Below are positions 1-64,000 of a stretch of 64,000 nt of DNA, piece by piece. The notes beneath the pieces were generated by a model that had not been told where the DNA came from, searched no databases, and saw only the letters and a list, made by a program, of their open reading frames with translations. Origin of the DNA: Actinomycetes bacterium (lineage in GTDB: Bacteria; Actinomycetota; Acidimicrobiia; Acidimicrobiales; JAMCPL01). The stretch is taken from positions 143,557 to 207,556 of the forward strand of contig JAKBVZ010000035.1 in the NCBI GenBank assembly GCA_021841005.1. The letters are read 5' to 3'. A program made the position numbers and the translations under genes. How positions within the stretch are numbered: position 1 is the stretch's first letter; each line of letters starts with the position of its first letter.

Positions 1-830
1 TCTGTCCCGGTTGCGGGCACGGGATCGTCCTCGATGCTATGCTGTCCGTGCTTTCGGAGCGGTACGAGGACCTCGACAATGTGGCGTTCGTGGCTGGTAT
101 CGGTTGTTCTTCGCGGATCATTGGTTACATAGATGCCTGTACCCTTCACACGGCACATGGCCGGCCGCTCTCTTTTGCCACCGGCCTCAAACTGGCTCGT
201 CCTGACCTCACCGTGGTCGTGATCACCGGAGACGGGGATGGATTGTCCATAGGGGGTAACCACCTCATCCATGCTGCCCGAAGGAACGTGGACCTCACCT
301 GCGTGCTCTTGAACAATGAGATCTACGGCATGACCGGCGGGCAAGCTGCACCTACCACCGTGCTCGGTGCGTACACTTCTACCACGCCTTTAGGTAACAC
401 CCAGCATCCCTTTGATGCTGCTGAACTGGCCAAAGCAGCGGGAGCAACCTTTGTTGCCAGATCTCAGAGTTACCGTCCCCAGGTCTTCGGAGAGCTGTTC
501 AGCCAGGCGCTGGATCATGTGGGGTTCTCCTTTTTGGAGGTGATGAGTGACTGTACCGAGTACTTCGGACGCACCAATCGTTTTGGTGAGGGGGCCGACA
601 TGCTCATGGGCCAGGCTAGGTATGAGCCGTCCATCGACGCCGATCTCGCCAGGATTCCTACAGTGGAGCCGGTAACCATCAAGCAACCGGTCCGTCCTGT
701 GTTGCCTATTGGTGTTCTTCATAGGTCGAGCCGTCTCACCCTTGAGGAAACTCTTGGAATTGAAGGCGGTCGGAGTTCGGGAGTTGCCGACGGCAAGCTG
801 GATGATGCAGTCCAGAGGATGGACGGGTGA
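1..830 (+). CDS. 2-oxoacid:ferredoxin oxidoreductase, beta (TPP-binding) subunit; 5' end cut by window edge
   Basis: Frame is open from nt 3. Translation begins CPGCGHGIV (Cys motif of OFOR beta N-termini) and contains the ITGDGDG...GGNH TPP-binding signature. Stop TGA 828-830 overlaps the next start. Confidence 0.85.
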   Translation, partial: CPGCGHGIVLDAMLSVLSERYEDLDNVAFVAGIGCSSRIIGYIDACTLHTAHGRPLSFATGLKLARPDLTVVVITGDGDGLSIGGNHLIHAARRNVDLTCVLLNNEIYGMTGGQAAPTTVLGAYTSTTPLGNTQHPFDAAELAKAAGATFVARSQSYRPQVFGELFSQALDHVGFSFLEVMSDCTEYFGRTNRFGEGADMLMGQARYEPSIDADLARIPTVEPVTIKQPVRPVLPIGVLHRSSRLTLEETLGIEGGRSSGVADGKLDDAVQRMDG

Positions 831-1555
831 TGGACGGGAGTCGCAGCAGAGTCAATGTGAGACTCACTGGTTCAGGTGGCCAGGGGATAGCCTTGGCTGC
901 CACCGTGCTCGCTGAAGCCGCGTTGGACACTGGGCTCTATGCCACAATGCTCCAGGAATATGGGCCAGAGGCAAGAGGCGGCGCCACCAAGGCTGACTTG
1001 TCAGTGGCCCGCTTGCCTATTGCCAACCCGCAGTTCCAGGTGCCCGATCTCTGCCTTGTCATCTCGGATAAGGCATGGACTCGCTTCGGCCAGGAATTGA
1101 TTGGGCGGAAGGATGTAGCTCTGGTGACGGACAGAGACAGGGTGGTGGTTCCAGGCGTAGGTGATCCCGCCGAGATGGGGATTATTTCCCTGCCCTTCGA
1201 TGAAGCGGCCAAGCTGCGGATAGGCGCAAAGGTCGTTGCCAATATGATCTGTGCTGCGTCGCTGGCCAGACTCATCGAAGCGATACCGCTCGATGGTGTG
1301 GCGAAGGTGGCTGAGAGGCGATCTCCGGCTGCGTTCAAAGACAAGAACCGTCAGGCTACTCAGCTGGGGTGGCAGATGATGGACGAGTACCTTTCTGTGC
1401 ACGTGCTCCCGTGGAGGACATCAGAGGGCGAGGTAGGTGTTCTGGCGGCCGGCGGCGACGTGGCCATTGCCGGCGTCGGTGCGCTTGGTGCCGGCAGTGG
1501 TGCCGGCGAAGGCTGGAGTCATGAAGGAGGTGGAAGGAGTGCGCTCCGCCCTTGA
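827..1555 (+). CDS. 2-oxoacid:ferredoxin oxidoreductase, gamma subunit
   Basis: VNVRLTGSGGQGIALAATVLAEAA...EYGPEARGG is typical of the OFOR gamma domain. GTG 827 or ATG 830 overlaps the beta stop. The Gly/Ala-rich C-terminal tail overlaps the next gene. Confidence 0.75.
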   Translation: MMDGSRSRVNVRLTGSGGQGIALAATVLAEAALDTGLYATMLQEYGPEARGGATKADLSVARLPIANPQFQVPDLCLVISDKAWTRFGQELIGRKDVALVTDRDRVVVPGVGDPAEMGIISLPFDEAAKLRIGAKVVANMICAASLARLIEAIPLDGVAKVAERRSPAAFKDKNRQATQLGWQMMDEYLSVHVLPWRTSEGEVGVLAAGGDVAIAGVGALGAGSGAGEGWSHEGGGRSALRP

Positions 1556-2744
1556 GGGCATGAAGGTGCTGGATCTCTCCCAGGGCGCAGCAGGCCCGAT
1601 TGCCGGGATGATTCTCGGTGAGTACGGCGCTGAAGTGATCAAGGTGGAACCTCCTGGCGGCGAGTGGGGGCGCAAGCTTGGTCCTCCATTCATCCAAGAT
1701 CAAGCTGCTTCGTACCTGGGAATGAACCGGGACAAGCGCTCTATCGTGATTGACCTCAAGCATGAAGAGGGTGGAGATGTTCTTCGTAGGCTGGCCTCGG
1801 TCTGTGATGTGGTGCTGGAGAGCTTCAGGCCGGGCGTCCTGGATAGGCTGGGTCTATCCTATGAGGCTCTCAGGGCTGAGCGCCCGGATGTCATCTGGTG
1901 TTCCATTACCGCTTTCGGCCAGGATGGTCCGTGGCGTGACAAGCCTGGGGTGGATGGGATCATCCAGGCGGTCTCGGGAATCATGAGTGTCACCGGTGAA
2001 CCAGATGGGGCACCGGTCAAGGTGGGGGTGCCTGCCGCCGATACAGTCGGTGCTTTGGTGGCGGTTCAGGGCATCTTGCTTGCCCTGCTCACTCGCAATT
2101 CCACGGGACGCGGGCAACGGGTGGATGTATCGCTGCTGGATTCTATGCTGATGTTCCAGACGGTGCCTTGGTCGATGTTCCAAGCGAGTGGTCGCTCTCC
2201 TGGCCGGCAAGGAAGTGCTGCGCCGTATGCCGCTCCGAACGAAGCCTTTCCCACCTCGGATGGCTATATCATGGTGGCTGCTTACTGGCCTGACCGTTGG
2301 AGAACGTTCACCGAGGTGCTCGGACGTCCCGAGCTTGCCCAAGATCCGCGTTTTGTGGATGTGGCTGCCAGGGTGGCCAACCGGTCTGCGATGTTCGAGG
2401 AACTCTCCAGCGCATTCAAGACGGCCTCTACGGACGAGTGGGTGGCCAGGTTGGAGGATGCAGATGTGGTCTGCGCGAAGATCTATGACTATGCCGCCCT
2501 GGCATCGGTGGAGCACCTTGTCGATGGGGAGCGTTTTCCTGCCCTGTACCATCCCATCCTGGGTAAGGTGCCGGGGGTGGGGATGCCTGCCAGACTCTCC
2601 TCCACACCTGCGGTTGCGCGCACTGCGGCTCCGCTGCCCGGTGAGCACAGCGTGGAGATCCTGACCGAGGTGGCCAATGTAGCAGATGAGCTGGTAGACC
2701 ACTGGCTCGAGGAAGGGGTGGTCGAGCAATGGCAAAAGGAGTGA
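1521..2744 (+). CDS. Family III CoA-transferase (CaiB/BaiF/BbsF-like)
   Basis: MKVLDLSQGAAGPIAGMILGEYGAEVIKVEPPGG N-terminal signature and family-typical length. ATG 1521 is chosen over the ORF-track start 1437. ATG 1560 is an alternative. Confidence 0.85.
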   Translation: MKEVEGVRSALEGMKVLDLSQGAAGPIAGMILGEYGAEVIKVEPPGGEWGRKLGPPFIQDQAASYLGMNRDKRSIVIDLKHEEGGDVLRRLASVCDVVLESFRPGVLDRLGLSYEALRAERPDVIWCSITAFGQDGPWRDKPGVDGIIQAVSGIMSVTGEPDGAPVKVGVPAADTVGALVAVQGILLALLTRNSTGRGQRVDVSLLDSMLMFQTVPWSMFQASGRSPGRQGSAAPYAAPNEAFPTSDGYIMVAAYWPDRWRTFTEVLGRPELAQDPRFVDVAARVANRSAMFEELSSAFKTASTDEWVARLEDADVVCAKIYDYAALASVEHLVDGERFPALYHPILGKVPGVGMPARLSSTPAVARTAAPLPGEHSVEILTEVANVADELVDHWLEEGVVEQWQKE

Positions 2745-2814
2745 TTAATCCGTTCACGGGCTGCGGCATAGCGGCCGTAGCGGACGGCGGGTGGTCGAGC
2801 AATGGCAAAAGGAG
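2715..2814. repeat. Perfect 26-nt direct duplication (2716-2741 / 2789-2814) bracketing a 47-nt insert with a hairpin core
   Basis: GGGTGGTCGAGCAATGGCAAAAGGAG occurs twice. The insert carries TGCGGCATAGCGGCCGTAGCGG (2762-2783). Confidence 0.9.
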
Positions 2815-2825
2815 GTGGAGAATCA

Positions 2826-3608
2826 ATGAGTGACCTGGTGCAATCGAACCTCGAAGAAGGAGCGGCGGTGGTGACCATCAATAGGCCGGATGCGCTCAAC
2901 GCGCTTACTCCGGAGATGCTGGGGGAGCTCAAGGAGTTGCTCGAGGGTTTCGACAGGGACATAGAGTGCCGTGCGGTTGTGCTGGCCGGTCAGCCCAAGG
3001 CTTTTTCAGTGGGCGCCGACATCAAGGGGCGGGTGGCCGAGTACGATACCGGCGGCGCCAGAGATGCCCTTGGCGAGATTATCAGAGGGCTTTTTTCTTA
3101 TATGGAGGCAATGTCCAAGCCGGTGATAGCGGCGCTTGCAGGGTACGTGCTTGGAGGAGGGTTCGAGCTGGCGCTGGCGTGCGACCTGCGGATAGCGGAT
3201 GGGACGGCCAAGTTTGGATTTCCAGAAGCCGGCGTGGGTAGTATGCCCGGCGCCGGCGGAACCCAGAGGCTGACCAGGTTGGCGGGTCCGGCGGCGGCCA
3301 TGGAACTCATGTTCAGCGGGGACCGCATCAGTGCAGATGAGGCATATCGATTCGGGCTCGTGAACAGAGTGGTTGCAGATGGAGATGCTGTACCTGCCGC
3401 CGTGGAACTCGGGAAGAAAATCGCCACCAAGGCGCCATTGTCAATTGACCGCATAAAGCGAAGCGTCTATGTGGCCACCAGCTCAGATCTGGCAACAGGG
3501 CTGGAGTTCGAGGCACTCTGCCACGCGTTCCTACGGGGAACTCACGACAGGGAAGAGGGTATGCGCGCCTTTGTGGAAAAGCGCGCTCCAAGATTCACAG
3601 GAAGGTGA
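2826..3608 (+). CDS. Enoyl-CoA hydratase/isomerase (crotonase family)
   Basis: [40 protein letters not shown] and [18 protein letters not shown] motifs. AGGAGGTGGAG SD lies 6 nt upstream of ATG 2826. Confidence 0.85.
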
Positions 3609-3615
3609 TGATCAA

Positions 3616-4362
3616 ATGGGCATAAAGGATCGTGTAGCTATAGTTACTGGTTCCGGTCAGGGAATCGGAGAGGGCATAGCGCGTCGCCTGGCAAATGGCG
3701 GCGCCAGGGTTGTACTCAATGATGTGGATTCATCGCGAGTGGCCGGGCTTGCCGAGGACATGAAAGCGGCAGGCCTGGAGGCCGGCTACTACGCCGGTGA
3801 CGTATCTACGAAGGCTGGTGCAGATGGATTGGTGGATTATGCTATTCGTCAGTTTGGCAAGGTTGACATCCTAGTGAACAATGTTGGCATAGCCCGGGAT
3901 AAGTGGCTGGTGAAGATGTCTGAGGATGACTGGGATGAGGTTCTGAGGGTCAACTTGAAGTCTCCGTTTCTCTGTACGCAGGCAGTGGTCAAAGCCATGA
4001 TGGATGCCAACTACGGTCGGATAGTCAATATAGGCTCGCGTGCATGGTTGGGAGGAGCCGGGCAGTCAAATTATTCGGCATCCAAGGGCGGAGTGGTCAG
4101 CTTCACCCGTACACTTGCTCTCGAGTTCGCCAAGTACCAGATAACCGCCAATTTGGTCGCACCTGGACTGGTGGATACTCCACTTTTCCGGGGCTTGGAC
4201 AGGGAAGTCCAGGAGCGTTTGGTAAAGACGGTTCCGGTGGGACGGATCGGGGGCCCGGATGATATCGGTCATGCCGTGGCTTTCTTTGCCGATGACGATT
4301 CCTGGTACATCACCGGTCAGGTGCTCTATGTATGTGGCGGCCGTAGCGTAGGGGCATACTGA
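3616..4362 (+). CDS. Short-chain dehydrogenase/reductase (3-oxoacyl/3-hydroxyacyl reductase-like)
   Basis: AIVTGSGQGIGEGIA Rossmann motif, NNVG, and the YSASKGG catalytic YxxxK. Internal ATG 3616 of ORF 3469..4362 was chosen because upstream codons overlap the crotonase gene. Confidence 0.85.
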   Translation: MGIKDRVAIVTGSGQGIGEGIARRLANGGARVVLNDVDSSRVAGLAEDMKAAGLEAGYYAGDVSTKAGADGLVDYAIRQFGKVDILVNNVGIARDKWLVKMSEDDWDEVLRVNLKSPFLCTQAVVKAMMDANYGRIVNIGSRAWLGGAGQSNYSASKGGVVSFTRTLALEFAKYQITANLVAPGLVDTPLFRGLDREVQERLVKTVPVGRIGGPDDIGHAVAFFADDDSWYITGQVLYVCGGRSVGAY

Positions 4363-4416
4363 TGGTTCTTTTGAAATTGGTTTCTATTGGACCAGATACG
4401 GACGAGGAGGAGAGTG

Positions 4417-4815
4417 ATGACCAGAGTGGATGAAGTGAGTATTCCCGAGAAGGTGGCCAACTACGTGATCGAAGGCGACAGGGTCCGCCTGCGGGCAAGC
4501 AGGTGCCCTACCTGCGGGTCTGTATTTCATCCGCCGCGAACGATCTGTCCGACCGATGGTGCCGGTCCTCTCGAAGAGATATTGCTCGGTAATAAGGGCA
4601 CAGTATATACATTCACGGTAGTAAGGCAGTCCACTCCGGAGTTCAAGACGCCCTACGTACTTGTCTATGTGGATTTTCCAGAGCAGGTACGGGTGCTGAT
4701 GCCCTATGACGGGGAGGAGCCTCCTTCAATCGGCAGCCAGGTGGACATTGTGATGGGACTCGGACCCAAGCAAGAGGAGGGAGAGCTTGCAAGCGTTCCG
4801 CATGCCAGGTCGTAA
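4417..4815 (+). CDS. DUF35 family Zn-ribbon/OB-fold protein (BbsA-like thiolase partner)
   Basis: CPTCGSVFHPPRTICPTDG rubredoxin-like ribbon followed by an OB-fold-like region, immediately upstream of an SCP-x type thiolase. GAGGAGGAGAG SD precedes ATG 4417. Confidence 0.75.
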   Translation: MTRVDEVSIPEKVANYVIEGDRVRLRASRCPTCGSVFHPPRTICPTDGAGPLEEILLGNKGTVYTFTVVRQSTPEFKTPYVLVYVDFPEQVRVLMPYDGEEPPSIGSQVDIVMGLGPKQEEGELASVPHARS

Positions 4816-4924
4816 TGACCGTGAGGTGACGAAATGGTGAGGGGTTGTTCGCGGCTCTTGGATGTGACATAGGAGCGATTCTGAGATAGTGAGACAGGAG
4901 ATTTGAGATTGGAGGTATGTATAA

Positions 4925-6067
4925 ATGGAAGAAGTATATGTAATTGGTATCGGGATGACGCCATTTGGCAAACATCCAGATAACACTGCCGCTGACCTTG
5001 GAGCAGAGGCGGTCGGCTTGGCCTTGGCCGATGCAGGGGTTGGTCGCCAGGATATAGAGGCTGCGTGGGTTGGCCATGTGTTTCAAGGCATGGCTATGGG
5101 GCAGCGTGCTCTGTACGCGGCAGGGCTTTCAGGCATTCCCATAGACAACGTGGAGAATGCCTGCTCTTCAGGGTCTACCGCTATATGGGATGCGGCCATG
5201 GCCTTGCGAGCCGGAGCTTACGACTTGGTGTTGGCATTAGGGGTGGAGCACCTGACCAGCCTGTTCAGAGGAGCCTTTGCTCCAGATGCCAGCGACGTGG
5301 AGGCGCAGATAGGAATTACCATGCCAGGCATATATGCCATGAGGGCGCAACGCTATATGCTTCAGTACGGGGTTGTTCCAGAGCAGATTGCTCAGATAAC
5401 GGTAAAGAACAAGAAGAATGCGGCCATGAATCCCCTCTCGCACTTCAAGAAGGCGGTTACCTTGGAAGAAGTCATGCAGGGGCGGCTGATAGCAGACCCG
5501 TTGCGCTTGCACGAGTGTGCGCCGGTAAGCGACGGAGCGGCTGCGGTGGTACTGGCCAGCAAGGCCAAGCGCAACCAACTCGGCGGGAGCAGGGCTGTCA
5601 AACTGGCGGCTACTGCGCTTATGAGCGGGCGTATAGAGTCCGGCCTTGCAGACATGACCGTGGAGGATCTCACCTGGCGTACCGCCCAGGCAGCGTACAA
5701 ACAGTCAGGCGTCGGTCCAGGAGACATCGACTTTGCCGAGGTCCACGACTGCTTCAGCATTGCCGAGGCATTGCGCGTCGAGGGGATGGGCCTCTTCCCG
5801 CACGGCGAGTACGTAGCCAGGGTAGGCAAGGGTGAGGCGGATATAGGCGGCTCGTTCCCCGTCAATGCAAGTGGTGGTCTCCTAGGCAAAGGCCATCCGC
5901 TCGGAGCTACAGGCGTTGCCCAAGTCGTGGAGCTGGTGAAGCAGCTACGGGGTGACGCAGGGGAGCGCCAGATCCAAAACGCCAAAGTAGGCGTAGCGCA
6001 CTGCCGGGGCGGCAAAGCCCAGGGGGTGGAGGGTACTGCCTGCACGGTCAACATCCTTGTTGCCTGA
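4925..6067 (+). CDS. SCP-x/BbsB-type thiolase-like protein
   Basis: VYVIGIGMTPFGK N-terminus, ENACSSGSTA active-site Cys region, and C-terminal HDCF...NASGGLLGKGHPLGATG motifs. Confidence 0.8.
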   Translation: MEEVYVIGIGMTPFGKHPDNTAADLGAEAVGLALADAGVGRQDIEAAWVGHVFQGMAMGQRALYAAGLSGIPIDNVENACSSGSTAIWDAAMALRAGAYDLVLALGVEHLTSLFRGAFAPDASDVEAQIGITMPGIYAMRAQRYMLQYGVVPEQIAQITVKNKKNAAMNPLSHFKKAVTLEEVMQGRLIADPLRLHECAPVSDGAAAVVLASKAKRNQLGGSRAVKLAATALMSGRIESGLADMTVEDLTWRTAQAAYKQSGVGPGDIDFAEVHDCFSIAEALRVEGMGLFPHGEYVARVGKGEADIGGSFPVNASGGLLGKGHPLGATGVAQVVELVKQLRGDAGERQIQNAKVGVAHCRGGKAQGVEGTACTVNILVA

Positions 6068-6115
6068 GTCGTACGAAACGCAGCCAGTGTCCGCGACACA
6101 CAGAAAGGAAAGACA

Positions 6116-7324
6116 ATGACAGGAAGCGAGGTGTACGTGAATCCAGCGAAGGGTGGTGCTGTCCCCTCGAAGTCGCTGGAGGGAGAGCTGGTGGCCGTGG
6201 ACTGCGCCATCATCCGTGGTGGCACTTCCAAGGGTGTGTTTGTCCCTCGGCAAGCGTTGCCGGACGATCAGGCGGCATTGGAACAGTTCCTGCTGGCCCT
6301 GATGGGAAGCCCTGATCCTCGCCAAATAGACGGGCTAGGAGGAGCCGACCTCCTTACGAGCAAGGTGGCGATAATCGGACCACCGACTATCAAAGGCGCT
6401 GACCTCGACTACACCTTTGCACAGGTGAGCATCACCAAGTCACAGGTCAACATGGACATGAACTGCGGCAATGTGTCTGCAGCAGTAGGCATTTATGGTG
6501 TGGAGCACGGTTTTGTAGAGCTAACCGAGCCTGTTACCACTCTTAGAGTGCACAACACCAATACCCGCAAAGTGTTTGTCGCCAGTGTGCCGGTATCCGG
6601 AGGCCATCCGCTGGTGGAGGGAACCTGCCAGGTCGACGGGGTGCCTGGTACTGGGGCAGAAATAATGCTCGACTATTCTGATACGGTGGGTTCCGTCACG
6701 GGCAGGCTCTTGCCTACCGGTGAGGGCGTGGATATGGTGGATGTCCCCTCGGTCGGCACGGTTCCAGTGTCCATTGTCGACATAGCCAACCTGTGCGCGT
6801 TCGTACGGGCTTCTGACTTGGGTCTCGAGTCAGGAGAGATCCCCTCGTTTCCCAGCGACGTCATGATTGCCAGAGTGGATTCCCTGCAGCGTGCCGTGGC
6901 ACGGATGCTCGGTGTTGCAGAGGGTGGCCTGGTTCCCATCCCGGTGCTCTTAGATGATGCCCATGACTACTCCACTGTGGTAGGTGATGGCCAGGTAAAG
7001 GCAGTGGACATCGACTTCGTTGCCCAGGTGATCGGAGGCCAGCCTCTTGCCTTGCACAAGGCGTTTCCCGGTACGGCCAGCGTGACAGTCGCCGTGGCGG
7101 CCAGGTTGCCGGGCACCCTCGCTTACCAGGGTGACACAGGCACAGAGGAGGTCCGGATCGGCCACCCCAGCGGTAGAAACTTGGTAAGGGCTCTGGTGTC
7201 TGTAGATGATGCAGGCAACCCAAAAGTCGAGAAGGCCGCCTACTCGAGAACGGCCCGGAAGCTGATGGAAGGGAAGGCGTTTGTAAAAAGGGCCAAAGCG
7301 ACCGTAGGAGGAGGAAATGCGTGA
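6116..7324 (+). CDS. PrpF/methylaconitate-methylitaconate isomerase family protein
   Basis: AIIRGGTSKGVFV hallmark near the N-terminus, about 400 aa, two-domain DapF-like organisation inferred from length. Stop overlaps the next start (GTGA). Confidence 0.75.
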   Translation: MTGSEVYVNPAKGGAVPSKSLEGELVAVDCAIIRGGTSKGVFVPRQALPDDQAALEQFLLALMGSPDPRQIDGLGGADLLTSKVAIIGPPTIKGADLDYTFAQVSITKSQVNMDMNCGNVSAAVGIYGVEHGFVELTEPVTTLRVHNTNTRKVFVASVPVSGGHPLVEGTCQVDGVPGTGAEIMLDYSDTVGSVTGRLLPTGEGVDMVDVPSVGTVPVSIVDIANLCAFVRASDLGLESGEIPSFPSDVMIARVDSLQRAVARMLGVAEGGLVPIPVLLDDAHDYSTVVGDGQVKAVDIDFVAQVIGGQPLALHKAFPGTASVTVAVAARLPGTLAYQGDTGTEEVRIGHPSGRNLVRALVSVDDAGNPKVEKAAYSRTARKLMEGKAFVKRAKATVGGGNA

Positions 7325-8664
7325 TATTTGAACCTGGGTTAGAGGCGATGGACCGCGAAGCCTTGGACGAGCTTCAGTCGGCACGGTTACGGGAGATGGT
7401 GGCAAGGGTTTACCAGCGTGTCCCACCCATGAGGGAGCGTTTGGAGGAGGCATCCATCCGGCCAAGTGACATCCAGGGTATATCTGACCTTCATAAGCTG
7501 CCGTTCACCAGGAAGACCGATCTGCGGGACAACTATCCTTTCGGGTTGTTCGCTGTGGACACAAAGGAGCTGGCGAGGATACACGCCTCATCGGGAACCA
7601 CCGGTAAACCGACGGTCGTGGGCTATACGCGCGCTGACCTCGATCTATTTGCCACGGTGTGTGCCCGAGCGCTTGCCGCTTCCGGTGCCGAGCCAGGCAT
7701 GATTCTCCACAATGCCTATGGCTACGGACTCTTCACCGGCGGTTTAGGCTTCCATGCAGGTGGAGAGCATCTGGGTATGGTCGTCGTGCCGGCATCTGCC
7801 GGTATGACCGAACGGCAAGTCATGCTGATGAGGGACTTCCATGCACAGGTGCTTGCCTGTACGCCCAGCTATGCACTCACCATAGCCGCAGAGTTTGCTC
7901 GCCAAGGGATGTCTCCAGAGGAGGTGCCTCTCGACTATGCGGTCTTAGGGGCCGAGCCTTGGACAGAAACCATGCGCGCTGAGATAGACAGTTCGTTGGG
8001 AGTAAAAAGCGTCAATGTCTACGGCCTGTCCGAGATCATCGGCCCTGGGGTGTCCTACGAGTGCGTGGAGGCGCGGTCCGGTTCTCACCTCAACGAGGAT
8101 CATTTCCTAGCGGAGGTCGTCGATCGTGATAGCGGGGAGCAGCTGCCCATCGGGGAAGAAGGCGTGCTGGTGATTACTACCCTCACCAAAGAGGCATTGC
8201 CCTTGATCCGTTACTGGACCGGGGACATCACCAGCCTGGACAGATCTCGATGCAGTTGCGGCCGCAGTTCAGCCAGGATGTCCATGGTGAAGGGCAGGAC
8301 GGACGACATGCTGATCGTGAGGGGAATCAATGTATACCCGAGCCAGGTCGAGGCTGCTTTTGGCGGTGTGGACGAACTCACGCCGTACTACCGGTTGCTG
8401 GTGGATCGCACGGGTATATTGGATGAGTTGGAAGTAGAAGTGGAGCTTTCCGAGGATGCGTTTCGCAGGGTGGCTGCTGAGTTCCTTTCCGACGAGATAG
8501 TGGAGGCCGATCATCTGTTGCGCAGGGTACGGGACATGACCCAACGGGCGATCAGAGAAAACGTCGGAGTGTCCGCCAAGGTGACCCTGCTGGAGCCTGG
8601 CAGGCTACCCCGTTCGGAGGGCGGTAAAGCTCAGCGGGTCGTGGACAGACGCCGGCTATCGTGA
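7321..8664 (+). CDS. Phenylacetate-CoA ligase-like adenylating enzyme (PaaK/F390 synthetase family)
   Basis: LPFTRKTDLRDNYPFGLFA and SSGTTGKPTVVGYTRADL motifs, about 447 aa. Confidence 0.85.
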   Translation: MIFEPGLEAMDREALDELQSARLREMVARVYQRVPPMRERLEEASIRPSDIQGISDLHKLPFTRKTDLRDNYPFGLFAVDTKELARIHASSGTTGKPTVVGYTRADLDLFATVCARALAASGAEPGMILHNAYGYGLFTGGLGFHAGGEHLGMVVVPASAGMTERQVMLMRDFHAQVLACTPSYALTIAAEFARQGMSPEEVPLDYAVLGAEPWTETMRAEIDSSLGVKSVNVYGLSEIIGPGVSYECVEARSGSHLNEDHFLAEVVDRDSGEQLPIGEEGVLVITTLTKEALPLIRYWTGDITSLDRSRCSCGRSSARMSMVKGRTDDMLIVRGINVYPSQVEAAFGGVDELTPYYRLLVDRTGILDELEVEVELSEDAFRRVAAEFLSDEIVEADHLLRRVRDMTQRAIRENVGVSAKVTLLEPGRLPRSEGGKAQRVVDRRRLS

Positions 8665-8817
8665 GGGTGGCTTGGCGTGTGGAAGTGGCGTGGTTGTTGA
8701 CGAGAGGTACATTGGGCTAGCAGCATCGTTGGCAACGACTGGTTGTACTTGCCATTCAGATGAAAAGATTTCGGTTTTTGATGTAGATTATTGATTGAGA
8801 GGTGGGTGAAAAGCCAC

Positions 8818-9615
8818 ATGACTGATTATCGAGCATTGCTCGAAGTGCAGGAGTTGGTGCGCAGTTTCGGAGGAGTAATCGCAGTTGATTCTGTGTCGTT
8901 TGGCGTTGCAGAAGGGGAGTTGCGTGGTCTGATCGGTCCCAACGGTGCCGGAAAATCCACACTGTTTCATTTGATAAGCGGTCACCTCCACCCCGACAGT
9001 GGGACGCTCAGCTTTCGCGGCAAACGTATTGATCGTAAGCCGCCGGCCGCAAGGGCCAGGTTAGGTATTGCCATAACCTTTCAGACCGTGCATTTGTTCA
9101 ACGGTATGACCGTTTTGGAGAATACCATGGTTGGAGGGCATGCTTGGACTATGCACGAATGGACTGAGGCATCTTTCCGCCTGCCTCGTCACCATCGCGA
9201 GGAGAGGCTCATCAAAGAGCAGGCGGCATGGGCGCTGGAGAGGGTGGGCCTCGACCGCTTTATGTACCAACCCGCCGAATCCTTGCCGTTGGGCCGGCAA
9301 AGATCTCTGCAGATTGCCCGGGCCATATGCAGCAAGCCGGAATTGCTGCTCTTGGATGAGCCGGCTACGGGCCTACGAGCCGAGGAGCGACGGGATCTGT
9401 TCGCTCTGTTGGGAAAGCTTCACACCGAAGGGCTGACCATGATCCTAGTGGAACATGACGTCGGGTTTGTTACCAGCATCGCGGAGAGAATTACCGTTCT
9501 TGATCGTGGACACGTCATAGCTGAGGGTACTCCTGAAGAGATACAATACGATCCTCTTGTGATAACTGCATATCTTGGGACTGCAACCAGTGATGAATCT
9601 GCTGGAATTCGCTGA
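8818..9615 (+). CDS. livG: Branched-chain amino acid type ABC transporter, ATP-binding protein (LivG-like)
   Basis: Walker A GPNGAGKST, LSGGxx-type signature region, LLLLDEPATGL Walker B. GAGAGGTGGGTG SD precedes ATG 8818. Confidence 0.85.
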   Translation: MTDYRALLEVQELVRSFGGVIAVDSVSFGVAEGELRGLIGPNGAGKSTLFHLISGHLHPDSGTLSFRGKRIDRKPPAARARLGIAITFQTVHLFNGMTVLENTMVGGHAWTMHEWTEASFRLPRHHREERLIKEQAAWALERVGLDRFMYQPAESLPLGRQRSLQIARAICSKPELLLLDEPATGLRAEERRDLFALLGKLHTEGLTMILVEHDVGFVTSIAERITVLDRGHVIAEGTPEEIQYDPLVITAYLGTATSDESAGIR

Positions 9616-9660
9616 TGTGCTTGGCCGGCATCGGGCCGGCATCGGGTGTGGGTGTAGGCG

Positions 9661-10383
9661 ATGAAATTGCCGGCTGTCACTGACGTACCAAGTCGCGAGG
9701 AGGTTGTCCCGGACGGCGCTCTTCTAGCTACTTACGATCTGGTCGTACGCTATAGCTCGGCAGTGGCTCTGGACGGCGTGAGCATGCATGTGGGACGGGG
9801 CGAGATGGTAGCGCTGATAGGTCCGAACGGAGCCGGGAAGTCGACCCTGCTGAATACGTTGTCGGGTATTCGCCGTCCGGCGGCAGGAAGGATAGTTTGT
9901 AGGGGAAAGCTGGCGCATGTGCCCGAGGGGCGCCAGCTCTTCCCAGAGCTTACCGTGGAGGACAACTTACGCTTGGGCGCTTACCGTGGCGGCTCCAGGG
10001 ATCCCGATCCTATATACGAATTGTTTCCGCAACTGCACGGGCTTCGTAAACGCCGTGCTGGCGGGTTGTCCGGTGGCGAGCAGCAGATGGTCTCTATCGG
10101 CCGTGCGCTCATGGCCAATCCGGACATCATGGCCGTGGACGAGCTTTCCCAGGGATTGGCCCCGATAGTCGTGTCAGACATAATCAGGCATCTGGTTGCC
10201 TTGAACGAAGAGAAGGGGATTGCCGTCCTGCTGGTCGAGCAGAACGCCCGCCTGGCTCTGGGCATCACCTCACGTGCCTATGTGCTGGAAAACGGGCGTG
10301 TGAGCAAGGAGGGTCGCTCGGAGGATCTGGCTCGTGATCCTGCGGTGCACAAGGCTTACCTCGGAGGTCAAGTAGGGCAATGA
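9661..10383 (+). CDS. livF: Branched-chain amino acid type ABC transporter, ATP-binding protein (LivF-like)
   Basis: GPNGAGKSTLLNTLSG Walker A, LSGGEQQMVSIGRAL signature, about 240 aa. Confidence 0.85.
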   Translation: MKLPAVTDVPSREEVVPDGALLATYDLVVRYSSAVALDGVSMHVGRGEMVALIGPNGAGKSTLLNTLSGIRRPAAGRIVCRGKLAHVPEGRQLFPELTVEDNLRLGAYRGGSRDPDPIYELFPQLHGLRKRRAGGLSGGEQQMVSIGRALMANPDIMAVDELSQGLAPIVVSDIIRHLVALNEEKGIAVLLVEQNARLALGITSRAYVLENGRVSKEGRSEDLARDPAVHKAYLGGQVGQ

Positions 10384-11234
10384 GTGCTTTTACCGAGTAC
10401 CTCATAACCGGTGTTGCCAGAGGATTGGTCTTTGCGTTGCTGGCCACCGGATTCGTGCTGATTTACCGGGTCACCCGGGTGGTCAACTTTGCCCAGGGCG
10501 CCTTTGCCGTGTTCGGAGGCTTGCTTACCTTCTCATTGTTGCGTGCGGGCATACCCCAGGGGGTCTCGGAGGTACTGGCCGCCTTGGCTGTGGCTGTTAT
10601 CGGCCTTATTTTTGGGGTCATCACCATTGCCGGGAAGATCCCTCTGCTTTCTTCGCTCATTATAACCATAGGGCTCGCCATGTTGAGCGAGGCTATCGCC
10701 ATGCTCGCATGGGGCTCAATCCCGATCAGCTACTCGGGACTGGCCGGTCATGACTTTGTAATTCTGGGAGCGGTTGTTCAACGCCAGTATCTATTGGTGC
10801 TCGTAGTCTCCTTGGTACTGTTTGGGTCCATGGCGCTGCTCTTCGGTCGAACTTATTTTGGTAAGGCGATGACCGCATGTGCCTCGAATGCCTATGCCGC
10901 CAAGCTGTCAGGCATCAACGTGAAGCGCATGGGGTTGCTGGCTTTCATACTTGGCGGCGCTCTGGGGGGTATTGGCGGGGCACTGCTCACCCCCGTGGAG
11001 CCTATGACTTACAATGCAGATGTATCCTTGTCCATACTCGGTTTTGCGGCGGCAATCGTAGGAGGACTCACCAGTCCTGGATTGGCCGTAGCCGGCGGGC
11101 TGGTATTCGGTCTTACCGAGCAGTTCGTATCTGGATACTGGTCTCCTTCCTACGACACCGCTGTAGCACTGGCGCTACTGATCGTAGTTCTGTTGTGGCA
11201 GGCACGGCGCATGCGCCTGGAGGGTCTGGAATGA
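10380..11234 (+). CDS. livH: Branched-chain amino acid type ABC transporter permease (LivH-like)
   Basis: Polytopic hydrophobic protein starting YLITGVARGLVFALLATGFVLIYRVTRVVNFAQG (LivH N-terminal pattern). ATGA overlaps with both neighbours. Confidence 0.85.
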   Translation: MSAFTEYLITGVARGLVFALLATGFVLIYRVTRVVNFAQGAFAVFGGLLTFSLLRAGIPQGVSEVLAALAVAVIGLIFGVITIAGKIPLLSSLIITIGLAMLSEAIAMLAWGSIPISYSGLAGHDFVILGAVVQRQYLLVLVVSLVLFGSMALLFGRTYFGKAMTACASNAYAAKLSGINVKRMGLLAFILGGALGGIGGALLTPVEPMTYNADVSLSILGFAAAIVGGLTSPGLAVAGGLVFGLTEQFVSGYWSPSYDTAVALALLIVVLLWQARRMRLEGLE

Positions 11235-12280
11235 GCGAGCGCATGCGGTCTTTGCTTGTACTGTCCCTGGCGGTGGTCATCGGGCTGGTGACGTTGGCTC
11301 TACCGCTCGTCTTGTCCTCCTCCGACGTGGAGATCTACGTGACCATAGGTCTTGCCACCATTGTGGTAACTGGGCTCTCTCTGTTGATGGGGTTTGCCGG
11401 CCAAGTTTCCCTGGGGCAGGCAGCGTTTTACGGGGTTGGCGCTTACACCGCAGGTATCATGGCGGTTCACCATTGGCCCTCGCTCGTGGCTTTGATGGCC
11501 GCACCAATCGCCGCTGGCGTCATTGCCTTCGTCATCGGGGTTCCGTTGTTGCGGCTCAAGGGTCATGCGCTGGTCTTCAGCACTCTGGCGTTCCAGCTGA
11601 TCCTGCTGGTGGTCATAGAGAATACGTCCTTTTTGACCGGGGGTGCCATCGGTCTGTCTGGCATCCCGGCTCTACACGTCGGACCGCTAGCGATCAGCAC
11701 CGGCAAGGACTACGCCTACTTGGTTTGGATTGTCGCAGTGGCCGTTTTGCTCATTACCAGGAATCTCACGCGCTCTCGTCCCGGAAGAGCGCTTCGGGCA
11801 ATGGCCATCACCGCGTCCGGCGCTTCGGCCGCCGGGATTGCAGTGGAGAGCTATAAGCTGAAAGATTTTACTCTTTCGGCTGCATATGCCGGCATAGCCG
11901 GTGGCATATACGTGTTTTTCATCGGCTATATATCGCCCGACGCATTTCCCGTGACTCTTTCGATAGAGTTTGTGATAATGGTGGTGGTCGGAGGTATCGG
12001 GACTGTTTCCGGTGCATTCGTGGGGGCGGCGGTTGTAACCGTGATTTCGCAGGTACTCACCTCTCTGGGCACGAGTCCCTCGTTGCCTCCCGACCTGCCT
12101 ACCGTGTTGTCCCTTGGTGTCTATGCGCTGATTCTGATCATCATCCTTCGTCTGATTCCCGCAGGGGTGGTGGGAACGCTGAGCGATCTCTGGAAGAAGA
12201 CCAAACCATCGGCGTCCAATCCAGTGGACACAACAGGTCGGAGTGTCCTGGATTCCACTGTTCAGGCAAAAGATGGGTGA
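11231..12280 (+). CDS. livM: Branched-chain amino acid type ABC transporter permease (LivM-like)
   Basis: GFAGQVSLGQAAFYGVGAYTAG motif. ATG 11231 overlaps the livH stop (ATGA). The ORF-track start 10877 lies inside livH and was rejected. Confidence 0.85.
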   Translation: MSERMRSLLVLSLAVVIGLVTLALPLVLSSSDVEIYVTIGLATIVVTGLSLLMGFAGQVSLGQAAFYGVGAYTAGIMAVHHWPSLVALMAAPIAAGVIAFVIGVPLLRLKGHALVFSTLAFQLILLVVIENTSFLTGGAIGLSGIPALHVGPLAISTGKDYAYLVWIVAVAVLLITRNLTRSRPGRALRAMAITASGASAAGIAVESYKLKDFTLSAAYAGIAGGIYVFFIGYISPDAFPVTLSIEFVIMVVVGGIGTVSGAFVGAAVVTVISQVLTSLGTSPSLPPDLPTVLSLGVYALILIIILRLIPAGVVGTLSDLWKKTKPSASNPVDTTGRSVLDSTVQAKDG

Positions 12281-12287
12281 GCCTAGT

Positions 12288-12376
12288 GGTCTGTCCTGTA
12301 AATAGCGTGACGTCATCCGGCAAGCCAGGGGCGTCATCTGGCTGGCGGGAACCCATGGTTATTTGCGGGACAGGCC
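12288..12376 (+). other. Strand-specific long-range RNA stem between livM and the binding-protein gene
   Basis: GGTCTGTCCTGTAAAT (12288-303) pairs with ATTTGCGGGACAGGCC (12361-76) as 13 Watson-Crick plus 3 G-U pairs on the plus-strand RNA. The same positions would be C-A mismatches on the opposite strand. Confidence 0.45.
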
Positions 12377-12567
12377 ACCAGTTTCAGATGATTTCGTGAA
12401 TAACAGGTTTCGACATGGTCGTTGTGCAATAATAAGTGGTAACGAGAAAGAGGTATGTCAGGGTAAGAGGAATGTGCAGAATAAAGGGAGGTCATCAGGC
12501 TGGTTCATCCTGCCCGATGTTCCCGGTAACCAGGAAAAAATATATACAAGAAAAGGAGATGGCAGTT

Positions 12568-13848
12568 ATGCATCTGATACAAACAATAAAAAGAGATGGC
12601 GGGTTGCAAGGAGAAGGAGATGGCGGGTTACGCTGTAACCTTTTTCGTAAGGAGCGAGGACGGCTGCGAAAAGCAGTGACTGCGTCTGTAGCCGTTGCAT
12701 CCTTCGCGTTGCTCCTTGCCGCCTGCAGTTCGAGCCCAACGACGAAGCCAGTTGCCAAGGCCAAGGGGCCGATCAAGATTGGCATGATCACCTCACTCAC
12801 CGGCCCGTACACACCGCTTGGTACCAACGACAAGCTCGGTGCGGTCCAAGAGGTCAATGCCATAAACGCTTCAGGCGGCGTCAACGGCAGGAAGATCGAC
12901 CTGATCGTCAAGGACGATACCACCAACCCTACTCAGGCGGTCGTTGACTGGAAAACCCTCATGTCCGACGGAGTGGTGGCAGTTGTGGGCCCGGTGTTCT
13001 CGTCCTCGTGTATGGCCATCCTGCCGGATGTCCAAGCTTCCAAGGTCCCCTCGATCAACACCTGTGCCGATGACTCCCAGGTCACTCCTGCACGCAAGTA
13101 TGTCTTCATGACCCCGCCCACCACGCTCATTGTAGGTCAACAGCTATTGGCCTACATGAAGGCCAAGGGCATTACCAAGGTGGCAGTCGCTCACGACACA
13201 TCTGCGTTCGGAGAAGCCGGTTGGCACGAGATGAAGGCAGAGGCGTCGAAGTACGGGATCCACTTCATCTACGACGGAAGTTTTTCCGTCACCTCCACGA
13301 CCTTCACCTCCATCCTGACTGCGGTGAAGTCTTCAGGTGCGCAGGCGCTGATGGTATGGGGAGCAGGACCCGCCGAGGTGGGCTTGACCACACAGTTTAG
13401 GGCAATGGGCCTCACCATCCCCTTGCTCTTCAGCCATGCCGAAGCATCCATGCTGTACACCAAGCCGGCAGGAGCGGCCGGCAACGGCGCGATCATTGCC
13501 AGTTCTATTGGAGGCATCGGGCCGTTCCTCCCCTCCAGTTACCCGGCGAAGTCGACGATCATGAGTTTTGCCAACACCTTTAAGGCCAAGAACGGATACT
13601 ATCCTCCGGAGTTCGCCTTTGACGCAGGTGGAGCAGTGGCCATGATCGCCAAGGCCATAGAGGAGAATGGTGCCACTCCGGCCGGCATAGATGCGGCACT
13701 CAACCATATGACCATTACCACGGGGGATGGTACGTACAGCTTTTCCCCGACGGACCATTCTGGTCTGACCACCAATCAGGTGGCTATAACCAGGGACACG
13801 AATGGCACTTTGGTTCCCACCAAATTTACCAAGGCCATGGTGGGCTAG
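12568..13848 (+). CDS. Liv-type periplasmic/lipoprotein substrate-binding protein
   Basis: Lipobox LLAAC after a hydrophobic stretch, type-I SBP pattern (IKIGMITSLTGPYTPLG). Start is uncertain: ATG 12568 has AAGGAG 9 nt upstream, while CTG 12664 or GTG 12676 would give a canonical short signal peptide. Confidence 0.8.
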   Translation: MHLIQTIKRDGGLQGEGDGGLRCNLFRKERGRLRKAVTASVAVASFALLLAACSSSPTTKPVAKAKGPIKIGMITSLTGPYTPLGTNDKLGAVQEVNAINASGGVNGRKIDLIVKDDTTNPTQAVVDWKTLMSDGVVAVVGPVFSSSCMAILPDVQASKVPSINTCADDSQVTPARKYVFMTPPTTLIVGQQLLAYMKAKGITKVAVAHDTSAFGEAGWHEMKAEASKYGIHFIYDGSFSVTSTTFTSILTAVKSSGAQALMVWGAGPAEVGLTTQFRAMGLTIPLLFSHAEASMLYTKPAGAAGNGAIIASSIGGIGPFLPSSYPAKSTIMSFANTFKAKNGYYPPEFAFDAGGAVAMIAKAIEENGATPAGIDAALNHMTITTGDGTYSFSPTDHSGLTTNQVAITRDTNGTLVPTKFTKAMVG

Positions 13849-14081
13849 AACATTACGGCTCGAGCCCGGGTTCGCGACCCAGACAAGAGCGAAACAGGAA
13901 CCGTTGGAGCGGCGGTTCAGGCGTGGAGCGGTAAAGGTGGTCCGGGTGTGGCTGTCTTTACCGCTTGCTCGTCCGGTACAGCTAGCTCGTCCGTGGTCGC
14001 GTGCAGGGTGCAGGGGGCAGGTACAGGGGTGCAGATGCGGCATTCGGGGAAAGACGATGATATATGGCGAACTGGGATCGT

Positions 14082-14118
14082 CGTCAGGAAATGTAAAGAG
14101 CCGTCAGGAAATGTGAAG
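14082..14118. promoter_or_regulatory. Two 17-nt direct repeats with 20-nt period immediately upstream of the acyl-CoA synthetase start
   Basis: CGTCAGGAAATGTAAAG (14082-98) and CGTCAGGAAATGTGAAG (14102-18). The ATG is at 14130. Confidence 0.4.
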
Positions 14119-14129
14119 AAAGGAATAAC

Positions 14130-15638
14130 ATGCACACTGTTCAGGATCCGCTGGCGCGCGGAACATTGATTGCAAGAGATGAGGTTGCAGTAATATGCGG
14201 AGAGTCTACGCTTTCCTACCGGCAATTGAACGATCGCGTCCACCGGCTGGCATTTGCCCTGTCAGAACTCGGGCTGGGCGCCGGCGATCGGGTGGGAATA
14301 GTCGCAGGCAATTGCCACCGTTATGTCGAGAGCTATCTGGCGATCCCCGCTGCAGGCATGGTCATCGTACCGATCAATACGAGGGCATCGGAGCCCGAGA
14401 TGGAGTTTGTGCTCAGGGACGCCGGAGTCAAGGTGCTCATCACTGATCGCGCGCCGGCTGGCTACGAGGCAGGCTTGGTGTCGGTCATTCGAATGCCCGA
14501 GGAGTACGAGGACATCGTAGCCGCAGCCCGTCCCGAGCCATTCCACATACGCCCATCCGAAGAAGATCTGGCGGGTATTTTCTATACGGGGGGCACTACC
14601 GGTCGCTCAAAGGGGGTGATGCTTACCCACCGCAATTTGATTTCCAATGCCATCACCGCACTCGTCTGGGCAAAGTTGGGCAAGGAGGATCGATGGCTGG
14701 TAATGGCGCCCATGCATCACGCGGCCGGCACGTGTTTGGTCCTGTCCAGTCTTTGGATCGGTGCAAGCCAGGTCATGCTGCCGGCCTTCTCCGCTGCCGG
14801 GGCGCTTGATCTGATCGAGCGCCACCAGGCCTCAGGCACGCTCGCTGTACCAACGATGATGATCGCCATGAACGATGAGCAAACGGCCCGGCCTCGTAAT
14901 ATCGACTCGCTGAGATTGCTCAGCCACGGTGCATCCCCTGCTCCAGTCGAAGTGCTCAGGCGTGCTCATGCCGTCTTTCCAAAAGCGGAGTTGCTTCACC
15001 TCTACGGCACCACCGAGACCGCGCCGATAGCCACCACCTTCCAGAATGAGGAGCAGCACTTGAATGACGAACTGGCCGGTTCAGTTGGGCAACCGGCACT
15101 GGGAGTAGAGGTTGCGGTGTTTGATCCTGACAACGACCCTTTGCCTTCCTCTGCTGCCGGCGAGATTGTGCTTCGAGGGAACAACGTCATGGCTGGCTAC
15201 TGGGGATTGCCGGAGGAGAGCGCCAAAGCCCTGGAGGGGGGATGGTACCACACAGGAGACCTTGGCTTCATCACTGAAGCAGGCTATCTTTTCCTGAACG
15301 ATCGATTGAAGGATATGGTAGTTACCGGAGGCGAGAACGTCTACACGATAGAGGTCGAGGATGCCCTGTACCGGCATCCCAAGGTGCAGGAGGCTGCCGT
15401 TTTTGGAGTACCCGACGAGCGATGGGGGGAATCTGTCTTGGCTGTGGTGGTGCCACGCGAGCCTGTCACCGAAGAGGAGATCATCTCCCATTTACGGCCG
15501 CTTATAGCGGGATACAAAATACCAAGACATATCATAATTCAAAATGAACCCCTGCCAAAGTCAGCGGCCGGCAAGATACTCAAGCGGGAATTGAGAGAGC
15601 CCTACTGGCAAGGTCGAAAAACGAGAATCGGCAACTAA
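14130..15638 (+). CDS. AMP-dependent acyl-CoA synthetase/ligase (FadD-like)
   Basis: IFYTGGTTGRSKGVMLTHRN AMP-binding motif, GWYHTGDLG, and C-terminal PKSAAGKILKRELR. Confidence 0.85.
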   Translation: MHTVQDPLARGTLIARDEVAVICGESTLSYRQLNDRVHRLAFALSELGLGAGDRVGIVAGNCHRYVESYLAIPAAGMVIVPINTRASEPEMEFVLRDAGVKVLITDRAPAGYEAGLVSVIRMPEEYEDIVAAARPEPFHIRPSEEDLAGIFYTGGTTGRSKGVMLTHRNLISNAITALVWAKLGKEDRWLVMAPMHHAAGTCLVLSSLWIGASQVMLPAFSAAGALDLIERHQASGTLAVPTMMIAMNDEQTARPRNIDSLRLLSHGASPAPVEVLRRAHAVFPKAELLHLYGTTETAPIATTFQNEEQHLNDELAGSVGQPALGVEVAVFDPDNDPLPSSAAGEIVLRGNNVMAGYWGLPEESAKALEGGWYHTGDLGFITEAGYLFLNDRLKDMVVTGGENVYTIEVEDALYRHPKVQEAAVFGVPDERWGESVLAVVVPREPVTEEEIISHLRPLIAGYKIPRHIIIQNEPLPKSAAGKILKRELREPYWQGRKTRIGN

Positions 15639-15650
15639 GGGATATATCAG

Positions 15651-16544
15651 TTGAAACGACATCATGTCGGGTCAATTCCAGCCGGTCAAACATTGATTCT
15701 TGCCGGGCCTGTTGGCATTGTCGGCGGAGGCATTATGGGTTCAGGTATTGCCGCCCAGTCCATGGCGAGCGGCTTGCCTGTAATCCTTGTGGAGGCGTCA
15801 GACCAGCGTGCAGAGGACGCTCGAGAGCGGGTACGGCGGGCAGTTTCCCGCATTCACGAGCACGATGATGGGGGTGCTCGCGGCCGGAGCGGTTTCCCTG
15901 AGCCTGAGCTGTTGGTCTCTACCGACCTGGCCCAGGTCAGTGGCTGCCCGCTCGTGATAGAGTCAGTTCCGGAAGTCGCCGAGCTGAAGCGGGAGGTCCT
16001 CGCTGGGATCGCGGGAATCGTTGCCGCTGACACCCTGATCGCCACCAACACATCGTCGATTGCTTTGAAGGAATTGCAGGTGGCCGTCGGGCGCCCGGAG
16101 CGTTTCGGCGGGCTCCATTTTTTCAATCCCGTACCGGCATCCTCGCTGGTGGAGGTAGTGCGTGGTTCTGCAACAGGCAGCGAAACCATTCTGGACTTTG
16201 TGCGCTTCGCAGAAGGGCTTGGCAAGGAATGCATCGTAGTCAATGACTCACCCGGATTTGCCACCTCCAGACTGGGCGTAATATTGGGACTGGAGGCCAT
16301 AAGGATGCTCGAGGAGGGGGTGGCAAGTGTGGAGGATATCGACAGGGGCATGATTCTCGGGTACAGGTATCCGATGGGTCCTCTCAGATTGACCGATCTG
16401 GTGGGCTTGGATGTCCGTCTGGCGATTGCCCGCTATCTGGCGCCCACGCTCGGGCCGCGCTTCGAGCCCCCTCGCTTGCTGGTGGATAAGGTTGCCTGTG
16501 GCGAGCTGGGGAAGAAGTCGGGAGTAGGGTTTTACACATGGTAG
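15651..16544 (+). CDS. 3-hydroxyacyl-CoA (3-hydroxybutyryl-CoA) dehydrogenase
   Basis: VGIVGGGIMGSGIA NAD fold, HFFNPVP, and GFATSRL motifs. TTG start. Confidence 0.85.
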   Translation: MKRHHVGSIPAGQTLILAGPVGIVGGGIMGSGIAAQSMASGLPVILVEASDQRAEDARERVRRAVSRIHEHDDGGARGRSGFPEPELLVSTDLAQVSGCPLVIESVPEVAELKREVLAGIAGIVAADTLIATNTSSIALKELQVAVGRPERFGGLHFFNPVPASSLVEVVRGSATGSETILDFVRFAEGLGKECIVVNDSPGFATSRLGVILGLEAIRMLEEGVASVEDIDRGMILGYRYPMGPLRLTDLVGLDVRLAIARYLAPTLGPRFEPPRLLVDKVACGELGKKSGVGFYTW

Positions 16545-16555
16545 GAGATTGAGGG

Positions 16556-17752
16556 ATGGCTAGAGCTTTGCTGGTTGGAGGGTTGAGGACGCCATTCGGG
16601 CGCTATGGCGGGGCACTGGCATCAGTCAGGCCGGATGACATGGCGGCGCTGGTCTTGAAAGGAGTGGCAGGGAAGTTTGCTTTCTCGGGATCGGATGTGG
16701 ATGAGGTGATCCTAGGCTGTGCCAACCAGGCTGGGGAAGATAATCGCAATGTCGCCCGGATGGCAACCCTCATTGCCGGCTATGGTGAGAGAGTACCAGC
16801 AGTGACTGTCAACCGTCTCTGCGGTTCAGGGCTGGATGCAGTTCTGGCCGCTGCCAGGATGGTGAAGCTCGGTGAGGCCGATCTTGTGATAGCGGGCGGG
16901 GTGGAAAGCATGTCGCGAGCACCATTCGTTGTTCCAAAGGCCGATACGGCCTTCGATAGGAAGTCGGAGATATTTGATACGACTATCGGATGGCGTTTTG
17001 TGAATTCGCTCATACAGAAGGAATTCGGGATAGACTCAATGCCTGAAACTGCAGAAAATATTGCTGAAGAGTTCAATATTGCTCGGGAGGATCAAGATCT
17101 CTTCGCTTTTCATTCCCAGGAGCGGGTTGCCAAGGCTCGAGCCAGCGGTCGTCTCGGGAGGGAGATCATCCCGGTGGAAGTCAAGCTCCGCAGGGAGACC
17201 AGAGTTGTCGATCAGGATGAGCACCCCAGACAGACTTCGCTCGAAGCACTAGCCAAGCTTCCGGCACCCTTCAGGGAGAACGGTTCGGTGACAGCGGGTA
17301 ACGCGAGTGGGGTGAACGATGGCGCCGCTGTCGTTGTAGTCGCCGGCGATGCGGCTGTGTCCAGATTCGGATGGGAGCCCCTGGCTGAGATCGTTGCCGG
17401 TGCAACCGCTGGAGTCCCTCCACGGATCATGGGCATAGGACCAGTCCCGGCAACCCGTAAGGTTCTTGACCGGGCAGGCATTTCCCTTGCTGACCTCGGG
17501 GTCATCGAGTTGAACGAGGCTTTCGCCTCACAGGCTGTTGCCTGCTTGCGTGAGTTCGGCCTTCCCGAGGATGCCGGCTGGATCAACCCGAACGGCGGAG
17601 CAATATCTCTAGGCCACCCTCTTGGTGCCAGTGGTGCCAGGCTGGCACTCACTGCTGCCATCGAACTCTCTGAACGGGGTGAGGCTTATGCATTGGCCAC
17701 TATGTGTGTAGGTGTCGGGCAGGGGATAGCAGCGATACTGTCGCGTCCCTGA
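16556..17752 (+). CDS. Acetyl-CoA C-acyltransferase (thiolase II/FadA/PaaJ-like)
   Basis: VNRLCGSGLDAV active-site Cys, NEAFASQ, GHPLGASGARL, and CVGVGQG C-terminal motifs. Confidence 0.9.
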   Translation: MARALLVGGLRTPFGRYGGALASVRPDDMAALVLKGVAGKFAFSGSDVDEVILGCANQAGEDNRNVARMATLIAGYGERVPAVTVNRLCGSGLDAVLAAARMVKLGEADLVIAGGVESMSRAPFVVPKADTAFDRKSEIFDTTIGWRFVNSLIQKEFGIDSMPETAENIAEEFNIAREDQDLFAFHSQERVAKARASGRLGREIIPVEVKLRRETRVVDQDEHPRQTSLEALAKLPAPFRENGSVTAGNASGVNDGAAVVVVAGDAAVSRFGWEPLAEIVAGATAGVPPRIMGIGPVPATRKVLDRAGISLADLGVIELNEAFASQAVACLREFGLPEDAGWINPNGGAISLGHPLGASGARLALTAAIELSERGEAYALATMCVGVGQGIAAILSRP

Positions 17753-17868
17753 TATCTGCCGACATTGTGCTAAAATGGCGTCTTGGAGTCACTGTGCCTC
17801 TAAGTCTATGGCACCAGTCGGAATGCCGGATGCCGCAACGCCTTGGTGGATCCAATATTGCGATGAGT

Positions 17869-18078
17869 TTACGGCAATGGCTCGATGCCCATACGACTCA
17901 GGAAAGACAGTTTCCTGGAGAGTGCCTCCTTCCAGGCATTGAAATCCTCGTCAAAATTTTCTCGATCGCCTTCTTCGACGGCATGCTCCAGGTTGTCGAA
18001 CGCAGCATCTTCCGCATCAAGCAATTCCCTGTACCGCAGCAACATCTGGTCGTCCAAGACTCCTGCCGTAACTGTCAT
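17869..18078 (-). CDS. Small acidic helical hypothetical protein (69 aa)
   Basis: ATG preceded on the minus strand by GAAAGGAAG SD with 6-nt spacing. Acidic, helix-prone sequence with no recognisable family. Confidence 0.45.
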   Translation of the reverse strand: MTVTAGVLDDQMLLRYRELLDAEDAAFDNLEHAVEEGDRENFDEDFNAWKEALSRKLSFLSRMGIEPLP

Positions 18079-18403
18079 TACGTACTTCCTTTCTGTCCAG
18101 GATAAGCGTTTTCAGCATACGGATACAGATAGGGCACATCCCCTACCTTTACCCATACCAGACGATAGCGCTAAGCGTGCTCTTATGCACGCAATCGACA
18201 TAATAGGGCCATGACCTGGACGGGCCTCAAAGGCAGGGCGGCGCTTCAGATCCCATATGTGTATTGTCATATACGGTCGTGATGGTGATATGCAGCATGC
18301 AAATACCAGCCGCCACCGGCTAGGCAGATCTGGTCGGTTGACTGAACGGTTGTGATGGTGACATGCTGGCGTAAAGTACTGCCGACGGCCCTGCCGGCGG
18401 TGC

Positions 18404-18640
18404 TCAGTCTTCTTCGATGAAGATGCACTCTCCAGGACATTCCTCTGATGCTTCACGAACGGCGTCTTCCAGATCCGAGGCCACCGACACTATGCCGGCT
18501 TGACCGCCCGGATCATTCATCACATTGTCACCGTCTTTCACGTATGCCAGCCCGTCGTCCAGTAGAGTGAAGACGGCCGGGCAAATTTCTTCGCACAACC
18601 CGTCGCCTGTACAGAGATCCTGATCTATCCAAACTTTCAA
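18404..18640 (-). CDS. Small single-cluster ferredoxin (actinobacterial Fdx type)
   Basis: KVWIDQDLCTGDGLCEEICP...ECPGECI Cys pattern. TTG 18640 follows a GGAAGGAGGA SD. The longer ORF-track N-terminus was rejected. Confidence 0.8.
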   Translation of the reverse strand: MKVWIDQDLCTGDGLCEEICPAVFTLLDDGLAYVKDGDNVMNDPGGQAGIVSVASDLEDAVREASEECPGECIFIEED

Positions 18641-18747
18641 ACTAAGAATCCTCCTTCCTGATCGGCCGCACGCAGCAATTGCACGCAACTAAAGTCACAG
18701 CCACTGATATCAAGCATAGCCATGATCTCTACCGAACTAATTTCTAG

Positions 18748-18767
18748 TATAATGTAAAAATATTATA
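18748..18767. promoter_or_regulatory. Back-to-back -10 elements in the AT-rich ferredoxin/arc divergent region
   Basis: TATAAT on the plus strand at 18748-18753. On the minus strand, TGgTATAAT (extended -10) has its hexamer at 18762-18767. No TSS data. Confidence 0.3.
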
Positions 18768-18945
18768 CCATGCTTGCTGTCTTTCTTGGACTACACTCTA
18801 TGATATGACATTGGTTCGGCTGCGTTCAACTGCGAGCGGGCGCAAAGTGGGTGCTGGTGATGCAACACATTACGGTCGGTGGGTATAGCATGTTGGCTGC
18901 TGAGTCCAGTGAGCGATGACTGTCGTATGACTGTAGGAGGTCGCC

Positions 18946-20712
18946 ATGACGCCAGATAATCAGAGTGATAACCAGCGAGAATCCATTTCGGACGATGTAG
19001 CCCGGCTCAAGCGGCGGCTGTCGGATGCCGAAGACGAGTTGTCATTCCTTCGCAGGCACGCGGGTGATGGTGCCGAAGGTTTCAAGGCACTTGAAGAGAG
19101 GCTGCTCGAAACCAGGGCACAGCTTGCCCAGGCAAACTCCCGTAACGAGAAGCTTATTTTTGCCTTGCAGCAGGCGAAGGAGCATGTCGAATCGTTGCGC
19201 GAGGAAGTGGCGAAGCTTGCTCAGCCGCCATGTGGCTATGGGACGTTTATCCAGGCCAACGATGACGGTACGGTCGACGTGCTGACCGGTGGGCGGAAGA
19301 TGCGTGTTGCAGTGCATCCGGATGTCGACATAACCGCACTTTCCAAAGGTCAGGAGGTGTTGCTCAACGAATCTTATGCCGTATTGCTGGCAAAGGAACC
19401 GGAGAGTTCGGGCGAGGTTGTCACGCTGAAGGAAGTAATGGATGACAGGAAGCGGGCAATCGTCTATGCCAGGGCAGACGAGGAACGGGTAGTCGAGCTT
19501 GCGAACGACCTAGAGGGTGTCAAATTGCGGTCTGGGGACACCCTACTCATGGAGCCCAAGGGCATGCTGGTGGTGGAGCGCCTGCCTCGCCCGGAAGTGG
19601 AGGAATTGGTACTCGAAGAGGTCCCCAATGTGACCTACAACGACGTGGGAGGGCTGGATTCCCAGATAGAAGCCATCATGGATGCTGTAGAGTTGCCCTA
19701 CCTGTACAGGAAGCTTTTCAATGACTACAAGCTCCCTGCCCCAAAGGGCATCCTGCTGTACGGTCCGCCTGGATGTGGCAAGACGCTGATTGCGAAGGCC
19801 GTGGCCAATTCTTTGGCGCACAAGGTCGCGGAAGTCACTGGGAACAGCGAAGCGCGCAGCTATTTTCTCAATATCAAGGGACCCGAATTGCTCAACAAGT
19901 ACGTGGGTGAGACGGAAAGGCAGCTGAGGCTCGTGTTCGAGCGGGCACGGGAGAAGGCAGATGAGGGAGTGCCGGTCATCGTATTCTTCGATGAGATGGA
20001 TTCACTTTTCCGTACCAGAGGCACCGGTATAAGTTCTGATGTGGAGTCCACCATCGTGCCCCAGCTGCTTGCCGAAATCGATGGGGTCGAGGCGCTCAAG
20101 GACGTGATAGTGATCGGCGCATCCAACCGCGAAGATCTGATCGATCCTGCCATCCTAAGACCGGGCCGGCTCGACGTGAAGATCAAGATCGAACGCCCGG
20201 ACGAGGTTGCTGCTGCCCAGATATTCTCCAGGTACCTCACTCCCGATCTTCCGATAGACAGCAAAGAGGTGGAGTTGGCCGGTGGTGGCGATCCATCCAA
20301 GGCGGTCAACGCCATGATAGATGCAGCTGTAAGCCAGATGTACGCTTCAGGAGAGGACAATCGTTTCCTTGAGGTCACTTACCAGAATGGTGATAAGGAG
20401 GTGCTCTACTTCAAGGATTTTGCCTCGGGTGCCATGATAGAAAACGTCGTCCGGCGAGCTAAGAAGGCTGCGATCAAGCGTCAGATCGCCAATGAGAGTG
20501 TGGGGATCAAGTCAGAGGATTTGATCGCCTCCATCCACCAGGAGTACAAGGAAAATGAAGACTTGCCCAATACCACCAACCCCGACGATTGGGCCAAGAT
20601 CTCTGGGAAGAAGGGCGAGAGGATCGTATATGTCAGGACGCTGGTTTCCGACCACAATGAGACCAAGGGGGGTAGGTCTATAGAGAAGGTGGGTACCGGG
20701 CAGTATCTCTAG
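18946..20712 (+). CDS. arc: Proteasome-associated AAA ATPase Arc/Mpa
   Basis: N-terminal coiled coil, OB region, Walker [18 protein letters not shown] Walker B, and the C-terminal GQYL proteasome-docking motif. Confidence 0.92.
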
Positions 20713-20888
20713 CAGTGAACGTCACCACTGTCCAGAGGTGCCACAAGGCGGGCTATCACCTCGTATATCAATAATATTAGCAACTGCCATCTATTGTGTC
20801 GCAGTGGATCTAGCCGCCCTGATGGCTGGACTCGAGTCATCATAAGGGCTGGCAGCATGGTGATATAGTATGGTGATACGATAGCTAG

Positions 20889-22262
20889 CTACGTTACAGT
20901 AGCAGCATTCATGCGGCCTTGGGTCCGCAACAGCCTGACTGTTTTCACAGAAAGGTTGGTCGCCGTGACTATACCGGCAGCGGCAAGAAACGCGCCTCCA
21001 GCGGCGATTGCCCATGAGGATGACAGTGAGAATCCTCCAACCAGAGTAGCGATACCTGCGGTGGTGCACAGGTAGGTCACCGCGGCAAGGTGATGGTTGT
21101 AGAGGTCGGAGAACATGATCTGTTTTCCTTGGGGGCTGGTTGTTATCCCATGTGATCTCAGATTCGACCACGATATAAAGGGGACGACCTTGTATGCGTG
21201 GCCCGCAATGGCCGTGAGCAGCCAGCCTGCTGTTGCAGCTACTGCACCAGCCATCAGAGCCATGCCGCTGGTGCGGTCGTTCTCCATCAGCAAGGCGGCT
21301 CCGAGTGCCAGAAGTACGCCGCATACAATCCACGCAGCGGATGTAACCACAAATACAAGGTGTAGGTCGGCCTTGCGCCGTCTGTGCCTGATATGGGTAA
21401 CGAGAGATCTCAAGTGCGCACCAAGACCCGTAGCGAGTATGGCTGCACCAGGCAGCGAAAGCCAGGCAATCGAGAATCCCAGACCCAGTGCAAGGACCAG
21501 GGAACCCACAGAGAAGCCATATATCGCTACCGTTCCCGCAATATGTTTGCCAGGCACATGCGCAAGAAAGAACATGGGCCAGAGCTTTTGACTGACGGCG
21601 ATGTAAGTGAGTCCCAGCCATCCGAACAGTCCGGTGACCGCCATTGCCAGGTCGACATGCCCGGGCATCTGGAACCAGTTGCCTTGGCGGTTGAAGACGA
21701 AGGTGACTCCGAGCAGAGTGGTTACTACAGCGCCAGCCAGGGAGAGGCGTAATCCTGCAACTGCCACCCCCTTGCCTTTGACCGATAGTGCCGGAATTAG
21801 ATTGATGCAGATGAGCGCCATCCCGGCTGCGGCGAGTATTCCACTTGTTATTACGATGCCCAGCTGTTCTGTGGCAACGCCGAGAGGGAGCATCCACGAT
21901 GCAGCCAGCCATACAGCGAAAGATATCCAGGAGAGGCAAATCGAGCGCAAGGGACGGCCAGTGATCACTGGAACGAACTGGTGCATCGATCCCAGAATGC
22001 CTACCGAGAGGGTGGCCAGCATGCCAAAGTGCGTGGCAGCCACTATTGGGTCGGCGGTGGGATCGAGCACCCCAATATGGCGTGCCCAGATAAGCGAAGC
22101 TCCGGTGGCTACGAGACCGAGAGATGATGCAGCAAGAAAGCTTAGTGGCAATGATGGCGGTGGTACCGCTCCGGGTACTCCCGCTGGGCGCTTCGACCAT
22201 GTAGCAGATGGTTCGCTCGTGGCATGTTCCCGTCTGCTCTTGTTGCGTTGGGTGAGTATCAT
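20889..22262 (-). CDS. Polytopic integral membrane protein (12 or more predicted TM segments), family uncertain (possibly NnrS-like)
   Basis: Long hydrophobic ORF with conserved-looking His motifs (THFGML...GSMHQFVPVITGRPL; AGHAYKVVPFISW). Divergent from a DUF2249 gene. Confidence 0.7.
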   Translation of the reverse strand: MILTQRNKSRREHATSEPSATWSKRPAGVPGAVPPPSLPLSFLAASSLGLVATGASLIWARHIGVLDPTADPIVAATHFGMLATLSVGILGSMHQFVPVITGRPLRSICLSWISFAVWLAASWMLPLGVATEQLGIVITSGILAAAGMALICINLIPALSVKGKGVAVAGLRLSLAGAVVTTLLGVTFVFNRQGNWFQMPGHVDLAMAVTGLFGWLGLTYIAVSQKLWPMFFLAHVPGKHIAGTVAIYGFSVGSLVLALGLGFSIAWLSLPGAAILATGLGAHLRSLVTHIRHRRRKADLHLVFVVTSAAWIVCGVLLALGAALLMENDRTSGMALMAGAVAATAGWLLTAIAGHAYKVVPFISWSNLRSHGITTSPQGKQIMFSDLYNHHLAAVTYLCTTAGIATLVGGFSLSSSWAIAAGGAFLAAAGIVTATNLSVKTVRLLRTQGRMNAATVT

Positions 22263-22425
22263 TGCTAAAATTATAGCCTATACTAGAAAATTATGCAATG
22301 CCGTGTCGTTATCGCTGCGGATGGCGTCAAGTCTTGAATGTTCGAATACATTTGGGCATGTTGTGGCCGGGATGTAAGGTGATGGTTTTACGGCAGTTGG
22401 AGGCTGGAATACATAGGAGGTTTGT

Positions 22426-22647
22426 ATGGCTACCTTAGATGTTCGACCGATCATTGTGGCTGGAGGTGAGCCGTTCGATACGATTATGGAGGCTGTTGCC
22501 ACTCTCGAAAATGAGGAAGAGTTGACTATCGTGGCTCCCTTCGAGCCTGTTCCGCTGGAGGGAGTGCTATCCTCTCAGGGCTTCACCTACAAAGCGGTCA
22601 ACATGGGCGGTGGCGATTGGCAGGTGATTTTCAGGAGGCAGCCATGA
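22426..22647 (+). CDS. DUF2249 domain protein
   Basis: LDVRPIIVAGGEPFDTIMEAV...LTIVAPFEPVPL pattern typical of the TusA-like DUF2249. ATGA overlap with the next gene. Confidence 0.7.
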   Translation: MATLDVRPIIVAGGEPFDTIMEAVATLENEEELTIVAPFEPVPLEGVLSSQGFTYKAVNMGGGDWQVIFRRQP

Positions 22648-22970
22648 CCGGGGAGGAAGGTGACCGCAGGACATTGGATGTGGTGTGGGAAGCTCTCAGG
22701 GACGTATACGATCCAGAGCTTTGCCTGGATATAGTGTCACTGGGCCTTGTCTACGGCGTGTACATGGAGAACAACAAGGTTATCATCGAGATGACCCTTA
22801 CTACGCCAGGTTGTCCTGCGTCAGAGAGTTTTCCTGAGATCGCGGCATCGTCGGTCAAGGATGTGGCTGGGATATCGGATGTGGAGATCAGGCTTGTGTG
22901 GGACCCACCATGGAATCCGAGCATGATGGACGAGGAGTCGGCTAGGTTGTTAGGCTTCGGAGTACGATGA
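22644..22970 (+). CDS. DUF59/MIP18 (SufT/PaaD-like) Fe-S assembly family protein
   Basis: VWEALRDVYDPELCLDIVSLGLVY...MTLTTPGCP...WDPPWNPSMM motifs. Confidence 0.8.
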   Translation: MTGEEGDRRTLDVVWEALRDVYDPELCLDIVSLGLVYGVYMENNKVIIEMTLTTPGCPASESFPEIAASSVKDVAGISDVEIRLVWDPPWNPSMMDEESARLLGFGVR

Positions 22971-23075
22971 TCACATGCGGGACATGCATATGACACTTCT
23001 GCAGCTGATGGCAGGCAATGGCCGTTTCATGATGTATCCCATGAAGCGCAACAGGCACTTACGGGCCATGTTGCC

Positions 23076-23447
23076 GTGAAGGTCGGATCGTTCGAGGTCG
23101 TCCGTGTCTATGACGATCCGGGCAGGACTAGCGAAGAGTACAGGATACTTGCCGATAGACTCTGGCCACGAGGTATCGCCAAGGTGACATTGGATTTCGA
23201 TGAATGGGTGAAGGATGTCGCTCCCAGTACGGAGTTGCGCCGGTGGTACGGACATGATCCAGGTCGATACGAGGAGTTTGCCATGCGATACAGGCGTGAG
23301 TTGAGCGTCCAGCCTGCTGCAAACGAGGTGCAACGTCTACGGAACATTGCCGCCAGCAAGAAGCTGGTCGTTCTTACTGCAACAAGAGATGTCGACATTT
23401 CAGGCGCTCGGGTTCTCTGCGATGTCCTGGTGTCATCGGAAGGCTGA
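23076..23447 (+). CDS. DUF488 (YeaO-like) protein
   Basis: RILADRLWPRGIAK...WVKDVAPSTELRRWYGHDP...EFAMRYRREL pattern. Confidence 0.75.
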   Translation: MKVGSFEVVRVYDDPGRTSEEYRILADRLWPRGIAKVTLDFDEWVKDVAPSTELRRWYGHDPGRYEEFAMRYRRELSVQPAANEVQRLRNIAASKKLVVLTATRDVDISGARVLCDVLVSSEG

Positions 23448-23456
23448 GCGGCCTGT

Positions 23457-24008
23457 ATGTCTACTTCGAGTAATATTGGTGTAGTGGATACCCTGGCGAT
23501 ACGGATCTATGGTGATGTGGTGCTACGCAAGCATGCAGCGGAGGTCACGGACGTGGATGGGAATCTTGTGCATCTGGCAGAGGCGATGATCCGTGTCATG
23601 CACGAGGCACCCGGTGTCGGGCTTGCTGCGCCCCAGGTAGGTGTTTCCAAACGGATATTCACTTACGACATTGGAGACGATTCCGCAGGTGCTTCCAGCA
23701 TGAGCGACAAGCACCAAGGGGTGATCATCAATCCGGTAATCGAGGATGCCAGGGGGGAATGGACCTACGAGGAAGGCTGTCTTTCGGTGCCAGGACTGTC
23801 GTGGTGGATTACCCGCCCGAAGGAAATCCATGTGACCGGATACGATCTCAGCGGGAATCACGTGTCGATAGAGGCTGACGAACTGTTTGCGCGAGTGCTG
23901 CTTCACGAGATAGATCATCTTGATGGCGTACTGCTGATGGACCGCCTTGACCAGGATCAACGAAAAGCGGCCATGAAAGCGGTGAGGGAGAAGTTTATGC
24001 CTGGCTGA
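23457..24008 (+). CDS. def: Peptide deformylase
   Basis: GVGLAAPQVG, EGCLSVPG, and HEIDHLDG metal-binding motifs. Confidence 0.92.
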   Translation: MSTSSNIGVVDTLAIRIYGDVVLRKHAAEVTDVDGNLVHLAEAMIRVMHEAPGVGLAAPQVGVSKRIFTYDIGDDSAGASSMSDKHQGVIINPVIEDARGEWTYEEGCLSVPGLSWWITRPKEIHVTGYDLSGNHVSIEADELFARVLLHEIDHLDGVLLMDRLDQDQRKAAMKAVREKFMPG

Positions 24009-24110
24009 TGCCTGGCTTATGCCGTGCAGGTAAGCACGGGCTGGATGTGCAAGTTACCATAGCCAAAGACGGCTAATCCAGCATTTCCAGCACCTGGCAG
24101 GTCAATAAAT

Positions 24111-24350
24111 TCAGGCGTTCTTCTTCTTGGCGTGCATGACGAGCCGTAATACCACTGCGATTACGGCGACTACCAGCAGTACCTTGACACCAAACATCAA
24201 TATGCCCGCAAGCGCATTTACTATCCAGAGCACAGCCGCTATTACAACGATGGCTCCACCTCCTATCAGTACCGCATCTACCGCCATGTGCCTCGTTGCC
24301 GGATGTCTCTCATTTGTTGACATGATTGCTCCTTTTGCTCGCTCGGACAT
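24111..24350 (-). CDS. Small two-TM membrane protein, hypothetical
   Basis: 79-aa ORF with two long hydrophobic helices and a KKKNA C-terminus. No family recognised. Confidence 0.5.
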   Translation of the reverse strand: MSERAKGAIMSTNERHPATRHMAVDAVLIGGGAIVVIAAVLWIVNALAGILMFGVKVLLVVAVIAVVLRLVMHAKKKNA

Positions 24351-24602
24351 ATCTTACATCTGGGTAGCAGGCTATTATCGTCACGAGCCGCTCCACTGAG
24401 CGTTATCCGTGAATACGTTGAAAGTTAGCGCCGCCCGCCCGAATAGGCGATTCACCTCCCGTATCCAGGCGAGAACAGCCTCGCCCAGATCGGTAGAGTA
24501 GTATTGAGTGCTGAGTAGTAAGGGCTGAGTGCTGAGGGCTGGACACGGAGCATTGAGCGCTTGGCACTGAGTGAAAATACTGATCGGAGCAAGGAGGTAT
24601 GT

Positions 24603-25589
24603 TTGGCAAAGCTGATCTTTCTGGGTTCTCCCAGTGCGGCTGTGCCATCGTTGGATGCTCTGGTAGGAGCTGGCCACGAGGTGGTGCTTGTCGTGACTCG
24701 TGAAGACAAGCGCCGGGGCCGGGGAAACGTCCCGGCTCCTACTCCAGTCAAGGAAAGGGCCGTCGAACTGGGGTTGCCTGTAAGTCATCGGCTGGAAGAC
24801 GTGCTTGACGTGCAGGCTGACCTTGGGGTGGTGGTGGCGTATGGCCGCATCATCCCAGCTGCGTTGCTGCAGAGGTTGCTCTTCCTGAATGTTCATTTCT
24901 CGCTGCTTCCTCGCTGGCGTGGCGCTGCACCTGTCGAAAGAGCGATCCTGGCAGGCGATCGATCCAGCGGTGTATGCATCATGCGATTGGCTGAAGGCCT
25001 GGATACAGGTCCGCTGTATGCTTGCGTGGAGATCGCCGTGGATGATGATGAAACCTGTTTCGCTCTGACCGACCGTCTGGCTCACCTGGGAGCGGATCTG
25101 CTGACCAGATTGCTTTCTGGGAACGTAGCGGGCCTGCCGGAGCCGGTGGAGCAACAGGGTGAACCGGTGTATGCGAGGAAGCTGGAGCCAGGGGATCTGA
25201 AAATAGACTGGAGATCGCAATCCATCGCAATATGCAGGCAGGTAAGGCTGGAGAAAGCCTGGACCACTTTCAGGGGACGGAGGATTATCATAAAAGAAGT
25301 GGAAGCGGTATCGCACGGCAATCGGGCCGGCAGTGAGCGGTCACTTGGTGATCGGATACCTGCCGGTTGGGCATCCGCCAGCCGGTTATCTACCGGTTTT
25401 ACGGGTGACAGTCGGGGAGTTCCTGAGCAAAGCGGGCTTCTCGAGGTTCGCAATGGCGTTCCCGTAGTAGCTACAGGTGATGGAGAGCTGGTATTGAAGA
25501 CAGTGCGGCCAGAGGGGCGACGCGAGACAAGCGGCAAGGATTGGGTAAGAGGAGCGCGGATAAGTGGGCAGGAGAGGTTTGGTGGCTGA
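24603..25589 (+). CDS. fmt: Methionyl-tRNA formyltransferase
   Basis: LIFLGSPSAAVPSLDAL..., NVHFSLLPRWRGAAPVERAI motif. TTG 24603 lies 5 nt after an AAGGAGG SD. Confidence 0.88.
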   Translation: MAKLIFLGSPSAAVPSLDALVGAGHEVVLVVTREDKRRGRGNVPAPTPVKERAVELGLPVSHRLEDVLDVQADLGVVVAYGRIIPAALLQRLLFLNVHFSLLPRWRGAAPVERAILAGDRSSGVCIMRLAEGLDTGPLYACVEIAVDDDETCFALTDRLAHLGADLLTRLLSGNVAGLPEPVEQQGEPVYARKLEPGDLKIDWRSQSIAICRQVRLEKAWTTFRGRRIIIKEVEAVSHGNRAGSERSLGDRIPAGWASASRLSTGFTGDSRGVPEQSGLLEVRNGVPVVATGDGELVLKTVRPEGRRETSGKDWVRGARISGQERFGG

Positions 25590-26262
25590 CTCTCGAGATA
25601 TTTGCCTGGCACCCTCTATACTGTCTGCCGATTTCTCGTTCCTTGGCGAAGCGGTACGGTCGGTGGAACAATCGGCTAGTTGGATACATGTCGATGTGAT
25701 GGATGGCCATTTTGTTCCCACCATCACCATGGGCCCCCTTGCTGTCCAGTCGCTGGCCAGGCTTACTGGCGTACCCATCGAGTGCCATCTGATGATCGAC
25801 AATCCTTGGGCGATCATGCCACAATTTGCCCAGGCAGGAGCTGCACGTTGTACTGTCCATGTGGAAACTGGCCGGACGGCTGAACTTGCTGGCATGGCTA
25901 GGACATTGGGCATCTCCATGGGAGTGGCGCTCAATCCGGAGACTCCTGCAGCGGAAATATATCCATATCTCGATAGTGTCGATCTGGTACTGGTGATGAC
26001 GGTCAATCCGGGTTTCGGCGGCCAGCAGTTCATGCCGGAAGTGCTCCCGAAGCTGGCCGAGATCTCATCGCGTGTTTCAGAGATGGGCCTGGAAATTGAT
26101 GTGGAGGTGGATGGTGGCATAGGGCCTGGCACGGTAGGTCAGGTGGTTGCTGCCGGCGCTAATATCCTGGTGGCTGGCTCGGCGATTTTTTCTGCAGGTA
26201 CCTCGCCGGCTGCGGCGGCGGAAAAGCTGATTCGAGTAGCCAGGGATGCCGGTATGAGGTAG
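25582..26262 (+). CDS. rpe: Ribulose-phosphate 3-epimerase
   Basis: LAPSILSADFSFLGE...IHVDVMDGHFVP...VMTVNPGFGGQ...DGG motifs. GTG 25582 follows GGAGAGG. GTG 25564 is an alternative. Confidence 0.88.
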   Translation: MADSRDICLAPSILSADFSFLGEAVRSVEQSASWIHVDVMDGHFVPTITMGPLAVQSLARLTGVPIECHLMIDNPWAIMPQFAQAGAARCTVHVETGRTAELAGMARTLGISMGVALNPETPAAEIYPYLDSVDLVLVMTVNPGFGGQQFMPEVLPKLAEISSRVSEMGLEIDVEVDGGIGPGTVGQVVAAGANILVAGSAIFSAGTSPAAAAEKLIRVARDAGMR

Positions 26263-26272
26263 ACTGCTTTCC

Positions 26273-26662
26273 ATGGAAGTACCCGAGAATCTGCGTTATA
26301 CAAGTGAACATGAGTGGGTGGACCTTGCCGGTGGCAATGCCAGGGTAGGCATAACGGATTATGCACAGGATGCCTTGGGCGATGTTGTGTACGTGGATCT
26401 TCCCACCGCAGGTAAGGCATTTCAGGCCAACGAAGTGTTCGGCGAGATCGAATCGACTAAGTCTGTCTCCGAGTTGTATACGCCACTGAGCGGGAAAATC
26501 GTGGAGATCAATGGGGCGCTTACCGATCATCCCGAATTGGTAAACAGTGATCCTTACGGAGAGGGGTGGTTGTGCGTGTTTGAAGTCGATGATGCCGACG
26601 AATATGACGGGTTGCTGAGTGCATCAGCATATCGCGATATTGTATCATCCGAGGAAAGTTGA
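26273..26662 (+). CDS. gcvH: Glycine cleavage system protein H
   Basis: YTSEHEWV...GITDYAQDALGDVVYVDLP...GEIESTKSVSELY lipoyl-lysine region. Confidence 0.9.
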   Translation: MEVPENLRYTSEHEWVDLAGGNARVGITDYAQDALGDVVYVDLPTAGKAFQANEVFGEIESTKSVSELYTPLSGKIVEINGALTDHPELVNSDPYGEGWLCVFEVDDADEYDGLLSASAYRDIVSSEES

Positions 26663-26736
26663 GCGTACGATATGTGCAGCATGCCTGCGCATGGCGGCAT
26701 TCAAGCGATAGCCTGATCGAGATGGGGGTAAGGTAA

Positions 26737-27246
26737 TTGAGCGTGTACTGTCCCAGCTGTGGCCACAGGAACCCGAGAGGTTCGAGCTTCTGCTCATCGT
26801 GCGGGTCTGCCCTCATCGAGGAATCTTCTGAGGCGACAATAGCCATTGTACCAGTGGAGGGACATGACGACGGGGTGGAAGACGAGTGGATCGCTGATTT
26901 TGATTCGAGTGGTTCAACCGGTCCTATGCTGCTTGTCAGGCGGGGACCTAATGCTGGTGTCCGGTATGTCCTTGACAAAGATGTGGTCAAGGTCGGCAGG
27001 CATCCGGACAGTGATATATTCTTGGATGACATCACGGTTTCGAGGAGGCATGCAGAGATCAGGAGGGAGGGTCGAAGTTTGGCGGTGGTCAAGGACGTCG
27101 GATCGCTAAATGGGACTTACGTGAATAGGGAGCGGGTGGATGAAGCCGTGCTCGAGGCTGGGGATGAGCTCCAGATAGGGAAGTTCAGGCTGGTATATGT
27201 AGCGGATCGAGGCAAGGAGGGAGGCGATGATGCAGATGAAGCGTGA
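26737..27246 (+). CDS. FHA-domain protein with N-terminal zinc ribbon (GarA/OdhI position)
   Basis: CPSCGHRNPRGSSFCSSCG ribbon. FHA core is VGRHPDSDIFLDDITVSRRHAEI...GSLNGTYVN. Sits directly after gcvH as in other actinobacteria. Confidence 0.85.
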   Translation: MSVYCPSCGHRNPRGSSFCSSCGSALIEESSEATIAIVPVEGHDDGVEDEWIADFDSSGSTGPMLLVRRGPNAGVRYVLDKDVVKVGRHPDSDIFLDDITVSRRHAEIRREGRSLAVVKDVGSLNGTYVNRERVDEAVLEAGDELQIGKFRLVYVADRGKEGGDDADEA

Positions 27247-28330
27247 GCCGCAAAGAGGTTTACCGGAGCGATCGTTTCTCTCCATTGGAGACGTGCTCGA
27301 CCTCATCAGGGAGGAGTTTCCCGAGATAACGATATCGAAGATCCGCTTTCTCGAGAGTCAGGGGTTGGTCAATCCCGAGCGTACCCCCTCAGGGTACAGG
27401 AAATTTTACGAAGAGGATGTCGAACGGCTGAAGTGGGTGCTTCGCCAGCAACGCGAACACTACCTGCCCTTGAAAGTCATCAGGGGAAAGCTGCAATACG
27501 AGACATCTGCGGCATCGGTGCCCAGGCAGCGTACATCAGTGTCAGCGAGAACGGGTGCGGCCACCGTACCGGACCATTACGGGGCAGTCGCTGATCAGGG
27601 CAGCATACTTGAGGACAATACTGGACCTGCCGATCACGCTGTGCCTGCTGAGGTTGGCGGGGGCAGGGCGGCTATTCATGAATCTCCCAACGGATCTGCC
27701 GATGTTCCATATCCCGCCGGAGCACAGGCATCTGGTGCACAGGCAGCCACTTCTGCACCTAGCGATCGCCCGGAGCGTCTATCGGATACCAATACCGATA
27801 CGCATGTGCCACCTGGTAGGCTGCAGGGGCCTTCTACGGCTCTGGATGCACCGGCTACGACCTCTCAGCCAGCAATCCAGCCTACGATCAATCTTTTGTC
27901 ACCACAAGAGGAGGTTTCCGGTAAATCTGCAGGAGATGGTCGGTCGGATGCGGTAAACAATACGTCGCAGCCCGCAGGCGATAGGTCTCTCCCGCCTGCA
28001 CTCCTGAATGAGCTGGAGAGCTTTGGGCTCATCTCGGGGGAGCGGATTGGCGGTGTGATCACATACGGGCAGTCCGCCATGGAGATCAGCGATATCGCAG
28101 GTCGCATCATGAGCTATGGATTCGAGGCAAGGCATCTCAGAATGTTCAAACATGCAGTCGAGCGGGAAGTGTCGATTATCGAACAGGCAATAGTCCCGCT
28201 GTTGAAACAGCGAAATCCTGGTGCACGGGAAAAGGCGAGGAATGTTGCTATAGAGCTGATGGATCTGGCGGAGAGGCTTCATTGTTCACTATTGAGAGAT
28301 GAGGTGGACCGGTTCCTTCCCAGGGAATGA
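27227..28330 (+). CDS. MerR-family transcriptional regulator with a long low-complexity linker
   Basis: SIGDVLDLIREEFPEITISKIRFLESQGLVNPERTPSGYRKFYEEDVERLKWVL is a MerR HTH. A second conserved C-terminal domain follows about 170 aa of Ala/Pro/Ser-rich linker. Confidence 0.8.
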   Translation: MMQMKREPQRGLPERSFLSIGDVLDLIREEFPEITISKIRFLESQGLVNPERTPSGYRKFYEEDVERLKWVLRQQREHYLPLKVIRGKLQYETSAASVPRQRTSVSARTGAATVPDHYGAVADQGSILEDNTGPADHAVPAEVGGGRAAIHESPNGSADVPYPAGAQASGAQAATSAPSDRPERLSDTNTDTHVPPGRLQGPSTALDAPATTSQPAIQPTINLLSPQEEVSGKSAGDGRSDAVNNTSQPAGDRSLPPALLNELESFGLISGERIGGVITYGQSAMEISDIAGRIMSYGFEARHLRMFKHAVEREVSIIEQAIVPLLKQRNPGAREKARNVAIELMDLAERLHCSLLRDEVDRFLPRE

Positions 28331-28445
28331 GCGTGTGTACCGTTACATGCCTCATGCCGGCAAGCATCCCCGGCTTACTGGGTACCTCGTATTATCCATC
28401 GGCACCGCACTAGCATTACCTTTCGTTAGGCGCTATTCTGCTTAT

Positions 28446-28964
28446 ATGGTCGAAGTGAGGTTGAGCGCAGTGAGGGTGGACCTGCAATCGAGTACTCCCG
28501 TGTTGTTGCTGACGGAAGCTGAAGGCCTGGGCAGGACGTTGCCTGTATTTGTCGGTGCGCCCGAGGCTACATCGATTGCACTGGCCATTCAGGGCATAGA
28601 ACCGCCCCGCCCTCTTACCCATGACCTTGCTGTAGATATCATGGAAAGTATCGGGTCACGCCTGGAAAGGGTGGTGATCACCGAACTGCGGTCAGCAACT
28701 TACTTTGCGGAACTGCACATACGACATCGTGGAGAGATGGTTACTGTTTCCTCGCGTCCTTCTGATGCAATAGCCTTGGCTGTCAGAGTGCGCTGTCCTA
28801 TATTTGTCTCGGATGAGCTGATGGATTCCGAAGGTCTTTTTGTGGCATTCGACATGGAGGATGGAGACGACTCGGTTTCCGGCGAGAATGCCGAAGAAGT
28901 GGTCGGGCAGTTCAGGGAGTTCCTGGATACGGTGAAACCGGAAGATTTTGGTGGTTCTTCCTGA
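28446..28964 (+). CDS. Bifunctional nuclease family (DUF151) protein
   Basis: PVLLLTEAEGLGRTLPVFVGAPEATSIALAIQGIEPPRPLTHDL motif. Internal ATG 28446 of ORF 28299..28964 was chosen. Confidence 0.75.
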   Translation: MVEVRLSAVRVDLQSSTPVLLLTEAEGLGRTLPVFVGAPEATSIALAIQGIEPPRPLTHDLAVDIMESIGSRLERVVITELRSATYFAELHIRHRGEMVTVSSRPSDAIALAVRVRCPIFVSDELMDSEGLFVAFDMEDGDDSVSGENAEEVVGQFREFLDTVKPEDFGGSS

Positions 28965-29004
28965 ATGAAGTAATTGTTACCGCTGGTGGCGGTAATATGG
29001 CATC

Positions 29005-30411
29005 GTGCTGACCAGATATTGGAAAGTGTTGCAAGGCTGGTTCGAATCGCTTGAGCCTGAAAATCGTGATGCGATAGTTTACGGGACTTCGGCTCTCTTC
29101 GCTTTTCTTACTATACTCATTTCGTCCATCCCTCTCTACAGGCAGTGGGGCGAGATAGCGATTGGCCCGTATCTGGCAGGAACTTTGTGGTGTTTCGTAG
29201 TGGCTTGGCGGCGGCGGCGGAGGATGGAGCGAGATGCTGTTGCCAGCTCTGGGACGCCGGGGCGTGCAGGCTGGAAGAGGGGCTGGAGCAAGCCCCGGGT
29301 CGCCACCATGGTGATCGTTATGGCTGGTGCGACATTCCTGCCTCTTGCGCTGGAAACGTACTGGCAGAATGCCTCCATCAGTACGTCTTCTGGTACCACT
29401 CATGCCCAGCCGGAGGTGCTCGTGGTGGAGAAGGCGGGGAGAACATTGTTGAAAGGTCATGATCCCTATACCGTCAGCAGCAAGCAGCCAGGTGGCCATA
29501 TATCCGTTCCAGCTGGCCAGCCATCTTACGATGCATTTTTCCCTTACCTGCCTGGCATGGCGGTATTCGGCATGCCGAGCGGCTCCAAAGCGCCGAGACC
29601 CCTTGGAGATGCTAGGGTGATGTTTGCGCTGCTGACCTTCGTCGCGCTGGGAATCGCACTGTGGATAAACGGGCTGGAAGGAGAGCGCGGCTTGTTTGCC
29701 GTCCAGGCCATGTCTGTCCTCCCATCTACAGCTTTGCCACTCTCGACGGGAGGCGACGATATACCCGTCATCGCGTTGATGCTGCTGGGATTGGTGCTCA
29801 TGCGCAGGCACAGGATGCTGATGGCCGGCGTAGCATTCGGCGCTGCCGCATCGTTGAAGTTCACATCGTGGCCGCTTGTGGTTATCGCTCTTCTGGTGCT
29901 GTATGCGGCATATTCGTTCAAGGACTTGATCAAGGCAGCCGCTGGTGCAGGCTTGGTGGTCGTGCCGGCGGTGCTTCCAGTGGCGTTGGCAAACATGAAG
30001 GCGTTTGTCATCAATGTAGTACTCTACCCGTTGGGGCTGGCAGGTATCCGTTCTCCCGCAGCCAGTCCCATGCCTGGTCACTTGCTTGTCAGCACCTTGC
30101 CCGCCATACATCACTCTTATTCCATTGTGGTCGTGTTGGCTGGCGGTGTCGTATTCCTGGCGGCTCTCACGAGATGGTTCCCACGAGATGCGGGCTCGCT
30201 CGCAAACTTCATCGGATGGGCATTTCTCTTTGCAGTGTTGCTGGCCCCTACCACCAGGTTCGGATACCTGATCTATCCCTTTGACCTGATCATTTGGTCA
30301 AGAGTGCTTCATCGTGTACCGCGACAGGCCGAGGATGCTCCAACGGAGGGAATAAAAGCAGTGCATCTGCAGGATACCCTGCAGGATACCTTAGTAGGTG
30401 CACAGGCGTGA
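29005..30411 (+). CDS. Polytopic membrane protein, putative GT-C glycosyltransferase (DUF2029/GT87-like)
   Basis: Multi-TM protein with a first-loop pattern (VVEKAGRTLLKGHDPY ... FFPYLPGMAVFGMP) resembling DUF2029 mannosyltransferases. Assignment is tentative. Confidence 0.5.
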   Translation: MLTRYWKVLQGWFESLEPENRDAIVYGTSALFAFLTILISSIPLYRQWGEIAIGPYLAGTLWCFVVAWRRRRRMERDAVASSGTPGRAGWKRGWSKPRVATMVIVMAGATFLPLALETYWQNASISTSSGTTHAQPEVLVVEKAGRTLLKGHDPYTVSSKQPGGHISVPAGQPSYDAFFPYLPGMAVFGMPSGSKAPRPLGDARVMFALLTFVALGIALWINGLEGERGLFAVQAMSVLPSTALPLSTGGDDIPVIALMLLGLVLMRRHRMLMAGVAFGAAASLKFTSWPLVVIALLVLYAAYSFKDLIKAAAGAGLVVVPAVLPVALANMKAFVINVVLYPLGLAGIRSPAASPMPGHLLVSTLPAIHHSYSIVVVLAGGVVFLAALTRWFPRDAGSLANFIGWAFLFAVLLAPTTRFGYLIYPFDLIIWSRVLHRVPRQAEDAPTEGIKAVHLQDTLQDTLVGAQA

Positions 30412-30470
30412 CCGTGACTCCGCTCATTACTGCGCCTGCGGCAGTGTAAGCTTGTCGCAATATAATCTTA

Positions 30471-31364
30471 TTACGATGCAGCTTCGCTCGAGACCGGGAA
30501 CATTCTCATGACGAAGTGCGTGTAACCATTTCGGGTTACGGATCGTGGAAGCAACTTGGTAGGGCTGAAAGAGGTGGGGTAGATTGTAACTCCGAGTTCC
30601 CAGAACTCACCGTCGTTGCCGTTTGCTCTTGCGATCAGATAGTAAGCACGTGATCCGCCGACGGGACCCTTTGACACAAGCGACCATCCGTGAAGAGGGA
30701 GCTGTTTTGAATAGAAATCGATGATCTGCTGCTGGCCGGTTCGAGAAACAAATGCCATGGCCTTGTCGTAGGAAGTTGGATGGCCTGGCGTGGTGACTAT
30801 CCCTTGTGTCACCGTTCCACCTGGAACCGTAATGGTATATATGACGTTCAAGGGAGGCTGCCCGTTGCTTTCCATCGCCTTCAGGAACGAGACCGCAGGA
30901 ACTGCGCTGATCCCACTTATTCCGGACCGCGATACGCGTGCAGGCGCAGCCACGTAACCGCTGCCACCGAACACTCCGCTTGCTATCGCTCCGATCACAA
31001 GAATGGATGCAGCAAGCCCCAATACCCACAGGGCCGGCTTGAGACTGGGTCCGGGAGGGTAGTGCGTGATTCGAGAATCGGGGCCTGGCGCGGTTAGGCC
31101 TCCCGAGGTGCTGGACATACCGGCAGGGGTGTCGGACGCGTGGGCGGCAGTTGCAGTATTCAAGGAGTCCCTTCCCCTTTCCCTGTTTACGTTTACGTTT
31201 ACGTTTACGTTTACGTCTACGTCCCTGCTGCCAGACGTATCGAATGTCTGAGATACTCCGTCCATACTGCAACTATAGTCCATCGGCCTTACGTGCTGTA
31301 TCGCCTGCCGCTCGCCTCTTACCTCCCCCGTAGCTTGAAACGGCAGATCCATGAGCATCCACAT
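30471..31364 (-). CDS. Hypothetical single-pass membrane-anchored protein with (Val-Asn)5 repeat
   Basis: One TM segment (ALWVLGLAASILVIGAIASGVFGG) and an extracytoplasmic C-terminal domain of unknown family. Start is uncertain. Confidence 0.55.
   Translation of the reverse strand: MWMLMDLPFQATGEVRGERQAIQHVRPMDYSCSMDGVSQTFDTSGSRDVDVNVNVNVNVNRERGRDSLNTATAAHASDTPAGMSSTSGGLTAPGPDSRITHYPPGPSLKPALWVLGLAASILVIGAIASGVFGGSGYVAAPARVSRSGISGISAVPAVSFLKAMESNGQPPLNVIYTITVPGGTVTQGIVTTPGHPTSYDKAMAFVSRTGQQQIIDFYSKQLPLHGWSLVSKGPVGGSRAYYLIARANGNDGEFWELGVTIYPTSFSPTKLLPRSVTRNGYTHFVMRMFPVSSEAAS
31185..31220. repeat. Hexanucleotide tandem repeat (GTTTAC)x5 plus one GTCTAC
   Basis: Read directly from the sequence. 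Lies inside CDS 30471..31364 and encodes VNVNVNVNVN on the minus strand. Confidence 0.95.
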
Positions 31365-31592
31365 GAAGCTTTGTGCCGTAATATGGCTATGTAATGTCCA
31401 CGTGCCACTACTTATAATCGATGGAGAAGTACAATCTGCAGGAACATAAGATAAATGTGGTAAATTATCTCATTTTGTATTGACTTCGACAAACAAATAT
31501 GTAACTGTGTACAATACTGATGGCTATGTCAATGTGGTGGCTAATGGGTGTCATCGACTACGAAGACCAGCACAGCACACGGAGAGGAAATT

Positions 31593-32963
31593 ATGCATAC
31601 ACTTACACAAATGCTTGTTTCGCGAAGGCAGGTTATTGGAGGAGCCATGCTGGGTGCCACAGGGCTTGCCTTAGCAGGTTGCTCATCGTTTGGGGGATCA
31701 TCGGGCAGTGGCTTGTCAAACACGCTGCCGAATCCCTCACTGCCTGAAGGCACCGACACCATTCCCCAGATAGATCACTTTGTGATTGTTATGATGGAAA
31801 ACAGATCGTATGATACCATACTCGGTATGCTCGGTCGTGGTGACGGGTTCACGCTTGACTCCAACGGGCGGCCTACCAACACGAATCCCAACGGCAATGG
31901 CCAGTACATAGAAGTGTTTCACCTGCCAACGGAGTGCCGGTCATACACCTCTCCGACCAACACCTGGAACCCTACTCACGAGGCATACAACGGGGGCAAG
32001 ATGGATGGTTTCGTGACCAACGGCAGCGGTCCTGCCGCAATGGGGTATTACACAAGTTCGGACATGCCCTTCACCGAGAGCCTTGCGACCACATTCCCGA
32101 TCAATGATCGCTACTTCTGCTCGCTTCTCGGACCGACATTTCCTAACCGTCGTTACCTTATTTCCGGCACATCATGCGGCCTCGTGGACGATTTTACAAC
32201 CTTTTACGATATACCGAGCGACATCGACAGCCATCCGGCCAACGGTACGATATTCGACCATCTGAACAAGCACTCGATATCGTGGAAGGACTATTTTTCT
32301 GTAGCTCCGACAATTGCCTTCTACCCCTACCTGCTCACACAGAATGTCGGCAAGTACGTACCCATAGAGGAGTTCTTCTCCGACGCGTCATCGGGCAACC
32401 TGCCCTCGGTGTCGCTCGTGGATCCAGACTACCTGACCAACAGCGAGGGCGAGGGCCAGGACATCCAGTTTGGCGACAACTTCCTTGCGTCGATTGTCAA
32501 TGCTGTCATGAAGGGGCCCAAGTGGAGCAAGACGTTACTAGTGTGGACCTATGACGAGGCAGGTGGCTACTATGATCACGTCGTGCCGCCATCTGCTCCG
32601 GTACCCGACAACATAGCTCCGGTGCTGACATCATCCGACATAAAAGCAACTTTTGATCGTTACGGCATCAGGGTTCCCATGGGGATGGTTTGTCCTTATG
32701 CCAGGAAGGATTACGTTTCAAGCAGCGTTTCAGATCACACTTCGATACTCAGGCTCATAGAGACGAAGTGGAACTTACCGGCTCTCACCAATAGAGATGC
32801 AGCGGCGCACAATCTTCTGGACATGGTCGATTTTCAGGCTGTACCGGCATTTGCCGACGTGCCGAGCCTGGCATCACCTGCTGATTGGTCCGCGCATCTC
32901 TGCATTCCTGGGACCACTGGGACCATACCCCCGTCGCCGGCGGTGCTCTCGCAGCCTGCCTGA
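31593..32963 (+). CDS. Phosphoesterase family protein (phospholipase C/AcpA type), Tat-lipoprotein signal
   Basis: SRRQVIGG twin-arginine motif with LAGCSS lipobox, and the IDHFVIVMMENRSYDTILG hallmark. GGAGAGGAAA SD precedes ATG 31593. Confidence 0.8.
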   Translation: MHTLTQMLVSRRQVIGGAMLGATGLALAGCSSFGGSSGSGLSNTLPNPSLPEGTDTIPQIDHFVIVMMENRSYDTILGMLGRGDGFTLDSNGRPTNTNPNGNGQYIEVFHLPTECRSYTSPTNTWNPTHEAYNGGKMDGFVTNGSGPAAMGYYTSSDMPFTESLATTFPINDRYFCSLLGPTFPNRRYLISGTSCGLVDDFTTFYDIPSDIDSHPANGTIFDHLNKHSISWKDYFSVAPTIAFYPYLLTQNVGKYVPIEEFFSDASSGNLPSVSLVDPDYLTNSEGEGQDIQFGDNFLASIVNAVMKGPKWSKTLLVWTYDEAGGYYDHVVPPSAPVPDNIAPVLTSSDIKATFDRYGIRVPMGMVCPYARKDYVSSSVSDHTSILRLIETKWNLPALTNRDAAAHNLLDMVDFQAVPAFADVPSLASPADWSAHLCIPGTTGTIPPSPAVLSQPA

Positions 32964-33042
32964 GCTTAGTCCTTACCAGCTGAGTGCTGGTCCAACGCGG
33001 GTATCCACCTGCCGACGTGATCGAGCGGCTACTATCGAATAG

Positions 33043-33618
33043 ATGTTCGTTCTAGGGATAGACCCAGGGTTGTCTCGTTGTGGCTATGGACTGGTCAAAA
33101 AGGAGGTTGGTTCCGGCAGCTCCGGTGTATTGCGGGGTGCTCCGGCGGTGGCTGTGAACGGAGGGGTCATAGTTACGGAACGTAACCTTGATGTTCCGCG
33201 ACGGCTAAGCCAGCTGATGAGAGAGTTGCAAGCATTGATTGCCGAGAGCCGTCCTGATGTCGTGGTGGTGGAGAGGATATTCTTCCAGGCCAACGCCAAG
33301 ACTGCTGTCAGCATAGGGCAGGCCGGTGGGCTGGCACTTGCGCTTGCCGATGCAGCCGGATGCCGGATAGCACAGTACAGCGCCAATGAAGTCAAGTTGG
33401 CGGTTACAGGTTATGGGGGGGCGACGAAGCTTCAGGTGCAGCGCATGGTTGCTTCGCTGCTTGGATTGAGCGGGCTTCCTTCTCCGCCGGACGTTGCCGA
33501 TGCTTTGGGCCTCGCTCTGTGCTACCTGGTCAACCTGCCTATGCAGGTGGCACTGTCCACTGCAATCCGTGGCGGTGGCTTCAATGGGCAAGCGGTGACC
33601 GTGGAGGCTGGTGGGTGA
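33043..33618 (+). CDS. ruvC: Holliday junction resolvase RuvC
   Basis: VLGIDPGLSRCGYGLV N-terminus and VVVERIFF motif. First gene of the ruvCAB order. Confidence 0.9.
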   Translation: MFVLGIDPGLSRCGYGLVKKEVGSGSSGVLRGAPAVAVNGGVIVTERNLDVPRRLSQLMRELQALIAESRPDVVVVERIFFQANAKTAVSIGQAGGLALALADAAGCRIAQYSANEVKLAVTGYGGATKLQVQRMVASLLGLSGLPSPPDVADALGLALCYLVNLPMQVALSTAIRGGGFNGQAVTVEAGG

Positions 33619-33622
33619 CTGC

Positions 33623-34543
33623 ATGATTGGCTGGCTGCGCGGGAAGATCCGCTTGATCGATCCAGATGGAAGCGTACTGATTGATGTCGGAGGCGTAGGG
33701 TATCGGGTCAACGTGACACCTTCTTCGCTCGGGTCGATTTGCCGGGGTGCAGATGCGGAACTGTATATACATACCCATGTCAGGGAAGATGCAATTACGC
33801 TTTACGGGTTTGCATCCGATTCTGAGCGGATGGTCTTCGAGATGTTGATTGGCGCTCATGGGGTGGGTCCAACACTTGGCATGTCTATCATGTCCTCTCT
33901 TAGCGTGCGTGACCTCTATGAGGTGGTGGTCGACGAGAACATGGATTTGCTCTGTACTGTACCTGGGATAGGTCGTAAGACTGCGGCCAAACTGGCAATA
34001 GATCTGAAGTCTGGCGCAGATATACTTGCCGCTGCAGCCAGCTCGGTTGCAGGCGATCTGGCGCGTGATCCGAGCATGGACGAGCGCGAAGGTCACAAGG
34101 GCATGGCTGTGGTGGATGCTGCTGGCGGTGGAGACGATCGTGTAGAAGGCAGCATTGCAGGAGACGGTTTTGCGATACCACCGGATGGCAGTCGAGCTGG
34201 CGATGCACAGGCAACTGGCTTAGTGGACGGCAGCGTGCGGACTGGCGAGGCAGGTGTGTACCCAGTAGCGCCAGATCGCTATTCTCCCTCAAAGGCTCGC
34301 GCCGAGGTAAGGGCCGCCCTGAAGTCGCTTGGCTATACTCCTGAGGAGATACGCTTGGCCATGAGGCACCTTGCCGGCGAGAGTACCGTCGAGGAGATGG
34401 TGCGAGGTGCCCTCAAAGCCATGGCTGGCGGGAGGGCGGGTGGTGGCGCAGGAGCAGGTGCAGGTGCAGGTGCAGGTGGGTACCGGCGACAGCTGGAAGG
34501 TGGATTCGCTGGGCGAGCAGTGGAAGAATCAGCTACGGGATAG
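33623..34543 (+). CDS. ruvA: Holliday junction DNA helicase RuvA, with an enlarged linker and C-terminal Gly/Ala tail
   Basis: MIGWLRGKI...IDVGGVGYRV N-terminus, HhH region GIGRKTAAKL, and domain III LKSLGYTPEEIRLAM. About 100 aa longer than typical RuvA. Confidence 0.85.
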   Translation: MIGWLRGKIRLIDPDGSVLIDVGGVGYRVNVTPSSLGSICRGADAELYIHTHVREDAITLYGFASDSERMVFEMLIGAHGVGPTLGMSIMSSLSVRDLYEVVVDENMDLLCTVPGIGRKTAAKLAIDLKSGADILAAAASSVAGDLARDPSMDEREGHKGMAVVDAAGGGDDRVEGSIAGDGFAIPPDGSRAGDAQATGLVDGSVRTGEAGVYPVAPDRYSPSKARAEVRAALKSLGYTPEEIRLAMRHLAGESTVEEMVRGALKAMAGGRAGGGAGAGAGAGAGGYRRQLEGGFAGRAVEESATG

Positions 34544-34612
34544 AGGGGAGGTCAGAATTGTTACGGGAATTATTACCGCGGAGACAGGCAGGAACTATGA
34601 TTTGCGGGGACC

Positions 34613-35686
34613 ATGGCTAGCAGGAAAGAGGTAATTCAAGTAGCGGCAAACGCCGGAGAGAGTGCATCTGACGATCTGGTGCCGGACCCCCTTCCAGGTG
34701 AAGTAATAGAAGAAGCTCGATTACGTCCACGCAACCTGGCGGAGTTCAAGGGTCAGGCGGAACTTACTGAGCACCTTTCGATATTGCTCGAAGCCGCGCG
34801 AAAGCGTGGCCGCCCGGCAGATCACATTCTCTTTGCAGGACCTCCCGGACTGGGCAAGACCTCTCTGGCTGGCATTGTGGCTTCAGAGATGGGAGTAGGG
34901 ATGAGGGTGACTTCCGGGCCTTCCTTGGTAAGGGGGGGAGACCTGGCGGCAATATTGACTGACCTACAACCTGGCGATGTGCTCTTCATAGATGAGATAC
35001 ACCGGCTGGCCACCAATACAGGTGAGATACTCTATCCCGCCATGGAGGATTTCAAGCTGGACATAGTGATCGGGAAGGGTCCTACGGCCAGGTCCATAAG
35101 GCTGGATATTCCCGTTTTTACGCTGATAGGGGCAACCACCAGGACGGGCATGCTTGCAGGACCCTTACGTGACAGGTTTGGTTTTGTTGGCAGGCTTGAT
35201 TTGTATCCGGCGGCGGATCTGGCAGGGATCGTGATGAGATCAGCCACCATACTTGGCATAAATATGCATCCAGTCGCTGCTCATCAGATTGCCTTGCGGG
35301 CTAGAGGCACACCCAGGATAGCCAACCGCCTTCTGAGAAGGGTGCGCGATTTTGTAGAGGTCCGTGCCGATGGCGTGATTACGCCAGAACTGGCCATAGA
35401 GGGACTGGAAGTGTTTGGAGTGGATACGCTCGGTCTGGACAAGGTGGACAGATCCATACTCGAGGTGCTCTGCGTGAGATTCAATGGTCATCCAGTGGGT
35501 CTGACCACGCTTGCTCAATCCGTGGGGGAGGATCCCGAAACAATAGAGGATGCATACGAGCCCTACCTTCTCCAGGCCGGTCTCTTGGAGCGGACTCCGA
35601 GGGGTCGGATGGCTACATCTCGAGCCTTCGATCATCTCGGTCTCGATCATCTCGGTCTTGCTGCCACACTACAGGCGATTGGATGA
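34613..35686 (+). CDS. ruvB: Holliday junction DNA helicase RuvB
   Basis: [11 protein letters not shown], Walker [21 protein letters not shown], and the [16 protein letters not shown] sensor region. Confidence 0.92.
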
Positions 35687-35815
35687 GCTAGTGTGTTGGT
35701 CGCGCGTGATGAATACATGCAACGTCATGTATGGCGTCACCCATCACGCCATGGCTACATACGGGTCAGCTACCGGGTTGGCCCTGTGATGATTGACTTA
35801 CTAGGAATAATATAA

Positions 35816-36604
35816 ATGTTGAATCCAGCTTTGGAAGTTTCTACCCATGTGATAGCGGCGGTATCTATTGTGGCTGGAGCGGCCACGCATTCGAGCAAGG
35901 CATCTACCTCATCGTCATCGTCAGGTACCCTGATTTACCTGCTCTTTATGGGTCTGATCGTATATGTGGGCTGGAGGCTCATATTCCGGCCACAGTCGCA
36001 GCGTGCCAAGCAGCAACGCCAGACCATGTCGCTCCTGTCGGTCGGAGACGAGGTAATGACCACTTCCGGCATATTTGGTACGGTACTGGAAATAGATGGA
36101 GACAAGGTGTATCTCCAGGTGAGTGATAGCTGCGTGTTGACCATGGTACGTTCCGCCATCGGCCAGAGACTTTCATTGCCGGCGGAAGCCGGCGGGAGCA
36201 CCGACGGTCCGGCGTTCGACGATGAAGGCATGCAAGATGGAGATGGGGATCCGGATGGGCAATATGATGGCTATGACGACGAGGGGTCGGTCGGTACTTC
36301 CAGCCGTCGCGGTGGGGACTGGGAGGAGAGTGATGGTAATGATGGCGGTGGCGATGGCGATGGCGATGCCGATGCCGTCCATGGCAATCCTGCCGGCATT
36401 CCCGGCACAGGGTCGGCAACCGGTATCAGTGATGACGATGTGCCGGATACCCAGGTTGCAGGCATGGCCAAGCCTGTAGAAGATCATGGAGTGCAAGGCA
36501 AAAAAGCAGGTAGTGGGCAATCGTTGAACAGTTCGGGCCAGGGTGCAACTGATGGGATAGGAAAACATGGTAGTATTGAGCCGGATCCGGAGGGTCAGTA
36601 CTGA
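35816..36604 (+). CDS. yajC: Preprotein translocase subunit YajC with a long acidic C-terminal extension
   Basis: LIFRPQSQRAKQQRQTMSLLSVGDEVMTTSGIFGTVLEIDGDKVYLQV is the YajC core. Start is uncertain. About 150 extra Asp/Gly-rich residues. Confidence 0.75.
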   Translation: MLNPALEVSTHVIAAVSIVAGAATHSSKASTSSSSSGTLIYLLFMGLIVYVGWRLIFRPQSQRAKQQRQTMSLLSVGDEVMTTSGIFGTVLEIDGDKVYLQVSDSCVLTMVRSAIGQRLSLPAEAGGSTDGPAFDDEGMQDGDGDPDGQYDGYDDEGSVGTSSRRGGDWEESDGNDGGGDGDGDADAVHGNPAGIPGTGSATGISDDDVPDTQVAGMAKPVEDHGVQGKKAGSGQSLNSSGQGATDGIGKHGSIEPDPEGQY

Positions 36605-36781
36605 GGCAATACAGGTGTGCGTTCCAGCGGTGTCCCGCAGGATTACCAAGATGGGTGTCGAGTTGCGTCGGCACATGCGAGTACAATGCATGCGAGTACT
36701 GGGCAGGGTCGCCGGATATGGGCTGCATCGTTTCCAGTAGGGGTGGTGCTGATATTGTGATCTTGAAGGTGTTGTAAGGAT

Positions 36782-38314
36782 ATGAAACGTTCACATATGG
36801 TCTCGCTGGCGGGTGCGATAATTGTCGCGCTGGTGGCGTTCAGTGCGGTGCTCGCGGCAGGCTGGTCGCCAAAGCTAGGCCTTGACCTTGCAGGTGGCGA
36901 GGAGGTGGTTTATAGACCTGCACATGCCGTACCGGGCAACTACATGACTGAATCTGTCAATATCATCAACAGCCGTATAGACGGACTTGGTATCTCGGGA
37001 GCCAATGTAGGTACGCAGGGCGGCGATATCGTGGCGGAACTGCCCGGAGTAAAAAACCCACAGCAGGTGATCAATACGATAGGCGAGACCGCCCAGCTCT
37101 ATTTCCGCCCGGCGCTCTGCGAGGCCCCTCCTTACACCAAGCCTACCGCTGCAAAAGGGAAGGCTGCTCCCTCCTCGCCGGGTCCACTCCCTACAAGCTG
37201 CCCCTCTGCCGACCAGCTGACTGCAGCGAATCTTGGCGTCAAGGCGAGTTCTTCGTCGACCAGTGGTATCTCCGAGAATCCAGTACCGGCTGATGTCGCC
37301 CTGGCAAGCTACCCGTCCACCCCGGTGAGCCAGGACAAGCCCTCTTCGTACGTGCTACTGCCTACCTCGTCCTCTTCGGGACAGCCTGGTGTACGTTACC
37401 TTCTCGGTCCTGCGCAGGTGACCGGTAAGGCTCTCTCGGGAGCATCTGCATCATTCATCCCGGGGACCGGATGGGTGGTCAATTATTCCTTGAACTCGGC
37501 TGGTGCTGTTGCATGGGACAAGCTGGCGCAAGAGCAGTTCCATGCAATAGTGGCGATCGATATGGACGGGCAGGTCGTGTCGGCACCGATCATCCAACCC
37601 ACCCAGTCCTCCTTCACATCGTTTGGAGGTAGTGGCCAGATCAGCGGCAACTTCACCCATGCGAGCGCGCAGAGCCTTGCGCTGGTGCTCCAATACGGCT
37701 CGCTGCCGGTACCTCTGCACAGGATCACTACGGAGACGGTGTCTGCCACTCTCGGGCACTCGTCACTCAAGGCTGGCCTACTTGCAGGGTTTGCCGGGCT
37801 GCTTCTCGTGCTGTTGTACATGATCTTCTACTACCGTGTCCTTGGCGTGGTGGTCCTTGCTGGGTTGGCGGTGACTGCAGCGCTGCTCTGGGCCATTGTC
37901 TCGATATTCAGCCATATAAGCGGGCTTACGCTTGACCTGGCGGGAGTGACCGGTCTGATTGTTTCTGTGGGTATCACTGTCGATTCTTACGTGGTGTATT
38001 TCGAACGCCTGAAGGATGAAGCGCGTTCGGGTCGATCCATCAGGACGGGAGTGGAGAAGGGATTCCAGAATGCATTCAGGACTGTGCTGGCCGCGGACCT
38101 GGTATCATTGCTTGCGGCGGCACTGTTGTGGTTCCTGGCGATCGGAACCGTAAAGGGTTTTGCATTTTTCCTCGGTCTCTCCACCCTTCTGGACATATTC
38201 ACCACTTACTTCTTTACGCGACCACTGGTCATCATGCTGGGTCGCAGCAGCGCGGTTACTGATGCACGGGTCATCGGGGTCTCCAGTGGTTTGGCGGTGG
38301 AGTCACAGGCGTGA
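36782..38314 (+). CDS. secD: Protein translocase subunit SecD
   Basis: LGLDLAGG near the N-terminus and a C-terminal six-TM SecD/F domain (ITVDSYVVYFERLKDE...). Confidence 0.9.
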   Translation: MKRSHMVSLAGAIIVALVAFSAVLAAGWSPKLGLDLAGGEEVVYRPAHAVPGNYMTESVNIINSRIDGLGISGANVGTQGGDIVAELPGVKNPQQVINTIGETAQLYFRPALCEAPPYTKPTAAKGKAAPSSPGPLPTSCPSADQLTAANLGVKASSSSTSGISENPVPADVALASYPSTPVSQDKPSSYVLLPTSSSSGQPGVRYLLGPAQVTGKALSGASASFIPGTGWVVNYSLNSAGAVAWDKLAQEQFHAIVAIDMDGQVVSAPIIQPTQSSFTSFGGSGQISGNFTHASAQSLALVLQYGSLPVPLHRITTETVSATLGHSSLKAGLLAGFAGLLLVLLYMIFYYRVLGVVVLAGLAVTAALLWAIVSIFSHISGLTLDLAGVTGLIVSVGITVDSYVVYFERLKDEARSGRSIRTGVEKGFQNAFRTVLAADLVSLLAAALLWFLAIGTVKGFAFFLGLSTLLDIFTTYFFTRPLVIMLGRSSAVTDARVIGVSSGLAVESQA

Positions 38315-38345
38315 TGGATGGTATGAGTTGACTACGACGAGTGAT

Positions 38346-40046
38346 ATGGCACTAGACGATACAGGCGTACTTGGCAACGGCAAGTTGCCAGAGAAACGCC
38401 ATAATCCTTTGGTAAGGTTGTACCGGGGAGAGACGCACTTTGACTTTGTCGGTCGCAGGCGGTGGTGGTACCTGATCTCCATCCTGGTCATACTGGCCGG
38501 GCTGGTCTCCCTTGGGGTGAGGGGGCTCAATTTTGGAATTGAGTTCCGTGGTGGCACTTCGTGGGAGGTAACCGCTCCAGGAGCGACCGTGCCGCAGGTG
38601 CGCGCAGCAATGTCGGCTGCCGGCCTCACGCAGCCCATTGTCGAGATACTGGGTGGACGTACCGTAGAGGTACAGGCAGACCTGCTCGGGATGCCTGCCG
38701 CTCGTGCCGCTAAGATAAAGACAGCCGTTCAGGATGCAATGGGCAAGATCGGTCACATCTCTCCTGCTGCGGTGTCCATCAACGATGTCGGTCCGACCTG
38801 GGGTGGCCAGGTAACCCAGAAGGCGCTTATAGCGCTTATCGCGTTCTTCGTCGGGGTGGTGATCTACATATCGTTCAGGTTCGAGTGGAAGATGGCCATC
38901 GCAGCGCTCATAGCGGTATTCCATGATCTCCTCGTTGTAGTAGGAGTATATTCACTTACGGGTTTCCAGGTTACTCCTGACACGGCCATAGCGGTACTCA
39001 CCATCCTTGGTTACTCGTTGTACGATACTGTTGTGGTATTTGATCGCGTGGGCGAGAATACAAAGGGACTTGGAGCATCCGGCAGGATGACCTATGAGAG
39101 CGTTGTCAATCTGTCGATGAACCAGGTTCTGGCCAGGTCCGTCAACACTTCTCTTGTTGCAATATTGCCGGTACTGTCGGTGCTGGTGATCGGTGCGCAA
39201 GTGCTGGGGGCTACGACACTCCAGAGTTTTGGGCTTGCACTGGTGATCGGGCTCACTTCGGGGGCATACTCCTCCATCTTCATCGCTTCGCCCGTGCTGG
39301 CAACTTTGAAGGAGAAGGAGCCCCGTTACAGGACGATACGGGCGAAGCTCGAAGCTCGCCTGGATCGCATCGAGCTATTGACGCCAAAAGAGGCCGCCCT
39401 GCTGCGGACGGGCGGAGGCACGTCCTCGTCGGACAGGGCGGCAAGGAGTACCTCTGGGAGGGCTTCTGCTCGTAATAGGGGGCGTGCTCCGGCCAGAGCC
39501 GGCAGGCCAGGTAGCCGGCAGGCGCGTGTCGAGGACACGGAGGATCTGATCAGGCCGACCGGAATATCGAAAGACAGCCATCTGGAAGCGGAGAACGCCA
39601 AGCTTCGTGCCGAGCTGGAGGCGATGCGGGCGGCCATGAGTGGTTCTGGTGATGCAGGTGATGCAGTGGCGGGCGAGGGAACGCCTGCCGGCACAGGTGA
39701 CGGTGGTGCAGCGTCCTCCCGTGGCGCTGGCACTATCCGCCGTGGCGGTAGGCCTCGAAGTGCGTCCAGCACCGGCGATATTGCCAATGGGTCCGACGGA
39801 GTTGCCGGTGTGGTATCAGCCGGTACCGGCAAGGCGGTACCGGCTGATGAAGAGGCAGGAACCCTGGAATCATCTCTTGGCGCCGGCAACAGGGAAGTTG
39901 ATGTCCCTGGTGAGGAAGGGACGGCAGTCCCGTCTCGTCCAGCGGCAGGCACCAAGCAGCCGGTAGCATCGGCATCGGCATCATCGAGTGCCCGGCACAG
40001 CGCGAATCGCAACAGGTCACGCAAGAAGGGCACCCGCAGGCGCTGA
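38346..40046 (+). CDS. secF: Protein translocase subunit SecF with an Ala/Arg/Gly-rich extension of about 250 aa
   Basis: FDFVGRRRWWYLISILVILAG...LNFGIEFRGGT SecF N-terminus. ATG 38346 was chosen. The ORF-track start 38160 overlaps secD. Confidence 0.85.
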   Translation: MALDDTGVLGNGKLPEKRHNPLVRLYRGETHFDFVGRRRWWYLISILVILAGLVSLGVRGLNFGIEFRGGTSWEVTAPGATVPQVRAAMSAAGLTQPIVEILGGRTVEVQADLLGMPAARAAKIKTAVQDAMGKIGHISPAAVSINDVGPTWGGQVTQKALIALIAFFVGVVIYISFRFEWKMAIAALIAVFHDLLVVVGVYSLTGFQVTPDTAIAVLTILGYSLYDTVVVFDRVGENTKGLGASGRMTYESVVNLSMNQVLARSVNTSLVAILPVLSVLVIGAQVLGATTLQSFGLALVIGLTSGAYSSIFIASPVLATLKEKEPRYRTIRAKLEARLDRIELLTPKEAALLRTGGGTSSSDRAARSTSGRASARNRGRAPARAGRPGSRQARVEDTEDLIRPTGISKDSHLEAENAKLRAELEAMRAAMSGSGDAGDAVAGEGTPAGTGDGGAASSRGAGTIRRGGRPRSASSTGDIANGSDGVAGVVSAGTGKAVPADEEAGTLESSLGAGNREVDVPGEEGTAVPSRPAAGTKQPVASASASSSARHSANRNRSRKKGTRRR

Positions 40047-40070
40047 GGCCGCCGCCCGATCGCTCGCCTC

Positions 40071-41312
40071 TTAGCGCTCTGGCAACCAGCGCCCTCCTGC
40101 CATGACAGCAGTCACATTGAAGTCTGTGTCGCAGATGATCATGTTGGCAACCAGCCCTACCTCGAGCTTGCCGCACGTCTTGTCCAGTCCAGCAAGCTGC
40201 GCCGGCGTTGCCGTAGCTGCAGCTACGGCGTCTTCGGCAGCAAGCCCGGCTTCCACTATGGCCCACCGTAGTCCTGCACCTACCGTGATCGTACTGCCTG
40301 CAATCGTGCCTCCGCCACCTGCACCACCGGACGCTTCCTTGCTCGGCGCACCACCACCGGCTTCACCCGCACCACCACCGGCGCCTTTGGCTGCAGGCCC
40401 CTTACCGGCGAGCCGGGAAATCCTCGAGCGTACCTCTATGGCCTGCCCACCGAGATAGTAATTGCCATCCGGCATGCCTGCTGCGGGAATCGCATCGCTT
40501 ACCAGTGCCACCCGGGATGCCCCGGCAATGGCGATCACCATACGAACTACCGCTGGATCGACATGGATGCCGTCGGCAATGAGTTCGCAACATACCTCGG
40601 GGCGTTCTAAGGCTGCGACGATAGGTCCGGGATCACGATGGTGGATGGGACGCATGCCGTTGAAGAGGTGGGTGGCTACGCGGGCGCCGGCATCTACTGC
40701 AGCCATTGCCTGTGAGTAGGTGGCATCAGTATGACCTATCGCTGGAATGGCTCCTGCACTGGCCACTTGGCGTATGAGATCGAGCGCTCCTGGCAGCTCG
40801 GGTGCTACGGTCACCATGCGTACCGCGTCTCGTCCAGCTTCCAGTAGCCGATCCATGATATGGTGGTCCGGCAATAGTAGCGTATCGGAGTTTTGCGCTC
40901 CGCAACGGTCCTTTGCGAGGAAAGGGCCTTCCAAGTGGATGCCAGCTACCAGCCTGTCGTTGACGAGGTCTGCCAGGATGCCAAGAGATAGGAGCAGGTC
41001 GTCAAGGGGCGCGCTCACTAGACTGGCCCAGAGTGTGGTGCTTCCATGCTCCCGATGAAATAATGCGGCGGATTCCACCTCTCGGGGGTCGTGGCTCGAG
41101 AATGAGTTGCCTCCACCGCCGTGGCAGTGGATGTCGACTAATCCTGGCAAAACCCAGTACCCGTCAATATCCATGATGCTTTCATCGGGTCCTGGCGGCC
41201 CCGGGTCACCTATCCCGGTGCCGGTTATCAGAGCGTCGTGTACCCGGATCCATCCTGGTTCCAGTATGCCTGACGGGCTGACCACTTTTGCGCCGGATAA
41301 GAGAGTGTCCAT
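40071..41312 (-). CDS. nagA: N-acetylglucosamine-6-phosphate deacetylase
   Basis: GLVDIHCHGGGG, HLEGPFL, GHTDATY, and THLFNGM motifs. Contains a Gly/Ala-rich insertion near the C-terminal third. Confidence 0.85.
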   Translation of the reverse strand: MDTLLSGAKVVSPSGILEPGWIRVHDALITGTGIGDPGPPGPDESIMDIDGYWVLPGLVDIHCHGGGGNSFSSHDPREVESAALFHREHGSTTLWASLVSAPLDDLLLSLGILADLVNDRLVAGIHLEGPFLAKDRCGAQNSDTLLLPDHHIMDRLLEAGRDAVRMVTVAPELPGALDLIRQVASAGAIPAIGHTDATYSQAMAAVDAGARVATHLFNGMRPIHHRDPGPIVAALERPEVCCELIADGIHVDPAVVRMVIAIAGASRVALVSDAIPAAGMPDGNYYLGGQAIEVRSRISRLAGKGPAAKGAGGGAGEAGGGAPSKEASGGAGGGGTIAGSTITVGAGLRWAIVEAGLAAEDAVAAATATPAQLAGLDKTCGKLEVGLVANMIICDTDFNVTAVMAGGRWLPER

Positions 41313-41413
41313 TGCTTCTCAATGCTAGTGCGGCATTCGCAGGTATTTGAAATCATTGCGGAGCTATACTTGTATTAATGCATGTGGCCGCAGGCAGCGT
41401 TTGCCGGCGCCGG

Positions 41414-41860
41414 TCAATGGGTGATCCTGCGTCCACTGACAATTTTTGGGGTGATGGCTACCATGTGGGTTTTCATGCCTCCCGACCATGGATGGAGGCC
41501 ACTGGTCATTGCCCTGTCCTCCAAGATTGAGTCATCCACGACTTCAGCAGATCCTATTACTAGAACGCTCCACCCTTCTTCTTTGTCGTAATCAATCTGG
41601 TCCACTTCAAATGCAACCACCGAATGCCTGAATGCAGCGTCGAGCTTAGTACCGGGATCGGTTCTGAAGAGGATGCAACCATCCAGGTCCGGGCCCAAGT
41701 TCATGTAGATGTAATTGACGGGCAGTATGATGGGAAGGGCATCAAGGGTAATCCCAATCCTCCCGACGCCGACACTTTTTAGCAGGTCAATACAATTGCG
41801 CTCGTCTATTACGTGGATTGCACCCTGAGTTCTGATCAGCAGGTCATTGGCGAGCAGCAT
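41414..41860 (-). CDS. Pyridoxamine 5'-phosphate oxidase-related FMN/F420-binding family protein
   Basis: CIDLLKSVGVGRIGITLDALPIILPVNY...WSVLVIGSAEVV pattern of the split beta-barrel PNPOx-like family. Confidence 0.7.
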   Translation of the reverse strand: MLLANDLLIRTQGAIHVIDERNCIDLLKSVGVGRIGITLDALPIILPVNYIYMNLGPDLDGCILFRTDPGTKLDAAFRHSVVAFEVDQIDYDKEEGWSVLVIGSAEVVDDSILEDRAMTSGLHPWSGGMKTHMVAITPKIVSGRRITH

Positions 41861-42218
41861 GTCAGTGACCTATCCGGACACCGGAAACCGGATCAAGTCG
41901 CAGGATAGGGGTGATCACTGCGGCGCCGACCGGACTCTAAATAGTTCTGACTCGATAACTGCACATTCCACTACAAAGTAGCTTTACGCTTATGGTTGGA
42001 CGTTGCATAGGGAATAAGGTCACCTTATGAAGCCGGATCTGTGTATCATCTTGTGGACCGTTCCCGCTAAGTGCCTATAAGTGACGCCTGATGGCACGGT
42101 TGGTCACTGTCGACAAAATCTCAGTGGCACTGTCCTGGTGGCAGGTCCTGACACGGCATGGCGGATGTGCTAACATTATATCAAACGTCCGGGCGTGCTC
42201 GACTGTAAGCATTATGTC

Positions 42219-42250
42219 GAAGCGTGGGTTTCCACCCACGCTTCTTTTAT
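42219..42250 (+). terminator. Intrinsic terminator-like hairpin in the rimP-nusA leader
   Basis: GAAGCGTGGGT-TTCC-ACCCACGCTTC (11-bp perfect stem, tetraloop) followed by TTTTAT. No annotated plus-strand gene lies upstream of it. It is 112 nt before the rimP ATG. Confidence 0.7.
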
Positions 42251-42361
42251 GGCCGTGTTCCTGGACGGGTTGATTGGCTGTTGCCTGCTGGCCACAATAC
42301 GCGTGCATGGCGTGCAGGCCGTCAGATGGCAGGTATTGAATAGTTGGAGGAGGTGAATTGG

Positions 42362-43018
42362 ATGGGCGAGGATTTCGAGTACGGATTGGCACAGGCTGCA
42401 AGGTCTATGGGCTTGACCATATATGGCATCGATCGTAAGTACGGCCTCTTTCGTGTTGCCGTTGACAGACCGGGTGGAGTGGATCTCGAAGACCTGGAAA
42501 TTGCTTCTCGTGTCTTCTCTGACCTGCTCGACTCCCAGGACTCCGTGCCAGGAGGCCGGTACGTTCTCGAAGTTTCCAGCCCAGGTGCTGAGCGCGATAT
42601 CTGCAACACGCAACAGGCTGCCTGTGCAGTCGGGTTATGTGTAAGCGTCAAGTTTCGTAAAGCATCATACGGGCAGCGGGAGATGCCGGGTAACGGCAGC
42701 GATGGCGAGGGCACAGAGATATCCGGCAGGTTGGTCGCCGTGGATGATGAGCGGTTGTTGGTCCAGTTGACTGAACGTGGTACCAACCTTGATGTGGACG
42801 AGAATGGCTGTGCCTGGGTGGCTCTGGGGGATAATGTATCGGTGCGTACTGTTCTTGAATGGGATGGCGATTCTGGAGTACCCGGTAAGCGAGTACGAGG
42901 ACGGGACATCAAAGGCCGTGCGCCAGGGGTACCCGATTCGACGTCCAGAACCGGGGGAAGCAGGATTGGCCGTTCGAAAGCGAGGCGTCGAGGGCGGGCG
43001 GAAAAGGTGAAAGGGTAG
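42362..43018 (+). CDS. rimP: Ribosome maturation factor RimP with an Arg-rich C-terminal tail
   Basis: YGLFRVAVDRPGGVDLEDLEIASRVFSDLLD...LEVSSPGAERDI motifs. GGAGGAGGTGA SD lies 5 nt before ATG 42362. Confidence 0.85.
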   Translation: MGEDFEYGLAQAARSMGLTIYGIDRKYGLFRVAVDRPGGVDLEDLEIASRVFSDLLDSQDSVPGGRYVLEVSSPGAERDICNTQQAACAVGLCVSVKFRKASYGQREMPGNGSDGEGTEISGRLVAVDDERLLVQLTERGTNLDVDENGCAWVALGDNVSVRTVLEWDGDSGVPGKRVRGRDIKGRAPGVPDSTSRTGGSRIGRSKARRRGRAEKVKG

Positions 43019-43129
43019 TGGACGTGTGCATGCCGGGAAGTTCCAATATTGCCGTGCGTGGCTGCCAAAAATGCGGGATGAGAATAGCATGTCTAACGTG
43101 CATGTGGTTGAGAATCGCGAGGTGGTGAA

Positions 43130-44488
43130 GTGAAGAACAATTTCGAGTTCATGGATGCATTAGGACAGCTGGCGCGGGAAAAGGGGATTCCGGTGGACAC
43201 ACTGCTGGAGGCACTTGCAAACGCGCTGGTGGCGGCGTATAAGAGACGGCCAGGTGCAGCGGAAGAAGCCGTAGTGACCATCGATTCGGAGACTGGTGAG
43301 ATCAAGGTGTACGGCCAGGAGCTGGATGACGAGGGTGACGTGATCAGGGAATGGGACGATACACCTGAGGATTTTGGTAGGATAGCTGCTCAGACAGCTA
43401 AGCAGGTGATCGCTCAGAGGATCAGAGAAGTCGAACGTGAGCAGAAGTACGATGAGTATGCCGGACGTGAAGGCGATATTGTCACGGGTATCGTTCAGCA
43501 GAGTGACAGCCGGCTTACGCTACTGGATTTGGGCAAGGTGGAGGCGCTGCTTCCTCCGGCAGAACAGGTGCCGTTCGAGCGGTATGATCATGGCGCCAGG
43601 GTCAAGGCGTATATCGTCGAAGTGCGTAGGACATCTAAGGGTCCTCAGATAGTGGTAAGTCGTTCCCATCCCGGCTTGGTGAAAAAACTGTTCGAGTTGG
43701 AGGTGCCGGAAATACTGTCCGGGGTGGTGGAGATCAGGGCGATGGCGCGGGAACCTGGTCATAGAACCAAGGTTGCCGTATCGTCGAATGACCCCAATGT
43801 GGATGCAGTGGGGTCATGTGTCGGAACCAGGGGTTCACGTGTAAGGATGATCATCAACGAGTTGCATGGTGAGCGGATAGATGTCGTCCCATACTCCGAA
43901 GATCCACACAAGTTTATCGAGGCGGCCCTGCAGCCTGCTCGTATCCGCGAGATTCGCCTGCAGGAAGATGAGGGGCTTGCTGTGGTGGTCGTGAATGATC
44001 ATCAGTTGTCACTGGCTATCGGCAAGGAGGGGCAGAACGCCAGGTTGGCGGCTCGATTGACTGGTTGGCGTATAGATATAAGAAGTGAATCCGATATGTT
44101 TCGTCAGCCACTGGTTGAAGGCGAATGGGCTGAGGGGGAGTGGGTGGAAACCGAGTCAGGCGAGATGGTCTGGCGCCCGGCGGAAGGCGGGGAGACGATT
44201 TCGGCAGAAGAGTGGAATATCGCAGCCGAGAGCAGCCGGAACGGTGGTGATGACAAAGCTGGTGATGACAAAGCTGGTGATGATCGACCTGCGGCAGTGC
44301 ATTATCAGGACGGAGAGGAAGGGGCGGGTGGTGACATGCCCGCAGGTAAAACAGGTGAATTGGGTGAGAATGTTGCGGAAGACAAAGAAAAAGATCGTCT
44401 GACACAAGGCTCCCCGGATGTGGCCGGCAACGAGACAGGCGAAGTCCGTCAGACCGCCGAGGCTGGTAGTGGAGGGCAGTCCGTATAG
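43130..44488 (+). CDS. nusA: Transcription termination/antitermination factor NusA with an acidic repeat tail
   Basis: N-terminal domain LGQLAREKGIPVDTLLEAL, S1 domain (GDIVTGIV), and KH domains (IGKEGQNARLAARLTGWRIDI). Confidence 0.92.
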   Translation: MKNNFEFMDALGQLAREKGIPVDTLLEALANALVAAYKRRPGAAEEAVVTIDSETGEIKVYGQELDDEGDVIREWDDTPEDFGRIAAQTAKQVIAQRIREVEREQKYDEYAGREGDIVTGIVQQSDSRLTLLDLGKVEALLPPAEQVPFERYDHGARVKAYIVEVRRTSKGPQIVVSRSHPGLVKKLFELEVPEILSGVVEIRAMAREPGHRTKVAVSSNDPNVDAVGSCVGTRGSRVRMIINELHGERIDVVPYSEDPHKFIEAALQPARIREIRLQEDEGLAVVVVNDHQLSLAIGKEGQNARLAARLTGWRIDIRSESDMFRQPLVEGEWAEGEWVETESGEMVWRPAEGGETISAEEWNIAAESSRNGGDDKAGDDKAGDDRPAAVHYQDGEEGAGGDMPAGKTGELGENVAEDKEKDRLTQGSPDVAGNETGEVRQTAEAGSGGQSV

Positions 44489-44550
44489 TCTCCCTAGAGC
44501 CGGTACGTACATGCATAGGCTGTAAACAGCGCCTTGGTCAACGAAAACTC

Positions 44551-44766
44551 GTGAGAATGGTGTTGCTGGAGGAGGGTAGTATAGGTATTGGGGTGTCGTC
44601 GTGCGGTCGAGGAGCATGGCTGTGTACCGGATCGGTTGAGTGTATTGAGCTTGCAGTACGTGCAAAGGCTTTTGGAAGGGCATTTCGTAAAGATGTTTCG
44701 GTGGAGACGGTCGAGAGAGTGAGAGAGTCGATATTGGATTACAATAGGAGAGCTAGTGGCCGGTAA
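44551..44766 (+). CDS. YlxR/DUF448-like RNA-binding protein (coordinates from first canonical start; homology continues upstream)
   Basis: GRGAWLC...AFGRAFR is the YlxR C-terminal pattern. The conserved N-terminal RTCIGCKQR...KLVRMV is encoded in the same frame at about 44506-44560, upstream of any ATG/GTG/TTG. Confidence 0.6.
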   Translation: MRMVLLEEGSIGIGVSSCGRGAWLCTGSVECIELAVRAKAFGRAFRKDVSVETVERVRESILDYNRRASGR

Positions 44767-47701
44767 GGTTCGAGTTTACGAGTTGGCGCGGGAGCTTGGA
44801 CTTACTAATAAGGAAGCTCTTAGCCTGTGCGAATCCTTGGGTATTGGCGTAAAGGGCCACTCTTCGTCTATGGAAGTGGCTCAGGCCGATCGCGTTCGCA
44901 GGAAGGCTGAACGTGAGGGCCTCAAGAGAGATGTTTCATCGCCAGAGGGTGGTGTGCCCGCAGAAGGTGGTAAAGATACGGTGACTGCCAGATCCACCAA
45001 GCCCACCAAGGCCGTAGCACCATCCAAGGCTGGAGTGGCGGGAGAGGCTGCCGAGCCGGCCAGGGCTACCAAGGCTACCAGGTCCACCAAGGCTACAACT
45101 GATCAGGCCGCCGCTGCCACTAAGCCGGCAGCAGCCACTAAAACCACCAGATCCACCAAGCCCGCCAAGGCTACAACTGATCAGCTAGCAGCAGCTACCA
45201 AGCCAGCACCATCCAAGGCTGGAGTGGCGGGAGAGGCTGCCGAGCCGGTACCTGCGTCTTTCGCAGGGGATCTTCGGGCGGCAGCGCCGCATACAGAGCA
45301 GGATCTCGGCAAACATCCAGAAAACTTGCAACCTGGCGTGGCTGCTGCAGTTCGGGAGGGTCGACCGAGCGGCACTAAGTCGGAGGATGGCAGGACCGGC
45401 GGCAAGCCGGCTGCGGCGCAAGCGGCCGTGCCCAGCGAATCCAAGAGTGGCAGGGGTGGGCATGGGGCAATTACAGGCAAGCCGATTCCACCACCTCCGC
45501 GTCAGCCGATGAGCACGTCAGGAAAGCCGATCCCACCACCTCCGCGTCCGCCGATGAGCACGTCAGGAAAGCCGATCCCACCACCTCCCGGCAGGGGAAA
45601 TACCATGTCATTTGGCGGGCGGAACTCTGGGTCCGGTCCGCTGGGCACGCTCGAGCAACGTGGCAGCGATAGGGCTGAACGTTCTTCTAGGATTTCGAGA
45701 CCTCGCGGAGATTACACGGCCACTGCAGGGGCTAGGCGTAGTGGGGATGCGCGCTTCGGTGGCATAGGCGTCGTGCCCGGGCCGGCACCATCTCCACCAA
45801 GGCTGGGACAGAGAGGTCCAGGCCGTCAGCAGCCCAAGCGATCGAAGCGCAGGAGACGCAATGTGGAGGAGTTGGAGCCTACCCAGCTCACAGAATACAA
45901 GGCTTCTGATGCTCCGGTACCGGAGGGGGAGATTATCGTGGAGCGCGGCTGTACCCCGCAGGATCTCGGGCCCAAACTCAATCGCTCTGCGGGTGATATT
46001 ATACGATATATATTGTTCCAGGGGGAGATGGTTACGGCTACGCAGCCGTTGACCGATGACATGATCGAACTGTTTGCCGCCGAACTGGGAGCTCAGGTTA
46101 GATTGGTGGATCCCGGTCAGGAAGAAGAGGCGGCGCTCAAGGCGCGTTATGTGGATAGCGATATCGAGATTGCCGAGAGTGAACTCGAGCCGCGAGGCCC
46201 GGTGGTTACCGTCATGGGGCATGTAGATCATGGTAAGACCTTATTGCTGGATAGGATCAGGTCATCCAACGTGGCGGCTGGTGAATCCGGCGGCATTACC
46301 CAGCATATAGGGGCATACCAGGTTGCGGCGGGTGACAGGCTGATTACTTTTGTGGACACTCCGGGACATGAAGCATTCACGGCTATGCGTGCCAGAGGTG
46401 CTCAAGTCACCGACATCGTGGTCTTGGTGGTTGCCGCTGACGATGGAGTCATGCCACAGACCGTGGAGGCGATAGACCATGCTCGCAGTGCGATGGTTCC
46501 AATTGTGGTTGCAGTGAACAAGGTGGACAGGCCAGACGCTGACGTCAACCGGACATTGCAACAACTTGCTGAACATGGCCTGGTACCCGAGGCATGGGGA
46601 GGGGATACCGTCGTATGCGAGGTGTCTGCGCTCGGGGGAACTGGTATCCAGAATTTGCTGGATCATATTGCTCTCGTTGCAGACCTGGAGGAACTCAAGA
46701 GTACCTCGTCAGGCAGGGCTGTTGCGGTGGTGCTCGAGGGCAACCTTGATCCGGGGAGGGGACCGCTTGCTACCGTGATTGTTTCGCGGGGCACGTTGAA
46801 GATCGGGGACGCTGTTGTTGCGGGAGCTGCGTGGGGACGCGTAAAGGCACTGGTCGGCTCCGACGGGATGCAAGTGTCGAGTGCCGGCCCGGCGACACCG
46901 GTTCAGGTGCTTGGATTCTCGCGCCCTCCCTCGGCCGGTGATGAGATGTATGTCACCAAAGATCTTCCCTCTGCGAAGGCCATGGGAGAGGCCGTGGAGC
47001 GTCGTTCTCGTGCATTGGGGCGTATAGCTACGATTACATCGCCTGGCGTGAAGCTTGAAAATATTTTCGAACAGATCCAGCGAGGAGAGCGTGCCGATCT
47101 TAACTTGATTGTCAAGGCGGACGGCCAGGGTACGCTCCAGGCTGTTTCCGATAGCCTGGAGAAGCTGGATAGGGAGGAGGTGGGGATCAATTTCCTGCAC
47201 AAGGGGGTAGGCGGCATCACCGAGAGCGATGTCCAGCTGGCGGTTGCCTCCAATGCGACGGTCATAGGATTCAATGTGAGGCCGGATAGACGATCGAGGG
47301 AACTTGCCGAAGCCCGCGGGGTGGACATTCGTACTTACGAGATAATATATAAGCTTATCGAAGACATAGAGTCTGCTGTCCTTGGCATGCTTGTTCCTGA
47401 CGTGGAGGAGCATGTGACAGGGGAAGCTGAGGTCCGTGATGTGTTCCGGGTTCCAAGGGTAGGAGCGGTTGCCGGATGCTATGTACGTGACGGCACGATT
47501 AGTCGAGGGTCCAAGGTGCGTTTCCTCCGCGACGGAATAGTTATATGGAATGGATCCATAACGTCGCTGAAGAGATTCAAGGAGGACGCGAGAGAGGTGC
47601 AATCGGGCTTCGAGTGTGGCGTGGGACTGTCGGATTTCCAAGATCTGAAAGCAGGCGATGTCATAGAGACGTACGTGGAGGTTACGGTAGCTCGGCAGTA
47701 G
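44756..47701 (+). CDS. infB: Translation initiation factor IF-2
   Basis: MAGKVRVYELARELG N-terminus, G domain VTVMGHVDHGKTLLLD...DTPGHEAF...NKVD, and conserved C-terminal domains. The N-terminal region is repeat-rich. Confidence 0.95.
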   Translation: MAGKVRVYELARELGLTNKEALSLCESLGIGVKGHSSSMEVAQADRVRRKAEREGLKRDVSSPEGGVPAEGGKDTVTARSTKPTKAVAPSKAGVAGEAAEPARATKATRSTKATTDQAAAATKPAAATKTTRSTKPAKATTDQLAAATKPAPSKAGVAGEAAEPVPASFAGDLRAAAPHTEQDLGKHPENLQPGVAAAVREGRPSGTKSEDGRTGGKPAAAQAAVPSESKSGRGGHGAITGKPIPPPPRQPMSTSGKPIPPPPRPPMSTSGKPIPPPPGRGNTMSFGGRNSGSGPLGTLEQRGSDRAERSSRISRPRGDYTATAGARRSGDARFGGIGVVPGPAPSPPRLGQRGPGRQQPKRSKRRRRNVEELEPTQLTEYKASDAPVPEGEIIVERGCTPQDLGPKLNRSAGDIIRYILFQGEMVTATQPLTDDMIELFAAELGAQVRLVDPGQEEEAALKARYVDSDIEIAESELEPRGPVVTVMGHVDHGKTLLLDRIRSSNVAAGESGGITQHIGAYQVAAGDRLITFVDTPGHEAFTAMRARGAQVTDIVVLVVAADDGVMPQTVEAIDHARSAMVPIVVAVNKVDRPDADVNRTLQQLAEHGLVPEAWGGDTVVCEVSALGGTGIQNLLDHIALVADLEELKSTSSGRAVAVVLEGNLDPGRGPLATVIVSRGTLKIGDAVVAGAAWGRVKALVGSDGMQVSSAGPATPVQVLGFSRPPSAGDEMYVTKDLPSAKAMGEAVERRSRALGRIATITSPGVKLENIFEQIQRGERADLNLIVKADGQGTLQAVSDSLEKLDREEVGINFLHKGVGGITESDVQLAVASNATVIGFNVRPDRRSRELAEARGVDIRTYEIIYKLIEDIESAVLGMLVPDVEEHVTGEAEVRDVFRVPRVGAVAGCYVRDGTISRGSKVRFLRDGIVIWNGSITSLKRFKEDAREVQSGFECGVGLSDFQDLKAGDVIETYVEVTVARQ
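45479..45590. repeat. 45-nt in-frame tandem repeat (about 2.5 copies) inside infB
   Basis: Encodes KPIPPPPR(Q/P)PMSTSG repeated. Read directly from the sequence. Confidence 0.9.
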
Positions 47702-47890
47702 CCAAGCATGCGTGAGGTATCCTCCTACTGATGCAACTGGTTGCATCGTCGCGAAGGAAGGGCGGTGTTTCGTCCAGCAAAGCATTCATAAGGCTCATCC
47801 GCTATGCCAACTGGTCATGTTGTGGCGAATGGGTGGCAGGCCTTGACCATCGCATGTATACGCTGTACCATGAGCAAGGAGGTGAGAGTC

Positions 47891-48268
47891 ATGTCATCAT
47901 GGTCTTCTCGTGGTCAGATGAGGACATTTTCACGTATGGCAAGAGTCAACGAGCTGCTCAGAGAGATCGTAGCCGAAGAGGTGGAGAGGATCCCGGATTT
48001 TGATGAGATTGCTGGCATAGTCACTGTTACCGGAGTGGAAGTGTCTGCGGACTTGGATCATGCAACTGTATACGTCAGCTTGCTCAGCGATGAGGTGCTG
48101 GAAGTGTTCGAGGCCGCGAGGAGTGATATACAACATGCCATAAGTCGGCAAGCCAAGCTGAAGAGGACGCCGCGGCTGGCATTTCAGGCCGATCCAGCCA
48201 TAGAGGAAGGCGAAAAGGTCGAATCAGTGTTGCGAAGGATACGCTCGGTAGATGGATACACTCGGTAG
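47891..48268 (+). CDS. rbfA: Ribosome-binding factor A
   Basis: RMARVNELLREIVAEEV...VTVTGVEVSADLDHATVYV pattern. AAGGAGGTGA SD lies 6 nt before ATG 47891. The ORF-track start 47804 was rejected. Confidence 0.85.
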   Translation: MSSWSSRGQMRTFSRMARVNELLREIVAEEVERIPDFDEIAGIVTVTGVEVSADLDHATVYVSLLSDEVLEVFEAARSDIQHAISRQAKLKRTPRLAFQADPAIEEGEKVESVLRRIRSVDGYTR

Positions 48269-48361
48269 ATGGATAGGATGGTTCAGGATGCCTGGATGCG
48301 TAATCAATCGTGATAAGATACGTGTGTATGCTGTTATCTGCGGCATGCTGAGGGCCTGCAC

Positions 48362-49285
48362 ATGGGCAGTGTGAGTTCTCGAGCAGGATTGCCAAGTGGA
48401 GGTCTTCGTGCCGCGGCGGCCGGTGAATTGTCTGGCCTTGTGATCGTGGACAAGGAGGAGGGGTGGACGTCTCACGATGTTGTGGCAAGGCTCAGAAGGC
48501 TCTTAGGTCAACGCAGGATCGGACATGCTGGAACCCTGGATCCGGATGCCACTGGGGTGTTGCTCGTCGGGGTGGGTCGCTTCACTCGTGCGCTCAGGTT
48601 CCTCTCGGGACTTCCCAAGACTTACCATTGCGAGATGGTACTGGGTTCCACCACGGATACTCTCGATGCCAGTGGCGAGGTGGTGGGCAATTGGGACATG
48701 TCAGATCTCTCGCTTACCGATGTAAGACGTGCAGCCCTGGGGCTTACTGGGGAGATAGAGCAGGTTCCTCCGATGTTCTCTGCTGTCAAGGTTGGTGGCG
48801 AGAGGTTGTACAGCAAGGCGAGGCGAGGGGAGATCGTAGAGAGAAAGAGCCGTAGGGTGACAGTGCATTCATTTGAGGTGATGGAGCCCGTGGCGCCTGG
48901 TATATTCCCCGCCGGCGTGGTCTGCTCGACCGGTACCTACGTGCGTACGCTTGTTGCTGATCTTGGAGTTGCGCTCGGAGGGGGTGCTCACTTGCGAAAT
49001 TTGCGAAGGATCAGTGTTGGTTCCTTTTCGGTCGATGACGCAAGGACGGTGGAGGAGGTATCTCCGGGCAGCCTGCTCACCCCAGCACAGGCCCTCAGGG
49101 ATCTGGAGCAGGTGCATGTAGACGATGAGGTGGCTGACCTGGCAAGACGTCGTATGCCCTTGGATCGAGTCTCCATTGGCGCTCGGGGAGCTGGGCCATT
49201 TGCGCTCGTGAATGCATCAGGAATGCTCGTGGCCATCTATGAAGCGACCGCCACCGACAGGCTTGTGGCTGGCTTGGTGCTTTAA
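48362..49285 (+). CDS. truB: tRNA pseudouridine(55) synthase TruB
   Basis: VDKEEGWTSHDVV...GHAGTLDPDATGVLLVGVG catalytic Asp motif. Exact start is uncertain. Confidence 0.9.
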   Translation: MGSVSSRAGLPSGGLRAAAAGELSGLVIVDKEEGWTSHDVVARLRRLLGQRRIGHAGTLDPDATGVLLVGVGRFTRALRFLSGLPKTYHCEMVLGSTTDTLDASGEVVGNWDMSDLSLTDVRRAALGLTGEIEQVPPMFSAVKVGGERLYSKARRGEIVERKSRRVTVHSFEVMEPVAPGIFPAGVVCSTGTYVRTLVADLGVALGGGAHLRNLRRISVGSFSVDDARTVEEVSPGSLLTPAQALRDLEQVHVDDEVADLARRRMPLDRVSIGARGAGPFALVNASGMLVAIYEATATDRLVAGLVL

Positions 49286-49355
49286 GCGGTACAGCGGATG
49301 TACTGCTGCTGGCCTGATTCCAATGCATGGAGAAACCGGCTAATCTCGATATGCA

Positions 49356-50330
49356 ATGAAAGTATTCCGTTCGCTCGAAGAAGTAAAAGGGCTTGACAGT
49401 GGATCGGCGGTGACCATAGGCGTGTATGACGGCGTGCATCTGGGGCATCGCAAGATCCTTGATGAGTTGCGAGTACGTGCAGGCAACCTGGGCTTACCAT
49501 CGGTGGTGATCACCTTCGATCCCCATCCTGCAACGATCGTCAAACCGGATGCCGTGCCTCCATTGATATGTTCTATCGATCAGCGCCTGGAGTTGCTCGC
49601 GGGTGCCGGGGTGGATGTTGCCATAGTGGTGCCATTCGACAGCGAGTTCAGGAATGAGGATGCATCTGAATTCATCGACAGGGTAATTGTGGATTGTTGC
49701 CACGCGAAATCGGTGGTGGTGGGCGCTGACTTTCGCTTCGGCAGGGGCAGGGAAGGTGACACAGAGATGCTCAGTTCGCTGGGCGAGAAAAAGGGTTATG
49801 TGAGTACAGGCATCCCACTTTCTTATAACGGCGCCGGAAATAAAATATCTTCGTCAAAGGTGAGAGAACTCATAGCGACCGGCAACGTGGATGCCGCATC
49901 GCGGCTGCTTGGTAGGTTCTTCGAGATTACAGGCTACGTTGTCCGGGGGCATCACCGTGGTGGTCCCTTGCTGGGGTTTCCAACTGCCAATCTCCAGGTG
50001 GACCGTCAATTGGCCGTGCCAGCGGAGGGTGTATATGCCTGCTGGTACGTGAGGTCGCATCCTGGAGACGGATCGTTCATGCGTGGCAGGGTACTTCCCG
50101 CCGCGGTGTCCATAGGAGCGAACTCCACTTTCACCAACGAGGGTTCTGTGTCCGTTGAAGCACACCTACTGGATTTCAGAGGTGATCTCTACGAAGAGGG
50201 AGCGTCTGTCAGATTCGTGGAAAGGATCAGGAGCCAGGAACGTTATGCTTCCCATGATGCGCTCAAGAGCCAGATTTCAAAAGACATAGGGGAGGTCAGG
50301 AAGGTGCTTCATGTTCAGGGGCCCGCCTGA
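49356..50330 (+). CDS. ribF: Bifunctional riboflavin kinase/FMN adenylyltransferase
   Basis: TIGVYDGVHLGHRKIL, ISSSKVRELI, and GFPTANL motifs. Confidence 0.9.
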   Translation: MKVFRSLEEVKGLDSGSAVTIGVYDGVHLGHRKILDELRVRAGNLGLPSVVITFDPHPATIVKPDAVPPLICSIDQRLELLAGAGVDVAIVVPFDSEFRNEDASEFIDRVIVDCCHAKSVVVGADFRFGRGREGDTEMLSSLGEKKGYVSTGIPLSYNGAGNKISSSKVRELIATGNVDAASRLLGRFFEITGYVVRGHHRGGPLLGFPTANLQVDRQLAVPAEGVYACWYVRSHPGDGSFMRGRVLPAAVSIGANSTFTNEGSVSVEAHLLDFRGDLYEEGASVRFVERIRSQERYASHDALKSQISKDIGEVRKVLHVQGPA

Positions 50331-51033
50331 CGGCGTCACTGCTGCCGTCACTGGTACCACCGTGGCTGCTGCTGGCACCACTGTAGCTGTAACCGCCCTC
50401 GGCTTGGCGTTCAGTGTGGCTGGTGACAAGGGGTGCAAATGGCGTATGTTCCATCAGTAGCGTGTCAAACCACTTAAGTAGCGATATACCGGGCACTGAC
50501 AGCAGCCATACGAACAAGGCGCCGAAGAGCATCCCGCCTACGACATCGAAAGGATAGTGGGCTCCCACGTATACCCGGTCGAAACAGAGGAACAGCCCTG
50601 CAATGGCGGTTACCCACGCCAGTACATCCTTACGCGTGATCCAAATTCCTGCGATGACGGCCCCGGCAATTGTTGCATGCCCGCTGGGGAAGGCGTATCC
50701 GTGTGTCTTGGCCACCAGCACCTCCACGTGTTGAAGCACCCAGTAGGGGCGCACTTCACCGAACAACGGCTTCATGCCAAAATGCGCTATTACCCATGCA
50801 ATCACGGTTCCGCCAGCCGCCCACAGCACCCTAGCGACAGATAGGGCTGGATTGCCTGCGGACCGGCTGATCCACCATGCAACGAGAAGAAGGATGGCGA
50901 GCAAGGCAAGCCCTCCAAAGTGCGCATAGAACGCCATGAAGCCATGTGCCCACGGCGTATGTTTCGCAAAGCTGTTGATATCGAGGTACCAGCGTGTATT
51001 CAGCGATTTCAGCTCGTTCATCAGTGTGACCAT
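50296..51033 (-). CDS. PAP2-family phosphatase (membrane)
   Basis: KPLFGEVRP, PSGHA, and RVYVGAHYPFDVVGG acid-phosphatase motifs. The 3' end overlaps ribF by 35 nt (convergent). Confidence 0.8.
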   Translation of the reverse strand: MVTLMNELKSLNTRWYLDINSFAKHTPWAHGFMAFYAHFGGLALLAILLLVAWWISRSAGNPALSVARVLWAAGGTVIAWVIAHFGMKPLFGEVRPYWVLQHVEVLVAKTHGYAFPSGHATIAGAVIAGIWITRKDVLAWVTAIAGLFLCFDRVYVGAHYPFDVVGGMLFGALFVWLLSVPGISLLKWFDTLLMEHTPFAPLVTSHTERQAEGGYSYSGASSSHGGTSDGSSDAVRRAPEHEAPS

Positions 51034-51180
51034 GCCTCCGATTCTGGTGATGATGTGTTCTCCACATGGCTTTCACGTTGCCATATGCTCTTGCGTGCAG
51101 TATAATAGGTTGCTATCCGCAGGTGCAGGTCGGTGAGACTGAAATAGATATAGATTATAGATGAGGTATAGTAAGGTTCC

Positions 51181-51438
51181 ATGATTGATAAGACAGCGAT
51201 TATTGATGGGCATAGAGTGCATCCTACGGATACAGGGTCGCCTGAGGTACAGGTGGCACTCCTTACGGCGCGCATATCGCACCTTACTGAGCATCTCAAG
51301 GCGCACAAGGGAGATCACCATACACGGAGGGGCCTGCTCATGCTTATCGGCAAGCGACGCCGTCTCCTTGACTACCTACACCGCAATGATGCTGAGCGTT
51401 ACAGGGCGCTGATTGCAAAGTTGGGTATACGGCGTTGA
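51181..51438 (+). CDS. rpsO: 30S ribosomal protein S15
   Basis: [49 protein letters not shown]. Confidence 0.92.
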
Positions 51439-51753
51439 CCTGACAGCGTGCCTCGTGACTGTTACACTCTTTGTGTAGCGTTTCATGAGTGTTGCAAAGC
51501 GCGGTGTAATCGTCTAGGCGACAGGTTGTTGGCAGGGTAGGTATAAGGATGCTTAGGCTGCCTGGATTTCCAATCCTCGTGGAACACTGCACTGAGCCAT
51601 AAGAGGAAGTTATGCTCGGCCAAGCGGTGAAGCGTTAGCTGCCAGTCGCCGATCACTATGAATTGTACATAGTGGTGGTCGACTACTGGGAACTGGTTTC
51701 ACTGTTACATGCCGCACGACTTCTCCTGCCAACGAAAATAAGGAAGGAAATAT

Positions 51754-54237
51754 ATGAATGAAATTGTGAGCGTGTCTGCTCCCGTACCTGGTACGGATGT
51801 TGTCATGTCGTTCGAAACCGGTAAGCTTGCTTTGCAGGCAGATGGTGCCGTAGTCGCCAGGTTGGGTGATACCATGGTGCTGGCCACTGCAACCGCGTCC
51901 AAGGCACCGAGGGAAGGGGCTGATTTTTTTCCTCTTACCATCGATGTGGAAGAAAGGATGTATGCTGCCGGGAAGATCCCTGGATCATTCTTTCGCAGGG
52001 AGGGGAGAGCAACAGAACAGGCCATCTTGAATGCGCGCCTTATCGACCGGCCGCTACGCCCGTGCTTTCCCGATGGATTCCGTAACGATGTCCACGTGGT
52101 AGCCACCGTACTGGGGGTGGATCTCATTAATCCGCACGATGTTCTTGCCATCAATGCAGCTTCGGCAGCATTGATGATATCTGGAATCCCGTTCGACGGC
52201 CCCGTCGGAGCGGTGAGGATAGCCTGGTCCAAACAGGGTATTTGGATAGCGCATCCCAGCTATAGCGATGGCGACGAGTCCTGCTTCGAGCTGGTTGTTG
52301 CCGGCAGGGCATTGAGCCAGAACGAGGAGAGCGACGTAGCAATCATGATGGTGGAAGCCGGCGGGACGGAAGCATCGTTCGAAAATTATGCTGCCGGTAC
52401 TCCGAAGGTGACCGAAGAGGTGATTGCCGATGGGCTGGAGGTGGCTAAAAAGTGGATCATGGAGTCCATCCGCCTTCAACGGAAATTGGTCGCTGGAGCT
52501 ACCGCTAGAGATACCGCTGGTGATCGTATCAAGACATACGAACTGTTCAGCGACTGTCCTGACGATATAAGGGCTGTTGTCGAGAATCGTGTGTCCGGCA
52601 GGATGAAAGAGGTGCTGTCCATCATGGAGAAAGCCGGGAGGGAGGCTGCTCTTACTACTTTGACCGACGAGACGGTGAACGCATTGCAGGATGAGTTTCC
52701 TGATCAGGAAGCGGCCATCCGATCGGCAGTGCGTAGCACCATGAAGAAGGTGCTACGCAAGAGGGTTATCGAAGAGGGAATACGAGCTGATGGGCGCGGT
52801 ATCGAGGAAGTTCGACCGTTGTACATTGAAGTGGGTTTGATTCCCACCGCTCACGGTTCAGCCCTGTTCCAGCGCGGAGAGACACAGGTTCTCAATGTCA
52901 CCACGTTGGGCATGCCCAGGATGAACCAGCTTCTGGACAGCATCGGCATCGACGAGACCAAACGTTACATGCACCACTACAATATGCCCCCGTACTCCAC
53001 AGGAGAGGCGGGCTTCATGCGCGGTCCCAAGCGCAGGGAAATCGGTCACGGTCTGTTGGCGGAAAGAGCATTGGTTCCTGTAATTCCCAGAGAGTCAGAG
53101 TTTCCTTATACCCTCAGGCTTGTTTCGGAAGCGGTATCTTCGAACGGCTCCACTTCCATGGCATCAGTGTGTGGTTCGACACTATCGCTCATGGATGCCG
53201 GTGTTCCCGTACGGGAAGCGGTGGCCGGTGTGGCAATGGGCCTCATCCATGATGATAGCAGCTATGTCACCTTGACCGATATCCTTGGCATGGAGGATGC
53301 TCTTGGCGATATGGATTTCAAGGTTGCGGGGACACGAGACTCCGTTACCGCGTTACAGCTGGATACGAAGATAGACGGCATACCCGCTGAAGTGCTTGCA
53401 CAGGCGCTCCAGCAGGCGAAGAGGGCCAGGTTGCACATTCTCGATGCCATGATGCAGGTGATTGACAAGCCCAGAGCGGCTGTCAGCAGCAACGCTCCCA
53501 AGATCGTGGCCTTCGAGATTCCCCAGGACAAGATCGGAGAGGTGATCGGTCCCAAAGGAAAGGTCATCAACACCTTGCAGGCGGAGACCGGCGCCGATAT
53601 TGCCATTGACGAAGAAGGCGGTGTGGCTACGGTTACTATCGGAGCCAAAGAGGGAAGCGCAGTAGAGGAAGCCAGGAGAAGAATCATGCTAATACTGGAT
53701 CCCCCGAAACCAGAAGTCGGTGCAGTCTATCCGGGCACTGTCGTGGGTGTGACCAAATTCGGCGCCTTCATCAATATCCTGCCGGGTAGAGACGGTCTTC
53801 TTCATATATCCAAGGTGGGTAGGGGAGCAAGAGTGGAACGGGTGGAGGATGTACTCAATGTCGGGGATAGGATCGACGTGGTTGTGGACTCCGTCGATGC
53901 AGACGGCAAGGTTTCGCTACTGTACGCTGACGAGCCGACGAGTGGGGGTGGTTCTCTGGATGCGAGCGGCAGGCGGGCCGGCAGTGAGGTGATGGCATCT
54001 TCTGCCAACTCGGACGACCTGGCTTCAGCCGGCCGCGAGAACCATGGCGATGAAGGGGCTACTGCCAAGAGTGACGATAATGTGGCAAATCTGGAAGTTG
54101 TCTCATTCGACGACGAGTTCGATCTGGAGATTGCTGGTGAAGTCGGTGACCTTGGTCCTACGTCAAGAGACTTTTCCGAGGATCGCTCCCGTTCCAGGCG
54201 AGATCCGCGCGGCCGGCGGAATCACAACAGGCGCTGA
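51754..54237 (+). CDS. pnp: Polyribonucleotide nucleotidyltransferase (PNPase)
   Basis: Two RNase PH domains (FFRREGR..., GHGLLAERAL), KH (IGEVIGPKGKVIN), and S1 (GTVVGVTKFGAFI). Extended acidic then basic C-terminal tail. Confidence 0.95.
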   Translation: MNEIVSVSAPVPGTDVVMSFETGKLALQADGAVVARLGDTMVLATATASKAPREGADFFPLTIDVEERMYAAGKIPGSFFRREGRATEQAILNARLIDRPLRPCFPDGFRNDVHVVATVLGVDLINPHDVLAINAASAALMISGIPFDGPVGAVRIAWSKQGIWIAHPSYSDGDESCFELVVAGRALSQNEESDVAIMMVEAGGTEASFENYAAGTPKVTEEVIADGLEVAKKWIMESIRLQRKLVAGATARDTAGDRIKTYELFSDCPDDIRAVVENRVSGRMKEVLSIMEKAGREAALTTLTDETVNALQDEFPDQEAAIRSAVRSTMKKVLRKRVIEEGIRADGRGIEEVRPLYIEVGLIPTAHGSALFQRGETQVLNVTTLGMPRMNQLLDSIGIDETKRYMHHYNMPPYSTGEAGFMRGPKRREIGHGLLAERALVPVIPRESEFPYTLRLVSEAVSSNGSTSMASVCGSTLSLMDAGVPVREAVAGVAMGLIHDDSSYVTLTDILGMEDALGDMDFKVAGTRDSVTALQLDTKIDGIPAEVLAQALQQAKRARLHILDAMMQVIDKPRAAVSSNAPKIVAFEIPQDKIGEVIGPKGKVINTLQAETGADIAIDEEGGVATVTIGAKEGSAVEEARRRIMLILDPPKPEVGAVYPGTVVGVTKFGAFINILPGRDGLLHISKVGRGARVERVEDVLNVGDRIDVVVDSVDADGKVSLLYADEPTSGGGSLDASGRRAGSEVMASSANSDDLASAGRENHGDEGATAKSDDNVANLEVVSFDDEFDLEIAGEVGDLGPTSRDFSEDRSRSRRDPRGRRNHNRR

Positions 54238-54336
54238 TCCTGCCGATGGCGCGGGTAGACAGAGTGTCGCACGGGCTGCAGCATAGCGGCTGCAGCGGGC
54301 AGAGAGGACGGGGATTATCGACGTCGTGTTCCAACT

Positions 54337-55593
54337 ATGATCAGGGAAGATAAGATACCTGGCGGTCTACGCCTGGTTACGGATGACATGCCTGATGCCC
54401 GCTCCGTGGCGTTGGGCGTGTTTATCGGCACAGGGTCGCGAGATGAGCCGGATCGGCTTGCAGGTGCCTCTCATTTGCTGGAGCATCTGATATTCAAGGG
54501 TACTGAGCAGCTGCCCGCCAAGAGTATAGCGACGGCAATAGACGTTATGGGTGGTGAAACCAATGGCTTCACTTCCAGGGAGTTGACCTATTTTTATGTC
54601 CGGGTACTCGCAGAGGACGTACCGGAAGCTGCCGGCATCCTTTTCAGCATGTTGACCGAGCCAGCGTTGAGGGAGAGTGATCTGGATGCCGAGCGCACGG
54701 TGGTGCTGGATGAGATTGCCATGAACCTGGACAGCCCGCACGATGTCTGCGCTCAAAGGTGTCAAGAGGCGTTGTTTGCCGGGCATTCCCTTGCAGGTGA
54801 AGTGTCGGGCACCGTGGAGAGCGTGTCGTCGATCAGCTCATCCGATCTAAGGGAGTGGTTCGACACTCATTACAGGTCGGAGAATATAGTGATTGCTGCA
54901 GCGGGCGCATTGGATCATGACCAATTGGCCTCGCTCGTTACCAAGGGATTCGCATCCCGGTCCGGAGGAGGGAAACCGTCGAGGATGCCTCCAACCAATC
55001 GCCAGGATACCCTAGCGTATCAGGCAAAGGACACCGAACAGGCTAACATGGAAATGGCGATGAGAGGGCCAACTCGTCACGATGAGAACCGGTGGGCTGC
55101 TGACATCCTGGATCAGGTATTCGGTGGATCGATGTCATCTAGGCTATTCCAGGAAGTTCGGGAAAAAAGAGGTCTGGCATACTCGATATGGTCCGAGGTG
55201 GCTCGCTACGATGACGCGGGGTCATTCTCCATCAGTGCTGGGTGTGCTCCTGAAAAGCTGCATGAGGTAATTGGCATAGCGAAAGAGATGTTCGAGGAAG
55301 TGGCTGCCGGTGACATCACCGATGAAGAGGTCGATCTGGCCAAGAAGCACGTGAGGTCTGGCTTGCTGCTATCGCTGGAGCACCCGACGTCTCGGATGGT
55401 ACGTATGGGCACTTCGTTGTTGCACTATGATCGGGTGATGGAAGTTGACGAGGTGATGTCCAAGATCAGCGCGGTTGGTCTTGGTGACGTCACCGATGTG
55501 GCGTCGGCCCTGGCATCGAGACCCTGGACGCTGTCAGTGGTAGGTCCTTTTGACGAGAACGAGTTTGCCGGTTGGCAAGCAGCCGTACGCTGA
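54337..55593 (+). CDS. M16-family zinc peptidase (PepR-like)
   Basis: GASHLLEHLIFKGT HxxEH zinc motif. Position after pnp is common in actinobacteria. Confidence 0.88.
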   Translation: MIREDKIPGGLRLVTDDMPDARSVALGVFIGTGSRDEPDRLAGASHLLEHLIFKGTEQLPAKSIATAIDVMGGETNGFTSRELTYFYVRVLAEDVPEAAGILFSMLTEPALRESDLDAERTVVLDEIAMNLDSPHDVCAQRCQEALFAGHSLAGEVSGTVESVSSISSSDLREWFDTHYRSENIVIAAAGALDHDQLASLVTKGFASRSGGGKPSRMPPTNRQDTLAYQAKDTEQANMEMAMRGPTRHDENRWAADILDQVFGGSMSSRLFQEVREKRGLAYSIWSEVARYDDAGSFSISAGCAPEKLHEVIGIAKEMFEEVAAGDITDEEVDLAKKHVRSGLLLSLEHPTSRMVRMGTSLLHYDRVMEVDEVMSKISAVGLGDVTDVASALASRPWTLSVVGPFDENEFAGWQAAVR

Positions 55594-55606
55594 TCGTCGG
55601 GCTGGT

Positions 55607-56443
55607 ATGATGGCAAAGATGAGTGATGTCATCCGGGTAGGCGTATTGGGAGCAGGTGGAAGGATGGGGCGGGAGATATGTAGATCGGTAACCCAGGATA
55701 CCGATCTCGAATTAGTTGCGGCGGTGGACCCACGATTTGCTGGTATCGACATAGGCCAGGTGGCAGGGCCTGATGTGGCGGGACTCGATATTGCGGGGGA
55801 CATCGAAGCGTTGTCGAGGGGAGGTGCCGATGTAGCCATAGATTTCACCATAGCGGAGTCCACGCTGCGTGCCATGGATTGGTGCGCTGTCAATGGAGTT
55901 CATATGGTTGTGGGCACTACGGGTCTAGGTGACGATGACATGCAACACGCAATGACGCTGTTTGAAGATTCTAATGCGAATTGTCTTGTGGCATCCAATT
56001 TTGCGGTGGGAGCCGTGCTCATGAACAGGTTTGTGGAGATGGCGGCGAAGTACATGGACGGAGCGGAAGTGATCGAAATTCATCATGACCAGAAGGTCGA
56101 CGCTCCTTCGGGTACTGCATTGCGCCTGGCCGAGTCTATAGCCCATGGTGCCTCACTTGGTGTCCGCAATGGCCGCAGTTTCGGGATGGACAATACCCAA
56201 CGCCATGTGGTCGAAGGGGTAAGGGGAGGTGCTGCGGATGGCGGTATACGCATCCACTCGCTACGGATTCCAGGTATGGTCGCTCATCATGAGGTGGTGT
56301 TTGGTTCGGTGGGTCAGTCCCTTACCATCCGTCATGATGCCTTCGACCGTACCTCCTTCATGCCGGGTGTACTGATCGCCACAAAAGCCGTACGAGAACG
56401 CCGGGGGCTTACGATCGGCCTCGATTCGTTGCTCGGGATCTAG
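55607..56443 (+). CDS. dapB: 4-hydroxy-tetrahydrodipicolinate reductase
   Basis: IRVGVLGAGGRMGREI NAD(P) fold and EIHHDQKVDAPSGTA motif. Start is ATG 55607, 55610 or 55619. Confidence 0.9.
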   Translation: MMAKMSDVIRVGVLGAGGRMGREICRSVTQDTDLELVAAVDPRFAGIDIGQVAGPDVAGLDIAGDIEALSRGGADVAIDFTIAESTLRAMDWCAVNGVHMVVGTTGLGDDDMQHAMTLFEDSNANCLVASNFAVGAVLMNRFVEMAAKYMDGAEVIEIHHDQKVDAPSGTALRLAESIAHGASLGVRNGRSFGMDNTQRHVVEGVRGGAADGGIRIHSLRIPGMVAHHEVVFGSVGQSLTIRHDAFDRTSFMPGVLIATKAVRERRGLTIGLDSLLGI

Positions 56444-56486
56444 CGGTCTGTCCTCTCCGCTTTTGATGGTAAGATTGCCTTCAATT

Positions 56487-56523
56487 CCACCTGGATGGGC
56501 TCTCGAGAATCCCATCCAGGTGG
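56487..56523. terminator. 13-bp perfect inverted repeat between convergent dapB and the small membrane gene
   Basis: CCACCTGGATGGG-(11 nt)-CCCATCCAGGTGG. It is nested inside a second complementary pair, CAATTCCACC / GGTGGAATTG. No U-tract, so terminator function is inferred only. Confidence 0.4.
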
Positions 56524-56596
56524 CAGAACTGGTAAGGGTGGAGTTGCTCGGTGGAATTGCCAAGTATTAGGTAAGATGAGTTGGCATTTCGTGGTG

Positions 56597-56848
56597 TCAG
56601 TTGCATCGCGAGCCGGCAAGCACACCCAGGGAAGCCACGATTGTGGGAGTCAGGTAGTCGAGGACGATCCTTATCCCGAGTACTATGCTCAGATGCCCTG
56701 CTGCCAATACTGTGCCTTGATTGATACCTACGAGGATTGTGCCCACGATCAAACCTATTGACACAATGCGGCGACGGTTAGCCCGGTGCCACCACACCGA
56801 GCAGGCTTCTCTTGACGTGGACCAGGTTGGAGGTACGGCAGGGGACAT
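56597..56848 (-). CDS. Small membrane protein, NrtS-like (putative)
   Basis: 83 aa. The IGLIVGTILVGINQG...LDYLTPTIVASLGVLAG pattern resembles the small NrtS family as recalled from memory. Not verified. Confidence 0.45.
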   Translation of the reverse strand: MSPAVPPTWSTSREACSVWWHRANRRRIVSIGLIVGTILVGINQGTVLAAGHLSIVLGIRIVLDYLTPTIVASLGVLAGSRCN

Positions 56849-56995
56849 ATTGGAATTGAATTATAGCATTTCACTCAGGCGTATCAGGATGGTACGTACG
56901 TAAAGCGATCCAGCCTGCGTAGGTGAAACCATCCAGCCCACGTAGGGGTAATCTCCGTTTACAGGCATGGCGAAAAGCGCGAAGATTGAAATATT

Positions 56996-58150
56996 ATGTA
57001 CGCATTCGCCACAACCAAGATTACTGAAAGACGCCTGCAGATTGCCCTGGGATTGATATGGCTGCTGGATGGAGCGCTCCAGTTCCAGCCCTACATGTTC
57101 ACCAAGAGTTTTGTCAGGCAGATACTTATTGCCAGTGCACAGGGAAATCCCGGATGGGTGGCTGATCCGACGACATCTATTGCGCACTTCCTAGAGCCCC
57201 ATATCGTTGCCTGGAATGCTGTCTTCGCCACCCTGCAGGTGGCCATAGGGGCCGGGATCATAGCTGGAGCCCTGACAGGACGGGTGCGGCTGTTGAAAGT
57301 GGTACTTGCAGGGTCTTTTGCTTGGTCGTTGATGGTGTGGTGGCTTTCGGAGGGTCTTGGCGGCATCCTGTCGGGAGCATCGCCACTGATGGGTGCACCC
57401 GGTGCTGTAGTGCTCTACCTGATTATCGGATTGCTTCTGTGGCCAGGCAATACGGGTGTACCATGGCGCTTGCCGGCGAAATCAGGCAGGAGCGATGAGG
57501 GGTCTTCGCAGGCCAAGTCAGGGGAGGTGGTGGCAGGTACGGATGACGCATCACGCTCAGGGACAGGGACACTCTCCGGTGCAAACATGCTGGAGTCTTC
57601 GCAAGGTCAGGTAAGTTCAGGCCTCATCAGCGACCGTGGCGCAAGGACAATATGGGCGATCCTGTGGGTCTTCAATGGGTTTCTCCTGCTCGAGCCGTCC
57701 AACCAGATGCCTCAGGCAGTGAGTTCCGCAGTCACGGCGTCTGCTGCAGGTCAACCAGGCTGGTTCCATAGCCTTCTTGTTTCTACCGCCAGTATCTTCC
57801 ACAATACAGGTTCGTGGGTGGATTCCCTGCTGGCTGTGGCCATGCTGCTTGTTGGCATGGGGGTGGCGTTCCATCTTCATCCGCGGCTGATGATTGCCGC
57901 CAGTGTGGTCATTTCGCTGTTTATATGGATATTTGGCGAAGGCTTGGGAGGGATGCTGACTGGACAGGGTACTGATCCCAACTCGGGGCTGTTGCTGGTG
58001 TTGCTGGCTGGCTGCCTGTGGGTGAGGACAGTGTCTCGCGCCGTCAGGTATGGCACTGCAGAAGTGGCATTAGCACGGTCCAATGTACGTACCGGTGTGC
58101 ATGATGAAGTACATGCAGGGACATATGAAGGGGTTGGCAGTTCGTTGTAA
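56996..58150 (+). CDS. Integral membrane protein made of two homologous halves, unknown family
   Basis: Both halves share IW(L/V)..G......P, G(N/Q)PGW and W..(S/G)EGLGG(I/M)L(S/T)G motifs. They are joined by a Ser/Gly-rich linker. Confidence 0.6.
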   Translation: MYAFATTKITERRLQIALGLIWLLDGALQFQPYMFTKSFVRQILIASAQGNPGWVADPTTSIAHFLEPHIVAWNAVFATLQVAIGAGIIAGALTGRVRLLKVVLAGSFAWSLMVWWLSEGLGGILSGASPLMGAPGAVVLYLIIGLLLWPGNTGVPWRLPAKSGRSDEGSSQAKSGEVVAGTDDASRSGTGTLSGANMLESSQGQVSSGLISDRGARTIWAILWVFNGFLLLEPSNQMPQAVSSAVTASAAGQPGWFHSLLVSTASIFHNTGSWVDSLLAVAMLLVGMGVAFHLHPRLMIAASVVISLFIWIFGEGLGGMLTGQGTDPNSGLLLVLLAGCLWVRTVSRAVRYGTAEVALARSNVRTGVHDEVHAGTYEGVGSSL

Positions 58151-58240
58151 CTATTTTGGTTGGTAAACAGTGGAGTGCCCACGCTGGGGCCAGCACGTAC
58201 AGTAGCTTACATTCTTGACTTTTACGATCGGATGATACAG

Positions 58241-60109
58241 CTACTGCTGCGACGGCAGGGTAAGCCAATTGTTTACAAGGGTCCTGCTGAGGCTTCCCAC
58301 ATGAATGGCTGATACCTTGCCGGAAGAGACGAGTACTGCTGTCGGTAGGGCGATGATACCGTAGCGCACCGCCGTCCTCCCGCCTATGTCCATGGCAAGC
58401 GGGTAGGTGATGCCGTATTTCTTGGCAAATACCCTTACTGCACCGGCGGGATTACCCTCGTCTATGCCGGATATTTGCAACTGCTTGCCGTGGAAACGCG
58501 AAGTGGATTCAAGCAGAGGTACCTCTTCGAGGCAGGCTGTGCATGTTGTGGAGAAGAAATCGATCAGGACACGTTTTCCGTTGAAGGCTGAGCTGTCTAC
58601 TCTCTTTCCACCCGTCGCGGAAGGGAGAGCAAACGCCGGTGCCGATCTTCCTATATGTATACCAGCGGTCTCCTGCTCAAGTAGTTTCTCGGGCAGTTTA
58701 GCTGATCCACCGGAAATGTTTGCGATCTTGCCCACCGTTCCAGCTGATGCCGGCAGCTGGCCAGCTGTCGTGGAATTACCGGCAAATGGGGAAGCGCTCT
58801 GGCTGCTAAGGGCCGTAACAGCTATAGGGACTACGATGGCCAAGGCTACCAGGCCTACCAGCCATGGCCTGGCCTGGCCATCCTCTCTGCTGCCGATCGT
58901 GACTACAGGTGTAGTGGCGGTTGGATCGGTGGTCGGATTGGATGTGGACGCTGCGGTGATGGACGTATCTTTTCTGTGGTCTCCCGCAGTGCCGACCCTC
59001 GTGTTCGCTGATCTGATTACCGTACCGTCCTGCCTTTTCCATACCGCAAGACCGGCAGTTGCAGCAACGCCCGCGAGGAGCAGCGCTACCAGACCTATTT
59101 GGGATGAATGCTCGGATATCCAAGTTGCCAGTATCGATTGCCAGCTTTCCACGAGACGCACAGGTGCATTTGCCCGTGTAGGAGATACCAGGTAGCCTAC
59201 CCAGTAGTCCACCAGGTAAGCTCCAGCTGCCACCAGAAGGGCTGCCGCAACTTTCTCCACGTATCTCGATGCTTTCCTCAGCACGTTGACAAACGATGTA
59301 CCTGCCAGTGCGACGCTAATGCTCAGGGCTACAAGCAACGCTGCCATGCCTGCGAGATAGGCGAGCATCCCGCTTGCCACCCCGAATACGCTGCGGTTCT
59401 GATGGAACGGTATTACTCCGGCTATGAATATTGGTAGGGAGCAGGTCAGTGACGACAACGCATAGTATATGCCGAACAGCACTATGGACATCCATGAAAT
59501 CCTGGAATCCTGGATGCGTCTCCAGGTGAATACCGGCACGCCAATCGGTAAGGTCCTTCCTGCAAGGGTAAACGCACCATAGATCACCAGTAGGATGGCA
59601 ACCGGTATCATCGCCCATGGGACAAACTCCATAAACGCGCTAAAGCCTGATTCAAGCAGCACCCCTAGTACGGCGAATACGGCAAGGAATCCTACGGATA
59701 CCAGCACGCCTGCGAGTAGAGCGTCCATTACCGTTCCAGCGGTATTGACATTGCGGGAATGACGCAGGTTATCCAGACCGCTCTGGTGGCCCAGACCGTG
59801 AGGTCTGTCCGGGTTGTGGGAGTTATCTGGGTTATCTGGGTTATCTGGGTTATCTGGGTTATCTGGGTTATCTGGGTTATCTGGGTTATCTGGGTTATCT
59901 GGGTTATCTGGGTTATCTGGGTTGTACTGGTTGTGGGGTCTGTCCGGGTTGTCGAAGTTGTCCGAGCGTGGTCCGGACAGATGGTCGTGACGAGACGACC
60001 GGGACGAAACGAGGATGGACAGGTATGCGGGCAGCAGGGGGAAGCCGCAAGGGTTCACGGTGGTGGCCATTCCCAAGGCGAATGCGTACGCAAGGAGGCT
60101 ATAGCTCAT
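58241..60109 (-). CDS. DipZ-like fusion: CcdA/DsbD-type thiol-disulfide transporter plus C-terminal TlpA/ResA thioredoxin-like domain
   Basis: N-terminal NPCGFPLLPAYL and LTCSLP Cys motifs of CcdA. C-terminal FFSTTCTACLEEVPLL has a CxxC thioredoxin fold. A (NPD)n repeat is inserted after TM1. Confidence 0.8.
   Translation of the reverse strand: MSYSLLAYAFALGMATTVNPCGFPLLPAYLSILVSSRSSRHDHLSGPRSDNFDNPDRPHNQYNPDNPDNPDNPDNPDNPDNPDNPDNPDNPDNPDNSHNPDRPHGLGHQSGLDNLRHSRNVNTAGTVMDALLAGVLVSVGFLAVFAVLGVLLESGFSAFMEFVPWAMIPVAILLVIYGAFTLAGRTLPIGVPVFTWRRIQDSRISWMSIVLFGIYYALSSLTCSLPIFIAGVIPFHQNRSVFGVASGMLAYLAGMAALLVALSISVALAGTSFVNVLRKASRYVEKVAAALLVAAGAYLVDYWVGYLVSPTRANAPVRLVESWQSILATWISEHSSQIGLVALLLAGVAATAGLAVWKRQDGTVIRSANTRVGTAGDHRKDTSITAASTSNPTTDPTATTPVVTIGSREDGQARPWLVGLVALAIVVPIAVTALSSQSASPFAGNSTTAGQLPASAGTVGKIANISGGSAKLPEKLLEQETAGIHIGRSAPAFALPSATGGKRVDSSAFNGKRVLIDFFSTTCTACLEEVPLLESTSRFHGKQLQISGIDEGNPAGAVRVFAKKYGITYPLAMDIGGRTAVRYGIIALPTAVLVSSGKVSAIHVGSLSRTLVNNWLTLPSQQ
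59801..59963. repeat. 9-nt tandem array: 10 perfect GGGTTATCT units (59829-59918) flanked by degenerate units
   Basis: Read directly from the sequence. It is in frame within the DipZ-like CDS and encodes NPD repeats. The plus strand carries G3 runs every 9 nt. Confidence 0.95.
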
Positions 60110-60246
60110 CAGCTTATTGCCGCTTCATCACCGTCGTATAGTTTTTGTGGTCCCTGCCAGGCGTGATAGACCGATGGACACTATCCGTGTATCCTGCTCA
60201 GCTCCACCCCGTGAATCCCAAAACCGTAGCAGCTGGTTATGCATTT

Positions 60247-60308
60247 CTGTATCGTTCCACTTGTATCGTTCCACTTGTATCGTTCCACTTGTATCGTTCC
60301 ACTTGTAT
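60247..60308. repeat. 14-nt tandem repeat TGTATCGTTCCACT x4 plus a partial fifth unit, intergenic
   Basis: Read directly from the sequence. It lies 138-199 nt upstream of the DipZ-like ATG (minus strand). Confidence 0.95.
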
Positions 60309-60355
60309 AGACCTATCATACCATCTGCCGGGTTCTGCCGGCGTAATCATAATGC

Positions 60356-60383
60356 AGGGGTTGCGGCATAGCGGCCGCAGCGG
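60356..60383. repeat. Second copy of the small hairpin element
   Basis: TGCGGCATAGCGGCCGCAGCGG (60361-60382) matches 2762-2783 at 21 of 22 nt. It is flanked by CATAATGCA (60347-55) and CATGATGCA (60384-92). Confidence 0.8.
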
Positions 60384-60689
60384 CCATGATGCAATATACC
60401 GGGTCCTTTTGGTAGCAATGCCGGCACTTATGCGGCCTGCGAGCGCGGTAGGTTGACAATGATGGGCATTATAGGCTTTGAGAACCTCGACAATGCAGAC
60501 TCTGAGCATGAGGGCCTGCAGGTTGCGCCGTGAAGCATTGCTTGATACAATACTGAGTCACTGGTGTGCCGAGGCTGGTGGTCTTGGTCCATTGGACTCA
60601 GCATCCAAGTGAATGCTGAAAATATTGTATGTGTGATGAGGTGCCTCATGGGCTCTCGACCCGTGGTAAGTGATGACGAGTGTTGCTTG

Positions 60690-60855
60690 AATCGCAAGCC
60701 AAGGTTTAGAAGTCTTGGGGAGAATCGGGAAGCCGGTGTAAATCCGGCACGGACCCGCCACTGTGATCGGGGAGTCCTCACCGTTGTGCCACTGGGATAA
60801 TCCTGGGAAGGCAGGTGAGTGATGGTGATCCGGAGTCAGGAGACCGGCCTCATCT
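60690..60855 (+). promoter_or_regulatory. Cobalamin (B12) riboswitch
   Basis: GGGAAGCCGGTGTAAATCCGGCACGGACCCGCCACTGT (60727-60764), GCCACTGGGATAATCCTGGGAAGGC (60788-60812) and AGTCAGGAGACCGGCC (60834-60849) match the conserved core, B12 box and 3' segment of the cobalamin element. The 5' boundary is approximate. Confidence 0.8.
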
Positions 60856-60901
60856 TGGTCAGTGGTCGTGGCAACGACCACCGGAAAGCGGAGGTCTTTT
60901 C

Positions 60902-62746
60902 GTGGAACTTGACGGCACGAGCACTATTCAGGGTGGTGATTCCGCGGAGGTTGGCAGTCCAGCGGTCCGCTCTGCAGGTGATGTTTCGAAGGTCGATCGG
61001 ATGGATGGCGCACGGCCAGATGGCAGTCCACAATATGGCAGTCACCTGGATGGCGCAGCCGGTAATCCAGTCAATGCGTCCACTGGGAGTCCACCCATCG
61101 CCGACTTGCCTACGGCGAGCCTGGATGTTACCAACCGTCCCTGGCGCATCGAGCAGAATGGTATCAGGACCGTACCGGACAGTGCTCGTTCCGGTACGGT
61201 GTGGGATCTGTTCTGGGTATGGTTTGCAGCCAATATAGGCATATTGGGGGTTGTCCTGGGTGCCATAGTCCTGGCATTCGGTTTGAACCTGTGGCAGTCG
61301 ATTCTGGTGATTGCCAGCGGCACGCTGCTGTCGTTTGCCCTGGTGGGTGCGTTTTCCGTAGCAGGTTGGCATGGTAGGGCTCCCATGATGACACTGTCGC
61401 GAGCCGTCTTCGGCATTTACGGTAATATTTTTCCCAATGTGGTTAGCTGGGTGTCTCTTGTGGGATGGGAGACCATAGCGGTCATCACTGGAACGCTGGC
61501 GATGATGGCATTGTTTGGCATGTACTTTCATCTGGGAACGATTTTACTTGGTGCTGCGTCGCTACTCGTGGTGGCGGGTCTTTCAGTGGCGTTCAGCATC
61601 CTTGGCCAGGCCACCTTGGTGGTGGTCCAGAAGTGGGGAAGCTACCTGCTGGGCCTGATGACGCTGGCCGTGCTTGCGGAGATTCTCACGAAGACATCGT
61701 TTCATGCACTGGCTGCACAGCACGCCGGTTCCTGGTTGGATGGTGTACTGCCTGCGTTCTCGATAGTAGTTGCGGGTACGGGCCTTAGCTGGGCCAATGC
61801 GGCGGGAGACTACAGCAGGTATACATCCACCACCACATCCAGGCGGAGTGTATTTTGGGCGCCGGTGGCCGGCGGCTCCATACCTCTAGTAATCCTGATG
61901 ATCACCGGGGTGCTGCTGGGTGCGAAAGATCCTCACATTGCTACTGCCGCAAATCCCATTGCAGCCATACAGCATGTCCTGCCTTCCTGGATGGCGGTCC
62001 CGTACCTGATTACCGCTGCAGGCGGGCTTATCGTGGAAGCTGATCTCAGCCTTTACTCTTCAGGACTCAATCTACTGAATCTGTTCATACCTTTGAAGCG
62101 TTACAAGAGCGTGCTGATCGACTCCGTATTCATGCTGGGCGGAACCGTCTATGTGGTGTTTATATCGAGCAGCTTCTTCCAGCCGTTCGAGTCCTTTATC
62201 TTACTGCTCGGTGCTGGACTGGCATCTTGGGCAGGTGTATTCCTGGCGGGACAGCTCCGCTACAGGGCGGTAGTTGCTGCCATGCCTGACGTGCCGAGTG
62301 CGTCAACCGACTGGGGCCGACCACAGGCAGGGCACCCAAGGCTGCGTCAGGTGGCCCTTGCTGGTACGTCCAGTATGTCAACCACCGTCGCTGCTGCCGC
62401 ATCCGCCATACCTACTATGCAGGGCCAGTCCCGACCGCAGTCACCAGTGCAGCCTTCCGCATCCGCCATACCTACCACACCCGCTGTGAACGTACTCTAT
62501 GATGGACACGCTACGAGCGTGCTCGTACATAAAGGGGTGGGATGGGCCGCTGTCCTAGGCTGGCTGGCTGGTACCTCAATAGGATTGCTGTTCACCACTT
62601 CGCCTTTCTTCGATGGGCCGTTGGCCAAGGGTATCTTTGCTCAGTCCAGTCTCGAGATCCTCGTAGCCTTTCTTGTGGCCGCACTGGTCTTTCTTGTCGT
62701 TGCACGAGTTGTGCGAGCTGCGGAGATTCACGATTGGCTGGCGTGA
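60902..62746 (+). CDS. NCS1-family (purine/cytosine/uracil/thiamine/allantoin type) permease
   Basis: GTVWDLFWVWFAANIGILG...MMTLSRAVFGIYGN...VSWVSLVGWETIAV pattern of NCS1/CodB-like transporters. GTG 60902 was chosen (GGAGG at 60890-94) because the ORF-track start 60815 lies inside the riboswitch aptamer. Confidence 0.8.
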   Translation: MELDGTSTIQGGDSAEVGSPAVRSAGDVSKVDRMDGARPDGSPQYGSHLDGAAGNPVNASTGSPPIADLPTASLDVTNRPWRIEQNGIRTVPDSARSGTVWDLFWVWFAANIGILGVVLGAIVLAFGLNLWQSILVIASGTLLSFALVGAFSVAGWHGRAPMMTLSRAVFGIYGNIFPNVVSWVSLVGWETIAVITGTLAMMALFGMYFHLGTILLGAASLLVVAGLSVAFSILGQATLVVVQKWGSYLLGLMTLAVLAEILTKTSFHALAAQHAGSWLDGVLPAFSIVVAGTGLSWANAAGDYSRYTSTTTSRRSVFWAPVAGGSIPLVILMITGVLLGAKDPHIATAANPIAAIQHVLPSWMAVPYLITAAGGLIVEADLSLYSSGLNLLNLFIPLKRYKSVLIDSVFMLGGTVYVVFISSSFFQPFESFILLLGAGLASWAGVFLAGQLRYRAVVAAMPDVPSASTDWGRPQAGHPRLRQVALAGTSSMSTTVAAAASAIPTMQGQSRPQSPVQPSASAIPTTPAVNVLYDGHATSVLVHKGVGWAAVLGWLAGTSIGLLFTTSPFFDGPLAKGIFAQSSLEILVAFLVAALVFLVVARVVRAAEIHDWLA

Positions 62747-62758
62747 GCTAGTGAGCTA

Positions 62759-63874
62759 GTGAGCCATATGACTATTCCAGCAGGGACGCGACTTTCTATC
62801 GGTCCGCAAATGACCTTCAAGCCACGGGGCCGGTTGGTACTGATAGGCAGTATCGTAATGGACATGTTGTTGTACGTGGATCGCCTTCCTGAGCGGGGGT
62901 CAGATGTGATGGCGAATATGTCGCAGGTCTCTCCCGGAGGCGGCTTCAATATTCTTAGCTCAGCTAGGAAGCTGGGGATGGAGGCTGCTTACGGGGGGCT
63001 CGTGGGAAGCGGTCCCAACGGGGCAGCCATAGAGGGAGCGCTGGACGGACATGGCATAGAGCGGCTGTTGCCTAGGAGGGCTGGCAGCGATAACGGGTTT
63101 GTCGTAGGGGCCGTAGAGCCAAGTGGGGAGCGGACATTCGTTACGGTGCCAGGATGCGAATCCATGATCGAGCCCGCCCATCTACTGGCTGTACAAGAGT
63201 TGCTCAAGCCAGATGATATAGTATATATCTCGGGATACGAGTTCTTATATCATGTTTCAGGCCCTGCGATCGCGAGTTGGATTGCTGGAGTTGGAGAGAC
63301 GTGGCCCGTTGCCATAGATCCGGGTCCGCTTGTGGGCGAACTACCTGGCCGCACTTTTTTCGATGCGATGCGTGCATGCAAGCTGCTCACACTCAATGAG
63401 CGGGAGGCAAAGATATTGCTGCAAAGATCATCATCGGCTCATTGCCAGTCATCGTTGCCTGGGCATGCGGAGTCGGGCGGGGAGGCTAGTGCACTGGATG
63501 TTCTTGGCAGCCAGATCAGTCCCAGCCGGATCAGCTCGCTTGCAGCTATTGCAGAGGCCATTCATGGCGAGTATTTGAACCGTGATGCGATAGTCATCGT
63601 ACGGGCCGGAAGTCTTGGTTGCGTGATATGCGAGAAGGGGGACGCCAGCGTATACGTGCCTGGCAGATTTGCCAGCGAGGTTGTGGACACTACAGGTGCC
63701 GGCGATGTGCATACGGCAGCGTTTCTGTCCACGTATTACAGTGGAGAGTATGCGGTCGATGCCGCCTGGGTTGCCAATGTCGCTGCTTCGATGTCGGTGT
63801 CCGTACGGGGTGGGGCATCATTTCCGAGCGTTGCCGATCTTGCGAGGGCATTACAAGGCATAAAGAGTGAGTAG
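62759..63874 (+). CDS. PfkB/ribokinase-family carbohydrate or nucleoside kinase
   Basis: PGGGFN di-Gly motif near the N-terminus and C-terminal VVDTTGAGDVHTAAF (DTxGAGD) motif. Start is GTG 62759 or ATG 62768. Confidence 0.8.
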   Translation: MSHMTIPAGTRLSIGPQMTFKPRGRLVLIGSIVMDMLLYVDRLPERGSDVMANMSQVSPGGGFNILSSARKLGMEAAYGGLVGSGPNGAAIEGALDGHGIERLLPRRAGSDNGFVVGAVEPSGERTFVTVPGCESMIEPAHLLAVQELLKPDDIVYISGYEFLYHVSGPAIASWIAGVGETWPVAIDPGPLVGELPGRTFFDAMRACKLLTLNEREAKILLQRSSSAHCQSSLPGHAESGGEASALDVLGSQISPSRISSLAAIAEAIHGEYLNRDAIVIVRAGSLGCVICEKGDASVYVPGRFASEVVDTTGAGDVHTAAFLSTYYSGEYAVDAAWVANVAASMSVSVRGGASFPSVADLARALQGIKSE

Positions 63875-64000
63875 TCATTGGATAGGGCATCAGAACACGT
63901 AACTGACATCTCCGTTAAGAAGAAGACCTGGATGGCTGATGCGGTGTCGCAACTACAACGAGTCCGCTACTACGGGTCTCCAACGCTCAGAGACATTGGG

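Follow-up and report, generated by a model that had tools for sequence, protein, structure and literature searches.

A gene cluster shared by several uncultured bacterial phyla as a candidate new route to benzoyl-CoA

The genes at positions 1 to 17,752 of the window (the whole 64,000-nucleotide stretch of DNA that was analysed) belong to a cluster that several uncultured bacterial phyla have in conserved form and that may encode a new route to benzoyl-CoA. The chance that this cluster makes (4-hydroxy)benzoyl-CoA and succinyl-CoA by an undescribed route, starting from arylacetates or from keto acids derived from phenylalanine and tyrosine, is put at somewhat better than even; no paper describing such a route was found in the literature. 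The conserved core probably encodes a carbon-conserving conversion of aromatic 2-oxoacids to aroyl-CoA. All of the chemistry and every substrate are deduced from the families to which the proteins belong, their closest characterised homologues and the conserved linkage of the genes.

The ORF listing and Pfam/NCBIfam scans confirmed the 17 consecutive plus-strand genes of the families named by the sequence-only reading, together with its observation that an acyl-CoA dehydrogenase is absent: the domain was found in 0 of the 17 genes, and in the conserved core of none of the loci examined. The features are as follows.

1..830, plus strand: OFOR beta subunit (TPP-binding), 5'-truncated by the window (PF02775, E 1.9e-33)
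827..1555, plus strand: OFOR gamma subunit, POR domain (PF01558, E 2.7e-20)
1521..2744, plus strand: family III CoA-transferase, single gene, SUGCT/mesaconate type (PF02515, E 2e-121)
2826..3608, plus strand: crotonase-family enoyl-CoA hydratase, BbsH-equivalent step (PF00378, E 8e-64)
3616..4362, plus strand: SDR, BbsD-like 3-hydroxyacyl-CoA dehydrogenase (BbsD, 7PCS_B, 260.9 bits)
4417..4815, plus strand: DUF35 Zn-ribbon/OB protein, BbsA-like non-catalytic thiolase partner (PF12172 + PF01796, zf-ChsH2 + OB_ChsH2_C)
4925..6067, plus strand: SCPx-type thiolase (Thiolase_C_1), BbsB-like (BbsB, 7PXP_C, 284.6 bits)
6116..7324, plus strand: PrpF-family isomerase, Mii (3-methylitaconate delta-isomerase) type (PF04303, E 3.6e-93)
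7321..8664, plus strand: PaaK-type arylacetate-CoA ligase (TIGR02155, 570.8 bits, below the 646.3 cut-off)
8818..12280, plus strand: LivG, LivF, LivH and LivM, ABC importer ATPases and permeases (Pfam, NCBIfam)
12283..12381, no strand: dispersed repeat of about 97 nt with inverted ends, between livM and the binding-protein gene (genome copies; comparison with G004)
12559..13848, plus strand: Peripla_BP_6 solute-binding protein (PF13458, E 1e-51; start at 12559, 12568 or 12676)
14130..15638, plus strand: FadD-type acyl-CoA synthetase, accessory (NF004837, 489.3 bits, above the 476 cut-off)
15651..16544, plus strand: 3-hydroxyacyl-CoA dehydrogenase (PaaH/Hbd-like), accessory (PF02737 + PF00725)
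16556..17752, plus strand: 3-oxoadipyl-CoA thiolase (PcaF/PaaJ type), accessory (NF006551, 607.8 bits, above the 605 cut-off)

The unit as drawn, positions 1 to 17,752, did not hold. The same-strand run begins about 5.75-6 kb upstream of the window, whose left edge therefore marks no boundary, and the window carries the distal two thirds of a gene run of about 23.5 kb. The upstream 6 kb encodes a conserved LeuA-like alkylmalate synthase, IorA, an IorB-ferredoxin fusion and the OFOR alpha subunit, the last as predicted. The full OFOR beta gene, complete in L003, codes for 313 aa, its start lying 111 nt before the window; its best NCBIfam model is 2-oxoglutarate:ferredoxin oxidoreductase beta, below cut-off. 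The order of gamma after beta is kept in loci L011-L016. Sister genome G004 is collinear over the whole stretch at 91-95% identity. The right end at 17,752 is a real boundary, since in G001-G003 (same genus) and G005 (same family) the match starts only at about 17.9 kb; the entire 17.8 kb is absent as one island from sister genomes.

With refined starts, the reported 4-nt overlaps were found at four junctions (OFOR beta/gamma, PrpF/PaaK, LivF/LivH and LivH/LivM), and the CoA-transferase gene shares 35 nt with the OFOR gamma gene. The description of the remaining gaps as short stood in part: three are larger, at 153 nt (8664-8818), 281 nt (13848-14130) and, between livM and the binding-protein gene, at least 278 nt (12280-12559 or later). 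This last gap contains the repeat, which has five copies in its own genome and dozens in G001 and G003, and which G004 lacks at this site. A single operon of all 17 genes is unproven because of the three large gaps.

The suggested comparison of gene neighbourhoods yielded a core kept across 25 loci (those with PrpF identity of at least 48%) in Actinomycetota, Armatimonadota, Bacillota and Pseudomonadota, the last represented by one Kiloniellaceae MAG. It consists of the synthase, IorAB, OFOR, CoA-transferase, crotonase, SDR, DUF35 protein, SCPx thiolase and PrpF, often with PaaK, which follows PrpF in eight loci (L011, L012, L013, L017, L018, L020, L021 and L023). DUF35 and the thiolase lie directly upstream of PrpF in all 22 of the loci that have this flank. 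Wherever the contig extends far enough, the CoA-transferase, crotonase, SDR, LeuA-like synthase, IorA, IorB-Fer4 and OFOR alpha, beta and gamma genes are linked, in both collinear and divergent layouts; the crotonase is syntenic throughout. Locus counts overstate independence, as the neighbours are phylogenetically related. Besides this locus, only L012 and L018 combine the core with a Liv importer, in a different gene order or orientation; elsewhere an MFS transporter or an NMT1-type ABC system takes its place. The FadD-HADH-PcaF trio is not conserved with the core either, and both sets are best described as lineage-specific local additions.

These distal eight genes, not conserved with the rest, together with the three large gaps, the repeat insertion and the absence of the 17.8 kb from sister genomes as a single island, would fit a catabolic island of independent modules on one strand that form no single pathway. 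The modules in that case would be the OFORs, a generic beta-oxidation set, a stray PrpF, PaaK, the importer and the PcaF set. Such a mosaic is regarded as quite improbable: membership of the 12-13-gene core survives rearrangement, inversion and the insertion of additional genes across four phyla, down to 48% PrpF identity, which is not expected of chance co-location.

The likeness of the beta-oxidation set to the Bbs enzymes, noted earlier, was borne out for the thiolase and the SDR. The closest solved structure to the thiolase is the benzoylsuccinyl-CoA thiolase BbsB (292.9 bits to the NCBIfam BbsB model, below its cut-off of 750), and the SDR matches BbsD over its full length and outscores all FabG entries. 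The DUF35 protein scores 52.8 bits against NCBIfam BbsA (below the cut-off of 250), and 54.9 bits to archaeal DUF35 against 38.7 to BbsA in the PDB. The crotonase gave no Bbs-specific signal, its NCBIfam matches being generic hydratase models, all below cut-off. Unlike BbsEF, the CoA-transferase is closest to succinyl-CoA:dicarboxylate transferases (248.7 bits to succinate-hydroxymethylglutarate CoA-transferase; BbsF 146, BbsE 131), with 55-83% identity among syntenic loci. PrpF, which is always linked and is the most tightly conserved member, is integral to the set as supposed. It scores 293.7 bits to Mii (3G7K), 194 to LigU and 174 to PrpF among solved structures, and is classed on these scores with the methylitaconate isomerases and not with the methylcitrate-cycle enzymes. 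Its catalytic Lys/Cys pair (K83 and C117) is invariant in 27 orthologues, and the cluster-linked orthologues share one supported clade.

In the favoured scheme, the LeuA-like synthase would condense phenylpyruvate or 4-hydroxyphenylpyruvate with acetyl-CoA to 2-(4-hydroxy)benzylmalate, and a dedicated LeuCD/DmdAB-like dehydratase would convert this to benzylmaleate. The Mii-type PrpF would then move the double bond (alkylmaleate to alkylidene-succinate), giving (4-hydroxy)phenylitaconate, that is, benzylidene-succinate. With entry at the enoyl level, a BbsG-type acyl-CoA dehydrogenase would be unneeded. The succinyl-CoA-dependent family III CoA-transferase would form the CoA ester of the arylidene-succinate, the crotonase would hydrate this phenylitaconyl-type ester, the BbsD-like SDR would oxidise the product, and the DUF35/BbsB-like thiolase would cleave it to (4-hydroxy)benzoyl-CoA and succinyl-CoA. 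By our own reasoning the scheme is carbon-balanced. IorAB, the four-domain OFOR and PaaK may turn arylacetate into arylacetyl-CoA and, by reductive carboxylation, arylpyruvate, or may supply reduced ferredoxin, acetyl-CoA and succinyl-CoA. If IOR works oxidatively, it and the synthase would compete for arylpyruvate.

Closest to the synthase are IPMS and homocitrate synthases, but it is distant from every characterised member (at most 113 bits to solved structures); it has no regulatory domain. Cluster synthases are 55-59% identical to it, against 24-30% to the genome's own LeuA paralogues. The dehydratase lies outside the cluster here and in most collinear loci; step two of the scheme thus relies in this genome on a gene 17 kb distant, upstream. 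In L026, L036 and L045, which lack the OFORs, a LeuCD-like pair lies within the cluster, and its LeuC shares 52-55% identity with the additional LeuCD-like paralogue on this genome's island, against 32-34% with the genome's housekeeping LeuC.

The synthase stays with the module in L026 and L045 despite the missing OFORs, so the dicarboxylate is more likely made in the cell from a 2-oxoacid and acetyl-CoA than imported. Import of an external unsaturated or substituted dicarboxylate, to be isomerised by PrpF, CoA-activated and beta-oxidised beside a separate arylpyruvate module of OFORs and PaaK, is accordingly judged unlikely. Candidate substrates would be dicarboxylates of the itaconate, mesaconate or methylsuccinate kind, or benzylmalates from plants, for example eucomic acid. 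Free methylitaconate is the substrate of Mii, the CoA-transferase resembles mesaconate- and glutarate-type transferases, and importers (Liv, NMT1-type ABC, MFS) often lie among the cluster genes; in aerobic Betaproteobacteria a reduced version has no synthase, so the module can use another substrate supply. The importer type nevertheless varies between loci, and import leaves the linkage to the aromatic genes described below unexplained. Itaconate itself is excluded by the SDR, which requires a secondary alcohol; hydration of itaconate gives a tertiary or primary one.

Recurrent beside the core are the LeuCD-like dehydratase, a 4-hydroxybenzoyl-CoA-reductase (HCR)-like Mo enzyme, benzoyl-CoA-reductase (BCR)-like genes and a benzoate-CoA ligase. 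The genome itself carries, within 25 kb upstream, HCR-like, LeuCD-like, BoxB (777 bits, cut-off 499), BoxC and BCR-like genes and a divergent benzoate-CoA ligase. The Mo enzyme's large subunit scores 580 bits to 1RM6_A against 293 to CoxL, and its medium subunit is closest to HcrB; it directly follows PrpF in L028, L029, L031, L033, L041 and L045 and in genomes G045 and G191. In L016, L022 and L041 four BCR-like genes come next. All five Actinomycetota genomes with the orthologue carry an HGD-D pair on the same contig; in the sample of relatives this applies to 3 of 3 genomes with the orthologue (at least 48% identity) versus 4 of the 58 others. This benzoyl-CoA context, which the sequence-only reading did not cover, points to aromatic substrates; the HCR-like and BCR-like enzymes and BoxBC would receive the products of the proposed route.

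The same chemistry on aliphatic 2-oxoacids, as a branched-chain amino-acid route with OFOR acting as VOR/KOR, is considered unlikely. An example would be 4-methyl-2-oxopentanoate or 2-oxobutyrate condensed with acetyl-CoA to an alkylmalate and cleaved to isobutyryl- or acetyl-CoA and succinyl-CoA. It would suit the affinities of the synthase, the KOR/VOR type of the second OFOR and the Liv importers. Against it, IorA, an aryl-pyruvate enzyme, exceeds its equivalog cut-off, which also strengthens the suggested tie of OFOR and PaaK to arylpyruvate/arylacetate metabolism; PaaK recurs after PrpF, and the aromatic genes recurrently adjoin the core. The place of the Liv importer in the pathway was not upheld, as it is not conserved and its binding protein, which scores at most 84 bits against any solved binding protein, cannot be assigned to amino acids.

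Very improbable is a role other than ring reduction for the BCR-like four-subunit enzyme, as an ATP-dependent 2-hydroxyacyl-CoA dehydratase converting 2-benzylmalyl-CoA directly to phenylitaconyl-CoA, with PrpF merely salvaging side products. Its HGD-D subunits match HadBC dehydratase models at 152-157 bits, the enzyme is linked to the cluster in five of five genomes, and the cluster here has no other gene for the dehydratase step. The best matches are nevertheless BcrC (247 bits) and BcrB (218 bits), both well below equivalog cut-offs, and its two ATPase subunits differ from each other, as they do in BCR; the tight conservation of PrpF and the dedicated LeuCD-like pair also argue against this role. 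The accessory PcaF/PaaJ-type thiolase (594.1 bits to TIGR02430, cut-off 597) probably serves the lower box/beta-ketoadipyl-CoA steps.

Window positions 1 to 17752 had been described as carrying 17 consecutive plus-strand genes, and this was confirmed by an ORF listing combined with Pfam and NCBIfam scans. The right end of this stretch is a real boundary of the unit, but the left end is not, as the run begins approximately 5.75 kb before the window. Reading the genome upstream of the window placed the start of the same-strand run next to a divergent gene of the benzoate-CoA-ligase family, and recovered the OFOR alpha subunit that the sequence-only reading had expected there. The window is C31:143557-207556 of the source genome, G000, which has a size of 2.45 Mb and is 93.9% complete; the closest database relatives of its proteins are Acidimicrobiales MAGs. 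The genes of the run and of the benzoyl-CoA island upstream of it are listed below.

Features of contig C31 of the source genome, in order (L003 and L101 are stretches of the same genome; scores are followed by the model cut-off)
C31:114487-137121 (L101, L003), benzoyl-CoA island, comprising the next five lines
C31:114487-118264, three-subunit Mo-hydroxylase (HcrABC-like Mo enzyme), nearest HcrA and HcrB
C31:118261-120080, extra LeuCD/HacAB/DmdAB-type pair
Next in the island: boxB, boxC, four BCR-like genes, TetR gene
C31:129152-130327, acyl-CoA dehydrogenase
Last in the island: BadH-like SDR, unassigned 259-aa ORF beside a class I CoA-transferase subunit, Zn-ribbon-tailed crotonase, Amidohydro_2 protein, benzoate-CoA-ligase-family gene
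C31:137804-139132, plus strand, LeuA/NifV/CimA-like synthase, 442 aa, HMGL-like domain only (178 bits vs 517)
Upstream of the window, plus strand, IorA (TIGR03336, 656.8 bits vs 650.9)
C31:141153-142184 (L003:12597-13628), plus strand, IorB with a C-terminal 2x[4Fe-4S] domain (IorB domain 158.9 vs 237)
Upstream of the window, plus strand, OFOR alpha (501 bits vs 411), then the start of OFOR beta
Window 1-17752, plus strand, first part: OFOR beta, OFOR gamma, family III CoA-transferase, crotonase, SDR, DUF35 protein, SCPx-type thiolase, PrpF, PaaK-type ligase
Window 1-17752, plus strand, continued: LivG, LivF, LivH, LivM, Peripla_BP_6 binding protein, FadD-type ligase, 3-hydroxyacyl-CoA dehydrogenase, thiolase

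The genes had been characterized as separated by short gaps with several 4-nt overlaps. With refined starts, four junctions do show a 4-nt overlap, but gaps of 153 nt, at least 278 nt and 281 nt are also present; 4-nt overlaps are found at the synthase/IorA and IorA/IorB junctions. A promoter and terminator scan of positions 1-19000 gave counts at or below the shuffled expectation and is uninformative on operon limits. The sister genome G004 is collinear with window 1-19000 at 91-95% identity, whereas three genomes of the same genus (G001-G003) and one of the same family (G005) match the window only from approximately 17.9 kb onward; the whole stretch is therefore part of a variable island.

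The apparent RNA stem that separates livM from the binding-protein gene (window 12283-12381) is one copy of a dispersed repeat of approximately 97 nt with inverted ends; G000 has five copies of this repeat, and G001 and G003, which are of the same genus, have dozens. Because the otherwise collinear G004 locus is without it, this copy is a recent insertion and not a dedicated regulatory structure. Of the insert at the CoA-transferase/crotonase junction, a 33-38-nt piece at window 2755-2792 also has matches of 92-94% identity at two other places in the sister genome G004 (C11 and C14:171636) and may be another small repeat. The 113-aa ORF before the synthase (C31:137470-137811; L003:8914-9255) had no family match and no counterpart in any related locus, and is probably non-coding leader or promoter DNA in the divergent promoter region common to the benzoate-CoA ligase gene.

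Gene contexts were compared in six loci with PrpF homologues from a large protein collection, ranging from 86% down to 50% identity, and in 80 further loci from GTDB species genomes, with all proteins of the run mapped by tblastn. In 25 loci the PrpF is at least 48% identical, and DUF35 and SCPx thiolase genes lie directly upstream of it in all 22 that hold this flank. The CoA-transferase, crotonase, SDR, LeuA-like synthase, IorA, IorB-Fer4 and OFOR alpha, beta and gamma genes are also linked in these loci where the contig reaches. This core persists in a collinear and a divergent layout (L027-L033), despite an inserted TetR gene and NMT1-type ABC importer (L015, L016), and despite OFOR loss (L026, L036, L045); PaaK follows PrpF in eight loci. 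Below approximately 45% PrpF identity the linkage is lost, with two exceptions, a reduced set of thiolase, SDR, crotonase, CoA-transferase and PrpF in Betaproteobacteria (L030, L034, L039) and LeuCD-adjacent PrpFs in anaerobes. The PrpF orthologue is rare; a sample of 401 genomes from the phylum contained 5 that carry it, and 3 of 61 relatives do so. The Liv importer accompanies the core only in L012 and L018, where it is arranged differently; the best solved matches of its binding protein score no more than 84 bits, and their entry names allow no ligand to be assigned. The FadD, 3-hydroxyacyl-CoA dehydrogenase and PcaF genes at the end of the run had no conservation with the core at all in the tblastn-mapped loci. 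They probably act at the end of the box pathway, on 3-oxoadipyl-CoA; the last thiolase passes the cut-off of the 3-oxoadipyl-CoA thiolase subfamily (607.8 vs 605).

We lean, with modest confidence, towards reading the feature as a beta-oxidation module of the benzylsuccinate (Bbs) type that is fed by a front end of the LeuA/LeuCD/Mii type, the evidence being sequence similarity and gene neighbourhood. An aromatic 2-oxoacid, R-CH2-CO-COOH, would be condensed with acetyl-CoA to a 2-arylmethyl-malate, which a LeuCD-like enzyme would dehydrate to the corresponding maleate. An isomerase of the Mii (3-methylitaconate delta-isomerase) type would shift the double bond so that it is conjugated with the ring; the product would be phenylitaconate (benzylidene-succinate). 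Its CoA ester would be formed by the transferase with succinyl-CoA, and hydration, oxidation and thiolysis would release aroyl-CoA and succinyl-CoA; the carbon balance of the proposed route is R+3 plus 2 = R+1 plus 4. Because the pathway would be entered at the enoyl level, BbsG would be dispensable, and since the SDR would otherwise face a tertiary alcohol, the substrate would need a CH2 beside the keto group. Of the sequence-only reading, the gene families and the lack of an acyl-CoA dehydrogenase stand as observations, while its interpretation is only partly supported.

The claimed PrpF-family isomerase (PF04303, E 3.6e-93) could be placed more precisely. Among solved structures it scores 293.7 bits with Mii, 194 with LigU and 174 with PrpF, and is of the Mii type rather than that of the methylcitrate cycle; its NCBIfam scores for PrpF (203) and OMA tautomerase (280) are both below the cut-offs of 440. 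Lys83 and Cys117 are invariant in 27 PrpF orthologues, and their spacing of 34 residues is one that we take to agree with the catalytic pair of PrpF and Mii. In a quick maximum-likelihood tree all cluster-linked PrpFs fall into one supported clade (SH-aLRT 97), nested among LeuCD-adjacent, Mii-like sequences. Mii is known to be paired with DmdAB in nicotinate fermentation, the lower part of which in Eubacterium barkeri employs Mii, the dimethylmalate dehydratase DmdAB and the lyase Dml. The proposed route resembles it in that an Mii-type isomerase is combined with a hydro-lyase of the LeuCD/DmdAB family, and that the compounds handled are alkyl-maleate, alkylidene-succinate and alkyl-malate. 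It differs in that it would run in reverse, from malate via maleate to an itaconate type, that the product would enter CoA-dependent beta-oxidation and not a lyase reaction, and that the substituent is presumably aromatic. Distant PrpF homologues (39-44%) lie directly beside LeuCD-like genes in L040, L044, L046, L047, L058 and L059, whose hosts include Moorella mulderi, Desulfosporosinus sp. Tol-M and other anaerobes.

The Bbs pathway of anaerobic toluene degraders (Thauera, Aromatoleum, Geobacter) consists of BbsEF, BbsG, BbsH, BbsCD and BbsAB. The description of the present set as bbs-like proved apt for the thiolase pair and the SDR, and is justified by their nearest characterized homologues; for the transferase it is not. 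The best solved homologue of the thiolase is the benzoylsuccinyl-CoA thiolase BbsB (284.6 bits; NCBIfam BbsB 292.9 vs a cut-off of 750). Its gene adjoins that of the DUF35 protein, as in a BbsAB-type pair of DUF35 and Thiolase_C_1 thiolase, DUF35 and thiolase being a textbook pair. The DUF35 protein scores 52.8 with NCBIfam BbsA (cut-off 250), and its nearest solved homologue is an archaeal DUF35 protein (54.9 bits, with BbsA at 38.7). On sequence comparison, the pair consists of BbsAB homologues, not equivalogs. The single SDR is closest to BbsD (260.9 bits), ahead of every FabG, and the 25 best NCBIfam matches of the crotonase contain only generic hydratase models, all below cut-off. The CoA-transferase is encoded by a single gene and not by a heteromeric BbsEF pair; its nearest solved homologue is succinate-hydroxymethylglutarate CoA-transferase, SUGCT (248.7 bits vs 146 for BbsF and 131 for BbsE), and its best NCBIfam models are succinate-glutarate and succinyl-CoA:mesaconate transferases. 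No protein reaches the NCBIfam score of a Bbs equivalog.

As had been stated, there is no acyl-CoA dehydrogenase among the 17 genes; none was found in the upstream part of the run either, nor in the core of any compared locus, including the six annotated ones. The nearest such gene (C31:129152-130327) lies 7 kb upstream of the cluster start, between the TetR gene and the BadH-like SDR, and its product resembles cyclohexanecarbonyl-, acryloyl- and glutaryl-CoA dehydrogenases. It was rejected as a BbsG equivalent, being located among ring-pathway genes and not syntenic with the core elsewhere. A glycyl-radical fumarate-adding enzyme is likewise absent: a search of the 93.9%-complete genome for PFL-like proteins (PF02901) gave no match. 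The proposed module would share with Bbs the order of its reactions, namely succinyl-CoA-dependent family III CoA transfer, enoyl-CoA hydration, SDR oxidation and thiolysis by DUF35 protein and SCPx thiolase to aroyl-CoA and succinyl-CoA. Unlike Bbs, it has an Mii-type isomerase in place of BbsG, one SUGCT-like transferase instead of heteromeric BbsEF, one SDR gene instead of two, equivalog scores far below cut-off and no fumarate-adding enzyme in the genome; its substrate would come from a 2-oxoacid and not from a hydrocarbon.

For the front end, the synthase reaches no LeuA or IPMS-homocitrate-citramalate equivalog cut-off (best 178 vs 517), no LeuA_dimer regulatory domain was detected in it, and its nearest solved homologues are homocitrate synthase and IPMS with at most 113 bits. 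Cluster synthases of other loci are 55-59% identical to that of G000, which is 24-30% identical to the LeuA paralogues of the genome; by these identities the cluster synthase forms an orthologous group of its own. In the three loci that have no OFORs, a LeuCD-like pair is part of the cluster; the order is LeuD-LeuC-SDR-crotonase-CoA-transferase-synthase, divergent from DUF35-thiolase-PrpF. In G000 the extra LeuCD/HacAB/DmdAB-type pair (C31:118261-120080) is 17 kb from the cluster and distinct from the housekeeping LeuC (C28) and aconitase (C17); in-cluster LeuC proteins are 52-55% identical to it, as against 32-34% to the housekeeping copy. Chain elongation of 2-oxoacids is known as LeuA-LeuCD-LeuB and, in homophenylalanine biosynthesis, as HphA-HphCD-HphB. 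Conversion of phenylpyruvate to benzylmalate by HphA is established according to PMC12961565. The proposed route would have in common with these systems a first enzyme of the LeuA/HphA type, which joins a 2-oxoacid to acetyl-CoA by Claisen condensation, and a dehydratase of the aconitase family as the next. Differences are the lack of a LeuB-type dehydrogenase, the proposed exit at the alkylmaleate stage, the catabolic rather than biosynthetic setting and, relative to LeuA, the missing regulatory domain and low identity of the synthase.

Island genes fill the 25 kb upstream, including BoxB (777 bits vs 499). The oxygen-dependent box system and an oxygen-sensitive, benzoyl-CoA reductase (BCR)-like system are found side by side in this 2.4-Mb, Acidimicrobiia-type genome. 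The large subunit of the Mo-hydroxylase scores 580 bits with HcrA (1RM6_A) vs 293 with the next structure, the medium subunit 193 bits with HcrB (1RM6_B) over its full length, and the gamma subunit 185.7, below its cut-off of 257.8. The enzyme is specifically nearest HcrA and HcrB and is a putative 4-hydroxybenzoyl-CoA reductase (HCR)-like enzyme, which fits a 4-hydroxybenzoyl-CoA product of tyrosine-derived substrates. Orthologues (58-63% identity) directly follow PrpF in L028, L029, L031, L033, L041 and L045 and in the genomes G045 and G191. The best models of the four BCR-like genes (two HGD-D, two BcrAD_BadFG) are BcrC, BcrB, BcrA and BcrD, all below cut-off. BCR-like genes follow the core in L016, L022 and L041, and share a contig with the PrpF orthologue in all five Actinomycetota genomes having one. 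The HGD-D pair is present in 3/3 relatives with the orthologue and 4/58 without it, among 61 relatives that, as kin, are not independent.

IorA passes its equivalog cut-off and its IorB partner does not. The C-terminal 2x[4Fe-4S] domain of IorB appears to be the delta subunit belonging to the alpha/beta/gamma OFOR encoded next, and the fusion may physically couple the two oxidoreductases; an IorB-Fer4 fusion (289-430 aa, POR and Fer4) is conserved in L011-L014. In the anaerobic phenylalanine/phenylacetate route the PadJ ligase, PadBCD and the phenylglyoxylate:acceptor oxidoreductase PadEFGHI are used, with HcrABC for the 4-hydroxy series. PadE/G/I models gave only 35-69 bits (cut-offs 300-700), and three loci of the DMSO-reductase family that exist elsewhere in the genome might provide an alternative, PadBCD-type sink for phenylacetyl-CoA. 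The PaaK-type ligase does not reach the PaaK equivalog of the aerobic phenylacetate (Paa) pathway (TIGR02155, 570.8 bits vs 646.3). No PaaABC oxygenase was found in G000, the sole PaaA_PaaC match being BoxB (28.9 bits). The lack of a Paa oxygenase was rejected as a general rule: genuine PaaA/PaaC occur in the cluster carriers G045 and G191, and none in G000, G004 and G114. The proposed pathway resembles the Pad route in leading from arylacetate or arylpyruvate to (4-hydroxy)benzoyl-CoA with a PaaK-type ligase, an OFOR-type enzyme and a 4-hydroxybenzoyl-CoA reductase. Whereas the Pad route loses two carbons as CO2 by alpha-oxidation, here the side chain would be C2-extended and released as succinyl-CoA.

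Two roles may be proposed for the OFORs. IorAB and PaaK could bring in arylacetates through a reductive carboxylation for which the second OFOR would provide the electrons via the fused ferredoxin domain; alternatively, the OFORs could serve the reductases by replenishing reduced ferredoxin together with the pools of acetyl-CoA and succinyl-CoA. In Thauera aromatica the 2-oxoglutarate:ferredoxin oxidoreductase KorAB and a ferredoxin are the electron donor system of benzoyl-CoA reductase, and here too an OFOR is encoded with benzoyl-CoA-pathway genes. By this analogy, the second OFOR may, conservatively, regenerate reduced ferredoxin for the HCR-like and BCR-like reductases. Unlike KorAB, it is an alpha/beta/gamma enzyme with the delta (ferredoxin) domain fused to IorB, and its linkage is with the Bbs-like module, not with bcr. 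A more far-reaching version, which we consider rather unlikely, is that the IorB-ferredoxin(delta) fusion links the OFORs in a ferredoxin-mediated exchange, resulting in anaerobic breakdown of (4-hydroxy)phenylacetate to aroyl-CoA and succinyl-CoA. Oxidative decarboxylation of pyruvate or 2-oxoglutarate would then provide the acetyl-CoA or succinyl-CoA consumed by the pathway and at the same time drive reductive carboxylation of PaaK-made arylacetyl-CoA to arylpyruvate, which an irreversible benzylmalate synthase would pull onward. Such a route would be oxygen-independent, proceeding by carboxylation and C2 extension, and, unlike the Pad route, would do without a molybdenum-dependent alpha-oxidation.

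In a non-exhaustive literature search, no paper connected PrpF/Mii to DUF35-thiolase, IOR or benzylmalate catabolism; the search returned work on toluene Bbs, on HphA biosynthesis and on benzylmalates of plants. Anaerobic aromatic metabolism has benzoyl-CoA as its hub, and in the known routes to it that start from phenylalanine, tyrosine and arylacetates the side chain is, to our knowledge, lost as CO2. If true, the proposed route, in which acetyl-CoA is first added and the side chain is later regained as succinyl-CoA, would represent a new peripheral pathway, in which toluene-type (Bbs) enzymes are reused without any radical enzyme. It would give functions to the widespread set of LeuA-like, LeuCD-like and PrpF-like paralogues of uncultured Actinomycetota and Armatimonadota, and improve the annotation of metagenomic bbs-like genes, which are often taken as markers of hydrocarbon degradation. 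Every step of the pathway is testable with recombinant enzymes.

In cultured Betaproteobacteria (L039:4435-11143 of Variovorax saccharolyticus, also L030 and L034), a D-2-hydroxyacid dehydrogenase gene is found together with those for SCPx thiolase, SDR, crotonase, CoA-transferase and PrpF. The proteins of this reduced set are 42-52% identical, and the set is without synthase or OFORs; it might serve as a tractable model of that half of the pathway which comprises isomerase and beta-oxidation. In the compared genome G191, the PrpF orthologue (C12:142600-143703) contains one in-frame TGA in an 838-aa open frame running toward the next, HcrA-like gene; either read-through across two neighbouring genes or an error of sequencing could account for this.

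Follow-up and report, generated by a model that had tools for sequence, protein, structure and literature searches.

To arrive at usable cobamides, many bacteria rely on other organisms for the lower ligand or for alpha-ribazole. To our knowledge, CblT/CblS is the sole described route dedicated to the uptake and activation of such lower ligands. In the window analysed here, that is, the whole 64-kb stretch of actinomycete DNA (64,000 nt), a cobalamin riboswitch precedes a gene for an NCS1-family permease, which is followed by a gene for a PfkB-family kinase. The locus therefore raises the question of which compound a permease and a kinase of these two families handle under the control of vitamin B12. 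A first-pass annotation had proposed that the pair salvages a B12 precursor and that it is no characterised member of the B12 regulon. The literature and a 2013 RegPrecise-based catalogue agree with the latter: in our literature search no paper connected cobalamin riboswitches with NCS1 or PfkB genes, and the catalogue lists no such transporter. Two publications were set aside, one on the STM3547 ribokinase, which is unrelated to B12, and a review of C. difficile in which a cytosine permease is under T-box control and not that of a B12 element.

The comparison across genomes presented here suggests that the lower ligand of vitamin B12 is scavenged by a route not described before. If this is true, a second, unrelated transporter-kinase system would exist in Actinomycetota, Bacillota and Chloroflexota of soil and acid mines, and predictions on who remodels or completes cobamides in communities would change. 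It would also supply a candidate benzimidazole transporter and, for the large YegV/YegU family, a concrete hypothesis on the substrate.

The cobalamin riboswitch and its expression platform

Judged by its sequence match, the leader of the permease-kinase pair is confirmed as a full-length cobalamin riboswitch. RF00174 matches positions 60685..60866 of the plus strand with 105.3 bits in cmscan (E 2.5e-25; Rfam gathering score 31.5) and is covered from model position 1 to 189 of 189. The motifs behind the earlier description of a textbook aptamer core, namely GGGAAGCCGGTGTAAATCCGG...CCCGCCACTGT, TGCCACTGGGATAATCCTGGGAAGGC and AGTCAGGAGACCGGCC, are all found in the sequence, and a B12 box, TGCCACTG, lies inside the aptamer at about 60787-60794. 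A thiamine pyrophosphate (TPP) element, RF00059, was the alternative to be weighed; it has no match, because RF00174 is the sole Rfam family reaching its gathering score across the whole window, and this favours the cobalamin assignment. Orthologous leaders (L005-L009) score 100-109 bits with RF00174. The element forms the 5' leader of the permease gene on the same strand and ends 36 nt before the start codon, GTG 60902.

The features reported at first between aptamer and start codon are all present. A P13-like hairpin of 8 bp, GTGGTCGT-GGCA-ACGACCAC, occupies 60862..60881 of the plus strand and folds at -14 kcal/mol. Every position of its stem pairs in each of six orthologues, with compensatory changes at 4 of the 8 pairs, and its GGCA loop is invariant among them. 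It is followed on the same strand by a segment, CGGAAAGCGGAGGTCTTTTCGTG (60882..60904), that does not vary among six leaders except for a TA insertion and contains the Shine-Dalgarno sequence GGAGG (60890-60894) and the GTG start. A second hairpin, CGGAAAG/CTTTTCG, is predicted within this segment, which has no variation by which the pairing could be judged. The CGGAAAGCGGAGG(TA)TCTTTTCGTG stretch is unvaried in the six orthologous leaders, the TA insertion being the sole exception. No intrinsic terminator was found in the leader; a GACCACCG/CGGAGGTC hairpin followed by TTTT was considered for this role and rejected as weak and without covariation support. An ORF start obtained mechanically, 60815, falls inside the aptamer as the first-pass annotation had noted, and was discarded in favour of GTG 60902, which the gene callers use and which has the invariant Shine-Dalgarno sequence ahead of it. 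With 60815 as the start, an automated ORF call would hide the riboswitch in a false N-terminus.

How this leader would act is suggested by analogy with other cobalamin riboswitches. When cobalamin is scarce, the leader would leave the ribosome-binding site and the GTG start open, while cobalamin, once bound, would hold the P13 hairpin locked, probably by a loop-loop contact, and occlude initiation; this OFF direction is an assumption. Folding gave no decision between the ON and OFF directions. The Shine-Dalgarno sequence is not part of P13 and, given other pairings, could even become free once P13 forms: since GACCACCG, which is the 3' strand of P13, is able to pair with CGGAGGTC (-10.6 kcal/mol), P13 formation could release the ribosome-binding site. 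The riboswitch would then be an activator through which cobamides induce the pair to process or recycle breakdown products, such as alpha-ribosides from degraded cobamides. The ADP-ribosylglycohydrolase (ARH) partners of related pairs would suit this role, as enzymes of the ARH family could plausibly cleave alpha-glycosidic ribosyl bonds. Yet the 3' arm of the alternative pairing is invariant, so that covariation lends it no support, and the btuF (uptake) and cobT genes co-operonic with related permeases argue for expression at low B12. An activating corrinoid riboswitch is on record (PMC10327014), whereas characterised cobalamin riboswitches are almost all OFF switches (PMC11477304). Overall, we regard activation as very improbable.

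The permease and the kinase

The permease gene spans 60902..62746 on the plus strand (614 aa), with its stop codon at 62744-62746. It is opened by the GTG proposed at first, a start that independent gene callers also chose on four assemblies, and its product belongs to the NCS1 family (PF02133, 148 bits, residues 90-458 in Pfam). At the N-terminus the protein is extended by ~77 aa that vary among homologues, and a low-complexity stretch is inserted at about aa 455-545. Homologues were collected from 80 genomes and are 86-37% identical. Among the NCBIfam models there is no match to the cytosine permease CodB, and neither TIGR00800 (88.4 bits vs a cut-off of 353.1) nor the CytX equivalog TIGR02358 (80.9 bits vs 309.85) is reached.

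The CytX score is relevant because the cytX-thiD salvage system likewise places an NCS1 permease behind a vitamin-sensing riboswitch, together with a kinase of the ribokinase superfamily. That system has a TPP riboswitch and a transporter for HMP, whereas the riboswitch of the window is of the cobalamin type and its kinase matches PF00294 instead of the HMP-kinase family PF08543. With no TPP match, a CytX score far under the cut-off and a kinase outside the HMP-kinase family, a TPP/HMP reading was ruled out. In the permease tree, a thiG-linked branch of related permeases forms a separate clade.

The kinase gene (plus strand, 62768..63874, 368 aa; PF00294, 121 bits) encodes a YegV-like member of the PfkB family. 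Its ORF opens 12 nt past the permease stop, as first described, when read from the alternative start GTG 62759; gene callers take ATG 62768. The kinase stays under every NCBIfam equivalog cut-off, including that of the RbsK model TIGR02152 (84.7 vs 299.65). With E. coli YegV it shares 28% identity over its full length (E 3e-29), and it groups with YegV, not with RbsK, in the tree. The GGGFN and DTTGAGD motifs are invariant in the kinase family. An AlphaFold model (pLDDT 85.7) has the predicted ribokinase fold, with a TM-score of 0.71-0.85 to 1RKD. Structure prediction and Foldseek gave nothing beyond this generic fold for the kinase.

Comparison with E. coli ribokinase separates what the kinase shares with RbsK from what it has lost. 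Besides the fold, D16, the GG dipeptide (G41-G42), N46 and the catalytic aspartate of the GAGD motif (D255) are kept. The ribose contacts are lost: V stands in place of N14, there is a deletion at K43, and E143 lacks conservation. In the human enzyme, the residues equivalent to K43 and E143 make essential contacts with ribose (PMC12621476). Further, no ribose transporter adjoins the kinase gene of the window. This residue pattern appears to fit a riboside kinase rather than a kinase of free ribose.

Recurrence of the unit and its linkage to cobamide genes

The first-pass annotation had raised the prospect that orthologous permease-kinase pairs in other genomes also carry B12 elements. Such pairs were indeed found elsewhere, but of the 41 permease-kinase pairs that the genome collection yielded, only 9 carry the riboswitch. 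Six related species of actinobacteria and one further locus (L086) have the order riboswitch, permease, kinase, which is seen again at a Bacillota locus (L025). With btuF inserted between riboswitch and permease, it occurs in Bacillota (L020) and Chloroflexota (L038/L090). When all permease loci in the collection are counted, 15 of the 80 have a B12 riboswitch. Since a published survey reported 535 cobalamin riboswitches in 197 genomes, or <3 per genome, this proportion is far above chance. In the permease tree and in the kinase tree alike, the actinobacterial, Bacillota and Chloroflexota members of the unit fall on separate branches; repeated recruitment is therefore implied, and the unit would have arisen separately in Bacillota (L025, L020) and Chloroflexota (L038/L090).

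The riboswitch-controlled permeases are also repeatedly linked to genes of cobamide synthesis and uptake. In three Bacillota, the riboswitch is followed by cobT and then by the permease gene, with intergenic gaps of 0-39 nt and a CobT that scores 469 bits on PF02277. At three further loci (L068, L075 and L080) the riboswitch directly precedes the permease gene; L068 adjoins cobS-cobU-btuD-btuC-btuF, and L080 adjoins cbiM, cbiO and a corrin methylase gene. The neighbours of the permease family include cobS, cobU, cobC and cbiP. As the cobT-linked and switch-alone branches are without the kinase, what they tell concerns chiefly the permease. The kinase is present at the key locus, L090 of Ktedonobacteraceae, where genes for a CobC-like His_Phos_1 protein, CobS and CobU, an RF00174 element, and genes for a BtuF-like protein, the NCS1 permease and the PfkB kinase follow one another on one strand. 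No cobT was found within 10 kb of this locus, so the pair sits in a nucleotide-loop-assembly cluster lacking cobT. In the 64-kb window itself, tblastn found no cob or btu genes. The large ORFs scanned in the window are housekeeping genes.

These neighbourhoods, with cobT, btuF, cobS, cobU, cobC and cbiP, agree with the interpretation as B12-precursor salvage and support it. The riboswitch, the two-gene operon, its conservation and its recurrent genomic association with cobamide genes are observed. We read the operon as translationally controlled by the riboswitch and as most likely serving to scavenge a cobamide lower ligand, and we give this reading about an even chance of being right. Alpha-ribazole is one candidate substrate, the free base and other ribosides being alternatives. 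The NCS1 permease would import a benzimidazole- or purine-type lower-ligand base, or the alpha-riboside of such a base. The YegV-like kinase would then phosphorylate the 5'-hydroxyl of the riboside, either imported or formed inside the cell, and yield alpha-ribazole 5'-phosphate. CobT would thereby be bypassed, and CobS would join the alpha-ribazole 5'-phosphate to activated cobinamide.

The closest functional parallel is cblT-cblS of Listeria innocua, Geobacillus kaustophilus and Symbiobacterium thermophilum, in which a cobalamin riboswitch likewise stands ahead of a transporter and kinase pair. The role proposed there, the supply of alpha-ribazole phosphate without CobT, can be proposed here by analogy; CblTS has been expressed in a cobT mutant of Salmonella enterica. 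The Geobacillus operon, ...cobDUSC-...-cblTS without cobT, resembles L090 with its cobU, cobS and cobC. The proteins themselves belong to unrelated families. The relatives of CblS are hydroxyethylthiazole kinases of the ThiM type, and those of CblT are small membrane proteins of the vitamin-transporter type, whereas the pair here combines NCS1 (PF02133) with PfkB (PF00294). These two were the only Pfam matches, and there was no CblS-type model among the NCBIfam matches at E <0.01. The taxa differ as well, with CblS found mostly in Firmicutes and the present pair in Actinomycetota, acidophilic Bacillota and Ktedonobacteria. The pair would thus be a functional analogue of cblT-cblS, of which it is no homologue.

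The same linkage bears on another explanation, in which low B12 induces the import and phosphorylation of a (deoxy)nucleoside or of a modified one, for example queuosine. Such salvage would offset the stalling of a B12-dependent enzyme (QueG or class II ribonucleotide reductase, for instance), much as riboswitch-controlled metE/nrdAB do. Isozymes that replace B12-dependent enzymes are known under cobalamin riboswitches, nucleoside salvage needs a permease and a ribose-type kinase, and co-transcription with btuF also fits expression at low B12. But the linkage with cobT, cobS, cobU, cobC and cbiP points to cobamide assembly. The kinase also keeps an Asp conserved in PfkB enzymes, to which both the 2'- and the 3'-hydroxyl bind in adenosine kinase and ribokinase, and this is a poor fit for deoxyribonucleosides. 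Further, the riboswitch-controlled versions have no hydrolase able to release queuine. A bypass by queuosine, deoxynucleoside or methylthioribose was accordingly ranked low, and we consider an explanation of this kind improbable.

Riboswitch-free relatives and the yegTUV operons

The other pairs of the 41 are free of riboswitches and occur with an ARH gene, often together with a GntR/UTRA regulator. These modules resemble E. coli yegTUVW, and the ARH adjoining the pairs is 36% identical to E. coli YegU. In Microbacteriaceae and Bifidobacteriaceae, the modules also carry a gene of the isochorismatase family, which includes nicotinamidases. Neither the YegU-like ARH nor the GntR/UTRA regulator is present in the window or at any riboswitch-controlled locus.

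The E. coli operon yegTUV with its regulator YegW (GgaR), for which a link to ADP-glucose has been proposed, shares with the window a homologous kinase. Its gene set comprises transporter, hydrolase, kinase and regulator, and of these the ARH and the GntR genes are absent from the window. The transporters differ in family, being an MFS nucleoside:H+ symporter in yegTUV and an NCS1 permease here, and the control differs in kind, a protein repressor there and a B12 riboswitch here.

In both the permease and the kinase trees, ARH-linked and B12-linked members interleave, and the native substrate of the family may therefore be another riboside. The pair could then be a generic yegTUV-type riboside module that imports and 5'-phosphorylates, for example, nicotinamide or nicotinate riboside or some other N-riboside, with B12 control reflecting an indirect link such as the supply of NaMN, the ribosyl-phosphate donor of CobT. 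The YegV-like kinase, the YegU-like ARH of the relatives, the prevalence of ARH/GntR modules without a riboswitch among the pairs and the isochorismatase-family gene would all fit. Such a module leaves unexplained, however, why the permease is co-operonic with cobT and btuF and why the pair lies in a cobC-cobS-cobU cluster without cobT. The riboswitch-controlled versions, moreover, are consistently without the ARH gene, and a B12-specific supply of NaMN should be needless for a central NAD intermediate. We consider this explanation unlikely, albeit the most probable of the three alternatives to lower-ligand scavenging.

If lower-ligand scavenging is indeed the role of the pair, the yegTUV-like relatives invite a wider and more tentative proposal. 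The NCS1 permeases of this subfamily and the YegV-like kinases might constitute a widespread, hitherto unrecognised system for lower-ligand uptake and activation that replaces CobT in three phyla (Actinomycetota, Bacillota and Chloroflexota), and operons of the yegTUV type might process alpha-N-ribosides, for instance alpha-ribazole. Formation of the 5'-phosphate would fall to the kinase, and cleavage of the alpha-glycosidic bond to the ARH-like enzyme. We hold this combined proposal as a possibility, with clearly less confidence than the reading of the pair itself. A metagenome scan with the kinase alignment recovered mostly generic PfkB kinases, together with about nine YegV-like loci that have a riboswitch at none and an ARH gene at all.

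Riboswitch and expression platform

RF00174, the Rfam model for cobalamin riboswitches, aligns over its whole length to the leader at 60685-60866 (+), scoring 105.3 bits (gathering score 31.5; E 2.5e-25), in agreement with the aptamer claimed in the first-pass annotation. The motifs and coordinates quoted there are also correct (hairpin 60862-60881, GGAGG 60890-94 and GTG 60902), and the ORF-track start at 60815 does lie inside the aptamer. In four publicly available assemblies of this organism, gene callers begin the 614-aa permease at the GTG. The alternative of a TPP riboswitch, which had been named for checking, is excluded because RF00174 is the only Rfam family detected in the whole 64-kb window. 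The riboswitch by itself is ordinary.

Leaders of six orthologues were aligned, namely the window and L005-L009, five loci whose permeases are 72–86% identical to that of the window. The aptamer is strongly conserved throughout. The hairpin at 60862-60881 is paired in 48 of 48 cells, with both sides changed in four of its eight pairs and an unchanging GGCA loop, and the following 23 nt, containing the Shine-Dalgarno sequence and GTG, are invariant except for a TA insertion. A search of the leader found no intrinsic terminator, and its sequence is compatible with translational control via a P13-type hairpin. From folding alone, both hiding and freeing of the ribosome-binding site on ligand binding are conceivable. 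Because nearly all known cobalamin riboswitches are OFF switches (PMC11477304), we assume this direction by analogy; an activating switch serving the recycling of cobamide debris would also be compatible with the folding but run against that precedent, and seems very improbable.

Operon and B12-linked relatives

The operon comprises only two genes, whose assigned identities were borne out by Pfam: an NCS1-family permease (60902-62746; PF02133, 148 bits) and, downstream, a PfkB-family kinase (62768-63874; PF00294, 121 bits). Both proteins fall below every curated NCBIfam equivalog cut-off, including those for ribokinase, CytX and general NCS1.

A permease-alignment scan, with one genome per species, yielded 80 loci. 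A cobalamin riboswitch lies upstream of the permease, either directly or with one gene between, in 15 of them, as detected concordantly by a strict motif scan, two Rfam runs and an nhmmer profile. The order riboswitch, permease, kinase occurs in six species, comprising the window's organism (four separately fetched assemblies, L001-L004) and five further actinobacterial species, as well as in L086, an additional assembly from a separate look-up, and in L025 (Bacillota); btuF intervenes after the riboswitch in L020 (Bacillota) and L038 (Ktedonobacteraceae). B12 elements, the presence of which at orthologous NCS1–PfkB pairs had been proposed as a check, thus accompany such pairs in actinobacteria, L025, L020 and L038. 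Elsewhere, the riboswitch precedes cobT and the permease (L026, L032 and L035; CobT 469 bits on PF02277, intergenic gaps 0–39 nt) or the permease alone (L068, L075 and L080, actinobacterial).

Neighbouring cobamide genes strengthen the B12 link. These are cobS, cobU, btuD, btuC and btuF at L068, a gene for a corrin methylase plus another riboswitch accompanied by cbiM...cbiO at L080, and cbiP upstream at L020, while at L036 a further cobalamin riboswitch (7572-7718, 48.7 bits) sits directly 3' of the kinase and 5' of a btuC-like gene. The most telling locus is L090, the extended L038 contig, which carries, co-directionally and in this order, a CobC-like phosphatase, CobS, CobU, the riboswitch, a BtuF-like binding protein, NCS1 and PfkB, with no CobT within 10 kb. 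The permease–kinase pair is here housed in a nucleotide-loop-assembly cluster complete save for the enzyme making alpha-ribazole phosphate. A B12-independent nucleoside bypass is improbable beside such neighbourhoods. No cob or btu gene was found in the 64-kb window itself.

Two minor riboswitch observations were made at these and related loci. At L080, where the strong riboswitch precedes the permease, weak additional cobalamin-riboswitch signals (32 bits) occur at 1703-1845 (-) and 1989-2029 (+), between the corrin methylase gene and cbiM. At L087 (Glaciihabitans), a ZMP/ZTP riboswitch (10948-11033, 50.4 bits) precedes a serine hydroxymethyltransferase and folD-like pair, an expected arrangement with no bearing on the B12 finding.

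Neighbour-joining trees of permease and kinase, which are simple distance trees, are congruent. Pairs under riboswitch control are spread over four or more distinct branches, represented by the window clade, L025, L020 and L038, and two additional clades contain the cobT-linked and the switch-only permeases. Association with B12 elements thus arose repeatedly, in three phyla. It is far beyond chance, since genomes average fewer than three cobalamin riboswitches each (535 in 197 genomes, according to a published survey). The thiG-linked permeases form a distinct clade, presumably serving thiamine precursors.

Kinase relatives and the proposed salvage role

The AlphaFold model of the kinase (pLDDT 85.7) has a ribokinase fold, with ribokinases as top structural matches (TM-scores 0.7–0.85); no closer solved structure exists. 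Aligned with E. coli RbsK as residue reference, the family retains D16, G41-G42, N46 and catalytic D255, whereas N14 is replaced by a hydrophobic residue, K43 is deleted and E143 is unconserved. In the human enzyme, the residues corresponding to K43 and E143 count among the essential contacts to ribose (PMC12621476). Loss of these contacts with retention of the 5'-OH catalytic machinery would suit a kinase acting on a riboside and not on free ribose.

Riboswitches are lacking from 32 of 41 permease–kinase pairs. In many of these, an ADP-ribosylglycohydrolase (ARH)-family gene lies just upstream, with a GntR/UTRA regulator close by; the Microbacteriaceae and Bifidobacteriaceae modules have an extra isochorismatase-family gene. 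The module of NCS1, ARH, YegV-like kinase and GntR/UTRA regulator is widespread (L010-L019, L037-L044, L087, L088 and L095). Full-length comparison gives 28% identity between the window kinase and E. coli YegV (E 3e-29), and the relatives' ARH protein is 36% identical to YegU; the ARH-carrying loci are therefore NCS1 versions of the yegTUV/yegW module. B12-linked and ARH-linked members are interleaved in both trees, suggesting that either the substrate class is common to the family or specificity shifts easily. This interleaving would suit a general riboside module of yegTUV type, linked to B12 only indirectly, an explanation that we regard as unlikely. The window system has the kinase in common with yegTUV-like modules but has neither their hydrolase nor their regulator, and its transporter is of another type. 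The only ARH-type module near cobamide genes is on metagenomic L094 (1249-6936), which carries cbiB, cbiP, OsmC, glyoxalase, ARH and YegV-like kinase genes in order, the ARH–kinase part ~1 kb downstream of cbiB-cbiP; no riboswitch was detected on L094, and the proximity may be coincidence.

B12-controlled lower-ligand salvage by permease and kinase, as originally proposed, has in our judgement about an even chance of being correct. At low cobalamin the leader would permit translation, the NCS1 protein would import a lower-ligand base or its alpha-riboside, and the kinase would turn the riboside into alpha-ribazole 5'-phosphate for CobS. The cobT-linked and switch-only branches would fit free-base import followed by activation by CobT.

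In proposed role the system resembles cblT-cblS, but no homology to CblT or CblS was found among its Pfam and NCBIfam matches, consistent with the claim of different protein families. A base-type transporter with a riboside kinase has precedent, because CblT is reported to carry DMB and CblS to prefer ribazole over adenine. The described Geobacillus operon (btuFC-...-cobDUSC-...-cblTS) follows the same logic as L090, with a transporter–kinase pair within a cob cluster. Our search found no literature in which cobalamin riboswitches are tied to NCS1 or PfkB genes, and a 2013 riboswitch-regulon catalogue has 26 "B12 and precursor transporters", none of the NCS1–PfkB kind, consistent with the first-pass claim that the pair is not a characterised member of the B12 regulon. 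We read it as a non-orthologous lower-ligand salvage module, probably analogous to cblT-cblS.

Surroundings and repeats

Outside this operon, the window carries actinobacterial housekeeping genes, among them infB, nusA, secDF, pnp, dapB and one for a proteasomal ATPase. Longer contigs extend, beyond the operon, into a phage-type integrase element on the opposite strand. In L001 it begins ~350 nt beyond the kinase stop, just past the window's 3' end; its phage-type integrase, Toprim/AAA_25 primase-like and HTH_17 genes (11455-15313) suggest an integrated element, and no tRNA was found at the junction.

The permease has a ~90-aa low-complexity insertion, absent from more distant homologues, which contains an exact 19-nt direct repeat (62397-62415 and 62457-62475); a comparable lineage-specific stretch is inserted in the kinase at aa 229-249 (pLDDT < 50). 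A perfect 14-nt tandem repeat, TGTATCGTTCCACT, is present in 4.4 intergenic copies at 60248-60308, ~380 nt 5' of the riboswitch. Further upstream, 11 copies of a perfect 9-nt tandem repeat, GTTATCTGG (59806-59964), encode PDN repeats within a - strand ORF (58241-60109) for a 622-aa membrane and thioredoxin-like protein. This ORF has 622, 616, 598 and 495 aa in assemblies of the same organism, and the 9-nt repeat number is therefore unstable or assembly-collapsed.
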